Shown: piece by piece, positions 1 through 64,000 of the stretch
How the letters are laid out: every line of letters starts with the position of its first letter
Position numbering within the stretch: the stretch's first letter is position 1
NCBI GenBank assembly: GCA_036172245.1
Contig: JAYWIR010000020.1
Coordinates: 1,984,001-2,048,000, forward strand
DNA: 64,000 bases
Source of the DNA: Raillietiella orientalis
Lineage: Eukaryota
Direction: 5' to 3'
Notes under the pieces: generated by a model
Seen by the model: only the letters and a program-made list of their open reading frames with translations
Told to the model about the DNA's origin: nothing
Database searches by the model: none
Made by a program: the position numbers and the translations under genes

Positions 1-3000
1 TACAAATTGACATGGTACAACTTTAGTCAATCAATTCCAAAGAACAGCCGCGAACACAGGTTGTTCTTGTTCGATATTGCTCAGGTTACAAAGCAGCAAA
101 AATGTAGTACAGAGCACAATTAGTAATCCCCAAAATTCTCAGTGTACGGTAATGAATGTCTCCAAATTAAAATGCAGGTACAAGATGCAACAACAGCACA
201 GTTGTTATTCTTAAGGAAAAACTTTTCAATATACACGTTTACTGATGTAAAACATGAATACAATACATAAACCCCATACGAAGGGCGAGACGACCATTTA
301 GCAAGTGAGCACTTTCCTGTATTCAAAAAATTTCGATGGAAGCTTGAAAAACACTTAAACACTAATTTCACTTCATTCGAGCATGAACGCTGCAAATTAA
401 AAATAAATATTCGATGTACCTATTTGAGACGTACCTATTTACCTTCTGGAATAGCATTTATCCAACTAAAACCCAGTAAGTGTCGATAACCTACCCTAGG
501 AAATTTATACTCATCACAAAAAAAAAAAAAAAGGAAAAAAAAAAAAAAAAAAAGAGGAGCGCCCTCAAGCCGTTCTTCGGTACGTAGGTCATAATGGTAA
601 TTATGGAACGTGCAATTTTGAAAACGTACTCCTCGTCAAAACTGAAACTCAGCGTACAAAACTTAATCCAAACTGAAACTACTTTAATCAGTTTTTGTCC
701 TTACGATGTGCAATTTACATTACTATAAGCTGTTGAATAAGCACGTAACCCAATAGGAATGGTATGGGGAAGTTATTCATATCTATCTATATATTTTTAA
801 TGAAACTGTTAATAATTCACACTGTGAAGATTGAGAGTAATTTGTCAATCAAACAACTACAATCATCAAATAGAAACATATATCAACGCTGCACCTCATA
901 TAGAACCAGCTTAATAGACACAAAGCCCTTCAGTTTGTCCTACAACAGCCGACATCATTAAAGTATTTGGAAGGGGGGGGGGGGGAGGATGAGCATCTAC
1001 TACCTAAGCAATTTCATTTATAACAAGAAACGATCCGAATGTAAACTACTAATTATGCTCTACGCTTTCAAATAAGTACACCGCAAATTATATGCATTTT
1101 CTTTTTCCTGGGAAACACTGGGGACAAGAGTGCGCTTCCGGATGCACATGGCAGATGACGAGAGGCAGAGCCCAGCACTGCTCCAACATTTACTTGGATC
1201 CACGGAAGATCATTGCGAAAACACAGAGCACGATGCGGAAAAAGGGACTTTCTTTCTATGTTGAAATACACAGCCTTGAAACCACTGCATGCCGTCTAAA
1301 AGTATGGACAAACAGATTCGATGCACGGGAAAATTCGCACATTACGTGGGAGTCAAAGAGGGAATCCAAATATTATTTCAAACGAGAAATGCAGACCAAA
1401 AAAAAGAAAAGAGAAAAACCAAAATCAGATTTCAAAATAAACCACAGTTATAAATTATCAAGGGAAATGGTTTTCCTCCCAATTGCGTTTTAGAATTTTG
1501 TCACAAATTATCAGGCTTCATTTCATTCCAATGTGCTGAATTTTGACACCCCATCTGACTACTGTAAATATCACATACTAGGGATGTGAAAAATACAACC
1601 AAAAATAGGTACACAAACTTGATCATGGAATTATTCAGTATTTACTTGAATTCAGAGTACACAATTTAATGATCCGCCTATTTGATTGCGCGAAAACAAG
1701 AGGATTCTGGTACCAACTAAGCTATGTGTTTGGGTTGGCACGAGGAAACAGTCACAACTTTCAAGTGAGTTTACTATGAGTGATTGCGCGTTTGCTGGGT
1801 CAAAATTCTCGCTTTCACATCTGTCGAAAACATAAAATGTTTTACACTTAGAGCACTGGACAAACAACTTAAGAAATTCGAAACATCATTAACATGGCAT
1901 ATATCAATCAATGAATCTGCAAGATAGAAATACCTAGGATCACATCTTGTATATCTCTACTAAATTATCAAATATAAAGTAAATGCACAATCTTACCTTA
2001 TAAATAACGTAATCCATGATGAATAGCTGGATTCAATACATAAAAACTTTGTTGTTTATGTAATTATATTTTTTAAGCTACATTTAGTACAACAGATAAA
2101 ACAATGTTCCTATTCATCTAACACAGAGATCCTATAAGATACCACAAGTGCATAAATAATTTGATAAAAATTGGACTTTAATCTTAAAATAAGTTTACAA
2201 TTGATTCTGAATGACTGAAAACCATATCGTATGTATGCTAGGCACAAATGCTAACAGCTTCATTTATTTTCCACAACAGAAACTTGTTCCAGTAGGCTGA
2301 GGAATTGTGAAAAATGGTAATTAGGTGGTAACTGCAATAAAAGTTGAAATTTCAGAATCTAATGCACCTGCTGAGGAAAAAAATCAAGAACAGGTAACTC
2401 ATTCATTGAGATTCACAACATGAACTGAAACCGATTAACAAAAAGTTCATTATTGATAGAAAACAAATCTTTACAAACTCACTTATTGCATACAATTGAA
2501 TACAATAAATGAATGAAGACTGAAGCTGAGTACATTTCGAATTATACTGAATGGCGAACAAATTATTATTCCATAAAAGCGAATTAAAATCATTTGTAAT
2601 ACAGTTTAGCCTGAGTAATGAAGTAATACAATACTTGCATTGCTAAACAGTAGCAAAACAAAGCACATATAAGAATTGACAACCAGCAACCTTTGATTCC
2701 AAAAAAATTGCTGAATGTTTCTCAGGATCAATTGCAATTTTATATATACAAAATCCAACTGGAATTTTACATGCAACATGCATATGCTAAGTTTTAATTT
2801 ATTCAGTGGAAGCTGACCAAGACAGAGAAAATCAATCACAAAGTACTAATGCATAACTACTTTATGATCTTGGGGAGGATAAAAAAAAAAAAAATTAACT
2901 GATAAAGATTTTCACCTACACTTCCTCGGTATATTACTGTTAATTTATAAATCTTATTTTACCTTTCGAAATAAACACACGAAGCATATAAACACAAACA

Positions 3001-6000
3001 TTACTGGTTTATCTCTAAAATTACTGTTTACCAACAGAGAATTCATTTTTCACGAACTTACCAAATACTTTATTTGTTTCACTACTAACTACATCAGTAA
3101 CCGTATAAAGTTTAACTATCAAATGTACTTATAGCAAGTTATTATGGTAACAAAAATACTGCTAAATAAAATGAACCTACATAGTGTTACACAAATTCAC
3201 ATTAGTTTTTAAAACTAGGATCACGTGATTATAAATTAGTTCTTGAAACCATGACCGTGATTCACAAATCACAAACATAAACACGGCCATTATAAATCGA
3301 AGGACAATAAAGACATCTTCCTATGTAAGGAAATATTGTCCTATTTCAACACAGGGAATTCAATCTACAAAAAAAAAAAAAAAATCTTACACAAAAAACT
3401 AACTTACCAATCATGTTTAGACTTCTTACAAATGTTTAATGAAAAATGAAGAAAAACTACGATTTTCATGATAAACAAAAGTTCTACTTTACATAGCAAT
3501 ATTCTTCGAATGGTTGTAACATCTATGATGATTTTCTGAAAGAGAGTATACCTACCTGAAGAAACATCCCGCCCAGTTGCAGACTTCAGTCCCCAAACAA
3601 AAGCGCGTTTTAAAGGTAAGACCTCCACATAAATACTTACAAATTATTTAGTACTTAAATACTACTAACAAACTTAAAGGAATGCTTAGTCTGGTTTATT
3701 CCCGATTTTTTTTTTTTTTTTTTTTTTTACGAATTACTCATCAAATACCCAACTCTGATTTCGAGAATCATCCGTGCATATAATTTGAAATTATTTCTTT
3801 ACATCTTCATTTTTACTTCCTTCATAAAGGTTCTACAGTCTACTTCTGATAATGTAAAATATATGGGGGGAGGGCCTTGATTCACTTATAAGCTTGCATT
3901 CCTTTTGTATTTTCATAGTGGGCCCAATAAGAACTATGATTTACAACTGCACTAAGAATCCATTTAAAATTCTTAGCCATGCTAACACCAACAGTAACGA
4001 GACTTTCAATAAAAACGGATTTGAAAATCTCAATTGCTTTCATAGAAAAACGGAAACTTTAATGAAAAATTTTTTTCTTATTACTCTTAATATCAGTTTC
4101 AAACAAGATTCATGAAACACATGGAACACCTACAATACCATATGTTAAACATCATTCTTTGATGAGATGCATGAGCTTTTTGCCAAATGGATACCAAATG
4201 GATTATGCAATTCGATCTTTTGAACTTAAATTAGCAACAACTTTTTATATGCTTACAATAACAGAATGAATAATGGGATCTGAATTTATATATGCTGTCT
4301 GCATACACATGTGTGAGGAAACAGATTATTATAACAGTATTGAAAATGCTTCAGTATAACCGGCATACACTGCAAATCTCCATTCAACCTGCATACGAGT
4401 TAAAATAATTCATTAACCAGAATAAACATCTGAAATATAACAAGCTTTGAACAAATTGCATTCTCGCATCCATTCTCCATACAAATGCATGATCATCTCA
4501 TGGCTATATTCAGACCAAGAAAACGTATGGGCATGGTTTTTCCATGCTCCAAATGTTTACTTTCGATTCCAAAAACCAAAAATAAGTAACATGAATTCAT
4601 CAACGTATCTAATGAAAATGCAGATAAATAACAATCACGTGGTCTTCAAGTATTTTAAAATCAATACAGAATTCACCAATAAGTTTCAGAACTTCATAAT
4701 TTGCGATTATTTAAATCAAGTACTGTGTATGCACAGTAGAAAGTAATTCCGAGCACATTAATGTTCAAAATATTTGAGTCAAAATAACTTATATCAACAT
4801 TAATCTTTTAAAGTATTCAACACAAATAAAACTATACTGGAGTAACACTTTTCTATGAACTTATAAAGATTTAGTGTTCAGGTTATCATTCTTGTATACA
4901 GGGTAAAAAAGTTAACATACATATATATAATCATTCTCTTTTAATGCAACTATGTTTGCAATTAAAAACACTTTTGAAAAGGAGGAATCAACTTTTATTC
5001 ATAACATGGATTTCACAAATGAAAAGTCATGAGCTTCAGAATAAATGAGAAGTATATAAGTGTGCTAAACATGCTTAATAACTTCAGTAATACCCTTATT
5101 TTTTTATTTTTCCAATTTTCCTCAAAATTAAAATTCACATGAATGACGGAATCACAAAAAATCAGTACTATAAAAGAACTTCAAATATTTGCAATATATG
5201 ATAACTAGCTTCTGAACACAATACAAGTAAATGTACCAAAGCCTTCAAGTATACTTCATTAACAAAACATTTTGCAACTTATAAATTTTAATGCATCATA
5301 TGAATTCAATCTTTTTGTTTCTTCTTTTTGCCAAATTTTCGAAACTTAATTAAACTAGAAAAACATGATTCATAGTTTTTTTAAGAATTCAATTTTTCAT
5401 GGTTTTTAAAGCACACCAAAATTCAAGATTTTCACCACAACTTATCACTGGTTGAGATCACACAACCTCTTCAAGTGAAATTGTTTATCTTATCTGAAAA
5501 CCTAGGATTCCTGCACAAGTATCATAAAAAATTAAGAATATGGTTCAAAACTGTTACTTTTTTATGTGGCTTGGTATGGATCCAATGAAAACAACACTTT
5601 TTAAACTGGCCAAAGCAAAGCTAAAACACTCATCCAATTCAAATCATGGTGATACATTCAAACTTTGTACTTAGAATATGTATTTCGATTAGAAAATGTG
5701 ATTCTTAACTATGAAGATTTGTATATAATAAATAAATCCACTAACACTTTTCTATTTAAATGCATAAAAAAATTACAATTAAAGCAGCAATTCATTTATT
5801 AATGTAACTTATCTTGTGGTACACAAATAAATACTTGAAGAAAATGGATGCACATTTGAAAAAATCCAATCCAGAATTTCGTTTCAAAAATTGCCGATAC
5901 CAGGATGTTGTTTAAGTTGCACCTTTACTTTCCTGGCATTCACAGCAATGAATTTTTAAATGCACTGCTGTTTATCTCGCGAATGTTTGTGACACAGTAT

Positions 6001-6109
6001 GACACATAAACAGTTTTGAAAGTGTTCTGAATGAACATTAATGATGGCCAATCAGAGGGAAAATAATGACTGTTGTCAAGAAACTTCTATTTCTGCTATT
6101 TCAAACCAT

Positions 6110-9100
6110 TCAGTAACGACGACGTTTTGGATTGCCTCCAGCAAAATCTTCCCGTGGCAGGCGTTCAGTACGAGACCAAGAACCTCCACGAGGAGGTATG
6201 CTGGCATCATTAGTAGAGTAACTTTTGTCAGTGCCTCCAACTGGATCATATAAACCTCCTTGAGCATAACCCGGACCGTAATATGAGTCGTAACCGCCCT
6301 GTCCCTCATAACTGGCCTGGCCTTCATATTTTTCCAAGAATTGCTTGCCGTCCTACATTAAGTCACAGTACAAGATGAGACAAGACACTCAACCCCAATT
6401 GATTTCAATAAGCTACAATCATTTGCTCAATGGGAATTGTTCCCACTGAGACCATTCTTAGCATGGGTAGATCACATTCCCTTACTTAGTTGAGAAAAAC
6501 GAAACTCTTGTTCACATAAGTTGATACGAAAATCAATGTTCAAATTAGTTTCCTTTTAGAAGAAATGTTCTAACTAATTAAGATACGGAAGATAAGATGT
6601 CATACGAATTTTGTTTTCTATCTTAATTAATCTCTCGACAAACAACACTCTTCTAAGCTGTTCTCATGCATCCTTCATTAAATTCTAAAAACACTCGCAC
6701 ACAAACGATAAGCAAATTCTTACTTGTGGCATTACACTAGTCATGTTGCCAGGTATTTGCCCTGCACCTGGTTCAGTAAGAGATGCACCACCTGGTGGTA
6801 GCCAAGTCTGATCAGCATTCCATGAATAATCCCTATCGTTACTTCCTCGAAGAACTGCTTCTTGCTGGTCCAGCAAATTGTTCAACTGATTGGCCTGACA
6901 TCAGAATCACAAACTGCCTAGCAGGTGCTCTAATCACCTGCAGAAAGAGTGTGTTTTCTTGCATTCGTCTCCTCATATCTTCTTCTCTTCGTTGCAAAAC
7001 TTGTGTCATATCTTCAGTAGTTCGTCTGTAAAGCTCCTCTTCTTGCCGCCTCATTTCTTCCCGCTGACGCAGACGCAATTCATGATCACGGATCTGTTTC
7101 TCTTTCTCCAATTCTCTATGTCGTAGTTCTACAGAAAGCATATCTTCTTTCCTGGATGAAATATCTTACGTTCTCTCAGCATATTGGTTTCATGTTCAAA
7201 CTTTGCGAACTCCATTTGCTCCTCTAATTTTTCTCTTTCATATTTCATTTCAGCTTCCAGAGATTCCCGCTTTTGTTTTTCTAACTCAAACATTGTTTTC
7301 CAACGCTGTCCATATTCATACTCAAAACTTGAAGGTTTTGCAAAACGAGGACCCACCTATAATATTTTTTAATAGGCACTTTCCTCTTTTATCATCATAT
7401 ACACAACTTGCACACATTTAATCAGTTAAAATGCCGCGAATACTGTTTCATTAGATTCAAACGGTAATTCCAGTCATCATGCTATCAATTGACTCATTCC
7501 ATTTAAGCTATTCTACCCATTCATCCTATTCACCTCTCTTTCACATAAATATTCCCGATTTTTCTTAGGCATGCTTTTTTCTAAACATCCTTCATCTTCA
7601 TCTTGTTCTATAAAGGGTTCTACAATTACTGGTCGAGGAGATCTAAATATAAAGGCATGTAACATATAGACTTAAAGATAGTTATTTACTGTGTAAGAAA
7701 GAAACATCCTTCTTGACACATTTTTAGTGCCAAGTATGCAGCAGGCTTAGCAGCAAACTCTACGATTCCTTCACCAAGAGTTTTGCCTTTGGAATCAACA
7801 ATTACAACAGCTTTTTCAATCTTAAAACGTAAAAATTTTGAAACTAGCAAGAAAACCATGGAAAATAAACACTGACCTCTCCAAAAACAGAAAAAGCTTT
7901 TTCTAATAATTCATTAGACACAAATGGAGATAAATTTTTAACACGTAAGGCTGCTCCATGTGCAGCAAAACGGATTTTTAAGCTACGTCCTTTATGGACA
8001 GTACCATCAAGTTCCAACTTAGCTCTTTCAGCATTAGAGCGATAATCCTATAATGATTATATTGGCAAGAAATTAAAATTTAAAATAACACTTTTTAATT
8101 AAAAACGAAATTTAGCAAAAACCACAAATAAAAAATATGCCTTTTTTATTCTGATTATATTTTCCAGAATTCATATACTTAATACCCTCTCAAAGTTACA
8201 ATGAGTTCAAATTTAATGAATATAACTATTATTGAGTTTCTGGGCTTACCAACTTGATGAATCCGAAAGCTTTATCTGTATTTAAAAAAACTTCAGCCAC
8301 TTCCCCATAAGGCTTGAATATCTGGATAAATTCATCTTCTTTCATATCTACAGCTAAATTTCCAACAAATAATCTACAATGTCCAGAGAATTTTCTAATG
8401 CGCAACTCTTTCGAAGGAAGATCATATGTAGGTCCAAGCATGCTAGCCAATCTTTCATGTACACGATCCTAAATTTAAAATTACAAACGTGAGTTATGCC
8501 ACATTCCTATTTGTTACAATGCAGATAAATGCACCATGACAGATTCTTGTTCACATGTATTTGGTCACAAAATATATAAACATAACCAACTACCATTCAT
8601 GTAAATTCTGCTACTGCTTAGTTTACATAATATATTTTAAAACATTAAAGCGCTTACTTTTACAAGAGATTTCTTAAATAGGAAATAAACACGGCTCAGC
8701 ATTACAATCGACTGCAGTCACTGAGCACTAGAAACATCAACATTTTGAAAACTTGCATTTGATACTTTACAATTCAATCTCAGTTGTAGTTACTTAAATT
8801 ACTAGGAATTATTGCCCGAAAAACTATATGAATACCATGATAAGTGTTCACATGTTGAATACCAAGGCACGCTTGGCTGAAGTCCTATTGATACTCAAAA
8901 ACCAAATTTGTATCCCATGATAAGCAGCACAAGCATGTACCCATGTTGAAATTGAAAATTTCAAAGTCGCACTTAGAAAACTGCACAAGATAAAAAAAAT
9001 AAAAAATGCTGATTTACAGCAACTATGAATAGCAATTCAGGGCCATGTTAATGCAATTTCTTTTAACTTTAAAACAGTAACAAACTTAAAAAAACCTTTG

Positions 9101-9569
9101 CGATTGACATTTGCGATTTATTTTCTTTTCGGTATTACAAAAAACACTGCTCAACTCCATAAAATGAAAACAGAGGGGCATTAGAGCTAAATGCAAAATG
9201 AGCTCCTTATACAACCGTAAAATTCCTGAAAGACGCTTATCGTATATATTTACCTTTTTCATTTTGAGAACGAATGTTATTTAGTTTCAAGTTCAACGAA
9301 GTATTTCACTATTAACCAATACAACGTTACATTACAAACGTTTGTATGTAAACTTGCAAATAAGAAAACTCTACAACCTCTGCGGACTTTCCTTTTCTTC
9401 CTTCTGACATACGACCGAAACCTCCATCGTATGCACTGCCACCTCTTCCTCTTTTGCCTCGGCCCCATGGTTTACTTCTCAAATCAGGTTGAATCAAGTC
9501 GTTATGCACATTTTCTAAAGGGACAATGTTGTCCAAATCTCCAGATTCTTGTTTGATGCCACTATCCAT
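6110..9569 (-). CDS. DBHS-family RNA-binding protein (NONO/SFPQ/PSPC1; insect NonA/Hrp65-like), 9 coding exons, 537 aa
   Basis: Hand-spliced with GT-AG introns and consistent phases. Exons: 9378-9569, 8250-8468, 7877-8047, 7690-7820, 7534-7642, 7170-7356, 6938-7128, 6724-6894, 6110-6352 (1614 nt). Motifs: RRM1 (CRLFVGNL...KAFGFIKL), RRM2 ([35 protein letters not shown]...GEGIVEF), NOPS (SPRPVIVEP...[23 protein letters not shown]), coiled coil, and C-terminal [12 protein letters not shown] like NONO PNKRRRY. Confidence 0.96.
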
Positions 9570-10999
9570 AATATCTTCTATTTATGCTCCTAATTTTTTT
9601 CTAAATCTTGATGGCGTCTACGCTTGTTTCATAAACGTTCATCAGGACGCCGCAAACTTGCATTTCTACTTCCGTAGGCAAGCAGATTTTCGAAAATGCC
9701 GAAATCCAGATAGGGAAACTATCTTTCATAGAATCTACAAACAACAAACTTACGTCAAATAATAGATCTTTATTTTAATTACAAAGCACTCTTTAATTGA
9801 TCGATCTACAATACACATTGCAGTTGTTTTTTACGTGAAGGTGAACGTGCGATTCCAGTCACGTGTCTTTTTGGCAAACAGCGTGTGTAAAATTTAAAAT
9901 GAATTTCTTTTGTTTATTTCGAAAATCGTAGAATCATGAAAAAACTAAAGGAACTTCCCATCATATAGATTATAGGAAATTCCCATCTATTTTAACATTT
10001 CACTCGCCTTAAATTTGTTAAAACAGGTATAACTGTTTTTCATATAGCATCTTTTCAAACAATCTTTCAAAATAAACGTTCTTTACACTCTACGATTATC
10101 TCAGAGTTTAGTTTTGGAGTTTCCAATAGAATCTATATGCATATCGACTTGCTTAATAAACTTCTCTCTATATCTTGATTATTAATAACGATGATCTTGC
10201 AAAACAAAAAAAGATATTTCATTGCTGTGTTGCTGTGGTCATGTATATCATTGTAATTAGAAAAACATCAAAATAATCATTTTTTTCTTCTTTTTAGAAA
10301 AGGCAAGGGTGATTCACAAACTTTTCTTTCCCACTTGAAGGTGTATTTTGTTTTAGAGTAAAGTGCCAGGCATATCTGAAGTAACAGCTTTGCATCACTC
10401 GTTTGTAGATGGTTGTGGTTTCTAGAACACAAAATGTCAAATCATACAATACATTGGTATGCATGCAGTGTTTTGTAGAAAGTTTGCAAATAGGAAAGGA
10501 CACAAACAATTAGTCAAATACTGCTTCGGAGCTTCCACTGAAATCACGAAGGCATTCATTACTATATCATCTGAAAAGTAACTAGATTATTATGCATCTT
10601 CACAAGATCAGCTCGTGTTTTTTACTTTTCGAAAGGAGTTTTTCTTTAGGAACCTTATTTAATTCAAGCACGTCATGTACATACATCTAAACTGCCACAT
10701 TCATGTGCATTTTTTTCAATTGATACAGATCTCTTGCCAATGTGGAGCGTTCCAAGGTCTTGAAAATGTACACTTTAAACAGGGAGGGAACATCAGAAGA
10801 AAGTGTACTATTCGTTTTATATTTTTGCGTGTAATAATTTATCATCTGTTGTAAGGTAGGCAAGAATAAGTCATGTTTATTACAAAAAGTTAGTACATGA
10901 TTGATAATTCATGGACGCAGATTAAAAAAAAAATTGCATTTGAATAACATAAATGATGGAAAAAAAGATAGCTAAGTCTCTATTGATTATACTTACCAA

Positions 11000-11700
11000 A
11001 ATACACTGATTATATTCATGAAGAGCATGTATTAGCTCCTATTTTTTCATAAACTAAGAAAAGGAATGTATTCAGAATTAAAAAGAGAAATATTGAAAAG
11101 CGAATTAAATGAATATCACTGGACAATTTGAAAACAAAAAATTGAGGGTGTTCGATGAGTACAACCAAAGCTAGATTTGAAGCAGTCATTTCTCACACTA
11201 TTGAATAAGCCTAGTAGTTTTTTGAAAACACGAAAAACATGACCTTTTTCAAATGAATGACGAAAAGCTTTCGAATGACTTCATATTGCTTCATGAGCTT
11301 CCGTAAAATCGTTGAGACAAAGAGGGGGCTGCTATATTTAAGTTAAGAGATGGTTGAATACCATGTTTAAATTTATGTTTTACATGCGTGTTCAAATACA
11401 ATTCTTTACAGTGATCCAAAAAATAAAATACAGCAGTACTTTTGAACCTAAAGTGCAAGCATTTTCCTGAAGTGGCGAATAGAAGCGAGATCTTAAAGAG
11501 ATGAAGAGTGGCGTAGAGTTTATGGACTGAAGAGAAGGAATTTTCACATAGATGATACTCCTAAAAGTGCGAAGCAAAATCAATCAAAATCATGTTGCAA
11601 AATGAACAACATCTCTTTCATTCTGAACAATGGCCGAAGGATTATAACAGAAAGCAAAAGCAAGAAATAAACTTTGTGAACTAAGGGTTGTCGCAAGACA
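11000..11700 (-). mobile_element. Highly decayed non-LTR retrotransposon RT fragment
   Basis: Minus-strand KYSSPLFVSTILRKLMK (~11,300-11,340) resembles the NYRPISLxSxxxKxxE motif; many stops. Confidence 0.35.
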
Positions 11701-11829
11701 TTGCAATAAGAAGTATTTCACACTGTCTTCAAGGCAAATAATACCCTCTGATTACTATATGAATAATGGGTTCGGCTTGGACTATGGGCATTAGGTATCG
11801 GTCTGCGGTGTTCTACGCAAAAGTTAGTT

Positions 11830-13310
11830 TTCCTTCGCCCCCTGCTTTTTGTTTGCCTCCCCTCTCCAGCCAGCAAGGGAAGGACTGAGGGCCTCCTGAG
11901 AAAAGCCCTGTGGGGCACACGGAGGTCTCGCGTCTGCTTGCAAGACTTGTGAGCTCCGCGTTGGGATGGTAAACTGGACCCTCTCACGATGGAGAGGATA
12001 GAGAGTCAGCTCCAATTCAGAAGGCTCACCCTCGCGGCGGGGGTATGAACCACTCTCTGGGGAGCTCCAGTACGGCTCTTCGCGAAGAGAGCAACCGGCT
12101 GCGAGGGGCTGCCTTCGGTCCTCGTGACCAATCATCAACCAGTTTGAGGTATTGTGGTTTTTCAACTGAGAAGCATGATTGCCTTGGTGGAGGGGAACAC
12201 CTGATCTTGAATATAAATTGTCCCTTCAATATTTTCGTCTATTTCACGATCATCAAAATCTCCTGCCTCCTCGCGAACTACACTGCTCGGCTCCAGGAGT
12301 CGGTCTTCGCCTGGGGGAAGACCCACGGCACGAGCGAGGCGAAGTGAGCCCACCTGCAACGCTCGCAAGTCTTCAGAGATGCGATGGTCCGCAACCCGCT
12401 CAAGATGCGGTGGACCTCGTCTACTCCCCTTGCCCCAGTGCTGCCCTACCTCCTTTAGAGAACAAAGGGACGACGTTGTCCCCTGCAAGATGGGAAGTGA
12501 CGTGCTGCACTGCGGCCGCAAAGAAAATTCCGGGTGTGCACACAACTCGGGAAGTGACAGACAGCTGCGACCCCGAGTGTCCCTCCCCAAGGAGGACTTG
12601 TGCATTGGGGAGAGCTGCTCGGCATCCCTCCGGAGGAGGTGGAGCGGCCCCTAGCGTTCTGGGGCAGTGGCGCCCTCTCCCTCAAGTGGCCGAGTCGGCA
12701 TTGCTGGTGGTGCATGGGGGAATCCCGTGCAAAGCGCGCCTTCACCAGTGGATACGGAGGAGGGTGGATGCTCAAAGTGGGCTGGTGCAGGAAGAAGGGG
12801 ACCCTCACGTCCCTGCTGCCGAACTGCGCTGCCCTCCGACCCCTTCGGGATCGCCTCGAGGCGACCCTAGGAATCTCGGCGGGAGACCCAAGGGACATTT
12901 TCAAGGTGAGTGCCGCACTGCCTCCAGCCGCGACATTCTGCAGCCTTCGCGGGATCACAGCGGCTTGGAACGCCGGAAGAGGAAGCCGAAATTGTAGGGA
13001 CACAATCCACTGGGTGCGGATCTCCCTGAGGACCGCCTCAAGATGGTCCCACCTGGGGCGAGACACGGACGGAACTTGCCATCACTCTGAACAGAATGCA
13101 GAGGACGCCTAGCAGCGTACTGTACCCCTCCCCCCGTGTACAATTTCCCCTCCCCCTGTTTTTGTACGTCATTTTTTTTGTTTTTGTTTTCCCTTCCTCC
13201 ACACTACCAAAGCGGACCTCGCCGGTCTGCATGCCGCTCTTTGGAAAGTTCCTTGCAGGTGGTAGGAGCAACGGTTCCCCCACACCAATGGATTTTCATT
13301 ATTTTATGTA
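11830..13310 (+). mobile_element. 5'-truncated L1/Tx1-like LINE: RT C-terminal half, zf-RVT zinc finger, 3' UTR (degenerate)
   Basis: SPLLFV-like motif B (~11,830), SLRYCGF (KYLG-like), IKISCLLANYTARLQESVFAWGK, and WCRKKGTLTSLLPNCAALRPLRDRL (decayed CxxC..ET..H....C). The 3' UTR (GGACCTCGCCGGTC) is shared with copies at ~18,160 and ~39,175. Confidence 0.8.
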
Positions 13311-13429
13311 ATGAATGCCCCAGCATAACCAGGTGATATCATCCTAGGCCAATAATAACGACCTCTTCGTGAACCCACTGCTGGTTTCGTTTTCAAACAA
13401 AAGAAGGAGAAGAAAATCCGTCTTCATGA

Positions 13430-13696
13430 GAAATGTCCGTCTTGGGGAGGGGGTGACGCTTCAGGCGTGGCTGGGGCTTCGCCTTGGACTTGGGAGCAAA
13501 CAGGGAAATGTTCGGGTTGGATGACAGCTCCTGGACGCGGCGGAAAAGTTCTTCCCATGCGAAGGCATCGAGGAAGTGCAGGGCGACCACGCATCCGTGG
13601 TCGGCGCTGTGGTGTAAGGTGTGGAAACCCGCCTAGTAACGTTGGTAGTTGCTGAGGTTGTCGATGACTTCGGAGGACGAAGGAGGTCGAGTCCCA
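13430..13696 (-). pseudogene. Disrupted exon of a WH1/EVH1-domain (MESR3-like) host gene
   Basis: After acceptor ttttgcAG: WDSTSFVL, then a frameshift to EVIDNLSNYQRY*AGFHTLHHSADHGCVVALHFLDAFAWEELFRRVQELSSNPNISLFAPKSKAKPQPRLKRHPLPKTDISH. In-frame TAG at 13633-13635. Family assignment is from remembered motifs (IDNL..Y...FHT...S.DH; P.K.DIS). Confidence 0.6.
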
Positions 13697-16099
13697 CTGC
13701 AAAATTGGATTAACAGCACGTAAGACATCAAAGCATATCTCAAGAAAGACAAAGCGACGTGTTAAAGGTTAGAAACATGCGCGAGTCAAAGGATTGCAAG
13801 GGAGTCGAAGCGAAAGTTCCACTTCCACACCCTCATTTCTTGCTCTTAGATTTTCCAGGAACAGAACAGAATTCCTCAGAGTAGAGAATAAAGCATTTCA
13901 CGAACGAAGACGAGAAGATGCACGACATCTGAAACCATGCGCAGCCTCGCAGCCTTGCGCTTTGGTCTTCCGCGAAACAAGCGATTCAACGCGTTTCTTG
14001 GGAAGGAATCTCGAAGAGGGGAATTGTATTTCATGTATACCCAGCACCTTTGGAGCCGTCGCTCTTCCGCTACACGTCTGTCAAATGCAAAATTTATTTG
14101 TTTTCGTCGCAAATTTAGCGTTTCTTTTTCTTTTCTTTTGTTTTTTTTTCTTTTTCTTTTTCGGAGAAAGTGGACTGCATGCATCTTTGACGCACAATCC
14201 GTAATCAGGCTTCCCTTGAACTCTCCAGTTTCGAAGGTCAAGAAATCACAACGAAGCTATGCTGTCGCCAGAGCACAGTCCAGAGGATTCGAATGTTCCA
14301 ACGTGCGGATGGATGGCAATGGATTCGAAAGCACTGAATAAGAAAATTCGAATGATAGAAGAACGAAGCTGCGAAGATTGGTAAGCAGGCCAACCAAGTT
14401 AAAGAAAGGGTGAGATGGACCCAATTCAGCTCAAACGTGGAGAACGGTGTGAATCGTGCTGTCCTCAGAGATGAGAGATGCAGTTGCAGGGGACCGATTT
14501 TCATGAGTTAAAGGAGGAATGGAACTGTAGTGACCGAAAATAAGACAATACTATGATTGCAGATTTTCCAAGACTAATCCAAGCGAGGCAAAGTGACAAA
14601 GCAAAGGAGCAAAATCCCGATTGCATCACGCTAAAATGTGAACTTTATGCGCACCATCATGAGGATGAAACAGAGCATGGACCCCTTTCGTTCATTCATT
14701 ACATTCATTAGAATCATTAAAGAGTCGAAGCAGTTTTAGTGAGTGAGCACACCTGAAGCAATAATAAACTTGCCGTGAATCCAGGATTAGGATAAAAGGT
14801 TGGTGCTCTTCCCCAGAGATGTCTCTCAACTGGGGTACGAATGAATCAATTGATGTCAAAAGAACGGCCAAGGCTTACGTTCGGCTGTCTTTATGCGTGA
14901 ATGTCATGGCGAAAATTTAACCACATTTTCTTGGATCCCCGAGTTCTTTCGCTAGTGAAGGTTTTCTCGAGCATCAGTAAGAGCAATCAGCAAGAAAAGC
15001 TGGAATCACAGGCAGGAATGCTTATGGGGTGAGAAGCATCGTCCCTCAATGACGTATTTAAGGAAAATCTCAGTCGGCGCGGAGTGCAGTTTAGGGATAC
15101 TCGGAGAAAAGCATAAATTCTTGACAATCTCGAAAGCATAATACCACGGAAAATCCCCAAATGTGTTCTTCTCATCTTTTCCATAAAAAGGTATATCTCT
15201 AAGCAACTGCTACTAAAAGACCGACACGATTGTTTGCGAGGCAGCTGGCATTTTTCAAGAGTGTGACTAGAAATGGAATCGTGCGCACAGAAGCCAGGAA
15301 GGAAATCCCCGGGCCAGAGATTCCGATGGAGTCTTTGAAAAATGTTTGCGGGAACAGCGATCGCTTTTCCTTTCGCCTTGAATACGTCGTGGTTGAGATG
15401 TGTTCTGAGGTTGTAGCTGGGGTTTCAGTGCTCAGGAGAGGAGTAAAAGTCTGGCAATCGCCCCTAGGAGATCCAGGATTTTTATTCCTGGATATCCTAG
15501 ATTGCGAGCATCAGTAAGATTTCAGAGGGTTCTCGTCCCTCGGAAAGATGGTCAATCGAATGTTGCACAAACAACGCCTCATGCACGCACAAAAGCACAC
15601 ACAAGAAGAAGGAGAAGAAGAAAGAGAAGAAAGTTCTCCGGACTGCTCAGGAAACTTTCTTGTCCTTTTGTTGCCTTTGATTCCATACACAGAATCCTGC
15701 AGGAAGAAATGGAAACGAAGTATCCCGGCTCACAGGAAGGACGATTGAGCCCCGCGAAATCCCACTGATGAGCGCGAGATTTTGGATCGGCGGCTGGGAC
15801 CAGGTTCGTGCAGAGGTAGGTTACGCCTTCAAGACTGCAGTGAAGTGCAACTTCGAACTCAAAGAGGGGCGTCAAGAAAGACGACGGGGCTGCTCGGAGA
15901 GGGAAAAGGAAAGGATGAAGAACCTCGAAGCTTTTCATTGGGCATCGAAAGAGAAGAAATCGATAGCTAGAAACGGAAGTCGGTCTTTGCTTCTTTCGTA
16001 TTTTTTTTCTTCTTCTTCTTCTGATAAATTGGAGAGATGGGGAGGAAAAGCTGAAGGAAGCTCGTTTTTACAACTACAGATGTGCTGCGCGGGAGATGC

Positions 16100-17150
16100 G
16101 GAGGCGAAAAGGGAAGGTAGACTCTTGCACAAGGCAAATCTCGATCCCTGCATTCGCCTGGACCTAATGGACGAGGATGTCTGCTCCCCGGACCAGAGGT
16201 CGAGAGCAACTGAAGCAACTGAAACCGTGGAACCCAAGCCTCGGGTCGAGAGGCGCCATGTGACCAGCTGCAAACCTGCGCGGCTCAAACAGCTCGTGGG
16301 TTCGTTCCCAAAGGTGCACGAAGGCGCCTGGGTTGATTCCACCTCGGACCAGCCGCCTGGCACGCGCGACAGGCAGGGGCGCTCCTTTCCCAGTGGTCCA
16401 CGAGGAGGATGGATCTTAGCCGATCGCGCAAACCACGAACGGGAACGGGACGGAACGGAAGAATTCGCTGCGAATCCGCGGAACGGGCAAAGAGGCGCGT
16501 TCCGTCCTTGGCCCGTGGGAAGAACTTCCTGCGGACGGAGGAAACGTCGGCCGAATCGGGAGCGACCTTGCAAGGCTGTCCTCGCGTTCCCTCAAGGGCC
16601 GAGTTTCAGACCAAAATGGCGGAGGAGAGCCTCCTTCCACCCACGACCGGGGAGAGAACGCGAGCACAAGAGGTGACGTGGCCGCGAGCGTGACCTTGAA
16701 CGTCGAAACGAACCTGGAGAAGAACAAGCAAACAAACAGACATAAAGGAGTGCCTCCTCGGTAAGGAGAAGAGGACGAGGAAGAAAGGAATGGTCTTCGC
16801 ACGAGCCCTCGAGAGGGAAACTAGGAATTCGCATTGGAAGGCGTTGACAAGAGGAACAGAAAGAAACAACAGCTGTTGCCACTGGATGGAGGATTTTTCT
16901 TGGCTTCTGCGTCCCGAGACGGCGGGCCTTCATTGGCGTTTGACCTTCTCGCGCATGTGAAACAGGCAGAGATCGAAGCTGCCAACTCCTTGTCTCCCAG
17001 CTCTCTGTAAGACAGGCGGGATCGAGGAAAGTGCGGTCGTCAGGGTCCAAATGCAAAAAAAAAACGAGGGAGGAGGGTAATCCAGGAATCCTGGACAAGC
17101 GAGAAACGACCATTCGTTTCCAGTAGCGGAGACGCAGTCGACCGTTTCTC
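16100..17150 (-). mobile_element. Degenerate LINE ORF2 APE-endonuclease region
   Basis: Shares GGATTCCTGGATT with the endonuclease start at ~52,830; RGPG.W.N-like segment near 16,350; heavily frameshifted. Confidence 0.45.
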
Positions 17151-17389
17151 GTTCGCGCGGTTCCAATGGCACGGTCAAACAGTAGAAGAGCACTCCCTTG
17201 TTCTACCTGAAGGGCTGCAGACGGGGTGCAGTCCTTCCGGAAGGACGAGGCGGATGGCAATTTCTGACTAAATTCCTCCTCCAGCAAACTTTTCAAAGTT
17301 GCAATTTTTCAGCTCTTCCCGTTCCCTTGGTAACCCGTTGTGCGTACCATGAGCGGAGACCGTACGCGGTACCCGCAACGCTCGTTACC

Positions 17390-17735
17390 ATCTACGGTCT
17401 CCGTGCGGGGTGGCACCGAACGTCACGGGTTCGAATCATGCCCAGGGAGGGATCGAGACACCGAGAAATAGGAGGTGCGTAGTCATGAGTTTCGTGTCGC
17501 TCCCCCCCCCGCAGGATATGACGCTGGTTGGCCTTACGGGCTCCGGGTGTGGCGGCACCGGTGAAAGCAGTCCCGCTGATCGGCCGGGATTGGAAGTTGA
17601 CCGAAGTCCTTCCAGGACATCAAGGAGTCCTTCAGGATTCACCTCCACTTGCACAAATGGAGCCGCCCATCTCGTACAGTGGAGGAAACCAGGAGAGGAT
17701 CTTTTCTGGGGAGTCACTTCGGAGATAAAAACATG
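17390..17735 (+). mobile_element. tRNA-headed SINE-like repeat, copy A
   Basis: B-box-like GGTTCGAATCA at 17428-17438; body GGATATGACGCTGGTTGGCCTTACGGGCTCCGGGTG nearly identical to 50,245-50,280. Confidence 0.7.
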
Positions 17736-18069
17736 AGCTCTGATGGAAGTAACCAACCGGCGAGGTGTCATGAAAGACATTCGATGGTTTGGCTTCCCAG
17801 GATGGCTTGGAAAAAAAATAAAAATAGAAAAGAGACATCTGCGTCGTTTTTATCCCCCCCCCCCCCCCCCTCGAAAAGGACTTGGAAACCCAGAGCGATT
17901 TCCTGTCTGTACCGCTCTTGCAAAGATCGAAACCTCTGCATTTCCCCTTGGAAACAAACTACGTCCGTTGCGTGTCTAAGAGATGCGGATCACCTCCTTC
18001 GTATCTCGTTTTCGCCAGCGGCTTTCCTTAGAGTTGTCGCTCGGATGCACCGGAGCATTAATTTGGTAT

Positions 18070-19980
18070 AAAAATAAATATTCACCATTTTTGTGTGGTA
18101 GGACCAGTGGTCCAACCACGCCCATTCCAAAGAGAACCTGCTGGGTAACGGGTACGCAGACCGGTGAGGTTCTCCACGGCAGCGGAGGAGAAGGGGAGAA
18201 GTCAAACAATCAGAAAAATAAGTAAATAAATAACCTTGGAAGGGTGCGGGAAGGGATGAGGTCCTGCTGCGGGAGATCCTCTGCATCCTTAGGAGGATGC
18301 CGGCAAGCTCTTGCTGCACGCAGTCCTTCAGGTGGCGCCATCTCGCTGCCATCCTCGTGAAGCGGACGACGAAATGGATGTGTGGCACTGGCACCCCTGC
18401 CGCTCAGTCCTCCTCTTGCGAATCACTCCAGGCAGCAACGATTCCGCGCAGACAGCAGAGGGCTGCAGTCGAAGGAGACCGCGTAGGAGGAGGGGTCGTA
18501 AAGGTGGTAAAGCGTCCCTGGAGTTGCCGCCGGAGGTTCCTAGGGTCGCGGCAAAACGTTCCCAGAGGGGCCGGAGGGCAACAACGCAATCCACGAGCAG
18601 ATGAGGGAAGGATTCGTGCTTTCCGCACCTGCCCCAGTTGGGATCCACCCGTTCCTTCCCAATGTCCAGTGATGCCGGCGGACGTTGCATGGGAGACCCC
18701 AGTGCAGCAGCAGCAGCGCCGACTTCCGCCACTTCAAGGGGATGGTGTGTCTGTCCAAAAGCACTGAAGACCATTGCAGATGTTCCTCCGGAATATCCAG
18801 CAGCTCGCCTCTGAGCAGAAGCCCTCGTAGGGGTGGGGACTTGTGGGGAGTCGCAGCGTCTGTGAGCTGGCCCGTCGTCCTCTTCATGCCGTCTTCTTCT
18901 CCCACCGGAGCTTTCCATGGATACCTCTTATCTTTTCGGAATGCTGCTGTCTGGGTGTTCCCTCAGGGAGGGCAGCGCCGCGGAAAGGGAGGTTCTTCCT
19001 ACGCACGCTCTTATCCCAGGATGTTCGAGGATCTCCCGGAGCGAGCAGCTCCTGTAAGGCGCCGCAAAGGAATGCAGCCGGGCATCGTTCTTGGTTCCTC
19101 GCCCCACGTGCGAACGGTTTCCTCCAGCCAGGCATTACCGTTCGCAGGGAAGCAGGAGATCTCGGTATCGTCGGCCCTCGTGAGGGTTGCCACCCGCTGG
19201 AGCTGCAGCTCGCAGTAGGAGAGGCTGCGTCGAAAGCTTCCCTTAGAGAGGGAGAGCAGCATTTCAGATAGGCAGTTGCCCTGGCATCCGACGTCAGATG
19301 AAGCTGCGAGTTAAATTTTCCCTTTGCACCCAGCTGGTCGCACGAAACAGCGAAGTTTTCAGAATTTCAGCCGAACCGCGTGCTTTCTTTGCGGCGGCGA
19401 TTCATTCTTCGGGGCGAATGGTGAAGACGATGCGGGGCTGGGCGCACTCGCCCACACACTCATCCACGGTAGCACCGACGTAATCTCGTGAGTTGGCGGG
19501 TGGGATTTCGCATTGCGATAACAGCTCCACGCGAGTTCGGTCTTCGGCTTCGCGGTTCCTTCGCCTTGAGACTTTGTCGTATGAGCTCGGCAGGTGCGCT
19601 CATGGAGTCTGAGGAGAAGGACAGGAGGATCGCTCACATGATCTCCCCCCGCCCCCCACTCTCTGCCCTTGGTCAGAGAGAGAGAGTTGACTTGTTCGGC
19701 AGCCCTTTCGCCGCCGTATCTATTTCCAGCCTTTCGGAACTTTCGGTAAATGGAATGAGGACATCAAGCCAAAGGGTACTTGGATGGGAGGAGAGAACGA
19801 CTTGTGCGGACTCTTCCGGAGAACCGAATGAAACCTGCGAGCCTCAGCATGTATTGAACCTGCGGAGGAATCGCATACCCGTCGAGCGTGGGGCGCGACT
19901 GGCTGGCAGTGCGGACGCAATGTCATCTCCGAACAAAAGTACCGAGCAACCGGAACGAACGTGCACGCCATCTTCCGCTG
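18070..19980 (-). mobile_element. L1/Tx1-like LINE 3' half (RT catalytic region, zf-RVT, 3' UTR), degenerate
   Basis: VLLFGDDIAS (YADD-like, ~19,930), FLRRFNTC*GSQVS, TEISCFPANGNAWLEETVRTWGE, and VDPNWGRCGKHESFPHLLVDCVVALRPLWERF (zf-RVT). Homologous to 11,830-13,310. Confidence 0.85.
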
Positions 19981-19984
19981 TTGC

Positions 19985-20700
19985 CGTTAGCTTGCTCCAA
20001 GTGCTGAAGAACCGTTCACCGCCTTGGGGGGGAGGTCATTGAGATCTTTCAAGGACTGCCCACGACCACCCGAGAGTGCGCGGATCTCTTCAAGATAGGG
20101 GGGGCAACCCCGTAAAGACCACTCTATGGACCCTACGGGAACCTTTCTCTCTTGCTCTTGGTAGGTAGATCTTCTGAACCCTTCCAAATTTTCTCCGAAG
20201 GGCTCTTCACGCAGGCAGCAGCGCGCTTCTTGACATTCTGGAGAGATATCGATCCACCAGCTCCAGGGAACGCGATGGAGGGTCCGCCTCCGGAAGGAAG
20301 GAAGAAAAGGGGTGGGGGAACGCCTCCATTTTCACAACCTTAGGGAACCAACCGGTTTCTCCCTGATTTCTGGAAGGACCTCGGAGGATCAGCTTCCAAT
20401 CCCGGCTGGTCAGCTGGGACATCCGTTGACTGGCCGGGATTGGACCAAAGTATTGGTATTAATTCATAAAATCATCCAATTAGCATCGGATGCTACACTT
20501 TGATCCAATCCCGGCCAGTCGACATCCGGTTTCCGGCTGCTTCCGCCAGCACCGCATCCGAAGCTTGCAAGGCCAGCCAGCGTCATCTTGCGGCCGGTTC
20601 CACTTAACACTGTACCAGCGGTCGGCCCATGTCCTGGTTCCTCCGCTCGTGCCCGGTTCTGTGTCCGGTCCGTCGGCAGTCTTTCCATCTCGTGGCGTCC
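19985..20700 (-). mobile_element. SINE-like repeat body, copy B (no recognisable tRNA head)
   Basis: GATGACGCTGGCTGGCCTT..., CCGGGATTGGAAG...GGTCCTTCCAG and CGGTTCTTCAGCACT match copies at 17,510-17,640 and 50,245-50,970. Confidence 0.65.
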
Positions 20701-22887
20701 GCGTGAGCAAGAATGGGGTTTCCGGCGCCAACCGGGAACAGGAATGATTCCAGGATCTCTACGCTGCTCCTCGCTCGCACCAAAGGACCGCTTTGGTTCC
20801 TAAAAAGTGGCACTGCTTCTCAACCCCTTTATTTAGCTCCTCGGAAAGGAAGTCCCAAAGTCATTAAATTGCATCGTTCATCGAAACGTGAAAGGAAGAA
20901 AAATAAACGGAAATGACAGCGAATGATGCTTTAGAGGAAGGAGGTATTTTTGAAGCTAATTAGCACTGTTAGCAATCCAAATGAAAACCATTAGACAGTA
21001 TTCTGAACTCAAAACAAGTTAACAGGATTATCCAAAAAATAATGGAGGCAAATAATTGGTGATTTGTTTATTATTTTTACCCAATTTATTGTGTGGATCA
21101 TCTTGAAGCCCGATGTTACGAAACTAATAAAACCACTCAACTTCGTTTCTGAACTTTGAAAGCGAATTCCCCGGTTCTTCTTATTCGGAAATTTGCAAAC
21201 TGGGAAGGGCAGGCATGGCACGGGAAACGGATGACGTCACTGTTTCGTAGAATCCTACCCAGAACCGTGGCGCACTATAAATAGCTTGCTCCTAGCTAAA
21301 AATAGAAAGGATTCTTCTATATCCCAAGTGCAGGCGACGTTGTTTGATCGGCGTGCCTGCAGTCTTCCTCTTCGGGAGCAGTTCAGTGTTGCAAAGTGTA
21401 CGTTCCCTTTTTCGAACCGATTGTACAAAAAAAGTGCCAATTCGCTGCTTTTTGCCGGAAGCGATGTCCTAGGAAGGTTCAGGTACTTTGGCGCACGGGT
21501 GTAAGATGATTGAAATGGATGTGCTCGATCACGCAATGCCGCCTTGAGTTTCCCACTCGGTTTTTATTCCATTTGAATGACCATTTCAACGCCCCTTGTC
21601 CAGGAATTCTTAGGGAGCATCTGGAGGAGCAGACAAACTCCCCGCCAAAAATTCCAGATTCTCAAATTGGCTTCGTCTTCGGCTTTTCAAGTATGCAAAT
21701 ATGAATGTATAATGGCTTTTTTTTTGTTTTTTTTGTTTTCAAAATCATCATCAGTGTAATGCAGCCTTATTGATGAAAACCGAAGCTGATTGCATGTGTG
21801 TGCATAACGTGCTAAATACATTCACGTGCACTGTGTAAGGAGACGAATATTCACTATGCATATTTTGCCTGTATACATAAAGTGCATTTATCTTTCCATT
21901 TATGTATATAGCATGATATAAATATGCTGCATTTACACAGAAGGTGTACCAATAGCATTATCAGCGAAGAACAGCAACCTAATTCTTGTAAAGGATCCCA
22001 TTAGCTATGAACCCTACACAAAAACGTTTCCACAGTTGTGGTCATTTGTTCAAACAATCAAACTGATTTTCCAAAAATTCGCCATTTTTTTTTTTTTGGA
22101 GCAGCTTGGTCCAGGCTGCTCAACAATTCGGTAACTAATAGTAACGGCGGACGCCGAGTGAAAATCAGTGAATCCATCGATGAAGGCATAAGAAATCAGA
22201 TGTCTTCCGGATGTCTTTCGTCATTACTCGATTTTTTGGAACAGTGGCAACTGCCAGTGGATCTCACTGAGCAAGTCACTCCGTTTTTAATGTAAGAATT
22301 CGTGGCTTTCGAGAGGAAGGACCACCGTGGCCTTGGAGGAAGATTCTCGTGCATTTCGAAGAAAATCCAGAGTCCCTGGTTGTTCTCAGCGCCATGGACC
22401 GGCAAATTTTTGTAAACGTCCCGACCACGAAACTTTAAACATCATGAAATGGTAGTGATGTTTGAAATTCAGTCTCTCAAGGTAAGGACGTTCTGGAGTG
22501 CTCGATGATGTGTCAGCCGAGATTGACGGAAGATGTATCATAATTATCAGTAATTATCCCAGTAAAGTGCCACCGAGCAATGAATAATTAGTCCACTCCA
22601 GTCTTTTTTTTTGTTTTCTGGAAATTTAGACATGCACCAGAATCCGCCTCCGGAAAACCAAAGGACCAGAAAAAAATGTTGGCAGATCTTGCAAAGTGTA
22701 GTGTTCTGCAGATTTTTTTTTTTCATGTGTTCCTCGTTGTGTTAGTTCATTTTACACTAGTAGTGACTAAAATGTCATTACTATAAAGCTGCTGTGTTTT
22801 CCATTTGTAATTAAGGAACTTTGTTATTCTGGAGCAATCATTATGCTGCAAGCAATCAAAGGCATTTAAAAAATATGTGTGTGAATG

Positions 22888-22888
<1 letters not shown>

Positions 22889-22936
<48 letters not shown>
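22889..22936. repeat. (TG)24 microsatellite
   Basis: Direct reading. Confidence 0.97.
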
Positions 22937-22937
<1 letters not shown>

Positions 22938-25900
22938 ATTTTGTAATTGTGTAGTACAGTGCTTGAAACGTAAGAAGGCCGCACATACTTAATAGTAATT
23001 TAATTTCAACTCCTTTCTTTTAGTTTCATATGAATTTCCTGATGATAAAAGTTACGGTTAGCAAAAACCGTTCCGTGCTTGCTACCTCCCTTCCTCGATG
23101 GTTCCAGAAAAACACTTAATACTTGTACTTAAAAAGAAATCAGAACTAGAGAAACACACACACAAGAAAAGACCCGAGTAGCTTTTTCGTTGGCTCTGAC
23201 AATCCCAACGCAGTGATTCTTTTCGGAGGAAACGAAATGGTCAGAATACATCACTGCTAAAGGAAATATGGAGTCCATGTGCAAAGCAAACCGAGAGCCA
23301 ATGCAAGGCTGCATCAACACGGAAAAGGAGTGTAGCATCTGAGCAGTCAGCTAATTAAGAAAAGTACTGTGTGAGAGGAGATGGCAGTTCGGAGTCCCAG
23401 GGTGGAAACTGCCCTGGGACTGCAAGAAATGCCGAAGCCTTCCACAGTGAATGCACTAGGCTCACTATGCAAAGTGTTTCGTGAGACACTGAGATGTGAA
23501 CGGCAAAGGGACTCTCTGCCAGGGCTGTCGATCAAATTCGTTCAGTCAATTCACGCATTTTCATTCGTCAACACAGTTATCCCATGAACACTATCGTTTT
23601 AAAAAAAAAAAAAAAAATACCGAAATTTCGTGGGTTTCTTTTTTATATCTGAATCTTATGCCATGTCAGGTTTGCATTTAAATTCAGTTCATTTTTTCAA
23701 GGATCGCACACAGGGAATGCCTTTTTTTTTTTTTTTTTTTTGAAGAATTCTCGATCTGAACGGACTGCAACGGATGCCATACGTCCACGTCCATGTCAAA
23801 TTGCCAAGCACGATTTAAACTGTGGCTACCCTGTCGCCACGCGAAAAATTTTCACAAGTTGCATCTCAAGGATTACATTTCAAGACACCTGCCGAATAAT
23901 TATCCCTGGGAAAGAGGCTAACGAGAAACGTTCGGGACGGGAAAGATGGAAGGCAGATCTGCACACGATTGCGCAAGACGGTCGGTGGGTGCGTTTCTTC
24001 CGATAAAGAGTGAGATGCGAAATTTCGCGAATAATTTGTTTTTCTGCCCCTGATTTGCGCGTGTTGCTGCTGGGGGAAGTATTGCTCTAAGAGCTGGAAA
24101 GGTCAGCTAGCTTTTGAGAAGGACTTTGAGCCCATGTAAGGCTCGAGGAAACGTTGGGAAACGTTGGGACTGCTTCACTTCGTACGATCGAAACGCGGTA
24201 TCCCTGAATGGTCAGAGGAAAACCACAATTCCAAGCATCTTTGATGGGGGAGGATTAATTTTAATTAGGTGGCCTTCCACAAGCTCAGTTTCCTGGCAAA
24301 ACTGGAGATGGTTGGATATCTTCGTTCTGCCGAAGAGTCGAAAGCGATCTCGTCTAAATGAAAGCTAAACATTCCCTGCTCCTTGAGCAGCAAGAAAAGT
24401 GTGAAGAGCGCTCTAAGAGTCGCTCAGCCATCTAGGCAAGGCTATCTGTCAGCACCCAAGCATCCGAAAGCTTTAATAGAGTGCGCCAGTTCTTCAACGG
24501 TTCTTCAGCAGCGTGATGACGCTTCCCGCTGGAAGGTGCTTGCTTACGTGCGAACTGAGGGTGCGTAGTGGGGCGGGATTGCATGTGATCAAAGTGTAAA
24601 GTGTACCACACAGTCTGTGACCCCTCCAAGACAGCTTATCAGGTTACTGCGGCAGGATTTCGACATTCGAGATGCCAAAGATTGACTGCGTAAATATAAA
24701 CCTCTTCATGGAGGACAGAGCTAAGCATTCTACAGCTAAGGATCCTAGAGTGATCAACGTACTCTCGATTAGGAAGTCTTCATGAAAGTTTATTCAAAAA
24801 ATGCGTTTTCTTTGAAATGACCTCTTCGTCCGCGAAGCCCTTCATTTTTGAATCGCTCTCTGAAGATCTGGATCCAGAATCCTGCAGTAAGCACCTCAGC
24901 ATGAGAAAGAGAGTTTTCTGGATAGAAGGGATCTCCGAAAGCGGCTGCTGAAAACAAAAAGCAGTGCAACTTTCGTTCCCTCTGCAGTTTTATCTTTTGT
25001 GGTTTTGCCAACGGTACTCTGCCCACGTGATGGTTATTCATCGTACTTCCTGGTTGAAACGGAGCATTTTTCTCTCAAGAAAACCCAGCTGCATTTCAGG
25101 GAAAGAGAAATTTCGTCAAGGAATTTGAAAGACGATTCTCCAGAGGCATGAATCATGATCCATCCTGGAACATGGTCTTGAAGTTCTTCGGCAATTTGCA
25201 GGATGCATGGATTTGCGATCTGCGACTGTAGAGGGAAGGGGAACCTGTTCCTATCTTTCCTTATATATATATATATAAACATATATATACAGATGTAAAA
25301 AATCAATTGCTCTTGGAATCTCATTCATTAAAGAAAGGGGAACACTTGCATTTAAGGTCATCGCAGAAATATAAATATGCAGCAGATCCGTAATCTATAT
25401 GATTATCATTACTACTCATACTGGCATCTGATTAATAATAAGCAATCTTTTAGAGGAATTATTAGGATATGTCGGAGTAAGGTGAATAGCATCTTAACAT
25501 CCACTAGAAGTGGAAAAGCCTTAGCAGGGAAGAATTTTGCAAAGTTGGATAAGAGACAAACTAATGAGCTTTCACAGAGCACAAGAAATGATTCGACAGA
25601 GAGATAACCTCCGACATGTTCTCGGAACTACCTCTTTCGATGTAGGCAGAAACCTTCAAATCGGAAGGAAGGAAGCGGAAAAAAAAAAAGACACAAAAGT
25701 ATTGCATAATGAAATGAAAAAACCCGAGACATCGTTTCTCTCGTGGTCGCTTCGCGAGAATCGTCGATGATCTCACCGCTGGTACCGTGGATTCGAATCC
25801 TTACGTCTTCATTACCAATAGCTTCAAGACTGCTAGAGGAATCATTTCCGTCATTTCCAAATCACTGTCACCGCCATTTTCCCTTTGATTCGGGGCGTAT

Positions 25901-26224
25901 GACTGAGGCGTCAGCTAGAAAACTTTTCCGTTTCATTCCAAACTTGACCACGCGGCTTTGACCGCATGGATTGAAAAAAAAAAAAAAAATTTGAATCTTC
26001 ACCTCTATTCGGAGAACTGCAACAGTTCTGGCAGGCGTGGGGCGCACGTTTTCAACCTGAATTAACCCTAGAAGGGTGGTTTGACGATTCTGTGCATAAA
26101 TGGTTAAGTGGTGTCATATAGGACACCAATTAAAATAATTATAAGCATTCAATAATTTTTCGTGATCACTTGAGCATTTTGTTAATGAATTACAATCATC
26201 TTTACAAATCATGAAGTATAATAA

Positions 26225-27043
26225 TTACAGTAACGTGAGTGGGGAGTCACAGTAAGGTGGAGACAACAAAGGGAGTGCAATGTAGAGTCTACACTTAGGG
26301 AAGTTATTTCTTCTTGGTTGTTCTAGTTGATTACCGTGGGGGTGCAGAGGTTCTGGGACGAGACCAGGGTGCAGGGGCAAGGCGGCTTTCAGCTGCTGGT
26401 TCTTCGGGCTCAGACTCGGACTCACTATGTTCGCTTGAGTTCGCCCGAGTTCGTTACGAGTAGTGACACCTACGTGATGGTTGCAAAGCCACCACAAGGC
26501 TTTAGTCGCCACAATTAGAGCCAGCATGTGCCGTGCAAGCTCATTGTTCTGATAACCATTGACTATGTTACACTGATCTGGGTTCAGTTCTATGTTCACT
26601 TGACTGAAGAACCAGTCTTCGTCGGGTACATGCTGCTCATGTTTTTTTTGAATACGTAATAATCCGTGACTAAAAAGCGCATGTAGACCAGTGATGAAGT
26701 ATTTCTTGAAAGTAACCGATGCTGAGTGTGTACTTAAGTACCACGCACAAGCCAACGTAAACGCCATCTTCCAGGTTGCGCCGCGTACGTAAAATACAGG
26801 CATGAGCTTCGCATCAGCACCAGTAGTAGTGGAGGGAGTAGTAATTCCGACTTCGACGTCTCCATCTAAGGGTGGCAGTGCAAAAATGAAGCTGGCATTT
26901 ACGCGCAGCATAGCCGCTTGCTCCTCGTTGAGAGGCTCTATCATATCATGCCGATCTCGGATGAAGAATCGTTGGTTTTGCTGTCGTTAAGCAATCGACA
27001 GAGCAAGTTCTCGAGATGAACGGCAGACTCTGAATCGTCTCAT
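26225..27043 (-). pseudogene. Endogenous viral element, probable qinvirus-like (Qinviridae) nucleoprotein
   Basis: Intronless 239-aa ORF (26,225-26,944) that extends upstream in frame through one TAA (26,987-26,989) to an ATG at 27,043. Contains LIVATKALWWLCNHHVG, matching the ATKx(N/L)WWxxNHHxG motif I recall from qinvirus segment-2 proteins; no LINE motifs inside. Confidence 0.6.
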
Positions 27044-27099
27044 TGAACCATGTCCACAGCTACTTGGTCGTGACACGAAATTCTTCCTTTACGTCCTCT

Positions 27100-28300
27100 G
27101 GATCACCGGCTAGGATTCCTCAGCAGCCCGCACATTGCTCCGAATGCTTTCGAACTGAATAACAAGTTATCATCATCAGATATCATCATAAGTGATTTTA
27201 TTAGCCGATCGAATGCTTCGGAACCGAAACAGTTAGTGTCTGCAAGTCTGCACGACAAGGCATTCAGCAAGTGTGTGTGCGGTGGAAAGGGCATTTTTCA
27301 GGAACCTCAAAGTCATGACTAACGGTGACTTGGACAGAAACAAGACAAAAGCTTAGACGGTGGGAAACGCCAAAGTCGCTTCCTCTACGAAATTTCATCC
27401 ATTCCAGTACCTCTTCGTCTCTCAAGACCAGTTTTCCTCTCATGCTTCTGAAGTCGCAGAGGACCACCACAAACGATCTGCACTGCATTCCACGAAGAGG
27501 GGACAAAAATTCATTCAAGCACATGGGCATTTTCGCGGACCGCGTATCCGAGGAACGAACAAAACAGATGTGGTTTTTGCAATCTTGCTAATTGCGTTCT
27601 AAATGACGTCAGCTCTCTCGTGACATGCCGGAGAAAGAGCTGATTTTTACAGAGATCGCTCCCCCATTGGCTGGAGGGCTCTGCAAACTTCGGTGAAACA
27701 CGAGGCTCCAATACGAAATGCAATTCTTCTACTCTTTCCAAAAGAGAGCAGTACTTCCGCGTTCGCTGCTCATACCGTGACCGAAAACAACGATGCATCA
27801 GACACTCCACGTGTTCTGAAAGAGAGAATATTAGACATTCGAGAAACGCTCAAAGCATTCCCTGGAGTGGGGATGAAACAGGGATTAGCGAATCCGGATG
27901 TTTTCGTCCTGAAGGAAGCATCGACCACTCCGCGTGGATACCACGCATCGAATTCTTCGGACTGTTACCGTCCGGATTTTTCGATTGCTCTGCCTGGAGG
28001 ACTGCCGTTTTTTTTCCTAGAGGATCTAGAAAAAAAAACTTCGGAGATGCCAACCACCTCGGAGATCCACATGGATATTCCTCGCACCCTCGGATGCCGC
28101 GATGTTTACATTCACAGTTGCCTCTCTTCCAGCGCTGCACACAAAACAAAGCAAAAAAAAAAACAAATGCATCACATCGATTTTCGAGTGCCTGCTGAGA
28201 CTTTCGTTTTTAGCTTGTATCCTGGACTCGCTCAGGAAAGCACTCTTGACTGAAACACTGCCAGACCGGGATAACGTGCCAGTCCTCACTCTCCTGAGAG
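27100..28300 (-). mobile_element. Degenerate LINE RT fragment adjacent to the qinvirus-like EVE
   Basis: Ordered motifs VVVLCDFRS (LDFxKAFD-like), FEVPEKCPFPP..LLNAL (GVPQGCPLSP-like), LMMISDDDNLLFS (ADD-like, ~27,170). Confidence 0.7.
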
Positions 28301-29097
28301 ATTCCTGCTGCCGCTTCGAAAGACACGTGGACTTTAATGGATTCACAAATCGAGAGCTTTCTTTCAGGTTCTTCTCTTTCGGGTTAGGAATGGCATCAGT
28401 TCCCTTTGCGGCTTACGATTGCATCAAGATATCAGGTAGCCAATGCATGCAGATGAGTAAAGACGGTGGAGGCTGCGAATACGTTCTTCGGGTTTACACA
28501 TGGATGATATACATAGTATCTATAAAAGATATGAAGTGTATCTTGAACGTTGTATCAGCAGAATGTCTATTCTTTCGCCTCAAGACCAAAGAAAACAATT
28601 AAAGTTTGATTTTTTTTTTTACATTTGAGTCAGTTTTTAGCTTGCAGCTTGGCAAAATGCAACGCAACAGGTTTTCACGGTGCCTACTGTGTTTCTAGGG
28701 CTTCTATCACAAGCGCATCTCCCTGCACCATTCGATTCGTCCTTTGCCAACTTTTCGCATTCGAATCGTACAGAACAGTTTGTTGCACTTTCCTTTCTTT
28801 CGAAAGGGATGGATGGAGGGAAGGATTTCTTTTTGTCAAGTTTCGCTTAATCCCGGAGTATCTTTTTTTAAAAAAAAAAATCCCAAGAGGCCTTAGTTAT
28901 TGACTGGAAGTTGCGATTCGTGCTCTCCTACGCTCCCTGAAGTCTCGTCGCGAAAGTATACGCTGGGAGAAGTGCACGGAGCGCACATGATTCCTGGCAT
29001 TGCACGTGAATGCTTCGTTCCTCCTGGGAACATCCTGTCTTCCACCCAAAGAAGCCTCTAAGCCTCGGTGCTGAGCGTGATTCACGTGCTTCCTTAA

Positions 29098-29620
29098 CCC
29101 TTTTGGGTGAGGAGCTCATTGAGACGTTCCGTGTTGATGGCACGCGAGCCACAATGGCCATCCCTGTGGACGGAATGCGTTTTCGCGTGCTCCATCGAGG
29201 TACCGATTGACCACATAAAGTGCTGATTCAAGTCACTATTGTAATTGTTTATTTACACCACACTAAACAGAACATTTTCGTTTTTCCAAAGCATATGTTA
29301 TTTATTTGAAAACTATGATTACGATTCGAACAAACCGACAATTCATTCACCTCTCTGAGGTATCACAAAGATGGAAAACTGCAATGAATTCTCTGCCGCA
29401 CTGACAGAAGAACCGGCAACAGTCAGCCGATATAAATAGAATTTTGTTTACTGTCGTTGCTAAGGGAATGATAAGAACGTGGGTGCCTGCGTCCCTCTCA
29501 AACGTGTCAACTTATGTGACCAGTATGAGGTGAAAACATTTGCCAGACGCTTAGATGCGCCCGTAGCGCACGCTGGTACTTTTCGTCGGACGCATGGATG
29601 CGTCCACAGCGCTCAAAGGG
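29098..29620 (+). mobile_element. piggyBac-like non-autonomous element (MITE), copy 1
   Basis: TTAA (29094-29097) | CCCTTTTG ... CAAAGGG | TTAA (29621-29624); subterminal palindrome GGACGCAT-gg-ATGCGTCC; no transposase. Confidence 0.85.
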
Positions 29621-29689
29621 TTAAAGGAAGTTTTGCTTGCAGTGGATTGCGAAGAGGATCATTAAATAGGACAGGGAATGCAGAGGATC

Positions 29690-31900
29690 ACATGGAAATC
29701 TTCCAGATGAAAACGCCGAAATTAATGGGAAAGAGCACATCTGGCAAGACGTTCGTGCAGCGCTTGCCGGCCGCGCACTGCCTGGACAGGAGGAACGCGC
29801 GCGCACCAAGACCTGCGGCCTGTGGCATCGGAAGAACGCTGACACGCGAAGCGGCGGTCCGCAGCGCCCGCGTTCCCTTGCGGGCGCCCGCGAGGGAACA
29901 AGAAAACAGCCTTTCCGACTGCTTCACTCGGTCTTTCTTTCCCGCCAGGTCCATAACGAATGTAGTGGGAGCTGTCACACGGATAGCCTAGGCTGCATTT
30001 TGGCTCCAGAACTGCTTGCATTGCTGCTCGAGTTCATTCTTGCTAGTAATAAATGAGTCGCCCACTGGTCACTCTTTTACTTCTCTCCCGCCCATGTTCA
30101 CCTCGCGTTCTTCTGTTTCAAAAGCGTTCTGTTCTTCTGTTTTCCTGGAAGTGACCTGCGGATGTCCGAAACCTTCCTTTCCTTTTCATTTCCCAAAAGT
30201 AATTGAATTTATGCTGGCGACCAGATGGGTGGCAGTATATCAGATATGAAGCTCTTGGTGCTCTTAAGAGACTTCTTGTCTAGCGAAAAGAGATAGTGTT
30301 TCCTTTCTACACCGTGTCGTTCCGATACCGTATGTTTCGTGAGCCTGAAGATTTCTGCAGTTACCATGGTTACCAGCCTCACGTCACTTGAGGACTCGAT
30401 TTCCTCCCCATGCAAGGCGAGGAAAACGTGGATCCATGAAGAGATCTTGCAGTCCTTATGTTTCTCCAGGAATATCACCTGTATTTGTCGTACAAGAGCA
30501 AGCAGCTTAGTGTAAAGATAAACAAAGTGACAAGCGTTTTTCTTTTTTTGGATGACTTGGCTGCGCCATTCCCCTCCCCCTCCCCCAAAAAGAGAACAGA
30601 AAAGAAATGAATAAGCAGTGAATTACCGAGACAATGAATACAAAGACATATATGGATTTACCTACCGCTTACCTGTCGCTTTTTCGTCGGTGTTTTTGAA
30701 TCTCCATGTTGTCCTCGTCTTCTTAAACAACCAGAGGGGTAAAAAAATGTGCTTTGCAGCCTGAGAGGAAAAAGTCATGCTTTCTATGAGTAAACAGAGC
30801 CAGAGCTTTTTATATTGAGAGGAATGCAGAACACTGAGTCAAATATTTTGAGACGCCGGGAAGGTTTTACGTTCGATAGAGAGTCGGCGCGACCGCTTCT
30901 AGAGCTGAGGAAAAAAAGTAGAGAAATAAATTCTAAGCATGTGTTCGACATTACACGGTCGGCATCCGCACTATTGAGGAGGGTTGCCAATTTGAAGGTT
31001 TTCCCGCTGGATCTAGCCTTTGTGGAAAGCCCATCCAGCGGCTAAAAATTATTTCATCTCGCCGGGCGGGAACTCTGGAGGTTTTGAAATCGCTGGCCGC
31101 CGCCGAATTTTGCGTATTCTTCGAGGTTGCAAAGGAAACTTTCAGTTATGGATGTTGCAGATAGTCTGGAATAGAATTCGGGATATTTGATCCACCCCTG
31201 TTTCCATCATGGCGGACGCGGAGTCACATTAATGGATTATTGCGTTGTCGATAAAGATCTGTCGAGGAAAACGACTTCTTTATCATTAAAATATTTTCAT
31301 ATTGAAACTGTGATTGCTGTAGTCCAGCGGCAACTAGCCCGGATATTTAATTACAAATTCTGACGTTTCCTTTCAATTACAGGTAATGCAAGACCGTCAG
31401 TGCGGCACTCTCCTTGCAAACAAATAGAAGGCGTGCAGCAGAAGCTGCATAACAGAAATCGCACGTGATTCATTGCTAGTTTGCTATTGAATCTGAAGAT
31501 TCAGTGGCATGAAATGATTTAATCGTAATGATAATAAATTCCTGTGAATTCCTGGGTGTTAAAGTTTGGGATTTTTTTCCTTTTTTGGGGAAAATCGCAA
31601 GTTTTTTCGAAGGCCATCTAGAAGCGGGATTTCACTAACTTCTGTTGGCAACCCTGCTGTTGAATACCTCCGAATGGTGCGTTTCCAAGTCCGCAGGATA
31701 GATTGTCTCTCTGTTACCAGCATCTGAAGGAAAGCAAACAGTCCTTCGCAGAAGATCGTTTGGGAAAGGTAGCTGACTGACTCGCAAGCAGCGAATGTCT
31801 TTCAGAGCCGCTGAAGGCAGTAGCACTTGCACTCTTTGGATCAATTAGAAGACTCTCAGCGATGGAAGAAGTGATGCACCTATTTTATAAAAAAAGAGAA
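29690..31900 (-). mobile_element. Degenerate Jockey/I/CR1-group LINE RT region
   Basis: RRLKIFDSVFCIPLNIK (KAFDSV-like), LALHGEEIESSSDVRLV (thumb region), RLFSCSLAGARKGTRAL...VLPM (R..I.GA.R.T..AL motif). Confidence 0.55.
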
Positions 31901-32099
31901 AAAAGGTGTCTTAAATCCGTGCCACGAGGAAGACGAATGTTCAAATTCCCATTCACGAGAAGCTTTTCTTATGGATAGGAATGAGGATGGCGGAATTGCC
32001 ATCATTGCCTGGTGGCCACATCCACATTCGCGAAACAGACGACTGCGACTAACAGAAGGAAAAGGCAGACGACTGGAAGTGTTTCAATGGCTTGAAAAA

Positions 32100-32800
32100 C
32101 AGACGAGGAGATGCGATGTTGGCAAATCCATTCCAGTTGCATTGTTCCAGTACGTCTTTTTTTTTTTTTTTTTTAGAAGAGACAGCGCGTTATTCCTTCT
32201 TCCTCGTCTGTTTTGTGCAAAAGATCGTTCTCAAGATGCGAGATGCAGAAAGTTAGGAAAGCACAGTTACGAAAGACCTATGTAGATAGCAGCAGGCATT
32301 CTTACAGGTATACGCAACCATGCGGTGGAAGCCACGTTCTGGAAGTTCTTTCAGGAAGACTTTTCATGAAATGATGTTCAGCCATATCCTCACTTCCCTT
32401 GCATTATATAGGAAAATGTACTCAGAGCCTCATGAAGGAACAAGAATAAAGAGCGATTGGATCCTGAAGCACCGTGAAAAACTCCAGGTCTGCTTCCAGA
32501 GAAAGATTTTTTCCCCCTCGATTTCCTGTCTGTTTCATCCCCAAAATAAGGGAGCGCCGAATCCATTGTCCACATACGCTGATTAGAAGAAGAAGAAGAA
32601 TCAGCAAAACAGTACCTTTCTGCTTAGGACACAAAGCGCAGTCCAATGACGCCCGCTGCTTGGAAAAGCACCGTACTAGGCTCGAGTTTTCCGTATAGGG
32701 AGCTCCAAATTTGTCATTTCTGGAGGCTGAGTGTAGAGTACACACAACAAATTACCACTGTGCATTGGAGAGGACAAAGTCTGTGCAGAATTTTTCGTTT
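32100..32800 (-). mobile_element. Degenerate LINE RT fragment 3' of the chuvirus EVE
   Basis: RPGVFHGASGSNRSLFLFLHEAL resembles GVxQGxxLSPxLFxxxxExL. Confidence 0.5.
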
Positions 32801-32848
32801 CCCGCAAGTGAGCAAAGAATTTGGATTAAGGTCAATAACACCGCGGAC

Positions 32849-33861
32849 CTAAGATGATGGTTGTGATAGCATCATCTTAGGTCCGCGGAGACTTGCCGTG
32901 ATATTTGTGTTCATGTCCTCATCAGTGGGATTGTAGTTGGTGATTAAAGCATCCAATTTAGCTTTATGTTTGGGGTTAGTTGTCCACCCTTTGTAGTCAT
33001 TTATACTACTAAATGCTGGCCCTCCATAGAGTCTAAGTAATTCCTTCGCAACATTCTTACACAACATTGATCGTACCTCCCTCAGATCTGATGCGAATCC
33101 ATAATTCCAAGTGCTAATGTGACACTGTCGACTTCGGTCTTGAGCCTTCGGCCTTCCAATGATGGGCCATGAGAAGTCTGGAAACACTCTAACAAGGCGC
33201 GCCTTATATAGAGTAGAGCAGTTAGACCTGACACCACGGTCTGGGCCAAAGTTATACTTGCACGAAGAGAGTTGGGTCTTGTGTCTGCTCCCCAGGTGGT
33301 GAATATTATTTTAGCATTTGTTTCATCGATTAAATGACCTGTTAATTGTGCATTTATCATTCTTACCAAATCAGGAGTTAAATTGGTATTTGGTTTTCCT
33401 TCTTCAATTAGATCGGTGTTGATTTTTTCTGCCTTCTGGGTTGTGATCACGCCTCTTTTTGAAAGGATACGAACGCTTGAATGTACAGAATTGCATCAAT
33501 ATTATGTAGACTTCGTAGCGAACAAGCATCTATGAGCCACACGACTATGTTATTCATCATGATGGGTGTTAACTCTTGTCTCGCTAAGAGTCCTGGTAAC
33601 TCATGTGTATTCCAACCAGACCAGAGGGCAGGTACCTATGGTGCAATGCTATGAAGTGGACCATCTGGACCAAGCGCAGCTTCCCATGTGGCTTCGTTCA
33701 CAACTATCCACGGATTGTTTGATCCTTCATTGCACAAGAAGTAGAGTATTTCTGATCTAAACCTTTCTTGAGCTCTCCGATAATCCGATTGCCCTCACGT
33801 TTGGCGCAACTGCATTAGCAAGGATATGCAGAACTGCATATTCTTGCACTCCCCTGGACAT
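32849..33861 (-). pseudogene. Endogenous viral element, chuvirus-like (Jingchuvirales) nucleoprotein
   Basis: Across frameshifts (~33,770, ~33,460, ~33,185) and a TAG (33,636-33,638): AILYIQAFVS/SKRGVITTQKAEKI...LRASITLAQTVVSGLTALLYIRRALLE/FPDFSWPII...NYGFASDLREVRSMLCKNVAKELLRLYGG...INDYKGWTTNPKHKAKLDALITNY. This follows the chuvirus N motif order (KRG; SGLT...RA...PDF.W; YGF..DL...RST...VAKELL...GG...Y.GW). Confidence 0.88.
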
Positions 33862-33869
33862 CTCTGCTT

Positions 33870-34550
33870 AGTACGCGTTTTCCTTTTGGACTTTTCTTTG
33901 GGGAGGGCGGATATCCCATTTTCCACTTCAGTTTGCCCATAAGGATCTCTCTAAGTTTACCCATAGTCGATCTCTCTCATACACGAATAATGTACAATAA
34001 ATAGAGACGAACCATACATGGGACAATATAAATCGATTTTTCTTGACGCTTTTTTGATCCGTCTTGAGTGCGAAGTGTTGAACTTTGTTGGCTGAGATGC
34101 TTTGCTGCAAGCACTCACATCCAGACTCCATCCTGAGATTCTCTATGGCCACCAGTCTGGAAAGAAGGCAAGACAGCAAGATTCGTGGTCTTGGAATAGT
34201 CTTTTGATGAGGTGCCACTCTCCTTGAAGTTTCCAGCTAGAAGCGCTATTTGTACTTGCTGTAAGCCTTCTTCTTCTTTTTCTTTTTTTTTTTTTGGCTC
34301 ATTGCGTCTGTTGCGTCTTTTAGTGCTGAAGATGTGAGAAATCTCTGGAAAGCCTGGGTTTAGGTTTTCCGCAAGATAAAATTTTGGATCTCGACTTGCA
34401 AGCCTCTTGAACTCTTATGATGGAGTCGTTTTCAAAATTCGATACTTTGGAATTTAGAGTGAAGTTCACTTTTAGATATCTTCTGATAAGTTCTGATTAG
34501 CTGTTGAGCATTGCACAAGATGCAAATTTCATGTTTTTGTGCGTGTGACA
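33870..34550 (-). mobile_element. Degenerate L1-type APE endonuclease fragment 5' of the chuvirus EVE
   Basis: IALLAGNFK (GDFN-like), DGVW...KHLSQQSSTL...KSIYIV (D.WR..H...T..SRID-like), GKLKWK (G.WK.N-like). Confidence 0.6.
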
Positions 34551-35691
34551 GCGGCTTTCGTGACTTATCATGATCTTCAACAAAAGAAAAAAGAACGATC
34601 TCGATCTTTTTTTTTTTTTTAGCTTCTCACTGCTTCAAAGAGCAAGAAAATTTTCAAGGGCGTTAGGATTGATTAACCACGTGACCTGCAAGCAAATGTT
34701 TTTCCTAGCGTCTTTCCTGTAACTATCAGTAAGAAATCCCAAGAGACACGAGCACAACAAGTACTCCTCCATTCCTACCTTATCTGCAGTTCCATTTCTG
34801 TACGGCCGTAAACACCACTTAATCCACCGTCCCCCATGTTTTTATAAGCCACGAGGTCAAAAAACGATCGAAAAGCTGCCGGAGCAAATCCCCTTGTCTT
34901 TTGCGTTGATGGACCGAACTGAAAGTCTGCCTTTCCCAGATAACTTTTCCGACATCCGACAACTTTTTCTCTGGCATTTGCTTCAGCGGAAGCCTTGCCT
35001 CGTTTCCTCGACGGAGACACAGACGGCTGTCGATCACATGGAGGCCTTGCTCTAAGCCTTCTGGAGTTCGCGTTACCAGCATGATCAAGTTGTTTCTATT
35101 CCTCCGTCTCGTTTTCAGCAGCAAACGAGACTCTGCGGCAGGCGCAGCATGTGCCCTCTCAGGTTGACACATTTTTGGATACGAAGGGATGCGGTCCGCT
35201 TTCCGAGCAAGCAGCGAGCAAACTGAGATCCCTACTTCTAACAGGTCACTAGGCGATCCTTTCGAGGTTCTCACTTGGGCACCTCGGACGGCAGTCTACC
35301 CGTCAGAGCCCCTGCCACGAAGGTTTTTTCAATGGCCAGGGGTCATTTGGACCCGTGACGCAGTGTCCCACGGTGCGAAACTTCGCTGAGACAATGAAGA
35401 GAGAACTTGTCTTTCTGATCCCCACCTATTTTGCACGTTTCAGGAGGAGGCGCTTCACTTGTGCCAAAAAGATCAGCATTTAAACTTGCTGTTTAAAGAA
35501 CCCCGTCGGAATTATTTCAACCGTACAACAAACGCGCAGTCTTTGTCGCTTCTTATTGCCAGGAGCACCACTTTTTCGGCACCTTCATCTTCGCTCCTTC
35601 TCGATCGCCTTCGGAAACAGAGGCTACTCACTTCCGCTTGCAACGCTACTTCTTAGTGAAATGACTCCTATCTATTGATCTTTACCATTAA

Positions 35692-35746
35692 CCCTTTGAG
35701 CGCTGTGGACGCATCTATGCGTCCGACGAAAAGTACCAGCGTGCGC
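35692..35746 (-). mobile_element. Isolated piggyBac-like MITE terminus
   Basis: TTAA (35688-35691) followed by 55 bp that are the reverse complement of 29566-29620 with one mismatch. Confidence 0.85.
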
Positions 35747-36019
35747 AAGAACGCTGCTGTTTTAGAGTGCCGGGGGCCACTCCAGGTCTCCGCTGGGGAT
35801 ACCGAGGAGCTCATCCCAACGCTGTGATCCTCGTGGAAGGGCACTCGGGGTCTCTGCATCCCATGGCCAGCTGCCCCATGGTCCAACCACCCATCTCCTT
35901 CCTTACGCCTACGATCTCTCAGGAGACTTCCCACCTTTCGAGCGGTTGGCCCTGCCAGATGCCCTCCTCAGGAAGGGAGTCGTTGCACCGATTGGGGGGA
36001 TCCGCTCCGACCCCGCGCT

Positions 36020-36490
36020 CCTGCTGGGACACCGAAAGAACCGTCCGCCTGGAGGCTCACGGAGCTCTTTGACACCGTCCACCACAGCCCGAAGGTGCAT
36101 GTCAACTCTTCAGGATAGGGGTATTCCGGAAGGGGACCACCCCATAAATCTGGGAAGACTCCGGAGGAAGGAGTCCTTCCCTATTGTGCTTGGGAGGGAA
36201 CCCTCGCCTTGGTTGCCTTCGACGGGAGCCTCGAAGGAAAGAATGTCTTCCTTTTTCTCTCCTGTAGGACCCGCCGGTAAAGATCCGCTCCTGGGTTCCA
36301 CCAGCGCCTCACCCGAATACGCCAACCATCTTCATCCCGCAGGGGGGGAGGCAAAACCCACGACGCATCCCTCCCCATTCCTCGGCGTTCCGATCCTTCC
36401 CTGGGCGGGATTCGAGCCCGCGATACCTTGGTGCTACTAGGCGCACGGAGAGACCGTAGCCACGCGGCCGCCAACGGGGCGTGTGGCTCA
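36020..36490 (-). mobile_element. tRNA-headed SINE-like repeat, copy C
   Basis: Head GCCCCGTTGGCGGCCGCGTGGCTACGGTCTCTCCGTG...CGCGGGCTCGAATCCCGCCCAGGG (A- and B-box-like); body matches 50,810-50,940 and 40,575-40,680. Confidence 0.7.
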
Positions 36491-36899
36491 CAGGAGAGCA
36501 CAGATGCTGCAGATCACAAATGGAGGACTTGGAGCTCCAGTTTATCGTTTCCTTCGGCTGCAACCCCTCCCCCGCTTAAGCGCATCAAAAGAATGGAGTC
36601 GTTCTGTGGATCCGCGTATGTGGAGGTGCTGCGCAACGAAGAGTCCGCAGGAAGCCTGGAGATTCGCCTCCTCGCTCGCCGCCCGGGGCCAAGGCAGCGG
36701 GAGCAGGAGACGATCGCTGGGAACGGGGAGGCTCAGGTCGAAGTTTTCACTTCGAGCGGGAGCCAAATCCGCGTCAGGGGTGCCGCCACCTTTTTCCTTA
36801 TTGTTTTTTTTTTTTTTTTTTTGAAGGAGGGGCGAGCAGCGAAAACAACCGCCCGCACGCATTCCCGGGATCTGAGACGCGCATCCAAGTGAGCGACGG

Positions 36900-37900
36900 G
36901 GATTCTGGTACATGCCGCGATTAAGAATAAATAACCAGCGCATCGGCTGCTCCCAGAGCGGAAGAGAACCAAACCAAACAAAGGAAAACACACACACATA
37001 CACACACACATACACACGTTCCAAGAAACGCCTCGTCGGTGCTCGATGGCGGTGGCGGAGAGAAGCAGCTCCAAGCTACATACGTAGATGGGAACACGGA
37101 CTAATCGACAGGTGGGTGGTGGGGAACCTGCTTTGAGGAATTCAACTAGGATCTCCTGTGAGCCCCCGCGCCCATGGACGTGTACATATGCCCCGGTATC
37201 CTTGAAGGCGTCCTGCAGGCACATCCATCCATTCCGACTGAGAAGTGTCTGAGAACTCTCCTCTGCCTTTGCTATCCGATGGTGTCTCTTGTGAGGAATC
37301 ATTTTTCCAAGATCGAGATTTATGCACGCGCGTGCTTGATTCCCATCTTTCGACGGAGCTCCACCGTGATATCACTGAGGCAAGCACCTCCTGGAAAATA
37401 TTCCTGAAAGTTCCCATTCCTGAGAAACATCCTCTTTACCCGGAAGCTTGGAGTTTATTGAGGAAATTCTTCTGGAGTATTAACGTCTGTATAAGAATGA
37501 TCCCAGCATCCTCAGCAACCATCGCATTGACGCCAGTCTTCTCCATCACGAGGGAAAAGATTTCTTCGAAATTCCACTCATCTTCCCATAAACCCTTCCC
37601 AAGATTTAATTTACTTTTTCCTTCTTCATTGCTATTATTATTATTATCATTATCATTAGGAGCTTTAAATAAGGGCACAATTTTCTCTTTGCGGGTCATC
37701 AATATTCCGCTCGTTTGTAATGTCATTAATACATTCCATTATGAAAATTTTTTTTGACTGCTTCACTCCCCCCTCCTCCATTATCTTACAAACACATAAA
37801 GGAGCTCCTCATATGTTCTTGCACACATGCGTCAATACTCTGGATGCAAAGCTGCAAAGCTCTTCACACAAGTTAATTATAGGTAGGTCGAGTCATATGC
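36900..37900 (-). mobile_element. Degenerate CR1/L2-like LINE RT
   Basis: KIVPLFK, FLNKLQASG*RGCFS (LLxKLxxxG+RG), SRWSSV, CLQDAFKD (LQxDL-like). Confidence 0.65.
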
Positions 37901-38358
37901 CACAGTTGAGACGATGGAATCCCAGACGAAATGCACTCTTCTGCTCCCCGGCTGGCTTGAGAAAACGGAGTTCGTGCCATCCCTGTCTTGGAGAAACTGT
38001 AAGAATGTGAATTCTTCCATGCTTCGGATCAGCTAATGAACTGACTTCGGTCGGGATGGGGATACAAGTGAGATGCAACGGATGCTGACGGGGGCAGTCA
38101 TTCAAACCGCTTGATTTTCCAAACATTTCAGTATGATCTGCTCCGAAGGCAATTATTCCTGCTCTTCTGTTAACTCGTGAGGATGCATTTGGTAGTGCGG
38201 ATGGGAGCTTTCAGTTGGTAGAACGTGGCGGAGTGCAAAACACGCACGCACACGACTCTAGAAAACCCAGTCCAGGAGAAAGTGTTGCACGTGGTAGGGA
38301 GGCCCTTCTGCACGTTGGGCACTGATTTAAGTTGTCCAGAAGAACTGCACTTGTTCAA

Positions 38359-38873
38359 CCCTTTGAGTGCTATGGACGCATACGTGTGTTCGGCGGAAAT
38401 CATCGACGTGGACTATGGACGTGTGGATGCGTTCGGCAAATGTTTTTATTTCATACTCGCCACATAAGTTAACACGTTTGAGAGGGACGCAGGCACCCAC
38501 GTTCTTATCATTCCCTTAGCAACGACAGTAAACAAAATTCTATTTATATCGGCTGACTGTTGCCGGTTCTTCTGTCAGTGCGGCAGAGAATTCATTGCAG
38601 TTTTCCATCTTTGTGATACCTCAGAGAGGTGAATGAATTGTCGGTTTGTTCGAATCGTAATCATAGTTTTCAAATAAATAACATATGCTTGGAAAAAACG
38701 CAAATGTTCTGTTTAGTGTGGTGTAAATAAACAATTACAATAGTGACTTGAATCAGCACTTTATGTGGTCAATCGGTACCTCGATGGAGCACGCGAAAAC
38801 GCATTCCGTCCACAAGGATGGCCACTACGGCTCGCGTGCCATCAACACGGAACGTTTCAATCTACCCAAAAAG
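38359..38873 (-). mobile_element. piggyBac-like MITE, copy 2 (inverted relative to copy 1)
   Basis: TCAA | CCCTTTGAG ... CCCAAAAAG | TTAA (38874-38877); full-length reverse-complement alignment to 29098-29620. Confidence 0.85.
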
Positions 38874-39079
38874 TTAAGAGGGAAAGCCATTGGAGATCCA
38901 AAATGCTCCTGCAGTACTGAGAAAAAATAACTGCGTTTACTTTATCCATCCTTTTGTACATATTCCTGCCTCTGTAAGTTATCCATCCATCTGTACGTTG
39001 CTCATCCTTCTCTACGTTATCCGTCCTTCTGTACGTTTGTCACCCGGATATGTCGGGACATTTGTTATTAAAATTTTTA

Positions 39080-40560
39080 TAACAAAATTTTATAATAGAC
39101 TCTATGGAATATGTTCAGGCAGAACACGTGGTTCTGTCTGTCTTGGGACACTTGCCGTTACCGGCCCGCGGACCGGTGAGGTCCTCTCGGCTGGCGATAG
39201 GGAAGGGAAAATCATAGAAAACGAAAAATTAAACAAAAACAAGAGGAGTGGGCAATGTTTTCCGGGAAGGGGAGGGAGGGTAAGGGACTCCTTCTGTACG
39301 TTATTCATCCTTTTGAAAGTTACCCATCCTTTTCGACACCATCCATCTTTTTGTTGGATATTCCTCTTCTTGCACGTTATTCTTTCTTTTGTATGTTATG
39401 CCTCCTCAGTACTGTTTCTTTTCCTTTAAGTAACTCATCCAATTTTTGGCCACCAGAACGCGTACATCACTTGTACATTCTTGTGTGCTCTCTGTACCGG
39501 ACTCAGTTTTGGTCTGCCAACAACGCAGTGTTCTCCTGGAGCTTCCCTGTAAGTTCTCTTGGACGTGCACTTTGAGATGGAGGCTGCAAAAGAGAAGTAG
39601 GCGGATTTTTGCGGTCCTCAACAAATCTGCATTGTCCATCTCTCCTCCTCCTCCTCTTTCCTCATCGAGGAGGAAGGAGGAAGCTCCTCCCTCCTCGATG
39701 CAGCAAGGCACCTCCCACCTTGCCAGAAGGTTGCTGTCACTAGAGTCTTATAAGGAGGGCAACACTGGGGCAAGGGGTATGGATGAAACTCACCGCCAAT
39801 GGCGTGGGTTCCGCACCATCTCCTTCAGGGGCTGTCGAGAGAATCTGCATTCATGCATGCAGGCGCATTCCTCCTCGCTCGAGCCGTGGATCTTTCCCCA
39901 TGAGGGAACTGACTCGAGGAGCCAGTCATTGCAGTTCGCGGAGAGACAGGGGACCCAGGTGCTCTCCTTCACCAAGGCAACCATAAGTAAGGCAGGGTGA
40001 TGTGGGACAACACGCCGTGGAAGACCCATAGTGCAGGAAGGCTCGAGGAGTCACGTGGTCCCGACCGGGTAGGAGCTGGAAAGGGAGCTTGCGATCCCCG
40101 AATCCTGAAGGGGACCTCATCCTTCTCCTTCTCCCCTTCCATTCCTCCTCCACTCTCCTTTCACTCTGCCTTCCATTGCAAACGCGCGCACAGATTTCTT
40201 CTACTTTCCTAAGTTAACTTCCACGAAGAGGTCGGTTGCTCCTGCTTGCCTCCCCTTCGCCTTTGCCACATGAACAGAGGGAGGGGTCACTCCCGTTGGC
40301 TCCTTTTCCAGGCTGCACGCGCCTTCGTTCTCCCCGCTCCGGAAGCGGTCCCAAGGCAGACAGACGAAAGGTGCCGAAGACACGCCGAGCATCTGTGGAT
40401 CATTTCGGAGAGCTTCCTCGCCCCGTGTTGTTGCACTGGCACGGAGGTCACAGTACAACAGCAGAAGTGCGACTCCGGTCACTTCAGGGGGAGGGTCCGG
40501 TTGTTCTCCAGCGCTGGAGGCCACTCTTTCTGCGGAATTTCCAGCAGCTCTCCCCAGCGC
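39080..40560 (-). mobile_element. L1/Tx1-like LINE 3' fragment (RT remnant + 3' UTR)
   Basis: GVALLLLYCD (YADD-like); VPCLSANCNDWLLESVPSWGKIHGSSE...MVRNP homologous to 12,250-12,400; 3' UTR GGACCTCACCGGTC at ~39,175. Confidence 0.7.
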
Positions 40561-40571
40561 AATAGTGGATT

Positions 40572-40770
40572 TATAGGGTGATCATCTCCCAGGGTGCCCC
40601 CTGTAACTTGAAGAGTGACATGCACCCTCGGGCGGTGGCGTGAAACAGTGCGGTAAGGCTTCGCGAGCCTCTAGGCGAACGGTACTTGAGCACTCGGCGA
40701 ACCAAAGGCAGAAGAAAAAGAAAAAAACAACAACAATTGAAAAAAAAAAACAGCAACGAAGCAGAAGAAC
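40572..40770 (+). mobile_element. SINE-like repeat 3' end with A-rich tail, copy D
   Basis: ...CGGTACTTGAGCACTCGGCGAACCAAAGG followed by an A/CAA-rich tail; matches 50,953-50,980. Confidence 0.6.
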
Positions 40771-41349
40771 CCGAAGAATTTTGCTCACCAGCAGGAGACG
40801 TCCGGCGGAGTGGACGAGCGGGAAAGTCCGCGGCGCACCCGGAGCAATCGAGCGATCCCAGGAGTCACGACCGCAACTGCATGGATGGGGGGGGAGGGGA
40901 AGGCTGAGCGAAGACCAGCCGAGAACATCTTACCACCATCCCCTGGGAAACCACCCAAAGGTGCAGCACGTGGTGGCGGGAATTCGCAGGGTGGCGCTCG
41001 AGCTTGCCAGCTAAAAGACCGAGAGGTCCCCATGGGACAAGATGGAGCTAACATGCGCAATCCCCGAGCGTAGGGGTGTACGAGGAAGGAGTATTCCTGC
41101 AGAACAGTCAAGGATGAGGCATCTTCAAGCGAAGGCAAGAAGAGTCGCGTCACCTGGGAACCCCGCAGCATCAGGCGGACGCACGAGTGAATCCGCCGCC
41201 GTTGGGTGCGCCTGACAGGGAGCAGTTCGAGATGAGATGCATCACAGCATCTTTGTGTTGGTGATGTACCGCTGCGTGGCAACTCGGACTTACTGAGCAT
41301 CCGTTGCGTGCGTGCTGCCGACGCGCGCTCCCTAGTCAATGAGAGACGT

Positions 41350-41390
41350 AACCCACGGCGAGGGGACGTTACGTCCCCTCGCCGTGGGTT
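41350..41390. repeat. Perfect 20-bp inverted repeat with 1-nt spacer
   Basis: AACCCACGGCGAGGGGACGT-T-ACGTCCCCTCGCCGTGGGTT. Confidence 0.97.
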
Positions 41391-42049
41391 GAGTTCGGCT
41401 TCCCGGTTTCCAGGTATGGGAACCAGCTGTTTGCAAGGCTGAGATGCAAGTAACAGGTTCGCCCCGCCTCCAAACGCCGGGTCTCGTTCTGCATGAGCAC
41501 GTGACTTCCCCGCTTTCGTCGTCACCCCCACCGCGGAGGTCTTCCGCACTTGCGGTTGCCAAGGCTGGCGAAAGCCTCCGAACCGCAACCTCCATCTTGT
41601 CGAACGCCTCCGATCCACTTTCTCCTCTGCTCTGCCAGCGTTCCGGGAGGAAAGCCGTTCGTCTTCGAAGGACAGCATCGCGGAATGTCCGAATCCTTGC
41701 GAAGAAGTGACCGTGCGACCCCGTTGACTTCCAGGCGAGAAAGCAGAACATTCCAGACATATAGGTGGGGACCACAAGTGAACACCTTGCGACGAATGCA
41801 GAGTCGAACTTCTACAGCCAATTTCTGATGATGAAATAAAGATCTTGGTGCAATTTCGAGGAAAAAAAGTTCATAGATCCTTGAATTACTCGATTTTCGT
41901 ATCAGTTTGTTTCTTGGTTCATCAAAACTGCAGGCGAACTCATCCTGTGCACCTGCATGAATCACGGAGCCTCAGCAATTCTCGAGAAAACCCCGCAGTT
42001 ACTATAAACGTTCCCGTGAATGAGAGTGCACGACTGCTCCTGTGAATGG

Positions 42050-43700
42050 AATTTCGATAAAGGTATGGTTTAATGTTTCCTGATTACGCTCGACAGACTC
42101 AGATCGAATTTTATATTAATGGTGAATCGATGCCACGCGAATAAATCAAAGATTCCTCAAGTGGGATGAGAGTGCAACGGAGTTGCCGTGAGTTCCATTG
42201 GAATGTGTAACCAGGGAGGAAATACAGAGCAAACCTGGTGACCAGCAAACTGATGACTAAACGACTCCATTTTCGACAGGATAGATGATTTTGGCTTTTC
42301 TTCAGCAACAGCTAAGTGTACGGAATCCGAAACCTCAGAGGAAGAAATTTTTCTCAGCAACTTTTGATAAGGAATCTCCGGAACTGCAGTCTCACTCAAC
42401 GGGCCAGTGTGGTGGTCCACTTCAGCAGCTTCGGCTCGTTCGTGAGTCTCCACTCCGGCAGCAAACCGGCAGCGTGAGGTCTGACCAGTGAGGCTGACTT
42501 TCAGAGACAGTCCTCAGAGAGCGGGCCTTGTGGCATTCACTGCCCTTCGGACTTTCGGTCTTCACCCCTTTGCCCGTTGCGTGTGGAAAGCGAGGAAACA
42601 AACGTCTCTTCCGTGAAGGTTTCTGAGTTCCGTTTCTGAGTTCGGGTGAATTCACACGCTTGCAGGTTCTCAGACAACACGACCCCTTTGGAATAAACTG
42701 GTCACAATGTAGAACTGGATATGTTAATGCCTGAGGATAGAAACGTGCACAACGAGAAAAGTTTGTGTTGTCTCTGTGACTCGCGCTTCTTAGAATTTCC
42801 ACTTCCACTCTAACGAAACCAAGCGGTGCTTTACGCGAAGGAATGCAAGTGATTGTGAGCTAACAGCAGCGCGTGGCTAACTTGCCACGCGCTTGAAATT
42901 AAAATGCCCGACGTCCAGCGAGCACGTGAAGAGAACATAGGCGGCGTGTAGTCGCTCTGCGGGTGGTGCTCTTTGCTCAGCCTTCAATCTTCTTTCAGGA
43001 TACCGACTGGCTGCGTGACGAGGAACACGGGGCTGTGCTGACGCTTTTCCAGACACGTGCTTTAAAAGTGTCTCAACTGTACATTCCTATCGGGAAGGAT
43101 TGCCTGCATTCGGACGTGATCACGAAGGATAAATTGGTACACAGGTGGAAAACAGCGTCTTTATCCAAGAACTGGGGAAGGGAAAGCGATCGCTTCCGTT
43201 TTCATCAGAGATGGTTCCCAATAAATGACACGAAGAATGGCTCATCCCTGTTGAAATACTCGACTCCATACCCGTCTGTCGATTCACTGATTGAGGAACT
43301 CGAGGCAAATCTTCCCAAAGTGCATCTCCGAGAACTTTTGAAGCTACCGATCCATCAGTTTAGTTCGCAACTGACGCGCAGAAGAACTTCGAGTTACAGC
43401 ATTCTTGAATGGAAGCGTCTTTTTTGAGCTGTTATGCGAAGGACTGAAAGATTCCCGATGGTCTCTGCTGCTGCTTAGAATTTCTTCAGGCATCAGCAGC
43501 ATCAGCATTGGAAATTATTGATTTTTGGTCGGTGATGTCCTCAAAAAGGAAATACGCAAGAATCTTCTCTTCCCGGTTACTTGTAGGATGAACGAGATTC
43601 CGGCATCTGCTAAAAACCTGACTTTTCACAGCACTCCATTTCTTTCGTTTCTGCTCATGCGAATTTTCCAGGTCTCCTCCACATTTGTTCTTCCGTGGAG
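42050..43700 (-). mobile_element. Degenerate CR1/L2-like LINE RT and C-terminus
   Basis: QRPSGIFQSFA*QLKK (YRPxSxLxxxxKxLEK), QKFSEMHFGKICLEFL, VFQQG, and later EIPYQKLLRKI (PYxERLxxL-like). Confidence 0.6.
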
Positions 43701-44990
43701 CGGATGCTTCCCTCCCTGCATACTTACTCTCTTTTCCTCTCACGTGTACTTTTTTACTTCCCAAAGCATCCGTAGCTTCCTTTTGTGTGCGTGCGTCTTT
43801 CTTCTATGATCTTTTTGTATGTTGCACCTCAGCACATGTACAGAAAGGCTCCCTGCTTGCCCCAAACTTCCAACTGCATCAACTACGAATGCGTGTTGCA
43901 ACCAACCTCATTTCCACTTTTGAAGAACCTTTCTCCCATCAGTGCCGTAGAGGATCCTTCCAGGAATGCTTTCTGAGGCAGAGCAAATGATGTTCCAAAA
44001 TATTCTTAGGAAGCTTTCCGTACCCTCTTAGAGGTAATCATTCACTTCTTCGGCTGCGCCCGGCGCCGTACCGGCAGTGAACTACTGTGATCTTTGCCCT
44101 CAGCAGCGCTGCACTTACGACGATTACGGAGACAAGAGTTCTTTCACTTCCAGGCGTCCAGTGCTTTCGCGTTTTACCTCTCCTCTCGGGCTCGATTTTT
44201 CAGACAGCTTCCCTTTTTCCAACGTATCCACTTTGATCGAACAGGCCCGCGCATCCTTCCTGTTTCCTTCCTTTGCATGACGCATGCTGCTGGTGGACAC
44301 GAAGAACGAGTACCTTCCACCGATGCACCCTCTGATATGGCACACGATCTCTCTAGCTCTCAGTGTGGAAATGCAGCACTCTGAGAGAATTCCGACGCAG
44401 CAAGTGCGAGGTAAAAGGAAAAGGGAGCGAATGTGAAAGAGTGGACAAGGAAATGAGCTCGCATGCACTCGTCTTTGAAACAGAATGAAGCCGTTTCATC
44501 AGAATTTATCGGTGTTATTCTCGCTGCTGCTATCGGGCATCCCTGCTGGAGGATCGGCAACCCGAGTTTACGTGAGGAATGGTACGTTTCCTGTGAGTGA
44601 GAAAAAGGGCGCGTTACTATCGTGCAAATCCAGCGCAGATTTTTTCCTTCAGCTGCTTTCCGAAAAAGAAATAATGGGGATGCGGGCTCTCGCAGCTCGC
44701 CACTGGTCGTGGCAGGCAGCGAGAACATGCTGAATGAAACTCTTCTCGATGTATTTATTGCGGAATTTGTTTCTTACAGGAATCGGCGCTTCTCTCCGGA
44801 TGTTTGGCAAGGGGCAGTTTGGAGCGACCGCAGCCCAGATTCCAGACGAAGACGAACTACGGCCGGACGACGCTATTCCTGAACGGAGCGACGAGCGTGC
44901 TGGTCAGATGCCCTCGGGGTCAGCAAATGTCTCTTATGTCAAGGATGGCACGATCCAAAGGTGACGGACGCTGAAGAAAGGAGGCTGGAC

Positions 44991-47900
44991 TCAGAAAACT
45001 CGGCACAAATTCCCGATCCCTTTGTCAGGCCGAGAGAACTGTTCTATCAAGTGGATCACCCCGTTGGTTGCTGGTATGTCCGGGTGCACCACGCGTACTT
45101 CGTTCACAGTGGCGAGCCTCTCTGGAAAAGGCAACGTTGCAATGTGTTCTCAAGAAGAAGTCGGCGCGAAGTTCCTTATATTTCCGGTCGGTTTAAGGAA
45201 AACTTTCACGCACTCGAAAGCGCATCCGCAAGTCTCACCTGCTCGGAGCAGCATCAATTAAAAAAAAAAAACGAAAAAGGGGAAGCGAAGACATGTGGAA
45301 AAAATCATACGACGTACTTCTTTTCCCGTCGGTAGTCACTCCACACTGGAGGTCGGTGCCCTTGAGCGCAGTGCTGAGGAACTGCCTGTCTCTGACCCCT
45401 TCGCTAAAGTAGGTTCCAGGAACAACGTGGTAAAGCAAACCGTCTGCAACGGAGGGGAAAGCAATGTAAGATGAGCAAACGTTCAGCGCATGCGCAGAAA
45501 GAATCGTTTTCCAGACCTTTCAGAGCGGTTTTATTCCGTCGCAAAGCTTTCGATTCTTTGGCACTGATGGATGCAAAAGCCTGAGGTACGGGAGCAAACA
45601 CTGTGAAAGGACCTGGGCCTTCTAGGAAAATATCCAGCTTTGTTGCCAGGAAGACGGTGCTAAGATCTATTTCGATAAAGAGAAGGAAATGCTGTTAAAA
45701 GTCTGTCATTTTACGATCGCCTTGCTGGTGTTTCATTCTCTTGCTCCGACGGTATGCGAAAGGCCAGAATGGCCTGCTGGTTCAGAGCACGCCTTCTTTC
45801 TTCTTCGCGAGCAATGTCAGCGATTGCAGCAACAAGCTGAGCAAACTGGCGACGCGTTTTTGATGCACTGCCTGCGTGGGTTTTCCGACAATCTCCTCTT
45901 TTGCAGCCAGCTCCCACACGCGCCATTAGCAAAACTGAGGATCTCTAGGGATCCGGGAAAGCAGGAGGATCACTTCCAACCTCAAGAGCCCTCGAGCAAA
46001 CCCAAAGTTCCGATATGGAGCATTCCCTTCCGAATAAGGATGGGGAGGGTGGGCAAAAGAATTTTCACCTAAAAAAAGGGAACCGCAAGCCACACTGGAG
46101 ACAGCCCGTGTGGAAGGAAGGAAAGGGGGAATTAGGATTTCGCGGGGATTTTGCCTCAGCCTGAGATCGTACGGCTTGATTTGCTTGCACTCTGCTCCAC
46201 TAGATGGGTCTGCCGTGTCTTGTTTGCTGTGTCAACAGGAAGTTGTGGTGCACAGTGTCAATGACGTCTAAGTGGAAATCATTACGGAATTGTTCAAAAA
46301 TATCCCTAAAAACCTAGCAAAAGCTCTTTGGAGACCGAGAAATTTGGAGTTGGGGGGGGGGGGGGGTGCTACAATACAGGGTATGGACAAATCCCGTAAT
46401 GGTGAAAAGTTGCATCGAAAAGGAAGAGCAAACTCCGCCTCATTCCACCGGAAAGCCGCTTTACTCGGACGCTCCCGAGGAAGGACACCGCAAAAATGGT
46501 AACGAAAACCAACAACTAACGTTATCAAACGAAGTGTCCAAGCACGGATGCAGACACAACTGGCAAGCGGTTTCCAGAAAGATGGAATCAATTCAGGCTG
46601 GTTCCTAGAGGACCGAGGTTTCGAAAGAGCACTTTAGAAGATGATTCTTTGGCAAGCAAAACGTGGGGAGGTCTTTGCAAAGGAGACCCTCCTGATTGAG
46701 AGCAGGGCAAGCAGGGAAGGGGGATTCGTCCAGGAAACGAGCGACGTGCCTGAAAACTGAATGGTCCGTCCGAGCTGAAAATCCAAGAAGGAAACTTCAA
46801 GCTGAGCGTGATATTTCTTCCACGCTGAAAATTTAAACAACTGAGGGACAAAGAGGAAACCGTTTCCAATTCCGAAAGAAAGAAAAATTCACGTCTTTCC
46901 CACTTTTAGCTAAGCGAGGCAGCAGTAATTCATTTGCTGTTTCAGCGAAAGGATGGAAAGGTTTCCTCTTAAAATCGAATGAAAACTGCCGTGATTGATC
47001 AGAATCGGCTTGAGAACAGCTGGGAGATCGATTCAAGAAAACAAGGACCGAAATTGGGACGAACGCAATGGAAAGTTCAGGTACTCCTGGAAACTGCGAG
47101 TTTCCACGGTAAACGAAAGGAAATCAACCCTAATCAGGGGTGAGATCTGGAACATCAGCAGGTACTCTCCGAAATCTCAGAATCAACCAAAGCAGTCATT
47201 TCCGAAAAGGATTCTTCGGAGAAAGTGTGGAAAAAAAAAAAAAAAACATTTTTTTTTTCCACATTGGATTTGTTGTGGATTTGTGATCCATCACCAGATT
47301 ACGAGGAGGCATTTGAAGTTTGCATGGAGGGTCCCCGAATCGCTGTTGCCGTCTCGAAAATTTCAGTTTCAAGAAAGGTAGTTTAAGACGTGCGCACAGC
47401 CGTCACTGCTGCATCCATAACATGAGGAATCACAGCAGCAAAGACTTTGCGAGCCTAAGGGTGGTTATACAGTACAAATCAACTGATTGCAATCAACTTG
47501 CCTTTCCTTTCTTGATTCGAGTGTTCATTGCATACCGTGTCTTGTACTCCGAGGTTCTCTTTTTCCCTAGTCGGCTTCCTTTTCCTAGCTCGTTTCAAAG
47601 TCCGTTCTGTAGCATTTTGAAACGCGTCGGTTCCAGATAAAGGCGCCGTAGATTCGGCAGCGATCACACTCATAACCCGAACGTGGCTCTCAGTGACAAA
47701 CTGGTGCAGAGAGAGAGAGACTCTAGAACCACGGTTTCCGTTCGAGGAAGCTCTGTTCTTTCCTGGTCCCAACCGAGGAATTTCTTGGACGACTTTAGAG
47801 GGTGCCTTCACGGTGGATGAGTCCTTTTCCATTTTCCAGAAGAGCGCTCAGGAGAAACCTGCGAATCTGTGAGCTCCCATAGAAGGGGAGGAATGCTTCC

Positions 47901-50900
47901 TTTACTTTCAATGCGCGATTTCTTCCGGAAGCGCGCAGCTGAAAGGTCACATCCCGATTCCAGCAAGATGTGGCCAGTGAGCGCGTTCTTATGAAATGAC
48001 GCTGTAGTTAAAGCGGATGAAGGAATTGCAGGTTCGGATTGAAGTCGAAATTCAAGGAGATCTGGTGGAAAATCTTGCCCGGTTGCCGACTGGAGGCTCC
48101 GGCGACCTCGGACAGCTACCTGCCTTGCTAAACCGCCTTCTTTCTCCTGCAATGGCTCCCTTCGCCTTCTTGCTTCGCTTCTACAAATAGCTTCTAGGCA
48201 CTTTCTGTTTGCGAATGCTCTTCCGCAGTCCGCCCTAAGAGGCCTGGGCCCGCTACGAATGCCAGAGACGGGGACCGCAGCATACTACTGTGGGATGCTC
48301 CGCCGTTCCCACGCCGCAAGCATCTCTGCCTGTCTTTCCGGAGGGGAAACCAGATCTCTACAGGGACAGTGGCGACCCGGGTCTTCTAGGAGTGTCTTCG
48401 GAATGCTGGGCCAGGTTCCGATCTTCCAGCTCCACGCAGCTTTCCCCAAACACCTCAACCCCTCCGCAGCACTTGAACGTTGCTCCAGCTGGCGCTCCTA
48501 TTCTCATACTGCAGCGGAGTCCATGATTCGGTCACTTTCTCTGCAGCTTCGAAAGGGCAACTGAAGCTTAACCGCAGTTCTATATTCCGTTCCCGTTTCT
48601 CATATTAGGGAATGAGAGTATGGAAAGGATATGAGGGAACACACAGGTTTTCTTTCCTCGGAAACGCAAGTGGATTACAGGACATTTCCTCGATTGACAA
48701 GCCGAGATGGGATGGTTCGAATGGAGATGGTTTGGGGCGGGAGGGAGGGGAAGAAGCCTCGAAGCACAAGCAAGCAACCACTTCTTGCGTGCCTGGCCTG
48801 AGCACTCTCTTGAGTGAGTGCGGATTCACGGCCGGTTTCCTCGTTTCGATGCCGTGAAGACCGATGAAGCCAGAGATCGCTGGCGGCTCCGCGCCGGCGG
48901 AAGGAGCCGCTCCAAAAGCTCTCCGTGCGCATCTCCGAGCAGGAAGCGGGAAAACCGCCTGGCTGAAAAAATCCACTATCCCGCCTAGGACGGATCCCGA
49001 CCGTCCGAAGAGACGCAGCCGCATCCCCCACGTTTGAATCCCGGGTCGAGAACGGGCCGAGCACCCGGCAACGACCCGCGAGTTCCCGCCGGACGGTCCC
49101 CGTGCGGACGTTTCGTTCGTCCACCCGAGCTGTTGCGAGCAGCACTTGCACTTGGGAACGGGATGGGAAAGGAAGGAGGAGGAGGAGAAAAAAAAAGAAA
49201 AAATGTGTCCCAACGTGCTGCGTCCTGTCTTCGGACTGGACCAACCAACGCTCTCCACGGCGCGCGTTGGGTTTCACCTTTCCGGCTCTTTGGGCGGGAG
49301 CGGAGGTTGCCTTACCTTCGAAGTAATCGCAATCGAAAAAATAATCGTTAATCGATCTATCTATGAGGGGGAACAGAATCCCGTCGATGATGTGGACAAC
49401 TCCGTTGGGGAAGGGCAAATCGGGGTCCGTTATCTTCACTCCGTTGACAGTGTACACCGCCTGGAAGTGGACCGAGAATCAGCCTGGAGCTTCGCTGCAG
49501 GATCGCTTCGGAGATCCGAAGAGAGGGTTGGGAGGAAGCCGCAGGAAGCGAACCGAGGAGGCCGATCTATTTCCGGCAGCCTCCGGATCACGTAGGTGGG
49601 TAGGAGTCGCGCGCGCTTCCGGCGGCCACTTTCTTTCGTGAGGACGAGAAGATCGAATCGGATAATTGAGATCGTCGCGGAACGATCGGTCGGAGCCTTC
49701 TTGATCTCGAAAGACGGTCCGTTTTCCTCTCCTCTGGCACCGACGGGGGCGAGAAGGGGGAGGGAGGACGCTTGCTTTGCGGGGACCGTGCACCATCCGT
49801 TCATCGGCACTGAACGACGTTCAAGATTTAGTGCTGGAGAGATGGACCGAAATCGAATTCGTGCGAGATGAGGGTCGAAAATTCATTCCCGAAGAGGAGG
49901 CGCCGTTCTGGTGATCATGTGCTTCGCGAAACGCCTTCATGTAACTCACTGCTTCCGGTTTGCAGTCTTTGGAGCGATCTCGGTAATGCCCTAAGGGTGT
50001 ATCGCACGGCGAAGAATGGTTCCAGATCGAAACGTGACGTCAAGTTAGGAAGGAGGGAATCAGAGAGATGGGCACACGAGGCTGCACGTTTCGCCCACGT
50101 CGGCACCTCCATGAGGCTGCGGTCTCTCCGTGAGAGGTGGCGCCAAGTGTCGCGGGTTCGAATCCTGCCCGGAGAACGATGGATCGGGACACCGAGAAGT
50201 GGAGAGGGTGCGTCGCCGTGAGTTTCAATTACTCCCTCCCTGAAGGATATGACGCTCGTTGGCCTTACGGGCTCCGGGTGCGGTGGTACTAGTGGAAGCA
50301 GCCTCATGCCCCTTTTCACCGACCGGGATTGGAAGTCGGCGCTCCTCCGGGGTCCTTCCAGGACATCGAGGAGCCCTTCAGGGTTTCCCCTCCGGTTATG
50401 GAAATGGAACGTTCCCTTCCCACACGACGGGGGAACCCTGCATCGCTTATTAAGCAGCTGGCTGATGCCTCTCTAGAGTGTCAAGAAGAGCGCTGTTCCC
50501 TTCGGAGAATGTTCTTCAGGGAAACTAAGAAGCTCCTTTTCGATGTTCTCTTCAGAGGAGGAAACTAGGAGAGGATCCTTTCCGGGGGATTCCTCCAAAA
50601 AGAAAATTCAGGGGCGGATCCTTTGTGGGTTTCCTTCGGAGAAGAAATGAAGAACGATTTTCTCTGAAGGGGTCCCTCCGGAGAGGATAAGGAGAAGGTG
50701 GTTGGTTCCCCTCCATGAGGCTGCGGTCCCTCCTTGAGGGGTGGCTCCAAGTGTTGCGGGTTCGAATTCCCTTCGGGGACGACCAGAGTGAGGATTTCTT
50801 TCGGGATTCCCTCCCAAGCGTGAGAGGAACGGACTCGCCTTCATGGACTCATAGGGTGGTTCCTCTGGGGTTGTCCCCTAACCTGGAGACGCATCCTCGG

Positions 50901-53900
50901 GTGGCATGGTCGGTGCTCCAAGAGCTCCGTGAGCCCTCCTTAAAGAGACGAGCGGTTCTTCAGCACTCGGCAAACCAAAGGGAAAGCAAACGAAACTTTT
51001 CGTGAGGCTTCGTGACTTTTTGAAGACGAAGCGCGGGTGGGGATTCAGAAAAGTGACTTTCTTAAGGTAGCCTTTGTTGTTCTGGAGAGTCACCCCTATA
51101 AGTGGAAGAAAGAGATGGCGCGAAAGGAGACCCCCTCAGATCCGTTACCAAGGATGCCATCCGCTGACTCCGCGAAACAGTGAGCGAGATAAGACGGGGG
51201 GGAATGGGTACGAAACGAACAAACCTGGTGCGGATCAAAAATAGAAGCTGCGCCGGCAGGAAGCGGAAGCCCACGAGAAGTGAATCTGCCCTCTTCTCGC
51301 CGGAAGGACTGGACTCGGAAAGCTTTCTTGGTGTGATGGCGAGGCCAAGACTTTGGGCGAAGCTGGATCGGAAAGTGCTCTCGGAAGGGAATGCGGGTTG
51401 TCCGATGCCCCACCATCACTTTTAAGGAGGAGGGGAAGGAGGAGGAGGGACGTCCCGAAGAGCACAGCACCGTCGGGGCACCAGCAAGAATCCTTGGAGG
51501 CAACACCCCTTCCGAACGTTCCTCCTTCCGTTCTGACGGAATCGCTCGAGCGATTCCTTCGAGTCCTTCGATGGTCCCGGCTTATAGATGGTGGCGGCGG
51601 CTGGGGAGAAGTGGCGGAAACGCGGCCCCACTAGGCGCGCGCGCCTCGGCTGACCCCGACGCTCCCACACCCATCGTTTTCCTGCGAACCGCTCCTGACG
51701 TGCAGCTCCGGCTTCCCTTGGGAAAGTTCGCCGCGCCGTCCCCCTTGGCGCGCGTGCGCAGATCTGCGGCGGCTTTCGGGGTGGCACGCATGCGCTGCGC
51801 TCCCTTTCGTTCTGGTGAGCTCGCGAGCGAACGCTCTCTTCGAGCAAAGAACGAACTCTTTCGCTGGGCGCTGCTGCCCACCGGAAGCGGCACCAATCAG
51901 AACGGTTTGGGACACACCCGTGCGGTTCCCCCCACGACTCGAATCCCCTGGAAGCGAAGGGAATGCACCTTTTCCTTCAGGCCGTCTCCTCTCCCGACGG
52001 TCCTTGGCTGCAAGACGGACGGAAGCTGGGGGCGTCTTCGAAGAGGATTCACTTCACTGAGGTTGTCCCCCTCCCAAAGAAACTCTGTGGTTTCCAAACC
52101 CGCGGTAGTGCCTGCATCCTCCCCTAAACACATTTCTTATTTTCCTCTCGAGAGCTCAACCAGGCAACAGTAGCGGAAGAAAGAAAGCCAAAGCCGAGCG
52201 AGATGAAACGGAGAGTGAAATGGCACGGAGAGGAAGTCGTGGCAGCAGGAGTCACGCGTCTTCATCAACGAGGAACCTCGCTGGTTGGTTGGTTAATCGA
52301 AGGTGAGCACGGCGACAAGCAAAGCGAGAAAGTCATCCGGTTTTGCTCCCCCTCCCCTAATTCGTGTGCAACGGGAGCGTGTTCCTATAATTCCCAACTT
52401 CTTCCCCTGCTTGGTTCGCTCCGTCGAACGGGCTTCCCTGCTGGGAACCTTTGCACTGGGAGAAACCAGGTTCATTTTTTTGGTCCAAGAGCGCCCCGTG
52501 CTCAGCATCGGGCCGCCCTGCCACGTTTCGTAGATCAGCGCCAGGTCAGGGCGAGGACGAGGCAGCAACCGGGCGCGTCATTCGATTCCGTCGGCAGCTC
52601 TGAGGACCAGAACCCCACGGCGCGCGGCTCCTAGGGACGACCAAACTGCGGTGCTCCATTGATCGACAGGCGAGGCGGTGCGGGTGGGTTCGTTGCGACC
52701 CACCTCGTGCGGAGCGGGAAGCTGGATGCTGTTGCTGACTGCAACGGCAGAAGAACCCCTCAGAATTTCGAGAAAGATCTTCCCGTCCCAGCGCCGCACG
52801 AGACTCCGGAATCCCAAACCAGCAAAGCAAATCCAGGAATCCGGAGGCAATCGAAAGATTCAGCATCATTCAGCAATCACGAACAGAGAGGATCGCGACC
52901 GTGGTTGCTGGAGGCGTCACAGGAGTACTGGCAACATTAGAGGAAAGGCATGCAGCTGATGGGAGAAAGATACTTTCGAACATCCGAAAAAGATTTCCTT
53001 TGTCACGTGAATGATGCAGATGCATTTCTTTTTTAAAAAAAAGAAACGAAGGAGGATGCAGAATCTGAGACAGGTTTTCGGTTGGCAGGATGGAACAGGA
53101 ACGGGATGAAATCACGAAGTCGCCTTCGTCACATCACGTGGTAAAGAATTCCAAGACGCGTTGCTGTTTTGGCGCGCCCCGCTACGCCATCGAATCGGTA
53201 TCACTGGGAATGGTTACGATGGGAACACGCAGCAAACGTGATGGCGCGAGGAGTTATCGAATCACTCGTATGTGGCAGCTGTCTCGTATGTGACGGCTTC
53301 CGTGGACTTGCTGATGAACAAAGATAGCCAGCTGAGGCCGTTCCAGTATCCGTAGGGCCCTCCTCAAAACCCGATGGATTCCGTCAGGAAAGCTCCCTTT
53401 TTCCTCCCCCTTCGTGAGCAGCCTTTTAGACAACCAGTACACGAGACCAGCTCCGGAAGTGGCAATCCTGCGTGCTGCATGATCACTTTCCGAATTCTGG
53501 CTACCAAAAATAGGATATATAACGTGCTATCATTTACGATCCATCACTTTGAATGGTGCTGTTTTTTTTCTTTCTTTTTTTTCCAAATAAAGGATCAGAT
53601 GCAACAAAGACGGCGTATTGTACAGTCGTACAGTTCAGAATTCGTGTAACGTCCCCTGGATCAGAAATCTTCACGTGGTTCTTCGTTATTCTCTTTGCTT
53701 TTGCTAATTCCACCGCCATCTATCAACTGAGCTTGAAAGCCTCGTGGATCGTGAATAGCGGGGGTCTGGAAACGTGTAGGTAAACCGCTCGTCTTCACGT
53801 TCTCCTTGGAGACATTCGTTCTTGCCACCTAAGGTACACCGGATCCTACCAACCTGCCTAAAGACCTAAAGAACAGGATGCCCGTATCACAAGAGCATTT

Positions 53901-56900
53901 GCCGTTCCGATTCGTGGCACACTCTGCAGGAAATCTGTGTCTCGGGCGTGGTTTCGAGGGACCGAATGAAAGGATTCAAACAAACAAACGCGCGCACACA
54001 CACAAAAAAAAACTCCTTTTCTTGTCCTTCACGAAACATCAATCGAATTTCACTCCTCAAAGCAACAAAGACCTGGACTTTTCGCCTGCATTTTCATACG
54101 TTTGAGTTCCGCGACATTCATCGATACGTCAGGACGCCTGACGACGTTCTATTTCGTATGCTTGAGACTCTTTGACCTATCGCGACCTGGTATCCGTGCT
54201 TGGACTGTCCGAACAGAACGCTGTGAAGCCTCGGCAGCGTCGAAATCTCGGCACGACCACTAACAGACTATGCAGGGACGCGCGCGCACCTCACCCACCC
54301 CACCCCTCTCTCTGCAGCAGTGCGACGCGTGAGAAGGTTGCGGTCCATCTCACTCTTTGCTCTTCCACGCGTTGAGTTCCCTCTGCAGACGTTTTCGGTT
54401 CGAGGAGCTCCTCCGAAGAAACTGGAATTTCGAAAAGAGATCCGAACCTGCGGATGCCTGCAAGGGATGCCCTCACTCTGTCTACGTGTCCCACGGGCGG
54501 CGAGACGATTTTTCGGAATCGCGTTACCCACCGAGCAGCATCGTCGTGAAAGTTCCCCTCGCGAACGCGAGGAAGGTGCGCTGGAAGGATGCGTGTTCAG
54601 CGGCGTCGAAGCTACAACCACCCATTCATGCCACTGCCATACTATTCTAAACCGGAAGAGGTCTGAATTCACATTTCGATACGGAAAACGTGATAAGGAA
54701 AGAGAATGCGCAGAGACGGACGACGACAAAGCCTCCGACGTATTATCTTTCTACCCTGAATCTTTCGTGGATTCGGTTGCACAAACGTGTAGGTCCTCTT
54801 ACACGATTGCAGAAAGGGAGGGAGGCATCTTAGCTGTAAACAGGGGCTTTGCCATCGAACGTGGCGATTATCTACGCATGCAATTGGGACTGACGAATTT
54901 ACTGAAGGGCTGCTTTATACGTTGGCTGGCTGTTTCGACAGTCGAATAGGCCGTAGGAATCATTGCCGAAGACTTTCAGGACCAGCCTGCGGAGACGCCA
55001 ATCGGACCTCCACCTCGCCGTTTTCAGGCAGCATCGCCTTCGCATCTCCGTTCGAGTCGGAAGCATTCCGGTGAATCCGCAGAATGAGAATACAGTGGTA
55101 CCTCGGGGCACTCGTCGGGAATTCGCTCTGGAACTCGTGACGAGTGCTGAAACCGACGAGTACAGGACGAGTTCCTTTCTAGACTTCGGGGTATCATTTT
55201 TAACCATTTTAGGACCCAGGATTAACGCTTGAAATGCGAAGAGAGCAAAGAAAAGGAGAGGATTCGAGAGGCCCCCTATAAGGAAGTGTTCGGCACCGTT
55301 CGCGAGCTACCATGAGATGAAAGCATCCACTTGTTCCATCATGAGAGCGGGATTCGAGTTTCGAGCATGCGCCGCCAAGTGTCGAAACTTTTTTCCCTCG
55401 TCAAAATGCGACGAGTACTGAATCTGACGAGTTCTGACGCCGTCGGGTGCCGAGGTACCACTGTACTTGAATCCATTCACGCCAGCAATTCTACAGAGGG
55501 AACCCTTTGCTTCTGGTCCCCTTGCCTCATCAAACCTTTCCTCCCTCCCTCTCTCTCTTTCATTCTGTTCTTCAGCCTGTAGGCTGCCTCTTTTGATAAC
55601 CGGAGAACGTTTCGCGTAATTGGGTAGGATCGTCATCACCGTAGTGATCAAAAACGAAAACGAAAAAAGAAAAGTCAGCAAAGGGATTTTTTTGTCATCA
55701 CAACTGTTCCGCCAGCACAGATGACCGAAAAACAGCAACGGCCTACAAGCGTAGAATCTGTCTCCTTTTTTTGAGCACCGTAACTTTTCTATCGTAGAAC
55801 TTCTGTGGAAGGAAGCTTCTGATCTGGAGGGTGCAGCGCTTGTGTTTAGGTGGCAATCATGTTTTATTTATCCTTTCTCCTTCTTCCTTGCTTTATGCTG
55901 ACATCAGGAAAGATTCCATTCATGCGACATTTAAGATGTGCCAGTTGTTTACCTTTCAGCTGCCGATGACCCCTTTGCGACCACGTTCAAACAAACCCCA
56001 GGGAGCCCAGTGCATCCACTACAGCTTGGATTCCCTTTGAGGCGCTTAGAAATGCTGTGAAGATTGTAAATTATTGAATCGCTCTTCCTTGGAGTATTTG
56101 GGAATTTCGATTTAGATTCGGAGAGATAGTGTTCGAGACATTTGGATTTGGCGCACGATTTTTTGCTTTGTGTGTGTGTATGTGTGTGGAACTGTATTGG
56201 GTTTTTTTTTATGTCATCACCGTGAATGAGAGAGCGAAATTGTCTATCCGGAGTTCGAGACGGCTAGGTAAACGTTGCTGGGCAACTGAACATTCAACCC
56301 AGGTCACGGCAGATTACGCGGGGAGCGCGGAAAAGATTCCAAGTTAATCGCAATTTTGCGAAGACGTGCCTCGGCTCCGTACTTGCGTGTATGAGCATCT
56401 CTGTGGTGATGAAAGTTGAGGAAATCAAGTGAAGTAACTTGGTTTCCTTCGATCTCACTGAGCGAAACAGTTTCTTGCCCGTACGGCTTGCGCTTACGAA
56501 CAACGTAAGCGAAGTGAAGCGGGGGAATAATTGGAATTGGAACGAAAAGAAAGAAAAGAAAAAAAAACACGAAGCGGGAATCATCGATTAGAGCGAGTTG
56601 TAAGCAAGTTAGTGGAGTCGAAATGGGACGGTGTTAAATAGTCAAGGCGATCGCAACGAGCCGAAATGTACCTCGTTGCTGGGCGTCACTAGGGGCGTTG
56701 CCTTCCTCGTGAACCGAATGAAGGATTGAGGAATGACCGGCAGCACACGCTTCCTTCATCTATGGCCCGAGAATAATCGGCAACAAAGCGATATCCGCGC
56801 AACAATCATGTTCGCAACAATGAGCGCGGAGTGGAACGACCTCGATCCTCCTCCATTGTTGAGAAAACGCAACTGCCTCCTCTGCTGGTCAGACGGGGCA

Positions 56901-57291
56901 CCAAGGGCAGAGCCACGAGGAACGCGTTTCTGCGCTGCCCTCCTAGAGCTAACACGGAGGCTGGGAGTCGCATTCGCATTCCGTGGGGGATGGGGGATGC
57001 GGAGAGCAGGAATGACGCGCAGGTATCCAGGACGGAGCCCGCAAAAAAGCAAAGCGCTTACAGGAGACGAAGCGATCTTGTAGACGTTGATCCTCAGAGT
57101 TCGGTTGGTGGCTGCCATCCCAGATCTGAAGACCTGCTCGTTTTGCATGTCGCTGGTCGTAATCATTCCAGGCAAGACGTGATTGTGCAGGACATCTTCG
57201 ATTCTTACCTCGTCGCCCATGACGTTCTGCAGAGTGGCCAGAGGCAGCAGGGCGAATGCTTCGTCCGAAGGGGCGAAGAAAGTGAACGGCC
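44991..57291 (-). CDS. Fasciclin (FAS1) domain protein, TGFBI/periostin/midline-fasciclin-like; 3' five exons only, upstream exons not resolved
   Basis: Phase-consistent GT-AG exons 57062-57291, 49316-49460, 45517-45666, 45318-45443, 44991-45121 give two FAS1 domains. Domain 1: GPFTFFAPSDEAF...VLHNHVLPG...LRINVY...TVNG...PNGVVHIIDGILFP. Domain 2: GPGPFTVFAPVPQAF...LLYHVVPG...ATVNEV...DIPATNGVIHLIE. Confidence 0.9.
46600..48200 (-). mobile_element. Degenerate LINE ORF2 (endonuclease C-terminus to RT N-terminus) in a FAS1 intron
   Basis: EIPRLGPGKNR (RGPG.W.N-like), then LLLPRLAKSGKDVNFSFFRNWKRFPLC (PKxGKD...NWRPISL-like). Confidence 0.55.
50105..51000 (+). mobile_element. tRNA-headed SINE-like repeat, copy E, with duplicated head
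   Basis: B-box GGTTCGAATCC at 50155-50165 and GGTTCGAATTCC at 50759-50770, each preceded by CTCCATGAGGCTGCGGTC; body homologous to copies A-D. Confidence 0.75.
52330..52860 (-). mobile_element. L1/Tx1-like APE endonuclease N-terminal fragment
   Basis: SWICFAGLG...RRWDGKIFLEIL...QWSTAVWSSLGAARRGVLVL resembles SWNVRGL...KR..+F..L...W...WS....RGV.+L. Confidence 0.65.
53100..55600 (-). mobile_element. Two or more degenerate LINE RT N-terminal fragments
   Basis: KGSFPDGIHRVL...LAIFVHQ (KxPGxDG...L..+F) near 53,380; MVKNDTPKSRK and CGFTGMLPTR (Q.GF..GR-like) near 55,070-55,200. Confidence 0.5.
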
Positions 57292-59699
57292 CTGCAAAGA
57301 TGCAGCAACATTGGCGGAGGTCCGCGGGCTGACTCTTTCGACAAGCGCGACCGACCTCGAGCATCCTCCCCTACGTGAGAAGGGTCTCTCTTTCCCCTCA
57401 GCTTGACAAGTGCTTGGCAAGGTCATTCCTCGCTCGATACCGGCGGCGTGAACGAGCGATGGTGTGGGGGGAGGGGGGGGGGTGTAGCGACGAAAAGGGT
57501 GGTCATCGAGTCATGCTAGGGAGCAGATCACGGAAAGGGAAAGGTGTAAGGAGGCGGGAAAAAGATGAGCAGCCGCTTCATCTCTCAGACACCTTCGTAA
57601 GTACTTTTTTGGAGCTTTGGAAAAATTCCGTGAGATGGTAAGAGCAGCGCTTTCCCAGGAAGGACTTCCCTGGACTAGCTCCTCTTCACGTGCATGAAGG
57701 CTGGGTGGGTGGTGGATCAGGGGTGAACAGGTGACGCCGGTTTCGTGCTTAAGAGAAGATCCAAGACTCCAAGATCTAGTGTAACAAGAGGTGTTGCCGC
57801 ATCTCCGGAAGCTTCTGGAGAGACGCGGCGACCGTAGCGATTCCGGCCGGGGTGAGATGCTCCGAGCCAACAAGGAGAAGTGGCTTCCGTGCCCTTTAGG
57901 AGAGAGAATCCCTCCTCTCCCACTCAAAGAGTCACCTCTTGTGTCCTGGAGGTCGCGACGCCCGGTGCCAGCTGGAGGTCTCAGCCTGCCTGCGACGCGA
58001 GGCGAGGCTGCTCAGTCAGAGGGAGGAGGGAGGGAGAGCGCTGGGTGGGGCGAGGCGCAGGAAGGAGGGCAGCAGCTCGTCTCTCGTCGGGTTTCAGCCA
58101 GTGAGCGAGGCGGAAGGAGAGGATGAGAGGGGGAGGGGTCCGGTTTGCTCGCGCACCTGGGAGCGCCTCTCTGGGACGCCTCCCGTGAAGACTGGGGGGG
58201 TTCCCTTCCCGGGAAAACTTCGAATGCGCGACGACGCCAGTCCTGAGACGCGAGTGTTCGTTCCCCAGTGCTTGCGGGAAGGCCACGCTGCGACGGATCC
58301 CACCGAACCGGCTCCTTACTTTTTTTTTTTCCCCTCTTCTCCTTCCTCCCCAGAGGGAACACGAAATCACTCCGCGTCGTCGGGAAACGGCTGGACCTCC
58401 TTTCTTTTCGTCCCCTCGCCAAACCGAAGGTCAAGTGCGGGTCAGCGTACATGGCTCTACAGGACGTCCTCTAAAGTCATCTCTCCCTCAGGGAACAGAA
58501 CGCGAGCCACTCGAAAGGCAGGGAGAGAGGAACGCGAACCAAAACTTTCGGCCATTTCAGCACTTTGCGTGATGCAGAGGAGGGAGCGGCAAGGGCACCA
58601 AGGCGACGGCATTGTTGAACGAGGGCATTGTTGACGCCTGCTATTTTTGGGGCTGCGACCGAGCTTGCCCACAAATGCACAGTACTCGCTAGCTCGACGC
58701 ACCTAATGGTGTAATACCCGAAATTATTATTATTATCAAAGGTGAAAAGATGGTTGGGCTGCACTGCTGCTTCGTTTTCTTCCTTCCCATTCTTTTCGTG
58801 CTTGGATTTTTTCTTGAAGGAAGTCGAGGATGCCGTCAGCTACAGACTCACGCCTGTGAGGGACAGGGATGCCAACTGACTACGCACGCGCGAGCTCCCG
58901 GCATTTGTCTCCACATCCTCTCTCACTTTTCACATGAATCTCACAATCTCCCCGGTTCCTCCTCTCGTCGTTATGACGACGACGACGACGACGTATGAGC
59001 GCACGACGATTCACCATGACGATGGCGATTCCAGTCCATTCACGTATATGATCAGCCTTCTGCACGTATGACAAAGGCACGCATTCTCGGAACTCTGGGA
59101 ACCATTTCCAACCATTTCACCTCTTGAATTCTCGTGCAGTCCTGTGTGTATATGTGTGTGTGTGTGTGTTTTCTTCAGGTACGGGTCAGCGAAGTTTGCA
59201 AGCACTCATGGGGATTGCATAGGTAGCGCTGCATGTCACTTCTGGTGCTCCTGGACGGTACTGGATTTGATTTTTTTTTTTTCGATGGTGATCAATTCCG
59301 GTGTGCTAATGCTGATTGCTCTCGTTACCGGGGCTGCGCCAGCCACTTTACAACATCTAGTTAAATGCATGATTTACTTGAACCGCGGTCTTCTTTCATA
59401 TGAAATCCATGGCTTGTTGATCCAATTCCTATTTCCAGACCCATTGCGTGCGTTTCCCCGCCAGCTAACTGTCCAGGGACTTGGAAGTTGATTTCTCGTT
59501 CTCGGGTGTGCGATCCACTTTTATCTTTTTGCTTCTGTTGCTTCCGCATCTCGTTTGGAATTTGCTTCGCACCGTCACATTTCTTCCTCTCCGTGGAAAG
59601 CTCGCCATCGCCTCCTTTCTGTAAGCGACGCTTTCCTCTGGAATTCAGATGACGACCTCTCCTCAAACTCACGGGTGGCAACCTTACGCTTAAGCACGT

Positions 59700-60700
59700 T
59701 GCCTACCGTAAGAGTTCACGTGGAGATTTTCAAAATTCCCGCAGAGTATGTTAAAAATCGATGTGCGATGAGAAAATGAAGCCGTGGTGTGTGATGACAA
59801 GAATGACGGAAACACCAGGGGAAAAAGATCAGCTGCCCGCGGGTGCTAAGGTCGACCGACTTCTTCGTGGGGCCTTTGATCGGCAGGATCAGAAACTCTT
59901 CGGTTCGAAACGCCAATCTGAACTGAGACGAGATCGCGCGATGTTGACTCTGAATGCCCCAACGACAGAAAACGGCAGCAAAAGTCTCGAGGATGGGTAC
60001 GGCGGTCCTGCCCAAATTGACCCCAAAACCAGAAACTCTGAGACCGGAGAAGGATGCAACGGGGACTTGCTCTCGTACGAAACTGCGCGAGCGGTGCTCG
60101 GAGCCTCTGCCGAAAAGGAAGAACCACGAACCACAGCTGTGAACCTCAACCGATGCTTCGGCAAAGAACAGCACCGCGTTCCTCCATCCCGATGCATCTT
60201 TACTGTCCAACATTCTAATCTGCGTTTATCAAATGACAGCAGCACAAAAAAGATCACTGAAGCAAAAAAGTGTTAAAAACTGTAAAGATGAACCAAGAAA
60301 AGTGGATGAAGACTGACGAATTTTTGCATAATGTGGGTTTGTCGCTCTGTACAGAAAAGAACCACGCATATTCGACTGCAACCTGAGAAGGACGTGGGCA
60401 AAGGAGAGAAACGGAAGGCAAACACGGTTGCTGCTGCTGGGAGCATCGATCGGTAACAACACAAACATCTCTGAGGAATTTCGGTCTTTTGGCTGATGTT
60501 TGGACTCGCATTCCGGACACCGCACGCACACGACGAATGCCGCAAATTCATTAAAAAACACATCATAAGCAAACTGCATAGAAGCCCTCGCACGCGTGCG
60601 CCATCAAAGGGAAACGTGAAGATCCCGCTTCTGGCCACAATGTTTCGGACCGAGGGCATGGGAGACCGTAAGAAGAAGGAAAGCCGACATCGTGTCTTTT
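59700..60700 (-). mobile_element. Degenerate LINE ORF2 (endonuclease to RT N-terminus)
   Basis: VARSGIFTFPF (D.WR....FT+-like), VPILETFAAVF...FLILPIKGPTKKSVDLSTRG (PxL..+F...PKKG..D-like). Confidence 0.5.
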
Positions 60701-62087
60701 CCTCTAACACGGGGATCCGCATTCCGGGAACACGCGTACCGCACGGGAACGGGAATACTTACTCGAGAGGTTGAGACTCAGGTCCATGCCTACTTTTTGC
60801 ATGAGTCCAAGGATGATGGTGAGCTTGTGACTGTTCTTCAGCAAATCAAACACCGTTCCTGTCCTCGCGCTGAATGCCCACCGTGGACTCTGACTTTTTT
60901 TTTCATGGAGGTTCGCTCGTATTATCTCACCACTTACCAAATTTCGATTGTAGGCAAATCCCTCATTAGAAGAATTTGCTTTGAAGTCAATGAGCATTCC
61001 CAGGGACGCTAATACAAGGAAGAAATTCGCTACCCACATGTGGCTCGGATTACTCAAATTTATGCCACAACTTCTCTCTTAGTAATTCAATGGCACTTGT
61101 GTGGAATTCTTCCTAAAGAAATTGCACTCGGTTGTTTCACTTTCGCTTTCATTCTTAAATTATGCTGAGTAGAAAATGAAATGCGTATACCCTTGGTATC
61201 TCTCTGAGCTTCCTCAAAATGTTAGTGATTGACGGTGGGTGATGCACAGCCATACCGCTTTTTTCTGGCCATACGAAAATCGGATGGTAGTCACCATTTG
61301 TGACAGTTTTCTTACTGCAACTGTGTGGAGAAAGCATCAATCATTCTTCTTTTCTTTTCTTTCGTTTTTCTTTTTTTTTTTTTTCTTCCCCCCCCCCCCC
61401 CAGCTCTCTCTCTCTCTCTCTCTTTTCTTTTTTTTCCTTATTTCGAGCTTTCGCTCTTGGGTTCACTTTCGAATCTCGTGATTTGAATGGACTGGAAAAG
61501 TATGCCATTCGAACACTTTCACACATCAACAGCACATGTTCGAGAAGGACACACATTTATGACTCCTCAAGAAGGATCTCGCGATGTTTGGTTTTCGGAA
61601 CCACGGAAACTGTGAGCCGTCGGTTCGTGCTGTTTGCTCTGCCCAGCAAACAGGCTCGACGCGAACTCCGCGTCCAATTTCGACTCTCTACCACTTTCCG
61701 ATTCATCCTGAAGTAAAGAACGAGCTGATGCAGCGGTTGCCACGATCTAATGGAACAGTTAGAATGTGTGTGTTTGCAGGAAATCATCGATCGATTCTGC
61801 ACGCACATGCAAATGCAAAAAGATCATCGAAAAGCAGGAGACACGGGAAATTCAAGATGGCGACCAAACAAGCTCGTTAGCCTACTCTAGGCGAGGTTCC
61901 CACTTTGGAACGAAGTCCAGTAAACATCAGCAGCTCGCGCCGGAAGAAGAAAAAAAGATGTGAAAATGTACGTGAATTCCAGAGGCATAATTCTGGAGGT
62001 TTCTCAGCATTATACAGAGGTGCTCATATCCTGACAAAGATACCAAGAGGGATGAAATCTGGCTCAGAGCACACCAGAGGTAGGGGG

Positions 62088-62090
<3 letters not shown>

Positions 62091-62122
<32 letters not shown>
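62091..62122. repeat. (AG)16 microsatellite
   Basis: Direct reading. Confidence 0.95.
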
Positions 62123-62127
<5 letters not shown>

Positions 62128-62995
62128 ACGAAAACAGTCACTTGTTATCCTTCTGCATAGCGGAGAAACGCAGCTGAGATCTTCCCAGTATGCGAAGCAA
62201 GAAATGAGGAACGAGGTTTCCAATGGAGTCTGTAAAATTTTAATCTTGCATCTTCGATTGCATAAATCAGTAACGGTTTGTTCACACCGATAAAGCAGGC
62301 ACTTTTTGTGGCAGTTCTGCGCCGCTGGTGCGCATTCAGTTAAAGAACAGACGGTTTGTTTTTGTTTTTTCTGTCCCCCACCCACCCCATCTAAAGAACA
62401 ACTTCAAAAGCAAGTGGTGAGCAGTGAAAACAACTCGCATTGTGTGCTGCGAAGGTTCCGTCATGCAGAGTTTTCGTCCCACAAACATCGGAATGAAAGC
62501 CAACAGAAACCGGAAATGAGCAAGCACCCCCGGAAAAAGAAAACGAAAAGGTGTATCCTTCCTCAGGACTCGGTTCGTTTGCAATCACGGACTCTCAGAT
62601 CACCGGGGTGGTGAAAGGATTGTGTGTTCCTCCTCTCCGTCCCGGAAACGGTGCCGTAAGCGCGGAAAAACTTTAGCACGCAAACTGCAACGAAAAAGGA
62701 CGGGGAAACTGCAAGTTGCTGAATGGAGGGGGCAGAGAGACGCGGTGACCCCCGCAAGCAGCCACGGATTCTTGATGATGATTGAAATCAAATAGCAACA
62801 AACGTATCGAACTCGAAGATGCACACGCCCTTTTGTGTTCGTCTCCCCGTCCCTGGAACCTGAGGTGTACTCGTGCTGGCATCGTTCCTGATGAAACAAA
62901 TGGACTCGAAAGTTGAGATCCGTATCTTCTCTTCGACGAAACTGAGGCTGGAAACAATTTCTGGAAAGTATCACGGTGCGGCGCCGCGAACGGAA

Positions 62996-63028
<33 letters not shown>

Positions 63029-63409
63029 CAGAAGCCATCACTCAGAGTAACGACTTGGCGAAGAGGCGCACATTCCTCCTGATCCGGAAGGTCGTGACGA
63101 GCAGCCTGGAAAAAGGGAGAGCGGGCGCGGAACGCACGCGCGCCATCGGATTGAGCATTCGGACCCGTTTTTCGGCGGGACGGCTCCGCCGCCCGTGCTG
63201 AGAGTGAGGTGGGCACTTTGGAAACGCGAAGGAAGGGAGGAGAGGGGGAGGGAACAGAATGGTTAATACAGAGGATTTTCAAGAGATGGCAGGAAACCGC
63301 AGACTGACGAGCTCGTGCTGCTCACTCCTCTCATCAGGCACGCACCGCTCGGATAGAATCGAAAGCCTTAAACAGAAACAAAGTGTCAAGACGTCAAAGA
63401 TCTTTGCAG

Positions 63410-63490
63410 CATCACCATCACCACCACCATGATCATCGTCATCACCGCAACCATCACCATCACCATCGCCATCATCATCACCGTCATCAT
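63410..63490. repeat. Imperfect (CAT/CAC)n trinucleotide repeat
   Basis: catcaccatcaccaccaccatgatcatcgtcatcacc... Confidence 0.85.
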
Positions 63491-64000
63491 CGGTAGCATT
63501 ACTGCTCTTACCCAGGAACTCCGGATATAGGACTCCGGGTATCATTACTGAAGATTAAAGCATGAACAGCGGACATCCTTTATGAGAATGCTGTTGAGCG
63601 GAAAATAAGCCTAATACGTTGCCGGACTATTGAGATCCAGTGATTCACACCAAGAAATCCGGAGAATCGATGATGATCTTGAGAAAATTCTGTTGGGTGA
63701 TCGTCACGTTGAGGGTGAGCGTATCCCAAGGACGGGTGTGTGTTGCCACCTCTTCGAGTTCGGATAACGCAGGAATGAGCTGAGAATCCTCCCCCCCCCC
63801 TCTCCTTCCTCAACTTGACCGAGGAGGTTTCCGTGATCCCTGCTTTCGCCGGCTTTCGAGGACGTCCTGTCCTTCACGACAGGACCTTCTTCCGTCTCCC
63901 CCTGGTGAAACCAGCGTGGTATCAACTTTCACCCCGAGGTTGCAGCTGCGAGCAGCTGTTGGACTGCCGGAACGTGGGGTCGCGGGAGGAGACCATGAGA

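Follow-up and report, generated by a model that had tools for sequence, protein, structure and literature searches.

A qinvirid nucleocapsid-derived endogenous viral element in repeat-rich DNA between two host genes of an invertebrate-type animal

Introduction

What defines a piRNA cluster is the set of small RNAs that it yields, together with the precursor transcript from which they come; viral elements in arthropod genomes are a frequent source of small RNAs. In mosquitoes, such elements are described as enriched in piRNA clusters (PMC7161354; bioRxiv 10.1101/2022.08.22.504762). Drosophila flamenco and the flamenco-like 143-kb unidirectional cluster of endogenous viral elements (EVEs) of Aedes aegypti (PMC7161354) are characterized by a single long antisense transcript, phased piRNAs and a near-uniform orientation. 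For mosquito core clusters, transcription is reported to be driven by read-through from upstream genes (bioRxiv 10.1101/2022.08.22.504762). EVEs originating from nucleoprotein (N) genes of negative-sense RNA viruses form a related group of arthropod sequences, for which rhabdo-, chu- or flavi-like donors are commonly reported.

Here, we analysed a 64-kb stretch of DNA (the window) from a genome that is of the invertebrate animal type. A preliminary description had interpreted 53 kb of it as a strand-biased archive of LINE, viral and host fragments and thus as a candidate uni-strand piRNA cluster. Our tract resembles flamenco and the Aedes cluster in that it is repeat-rich and, at 12-45 kb, apparently gene-poor and that its viral element lies on the majority strand of one repeat family. 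In contrast to these loci, its orientation is mixed, a single viral element was confirmed, and a protein-coding gene takes up about a quarter of the 53 kb. Like the mosquito read-through clusters, it is located directly downstream of a conserved-type gene (fasciclin) that points into it, but read-through on the minus strand would here yield RNA sense to the viral element, whereas antisense arrangements are described as enriched in mosquitoes (bioRxiv 10.1101/2022.08.22.504762).

Results

The tract is bordered by two host genes, both on the minus strand, with the following exon pieces:

7132-8468, minus strand: NOPS and RRM exons of a DBHS (SFPQ/NONO-type) gene, SFPQ/NONO matches with E 5e-16
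57080-57292, minus strand: host fasciclin (FAS1) gene, Pfam PF02469 profile positions 24-91 (E 1.2e-13, best match)
49368-49478, minus strand: fasciclin gene, profile positions 88-123
45518-45646, minus strand: fasciclin gene, profile positions 12-55
45328-45447, minus strand: fasciclin gene, profile positions 55-92 (weak)
45039-45113, minus strand: fasciclin gene, profile positions 95-119

The fasciclin pieces are ordered and open on the minus strand and represent two FAS1 domains (the second at 45039-45646), the first of which is interrupted by an intron of about 7.6 kb. The FAS1 gene mentioned in the preliminary description is indeed present, and with about 12 kb (45.0-57.3 kb) it makes up about a quarter of the proposed cluster. 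The fasciclin gene runs towards the 12-45 kb tract and terminates near 45 kb; on the other side, the DBHS gene has its 5' end turned to the left edge of the repeat tract. The gap between the upstream fasciclin gene and the downstream DBHS gene (12-45 kb, about 33 kb) is GC-rich and contains 10 repeat copies and the viral element. When its read-through frame chunks were searched, no Pfam-detectable gene was found on either strand. A broken host exon had also been reported on the minus strand, and our read-through frame scan of 9-45 kb did not recover it.

The most solid signal in the gap is a viral reading frame:

26228-26986, minus strand: endogenous viral element derived from a qinvirid (S-segment) nucleocapsid gene, open ORF of 253 codons

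An exhaustive phmmer search with this ORF against 1.84 billion representatives gave 18 matches at E<=1e-3 (best 1.6e-8, 24-35% identity) and none at E<=1e-10. One of these matches was a hypothetical protein encoded on the S segment of Wuhan insect virus 15, a member of Qinviridae (E 8.1e-4); others were 'uncharacterized protein LOC...' entries with isoforms from one ant genome and one parasitoid-wasp genome. The ORF corresponds to the N-terminal 45% or so of the qinvirid nucleocapsid gene. Its homologous part covers approximately residues 30-181 (26444-26899) and retains the motifs LP..G..E.G, PDxDW and ATKA..W..NHH; the later PAGTH block is missing. When a family profile was run on the window, it matched this ORF only, and only with profile positions 5-265. 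The structure predicted for the ORF had a pLDDT of about 90 across residues 60-170, and in a BFVD fold search with this model the best 5 of 500 listed hits were all qinvirid N proteins (probability 0.91-1.00). Host genes and repeats adjoin the element in the same assembled 64-kb sequence, and other viral genes are absent nearby. Thus, the ORF is a genuine non-retroviral endogenous viral element of qinvirid N origin.

Like other arthropod EVEs from nucleoprotein genes, the element is a partial N gene (Qinviridae, Yingvirus-like) that lies in host DNA beside genes and repeats and lacks any other viral gene in its vicinity. It differs from them in its qinvirid donor and in its frame, which is still open for 253 codons. 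Among the papers listed by a title and abstract search, none paired Qinviridae with endogenous viral elements, which is weak evidence.

The open frame raises the question of whether the element may be a present or recent exapted host gene, the truncated nucleocapsid-like product of which would interfere with related viruses, a reading in which the repeats around it play no part. In neutral DNA, an open frame of this length would be improbable: the number of ORFs of at least 253 codons expected in 53 kb was 0.002, and this length was reached in 2 of 300 block shuffles. Moreover, a methionine at residue 15 is located just upstream of the position where the N-termini of the homologues align, relatives in one ant and one parasitoid wasp are annotated as uncharacterized proteins, and a translated antiviral element has been reported for Aedes albopictus (PMC13643977). 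However, homology ceases at about residue 180 and the final 70 or so codons are unrelated sequence, and a recent integration accounts equally well for the open frame. Judged from the sequence, exaptation appears distinctly unlikely.

The preliminary description had listed two RNA-virus nucleoprotein EVEs on the minus strand, one qinvirus-like and one from a chuvirus. The qinvirus-like element is the one described above, but a chuvirus counterpart was not found. The only candidate for it is the following pair of reading frames:

33085-33495 and 32852-33310, minus strand: two overlapping protein-like ORFs, unconfirmed candidate second viral element

Pfam and protein searches detected no relatives of these ORFs (32852-33495), their AF2 model reached a pLDDT of 44, and no Pfam family was matched in any frame of the region.

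About 15 LINE ORF2 fragments from several clades had been reported for the tract, and we were unable to reproduce them. Neither RVT_1 nor Exo_endo_phos nor any other transposon or viral Pfam family was matched by any of the 395 ORFs of at least 70 aa or of the 114 frame chunks, read through stops, that together span 9-64 kb of each strand. In six frames we counted four YxDD motifs, none of which was accompanied by an upstream RT motif. This search rests on Pfam domains and motifs, and decayed fragments outside Pfam domains would escape it.

In-window similarity defined 13 repeat copies in three families, a count to which single-copy fragments are invisible:

12248-13340, plus strand: family A, copy A1 (nhmmer, E 1.6e-61 to A2; described earlier as an 11,830-13,310 copy)
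18050-19167, minus strand: family A, copy A2 (nhmmer; C-x7-H-x4-C remnant in one frame)
39015-39961, minus strand: family A, copy A3 (nhmmer)
35745-35941, minus strand: family A, fragment A4 (E 1.2e-8)
40438-40631, minus strand: family A, fragment A5 (E 1.7e-8 and 1.7e-10)
17393-17789, plus strand: family BD, oriented as the 50-kb copy (E 1.9e-38)
50099-51003, plus strand: family BD, longest copy, within an intron of the fasciclin gene
40542-40721, plus strand: family BD, 3' part only (E 1.1e-9)
19981-20593, minus strand: family BD, inverted relative to the 50-kb copy (E 2.2e-17 and 3.4e-11)
36035-36466, minus strand: family BD, inverted relative to the 50-kb copy (E 6.1e-12 and 5.5e-11)
29092-29628, no strand assigned: family C, copy 1 (91-92% identity to 38352-38880, inverted)
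38352-38880, no strand assigned: family C, copy 2 (oriented opposite to copy 1)
35683-35748, no strand assigned: family C, 62-nt fragment oriented as copy 2

The unit of family A measures about 1.1 kb; in it, a stretch rich in T precedes a 3' region that is conserved. The copies share only 61-66% identity and are therefore old insertions. A zinc knuckle closes many LINE ORF2 proteins, and the C-x7-H-x4-C remnant of A2, the His of which is replaced in A1, resembles such a knuckle. This remnant is LINE-tail-like, and the LINE class of family A is putative. The T-rich stretch, the conserved 3' region and the knuckle-like remnant in one copy are reminiscent of the 3' ends of 5'-truncated CR1/L2-type LINEs. 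Unlike such LINEs, family A has no database relative that we could find, no RT or EN was detected anywhere in our scans, and the 5' limits of the three long copies (A1-A3) coincide within about 70 nt rather than lying at random truncation points. The longest BD copy carries two heads with the GGTTCGAATCC motif (tRNA B-box-like) on the plus strand. This head is reminiscent of the SINE partners of CR1/L2 LINEs, but Rfam gave no tRNA match for the family, so that the sense of BD is only putative.

When orientation was evaluated, the minus-strand bias with a single plus-strand exception, as originally described, applied exactly to family A (A1 plus, four copies minus) but was not general. Family A showed a minus-to-plus ratio of 4:1, BD a plus-to-minus ratio of 3:2 and C a ratio of 2:1 that is relative only; because of the BD and C distributions there is no significant overall bias. 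Among the elements with inferred sense, 7 of 11 were minus and 4 plus (two-sided p=0.55), and within 12-45 kb the corresponding numbers were 7 and 3 (p=0.34); with n=11-13 and an incomplete annotation, these counts have low power. Under any sense assignment of the families, at least 4 of the 13 repeat copies are discordant. Of the ORFs of at least 70 aa, 177 lay on the plus and 188 on the minus strand, and homopolymer runs of at least 8 nt comprised 17 A and 27 T runs (p=0.17).

Discussion

The structural premise of the cluster interpretation is weaker than originally stated, since no RT/EN fragment was found, no fewer than 4 of the 13 repeat copies lie on the wrong strand under any sense assignment, and a fasciclin gene of about 12 kb lies inside the proposed range. 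A viral N fragment among old repeats, in a 12-45 kb gap and on the same strand as four of the five A copies, is compatible with a cluster. If the 12-45 kb tract were a flamenco-like uni-strand piRNA cluster, piRNAs from a long plus-strand precursor would target the minus-strand repeats and the qinvirid N mRNA in antisense, and the promoter of this precursor might be located at about 10-12 kb, divergent from the DBHS gene. We consider this unlikely. The minus-strand location of the viral fragment, the old repeats around it, the gene-free gap, the 4:1 distribution of family A and the minus-strand majority of sense-inferred elements within the gap (7 of 10) would fit such a locus, and a divergent promoter is conceivable at the tract-facing 5' end of the DBHS gene. 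A precedent is the 143-kb unidirectional Aedes cluster, in which TE-EVE hybrids are reported on one strand (PMC7161354). However, the 7 of 10 majority is not significant, within the tract family BD is split between the plus strand (17.4 and 40.5 kb) and the minus strand (20 and 36 kb), and a Pfam search of the read-through frames found no RT/EN remnants there. Moreover, the core clusters of mosquitoes are reported to depend on read-through from an upstream gene (bioRxiv 10.1101/2022.08.22.504762). Within the window, only the minus-strand fasciclin gene is placed so that its transcripts could extend into the tract, and these would be sense rather than antisense RNA. That a uni-strand cluster at 12-45 kb, with a precursor promoter divergent from the DBHS gene, stores an antisense qinvirid memory in a non-mosquito invertebrate is quite improbable. 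To our knowledge, Qinviridae have so far not been linked to piRNA-based immunity.

Other kinds of piRNA source are also conceivable: the tract might be a dual-strand cluster, or it might be transcribed on the minus strand by read-through from the fasciclin gene. In the latter case, the piRNAs would have the polarity of the viral N mRNA and would thus be complementary to the negative-sense genome of the virus. The mixed orientation of the repeats fits a dual-strand better than a uni-strand source, the fasciclin gene, with its end near 45 kb, is directed into the tract, and a read-through mechanism has been described for mosquitoes (bioRxiv 10.1101/2022.08.22.504762). On the other hand, mosquito viral elements are described in the same source as antisense to the cluster transcript, unlike the arrangement that fasciclin read-through would create. 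This scenario appears very unlikely to us.

With a probability of roughly 0.6, the tract is most likely ordinary repeat-laden intergenic and intronic DNA in which one viral fragment was captured. It would consist of two parts, the gap of about 33 kb at 12-45 kb and the repeat-bearing fasciclin introns at 45-57 kb and beyond. Over time, three or more families of interspersed repeats, now old, would have settled in this DNA in mixed orientation. Reverse transcription of the 5' part of a qinvirid nucleocapsid mRNA would have supplied one copy, inserted at 26.2-27.0 kb, presumably by a transposon RT. The 4:1 layout of family A would then reflect small numbers rather than a one-strand cluster, and the tract as a whole would probably have no dedicated function. 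The viral fragment may yield some small RNAs, but this would not be enough to turn the 53 kb into a locus of the flamenco type.

Several points count against the ordinary-DNA interpretation. Within 18-41 kb, the minus strand carries four of the five A copies, the viral element and the unconfirmed 33-kb ORFs, and this arrangement resembles a one-strand cluster. In addition, a frame open over 253 codons is more than one would expect of a relic that is old and purely passive, and viral elements of mosquitoes are described as enriched in piRNA clusters (PMC7161354; bioRxiv 10.1101/2022.08.22.504762).

Taken together, the annotation does not support a 53-kb strand-biased archive, and the locus is best treated as repeat-rich DNA with one noteworthy viral fragment. 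The main solid result is a qinvirid nucleocapsid-derived element that is fixed in an animal genome and keeps a reading frame open for 253 codons. The related 'uncharacterized' genes of an ant and a wasp suggest recurrent capture of such genes. If the viral ORF is expressed, it would be another captured nucleoprotein in host use, and if plus-strand small RNAs exist, the mosquito model of a virus-derived piRNA memory would extend to another virus family and another host.

A qinvirid nucleocapsid element on the minus strand

The preliminary description had placed a qinvirus-like nucleoprotein EVE (endogenous viral element) on the minus strand, and our data indicate that this assignment was right, since a phmmer family, conserved sequence blocks and structural matches to qinvirid nucleocapsid (N) proteins all point to the same reading frame.

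26228-26986, minus strand: viral element, ORF of 253 codons (phmmer, alignment, fold match)

When this ORF was compared by exhaustive phmmer search with 1.84 billion representatives, 18 proteins passed E<=1e-3 and none passed 1e-10. With identities ranging from 24 to 35%, the matches aligned to query residues of about 30-181, and the strongest of them had an E-value of 1.6e-8. Ten of the 18 matches were looked up. One was a hypothetical protein of Wuhan insect virus 15 (1601-nt record), which is Yingvirus wuhanense of the Qinviridae; two were annotated as "uncharacterized protein LOC..." of Solenopsis invicta and Diachasmimorpha longicaudata, and the others were unnamed Logan/JGI entries. The LOC genes of the parasitoid wasp and the fire ant have two isoforms each, and in these Hymenoptera the same viral gene has probably been endogenized. 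According to the part of the ICTV profile used here (PMC10721934), qinvirids carry their nucleocapsid gene on the S segment (1.6-1.9 kb), and their hosts are crustaceans, insects, gastropods and nematodes.

In the alignment, the ORF retains the conserved blocks of the family, with K162, W166 and H170 being invariant. The homology extends to about residue 180, and the PAGTH block that comes later in the family is absent from the ORF. An AlphaFold2 model calculated from the alignment reached a pLDDT of about 90 at residues 60-170 (mean 62), and the top five BFVD matches of this model were all qinvirid N or putative nucleocapsid proteins (E 2.9e-3 to 7e-2, probability 0.91-1.00), with each match listed after these having a probability below 0.1. 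The ORF belongs to no Pfam family, and neither the ESM Atlas (no usable match) nor IMG/VR nor a word-based search, which is a weak test, returned a relative. Scans of IMG/VR with four ORFs returned no loci; in one of them a stretch passed tblastn. With the family profile, no other ORF of at least 25 aa in the window was matched.

The reading frame is longer than chance would predict. From its own composition, the probability of a 253-codon frame staying open is 6e-6, and the expected number of ORFs that long in 53 kb is 0.002. When 20-34 kb was block-shuffled 300 times, two of the shuffles contained an ORF of at least 253 codons (median longest ORF 142). This excess points to recent integration or selection and speaks for a coding element that was either exapted or recently integrated, a scenario that we consider quite unlikely overall. 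A 1.3-kb stretch immediately upstream of this element (27267-28599) carries seven overlapping ORFs of 107-209 aa, distributed over both strands; the 209-aa ORF (27624-28250) has no relative in Pfam, IMG/VR or PDB (E<=10 or <=1).

Base composition and host genes

The window contains no Ns. At about 11800-12000 the GC content jumps abruptly, from 0.29-0.38 in 1-12 kb to 0.41-0.58 in 12-64 kb (to the window end). The CpG observed/expected ratio of the GC-rich part is about 0.8-1.2, and a ratio near 1 suggests that CpG depletion is slight there.

For the Pfam scan, 395 stop-to-stop ORFs of at least 70 aa from six frames of the whole window were used (E<=0.01). Only two host genes were detected, a DBHS-type gene and a fasciclin gene, both on the minus strand. 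Further matches (Microcin, PGAP1_2nd, RRM_7) each remained under the curated cut-off.

Host gene features (Pfam)
6113-9581, minus strand: multi-exon DBHS-type gene (two RRMs, NOPS, coiled coil; SFPQ/NONO-like), AT-rich left part
7132-7356, minus strand: NOPS exon of the DBHS gene
7689-7910 and 8232-8468, minus strand: RRM_1 exons of the DBHS gene
57080-57292, minus strand: fasciclin exon piece, profile 24-91, E 1.2e-12 (read-through scan)
49368-49478, minus strand: fasciclin exon piece, profile 88-123
45518-45646, minus strand: fasciclin exon piece, profile 12-55
45328-45447, minus strand: fasciclin exon piece, profile 55-92, weak
45039-45113, minus strand: fasciclin exon piece, profile 95-119

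The NOPS exon matched human SFPQ/NONO/PSPC1 and C. elegans NONO-1 chains (E 5e-16 to 1.5e-11), and the 5' end of the DBHS gene points toward the repeat tract. The fasciclin pieces form two FAS1 domains, the first of which is split by an intron of about 7.6 kb. The minus-strand FAS1 gene that had been noted within the proposed piRNA cluster (10900-64000) was thus recovered by Pfam and stop-read-through scans, and since its pieces span 45039-57292, about 12 kb of that 53-kb range are a minus-strand protein-coding gene. The 12-45 kb remainder, here called the tract, sits between the fasciclin gene (3' side) and the DBHS gene (5' side).

Search for LINE ORF2, viral and host remnants

About 15 decayed LINE ORF2 fragments from several clades had been proposed for this region. 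In the Pfam scan at E<=0.01, the 395 ORFs yielded no match to RVT_1, to Exo_endo_phos or to other families of transposons or viruses. Because decayed copies may lack long ORFs, stop-read-through translation was used for 9-64 kb (six frames, 3-kb chunks, stops as X, E<=0.05). Here, transposon or viral families were found in none of the 114 chunks (57 minus, 57 plus), Pfam having no model of ORF2 downstream of the reverse transcriptase (RT), and fasciclin was matched in four minus-strand chunks. A ZIP transporter match (E 0.011, below the cut-off) was spurious and came from a His-rich CATCAC repeat. By motif search, the six frames contain only four YxDD motifs, two per strand, none of which lies 45-240 nt downstream of a QGxxxSP or SPxLF motif. 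Thus, the proposed fragments were not reproduced, and the one copy read on the plus strand (11,830-13,310) contains a Pfam domain in no frame. Ranking the ORFs by composition log-odds did not separate real from spurious ones and was dropped.

The preliminary description had also listed a chuvirus element, for which only one candidate is visible.

32852-33495, minus strand: protein-like ORF pair (33085-33495, 137 aa; 32852-33310, 153 aa), overlapping

These two ORFs, which are not unusual in length, had no relatives in Pfam, the ESM Atlas, IMG/VR, the word search (weak), the metagenome scan or PDB (E<=10 or <=1), and by profile search they fall outside the qinvirid family. A single-sequence AF2 model of 33085-33495 was unusable (pLDDT 44). 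Their assignment as a chuvirus-like fragment is unconfirmed and not refuted. A broken host exon, reported for the same strand, was not detected by Pfam read-through scans of the minus strand in 9-45 kb. Two long open frames (40788-41870, minus strand, 361 codons; 15681-16673, plus strand, 331 codons) exceed the simple stop-codon expectation; they are GC-rich, rich in Arg, Ser and Pro, match no Pfam family, and may be a composition effect or antisense frames of old coding sequence.

Three families of interspersed repeats

Self-comparison of the window (blastn, tblastn of ORFs, nhmmer) defined three repeat families, called A, BD and C.

Repeat copies
12248-13340, plus strand: family A, copy A1
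18050-19167, minus strand: family A, copy A2
39015-39961, minus strand: family A, copy A3
35745-35941, minus strand: family A, fragment A4
40438-40631, minus strand: family A, fragment A5
17393-17789, 50099-51003 and 40542-40721, plus strand: family BD (nhmmer)
19981-20593 and 36035-36466, minus strand: family BD, opposite orientation (nhmmer)
29092-29628 and 38352-38880, inverted to each other: family C, 91-92% identity
35683-35748: family C, 62-nt fragment

Family A has a unit length of about 1.1 kb, and A1 and A2 share 61% identity across 824 columns (nhmmer E 1.6e-61). Many LINE ORF2 proteins have a Cys/His knuckle at the C-terminus; a C-x7-H-x4-C remnant reminiscent of this knuckle is present in one frame of A2, and the block after it is also conserved in A1. 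The 5' limits of A1-A3 coincide within about 70 nt, no further homology was found upstream of them, and this pattern is not what independent 5' truncations would leave. The description of family A as a solo-LTR-like unit with a sharp common 5' end was softened, as A1 carries an insert of about 50 nt upstream of which homology resumes. No relatives of the family appeared in a word-based protein search (18331-18927, weak test), a metagenome scan or a PDB sequence search (E<=10 or <=1).

The 50-kb copy of family BD has two heads bearing the GGTTCGAATCC motif on the plus strand. ARAGORN detected no tRNA, Rfam gave no match at gathering scores, and an Rfam E-value scan of 50000-51100 returned noise only. 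The label "tRNA-derived SINE" was therefore reduced to "B-box-like motif", and firm conclusions on this family are limited to its relative orientation (3:2).

The family C copies are inverted repeats of about 530 bp, lie about 8.7 kb apart and enclose the ORF pair at 33 kb together with fragments from all three repeat families. The two copies may mark the ends of one large element, or they may have arisen by inverted duplication. A 19-nt tandem array (38938-39037, 5.3 copies) adjoins the 3' end of A3. Elsewhere there are a (TG)31 simple repeat (22876-22936), a CATCAC hexamer array (63410-63491) and short near-perfect palindromes at 41350-41390, 32841-32888 and 62996-63028, the last being a T15/A18 junction.

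Orientation of the elements

For the strand counts, the sense of family A was assigned by the knuckle-bearing frame and that of family BD by the B-box strand. Seven elements (the viral element, A2-A5, two BD copies) lie on the minus strand versus four (A1, three BD copies) on the plus strand, which corresponds to a two-sided binomial p of 0.55. Adding the unconfirmed ORF pair gives 8 of 12 on the minus strand (p=0.39), and for 12-45 kb only the count is 7 of 10 (p=0.34). The most favourable sense assignment gives 9 of 13 (p=0.27), and at least four of 13 copies are discordant under every assignment. Annotation-free proxies showed no asymmetry either, neither ORFs of at least 70 aa in 10.9-64 kb (177 plus, 188 minus) nor homopolymer runs of at least 8 nt (17 A, 27 T; p=0.17). 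The almost exclusive minus-strand layout previously described holds exactly for family A (one plus copy at 12-13 kb, the rest minus) and was not reproduced for the elements taken together. A real strand bias may be masked by the small numbers; none is demonstrated.

Discussion

Small RNAs and a precursor transcript are the defining features of a piRNA cluster. Viral elements of arthropods commonly yield piRNAs, as ter Horst et al. reportedly found in 2019. The parts of two mosquito studies used here offer models for comparison. Aedes aegypti has a 143-kb unidirectional cluster with one-strand TE-EVE hybrids, one long antisense transcript and phased piRNAs (PMC7161354), and mosquito core clusters are enriched in antisense elements and made by read-through from upstream genes (bioRxiv 10.1101/2022.08.22.504762). 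In contrast to these clusters as described there, the tract has one confirmed viral element and a mixed repeat orientation, and no RT/EN remnants were found in it. We regard a uni-strand cluster confined to 12-45 kb as unlikely. Transcription of its plus-strand precursor would have to start from a separate promoter at about 10-12 kb, conceivably one divergent from the DBHS gene. Whereas the mosquito core clusters are antisense-enriched, the fasciclin gene, the only gene placed to read into the tract, would yield sense RNA; a dual-strand source or one fed by minus-strand read-through appears very improbable to us.

In the best explanation, to which we assign a probability of roughly 0.6, intergenic and intronic DNA of an ordinary, repeat-rich kind would have taken in a single qinvirid N fragment. 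Among the literature matches listed, none combined Qinviridae and endogenous viral elements in title or abstract, and supplements may list such elements; the part of PMC11512250 used here reports only rhabdovirus-like elements. Taken together, the viral call of the preliminary description is correct and its headline claim is unsupported. Endogenous N-gene fragments in repeat-rich DNA are already known, and the present one adds a case whose donor family has rarely been reported.

What the first reader, a model, noticed from the sequence alone, without database searches (positions are those of the whole stretch)
32849..33861. Chuvirus-like nucleoprotein EVE sandwiched between LINE endonuclease and RT fragments
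Seen: about 1 kb of N with at least three frameshifts and a stop. An endonuclease fragment lies immediately 5' (33,870-34,550) and an RT fragment 3' (32,100-32,800), all on the minus strand and in native ORF2 order. Known: chuvirus EVEs are common in arthropods, with glycoproteins typically captured by Bel/Pao LTR elements. An N gene nested in a LINE, ~6 kb from a second unrelated viral N, suggests a hotspot for viral capture.
Basis: partly seen in the sequence, partly recalled or inferred. Interest (0 to 1): 0.72.

Follow-up and report, generated by a model that had tools for sequence, protein, structure and literature searches.

The report
Decayed chuvirus nucleoprotein fossil, no LINE
A broken 1-kb copy of an RNA virus's nucleoprotein gene sits in this animal's chromosome about 6 kb from a second, unrelated viral fossil; it is a known kind of viral fossil, and the jumping gene said to enclose it could not be found.

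Summary
The viral half of the finding holds; the LINE half does not. Minus-strand 33,885 to about 32,860 is a chuvirus-type nucleoprotein (N) fossil: 44% identity to the best database hit, named chuvirus N among the hits, three clear frameshifts and one stop. Neither flank resembles a LINE: 15-25 bits, shuffle level, against six LINE families of this genome, while real LINE remnants in the same window score 253-273. There is no convincing target-site duplication and no poly(A). The second N (26.5-26.9 kb) is qinvirus-like. The genome holds about 9 chuvirus-N and about 30 qinvirus-N places, often LINE-flanked and sometimes paired, so clustering is real but this locus is unexceptional. The scan noted similar N fossils on other pieces of this genome, none at this place. 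Most likely: viral RNA copied by a host LINE reverse transcriptase in trans and captured at a DNA break; now decaying. Interest 0.27.

The parts
32860..33885 (-). Chuvirus-type nucleoprotein fossil, 5'-truncated (profile positions 71-399 of 421; firm homology 33,846-32,891), single copy at DNA level
33760..33790 (-). Frameshift 1 (near 33,771)
33636..33638 (-). In-frame stop codon
33450..33470 (-). Frameshift 2 (near 33,460)
33100..33195 (-). Frameshift 3 (near 33,188) and probably two further compensating shifts (near 33,149 and 33,105)
   Evidence: third shift; the other two, from comparison with the C5 copy only
32841..32888 (.). Perfect inverted repeat, two 19-bp arms (32,841-32,859 and 32,870-32,888) with a 10-nt loop, at the 3' edge of the fossil; the stop that ends the last reading frame lies in the outer arm
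   Evidence: (z = -5.9; 0 of 200 shuffles fold as well)
33886..34900 (.). Upstream flank: single-copy DNA, no detectable LINE endonuclease, viral N or viral glycoprotein
31700..32840 (.). Downstream flank: single-copy DNA, no detectable reverse transcriptase, no poly(A) (longest A run within 300 nt is 5)
26468..26896 (-). Second viral fossil: N-terminal 142 of 375 profile positions of a qinvirus-like small-segment protein (presumed N), no stop or frameshift in the matched part, inside the open frame 26,225-26,986
35747..36034 (-). Nearest real LINE remnant (post-RT part of ORF2, L1/Tx1-like family), 1.9 kb upstream of the fossil
   Evidence: 76 bits

Best explanation
A non-retroviral endogenous viral element. 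RNA of a chuvirus-type negative-strand virus was reverse-transcribed in the germ line (step inferred; the likeliest enzyme is a host L1/Tx1-like LINE reverse transcriptase acting in trans), and about 1 kb of N cDNA was joined into ordinary single-copy DNA 12 kb downstream of the last detected exon of a fasciclin-domain gene. The join was probably end-joining at a DNA break rather than a complete target-primed insertion: there is no poly(A), no convincing target-site duplication, no co-inserted LINE, and one end carries a short perfect inverted repeat of the kind left when a free 3' end folds back and copies itself (inferred). It then decayed (shown: frameshifts and a stop) and makes no N protein. 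The qinvirus-like N 6 kb away is a separate insertion.
For: Shown: homology to named chuvirus N; breaks; host context on a 3.45-Mb contig with fasciclin exons at 57.3-45.0 kb; no LINE in the flanks while controls ring; no TSD (best direct repeat 11 of 12 nt, matched or beaten by 32 of 500 shuffles, and its second copy lies 210 nt past the hairpin); perfect hairpin 3-12 nt past the end of detectable homology. For a LINE as the enzyme: the genome is rich in intact L1/Tx1-like LINEs; 18 of 41 other N fragments have a LINE within 700 nt and 22 of those 26 flanks are co-oriented (not independent, some fragments share a LINE); no Bel/Pao protease match (control did not ring). Short fold-back inverted duplications at breaks, and capture of cDNA at breaks, are documented in yeast (PMC11724301, passages). 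A second chuvirus N fossil (contig C13, L154) also ends inside a perfect 16-bp hairpin.
Against: The enzyme and the repair route are not shown at this locus. Perfect hairpins are far commoner in this genome than in random DNA (another 20-bp one at 41,350; 10 with arms of 14 bp or more in 452 kb), so this one may be a later template-switch mutation. Only 1 of 82 other fossil ends has a hairpin of 16 bp or more, against 0.2 expected (P about 0.18). DNA identity to the closest 3' copy does not continue into the hairpin (5-7 of 19 at best), so it is not shown that the inner arm is viral. A perfect hairpin next to a decayed gene could be younger than the insertion. An old TSD or poly(A) could have eroded.
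Confidence: 0.68

Rival explanations
1. Ordinary LINE-mediated retroposition of N mRNA in trans (processed-pseudogene route, as for bornavirus EBLN), 5'-truncated, whose poly(A) and target-site duplication have eroded; the hairpin is a later local mutation.
For: 5' truncation with a nearly complete 3' end (profile 71-399 of 421) is what target-primed copying from the mRNA 3' end gives; abundant LINEs; weak 11-of-12 direct repeat at 33,863 and 32,619; hairpins are common in the genome.
Against: No A-run longer than 5 within 300 nt downstream; the direct repeat is matched by 32 of 500 shuffles; no recognisable viral stop or 3' untranslated stretch after the homology ends.
Confidence: 0.2
2. One reading: N sits inside a LINE ORF2, between its endonuclease and RT, either captured by template switching or inserted into an older LINE copy.
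For: The arrangement exists elsewhere in this genome for qinvirus-like N (L065 and L069: endonuclease upstream, later ORF2 downstream, same strand and family). The best noise-level matches of one family fall in native order (profile 218-275 upstream, 618-640 downstream). The test loses power for an unsampled family beyond about 10-20% decay.
Against: Scores 15-25 bits, equal to shuffles; joined flanks are matched or beaten by 2-19 of 25 shuffles per family. The test detects pieces of a sampled family up to about 35-40% substitution, far more than the N itself has decayed (84% amino-acid identity to the C5 copy over 70 residues). Flanks are single-copy. The RT motif typical of CR1/Jockey/L2/I LINEs (recalled) has 0 exact matches in the genome against 203 for the L1/Tx1-type motif; a relaxed version gave 5 against 8 in its control.
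Confidence: 0.07
3. The locus is part of a small single-strand piRNA cluster that archives viral N sequences, kept for antiviral silencing; the hairpin could feed small-RNA production.
For: Between 18 and 41 kb both N fossils and all four LINE remnants found lie on the minus strand; chuvirus and qinvirus N fossils are neighbours on C5, C4, C84 and C34, co-oriented with their nearest neighbour at C5, C84, C34 and C4; viral fossils are enriched in piRNA clusters and near non-LTR elements in Ixodes (PMC6580184, passages).
Against: The stretch is LINE-poor (remnants in 7 of 63 tiles), mid-contig and mostly single-copy; six elements are few; C84 and C34 were found through their qinvirus hits, so they do not count as independent. 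No expression data were obtained.
Confidence: 0.12

Closest known systems
Chuvirus (Jingchuvirales) nucleoprotein EVEs of arthropods
   Same: Fragment of a chuvirus N gene with disrupted frame in host DNA. Li et al. 2015 (PMC4384744, passages) list chuvirus G and N EVEs in Ixodes and say most EVEs are disrupted; 2 Mono-Chu N EVEs in ants (PMC6540820, passages).
   Different: A distinct virus lineage (27-44% identity to database N over 91 residues). N is the rare chuvirus gene in mosquitoes (1 of 428; PMC7642597, abstract and passages), whereas here N places (about 9) outnumber glycoprotein matches (3).
Bel/Pao-captured chuvirus glycoproteins (Anakin)
   Same: Chuvirus gene in an arthropod-type genome.
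   Different: This is N, not G; no retroelement flanks it; no Pao protease match in the genome (weak negative); broken, not a working envelope gene.
Non-LTR-associated viral fossils and the multi-virus 'hotspot' of Ixodes scapularis
   Same: Unrelated negative-strand viruses fossilised close together in a LINE-dominated genome (PMC6580184, passages).
   Different: Here the partner is qinvirus-like, this locus itself has no adjoining LINE, and piRNA output is untested.
Endogenous bornavirus-like N (EBLN), LINE-1 retroposed (features recalled; PMC2987831 and PMC3205384 seen only as search listings)
   Same: N gene of a negative-strand virus fixed in the germ line, LINE enzyme the likely agent.
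   Different: No poly(A) tail or convincing target-site duplication here.
Fold-back templated inversions at double-strand breaks
   Same: Short perfect inverted duplication at a junction; most 5-34 bp in yeast (PMC11724301, start of abstract and passages).
   Different: Shown in yeast repair assays, not for viral fossils; here only the end product is seen.

Membership tests
Chuvirus-type N endogenous viral element | Homology to chuvirus nucleoproteins | tested here: met
   19 hits at E<=0.001; of 10 looked up, 4 are named chuvirus-type N, 5 unnamed, 1 an unrelated bacterial repeat protein; tblastn to E 4e-24
Chuvirus-type N endogenous viral element | Embedded in host chromosome | tested here: met
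   3.45-Mb contig with fasciclin exons and host repeats; assembly-based, no reads were available to lay on it
Chuvirus-type N endogenous viral element | Disrupted reading frame | tested here: met
Chuviridae (family level within Jingchuvirales) | Placement in the family by phylogeny (normally on the polymerase) | tested here: inconclusive
   91-column N tree: no well-supported set holds the fossil; it lies nearest the C5 and C13 fossils. No polymerase fossil found (control did not ring)
LINE-virus chimera / EVE nested in LINE ORF2 | Endonuclease homology upstream | tested here: not met
LINE-virus chimera / EVE nested in LINE ORF2 | RT homology downstream | tested here: not met
LINE-virus chimera / EVE nested in LINE ORF2 | Both flanks map in register to one LINE family | tested here: not met
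   joined-flank test against 6 families at shuffle level; families absent from this genome's intact set could not be tested
LINE-retroposed copy (EBLN type) | Target-site duplication | tested here: inconclusive
   best candidate 11 of 12 nt, 32 of 500 shuffles as good
LINE-retroposed copy (EBLN type) | 3' poly(A) tail | tested here: not met
   longest A run 5 nt within 300 nt
Bel/Pao-captured chuvirus gene (Anakin) | Glycoprotein inside a Pao element | tested here: not met
   gene is N; flanks do not match the genome's glycoprotein fossils or any Pfam retroelement family
piRNA-cluster viral archive | Several co-oriented EVEs and transposon fragments | tested here: inconclusive
   6 of 6 elements on one strand in 18-41 kb, but sparse
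piRNA-cluster viral archive | Antisense 1U piRNAs | not testable with these tools
   no run could be laid on it
Qinvirus-like small-segment protein (second fossil) | Homology to a named qinvirus protein | tested here: met
   fuller genomic copy L064 hits Hubei qinvirus-like virus 1 hypothetical protein at E 3.8e-39; that protein hits 26,878-26,474 at E 7e-7. That the protein is the nucleoprotein is recalled; PMC6955108 calls it a putative structural protein

The most novel reading that the evidence does not exclude
The perfect 19-bp hairpin is the preserved fold-back end of the viral cDNA. With the C13 copy it would mark a route of viral capture by self-primed cDNA ends joined at breaks, in a genome without detectable Bel/Pao elements, where LINE enzymes archive mostly nucleoprotein RNA of chuviruses and qinviruses in paired, same-strand sites that feed small-RNA defence.
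Probability: 0.12. Interest if true: 0.55.

Novelty: new member of a known kind. Interest (0 to 1): 0.27.

Why it matters
As it stands, a record of an unsampled chuvirus lineage, and one more sign that this genome keeps nucleoprotein rather than glycoprotein fossils and relies on LINEs rather than LTR elements. That contrasts with mosquitoes and agrees with ticks. If the hairpin proved to be the insertion junction, it would give a readable footprint of how RNA-virus cDNA is joined into germ-line DNA, a step that is usually only inferred. The more striking LINE-nested cases in this genome are at other places (contig C22), not here.

Tried and rejected
Word-indexed protein searches with the 137-aa chuvirus piece and the 253-aa second frame found nothing; the exhaustive search and a fuller genomic copy did. 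Pfam has no family for either N; no solved-structure match; no usable Atlas hit; no relative of the second N in viral contigs. My first guess that the second N was phasmavirus-like (recalled motif) was dropped. Flanks as LINE: rejected. Flanks as the missing N start or as viral glycoprotein: no support; low CpG upstream (0.55 against 0.64 in the fossil and 0.94 in the window) is too little to act on. Hairpin as a native chuvirus feature: no paper held all of chuvirus, circular genome, palindromic and intergenic, 'palindrom' does not occur in PMC4384744, and other copies that reach the N C-terminus lack it. Hairpins as a general mark of fossil ends: not significant. The '4 of 8' co-clustering figure was dropped as biased, because C84 and C34 were fetched through qinvirus hits; 2 of 6 is used. 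A pattern scan of viral contigs for LINEs of other clades returned nothing, so those clades were tested only through Pfam. Sequencing runs: none was listed. Search for papers joining viral fossils and inverted duplications gave nothing relevant among 4 listings. Supplements of the papers were not read and may hold N-fossil or junction cases.

Full report
Setting. The window is G000:C20:1,984,001-2,048,000 of a 210-Mb eukaryotic assembly in 491 contigs; contig C20 is 3.45 Mb. A fasciclin-domain gene runs on the minus strand with exons found at about 57.3, 49.4, 45.6, 45.4 and 45.1 kb. No other Pfam-recognisable coding piece was found among the 150 longest of 198 stop-free frames in 13-48 kb. 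The host is an animal, probably an arthropod; that is inferred from the known hosts of the two virus groups and was not tested.

The viral gene is real. The stop-free piece 33,495-33,085 gave 19 hits at E<=0.001 in the exhaustive search. Of 10 looked up, four carry names: nucleoprotein of Chuviridae sp., nucleocapsid of Belostoma flumineum mononega-like virus, Liman tick virus nucleoprotein and dermapteran chu-related virus 142 nucleocapsid; five are unnamed and one is an unrelated bacterial repeat protein. tblastn with 18 of these proteins maps homology from 33,885 to 32,861 in frames -2, -3, -2, -1. A frameshift-aware alignment to a profile of 13 database proteins scores 268 bits (10 shuffles: 16-23) over 33,846-32,891, profile positions 71-399 of 421, with shifts near 33,771, 33,460 and 33,188. 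A stop lies at 33,638-33,636, and the C5 copy suggests two more compensating shifts near 33,149 and 33,105. The start of N is absent. The DNA is single-copy. The closest genomic relative, on C5, is 71% identical over 431 DNA columns and 84% over 70 residues: a related virus, inserted separately. The 91-column tree does not place the fossil with support, so 'chuvirus-type' is the safe label.

The LINE flanks are not there. Both flanks are single-copy (the only repeat in the downstream query starts at 31,656). Pfam found no RT or endonuclease in the three minus-strand frames of either flank at E<=5. I collected LINE ORFs from the genome, which fell into two large L1/Tx1-like families and a few small ones (clade names recalled from the motifs). 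tblastn with 35 ORFs, an unfiltered profile search with a reversed-sequence control and frameshift-aware alignment against six family profiles all left the flanks at noise, 15-25 bits, while LINE remnants at 11.8-13.1 kb and 18.3-19.3 kb scored 253 and 273. Joining the flanks did not help: 2-19 of 25 shuffles matched or beat the score in each family. The same test found a LINE within 700 nt of 18 of 41 other N fragments, on both sides for 8, but gave 19-23 bits beside the two fossils of this window. The nearest real LINE piece is 36,034-35,747. Limits: the test keeps power to about 35-40% substitution for a sampled family but only about 10-20% for another family, so a very old LINE of an unsampled clade is not excluded. 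A LINE inserted together with N would be no more decayed than N and should have been seen if it were L1/Tx1-like. The RT motif of CR1/Jockey/L2/I elements (recalled) had 0 matches genome-wide against 203 for the L1/Tx1-type motif (relaxed form at control level).

Junctions. No poly(A) follows the gene. The best direct repeat across the ends is 11 of 12 nt, matched by 32 of 500 shuffles. It starts 3-12 nt after the last firm homology, and the stop closing the last frame lies in its outer arm. Short inverted duplications made by fold-back of a free 3' end, and capture of cDNA at breaks, are described in yeast (PMC11724301; start of abstract and passages read). The C13 fossil also ends inside a perfect 16-bp hairpin. 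Against: such hairpins are common in this genome; 1 of 82 other fossil ends has one of 16 bp or more, 0.2 expected, P about 0.18 (ends are alignment ends, and some fragments are halves or duplicates); and DNA identity to the nearest 3' copy does not extend into the arm. The hairpin is a real feature; its link to the insertion is a reasonable inference.

The second fossil and the hotspot idea. The frame at 26,986-26,225 has 29 matches in the genome. A fuller copy (L064) hits the Hubei qinvirus-like virus 1 hypothetical protein at E 3.8e-39, which in turn hits the window at E 7e-7; the window keeps positions 1-142 of 375. Chuvirus N fossils occur at about nine places, counting C3 and C141 once (lower bounds). 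Of six other places found by chuvirus queries alone, two (C5, C4) have a qinvirus-like N within 15 kb: P 3e-4 for uniform insertion, 0.03-0.10 if fossils are confined to 5-10% of the genome; only about 10 kb was fetched around four of the six, so neighbours could be missed. Two more pairs (C84, C34) were found through qinvirus hits and are not independent. So pairing recurs, but this window is a LINE-poor example. Only three chuvirus-type glycoprotein matches were found; polymerase and Pao protease searches were blank, with controls that did not ring.

How it most likely arose. Shown: viral origin, chromosomal context, decay, absence of detectable flanking LINE, hairpin. Inferred: reverse transcription by a host LINE enzyme in trans; joining at a break with a fold-back at one end; neutral decay since. 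I give this 0.68, eroded ordinary retroposition 0.2 and nesting in a LINE 0.07; a piRNA role (0.12) is compatible with either origin and is untested, as no run could be laid on the locus.

Comparison with what is known. Chuvirus N fossils are in print for ticks (PMC4384744, passages) and ants (PMC6540820, passages), and are rare against glycoprotein in mosquitoes (PMC7642597, abstract and passages; PMC10084718, passages). Non-LTR association and a multi-virus hotspot are described for Ixodes (PMC6580184, passages). Qinvirus-clade EVEs are known in arthropods. No supplements were read. Earlier notes of this scan describe similar N fossils on other pieces of this genome, none at this place or for this sequence. 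Verdict: a new member of a known kind, interest 0.27.

Noticed in passing
   Followed up: partly
L063 (C72:171-174 kb) and L064 (C33:625-628 kb): Nearly full-length qinvirus-like N with open frames of 353 and 365 aa, between an endonuclease of one LINE family and RT of another; the two loci look like copies of one another.
   Followed up: partly
L167:4,693-5,697 (G000:C20, about 2.9457 Mb): Qinvirus-like N without stop or frameshift over profile positions 6-330, in a 412-aa open frame, with no LINE beside it; candidate recent or preserved fossil.
   Followed up: no
L150-L151 (G000:C5:320-332 kb): Four chuvirus N fragments and one qinvirus-like N, all on one strand; one chuvirus N is split by a LINE, and a qinvirus-like and a chuvirus fragment abut.
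   Followed up: partly
L076:669-1,124 (G000:C34) and L162-L163 (G000:C84:50-63 kb): Abutting or interleaved chuvirus and qinvirus-like N fragments, all on one strand; seven fragments in 13 kb on C84.
   Followed up: partly
L154:4,986-5,030 (G000:C13, about 3.2045 Mb): Perfect 16-bp hairpin at the 5' edge of another chuvirus N fossil; homology ends inside the inner arm.
   Followed up: yes
window 41,350-41,390 and 20,395-20,520: Other perfect inverted repeats (20 bp with 1-nt loop; 17 and 12 bp); perfect hairpins are much commoner in this genome than by chance.
   Followed up: no
window 30,980-31,656: 677 bp that is 96.6% identical to a copy about 460 kb away on C20; its 3' part belongs to a family with 38 matches in the genome.
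   Followed up: no
window 29,118-29,625 and 38,354-38,861; end piece at 35,685-35,746: Two inverted copies (92%) of a 508-bp element, plus a 62-bp end piece, around the fossil; probably a non-autonomous DNA transposon (type not tested).
   Followed up: no
window 45,027-57,310, minus strand: Exons of a gene with at least two fasciclin domains.
   Followed up: partly
G000:C68:59 kb, C68:443 kb, C26:517 kb: Three broken chuvirus-type glycoprotein matches, fewer than the N fossils.
   Followed up: partly
whole genome: Intact LINEs sampled are L1/Tx1-like plus a few small families; the CR1/Jockey/L2/I-type RT motif was not found, unusual if the host is an arthropod (recalled).
   Followed up: partly
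P0034, P0039, P0059, P0060: Qinvirus-like N homologues annotated as host proteins of two ants, a sea spider and a rotifer (one labelled a group II intron maturase); probably unrecognised viral fossils.
   Followed up: no
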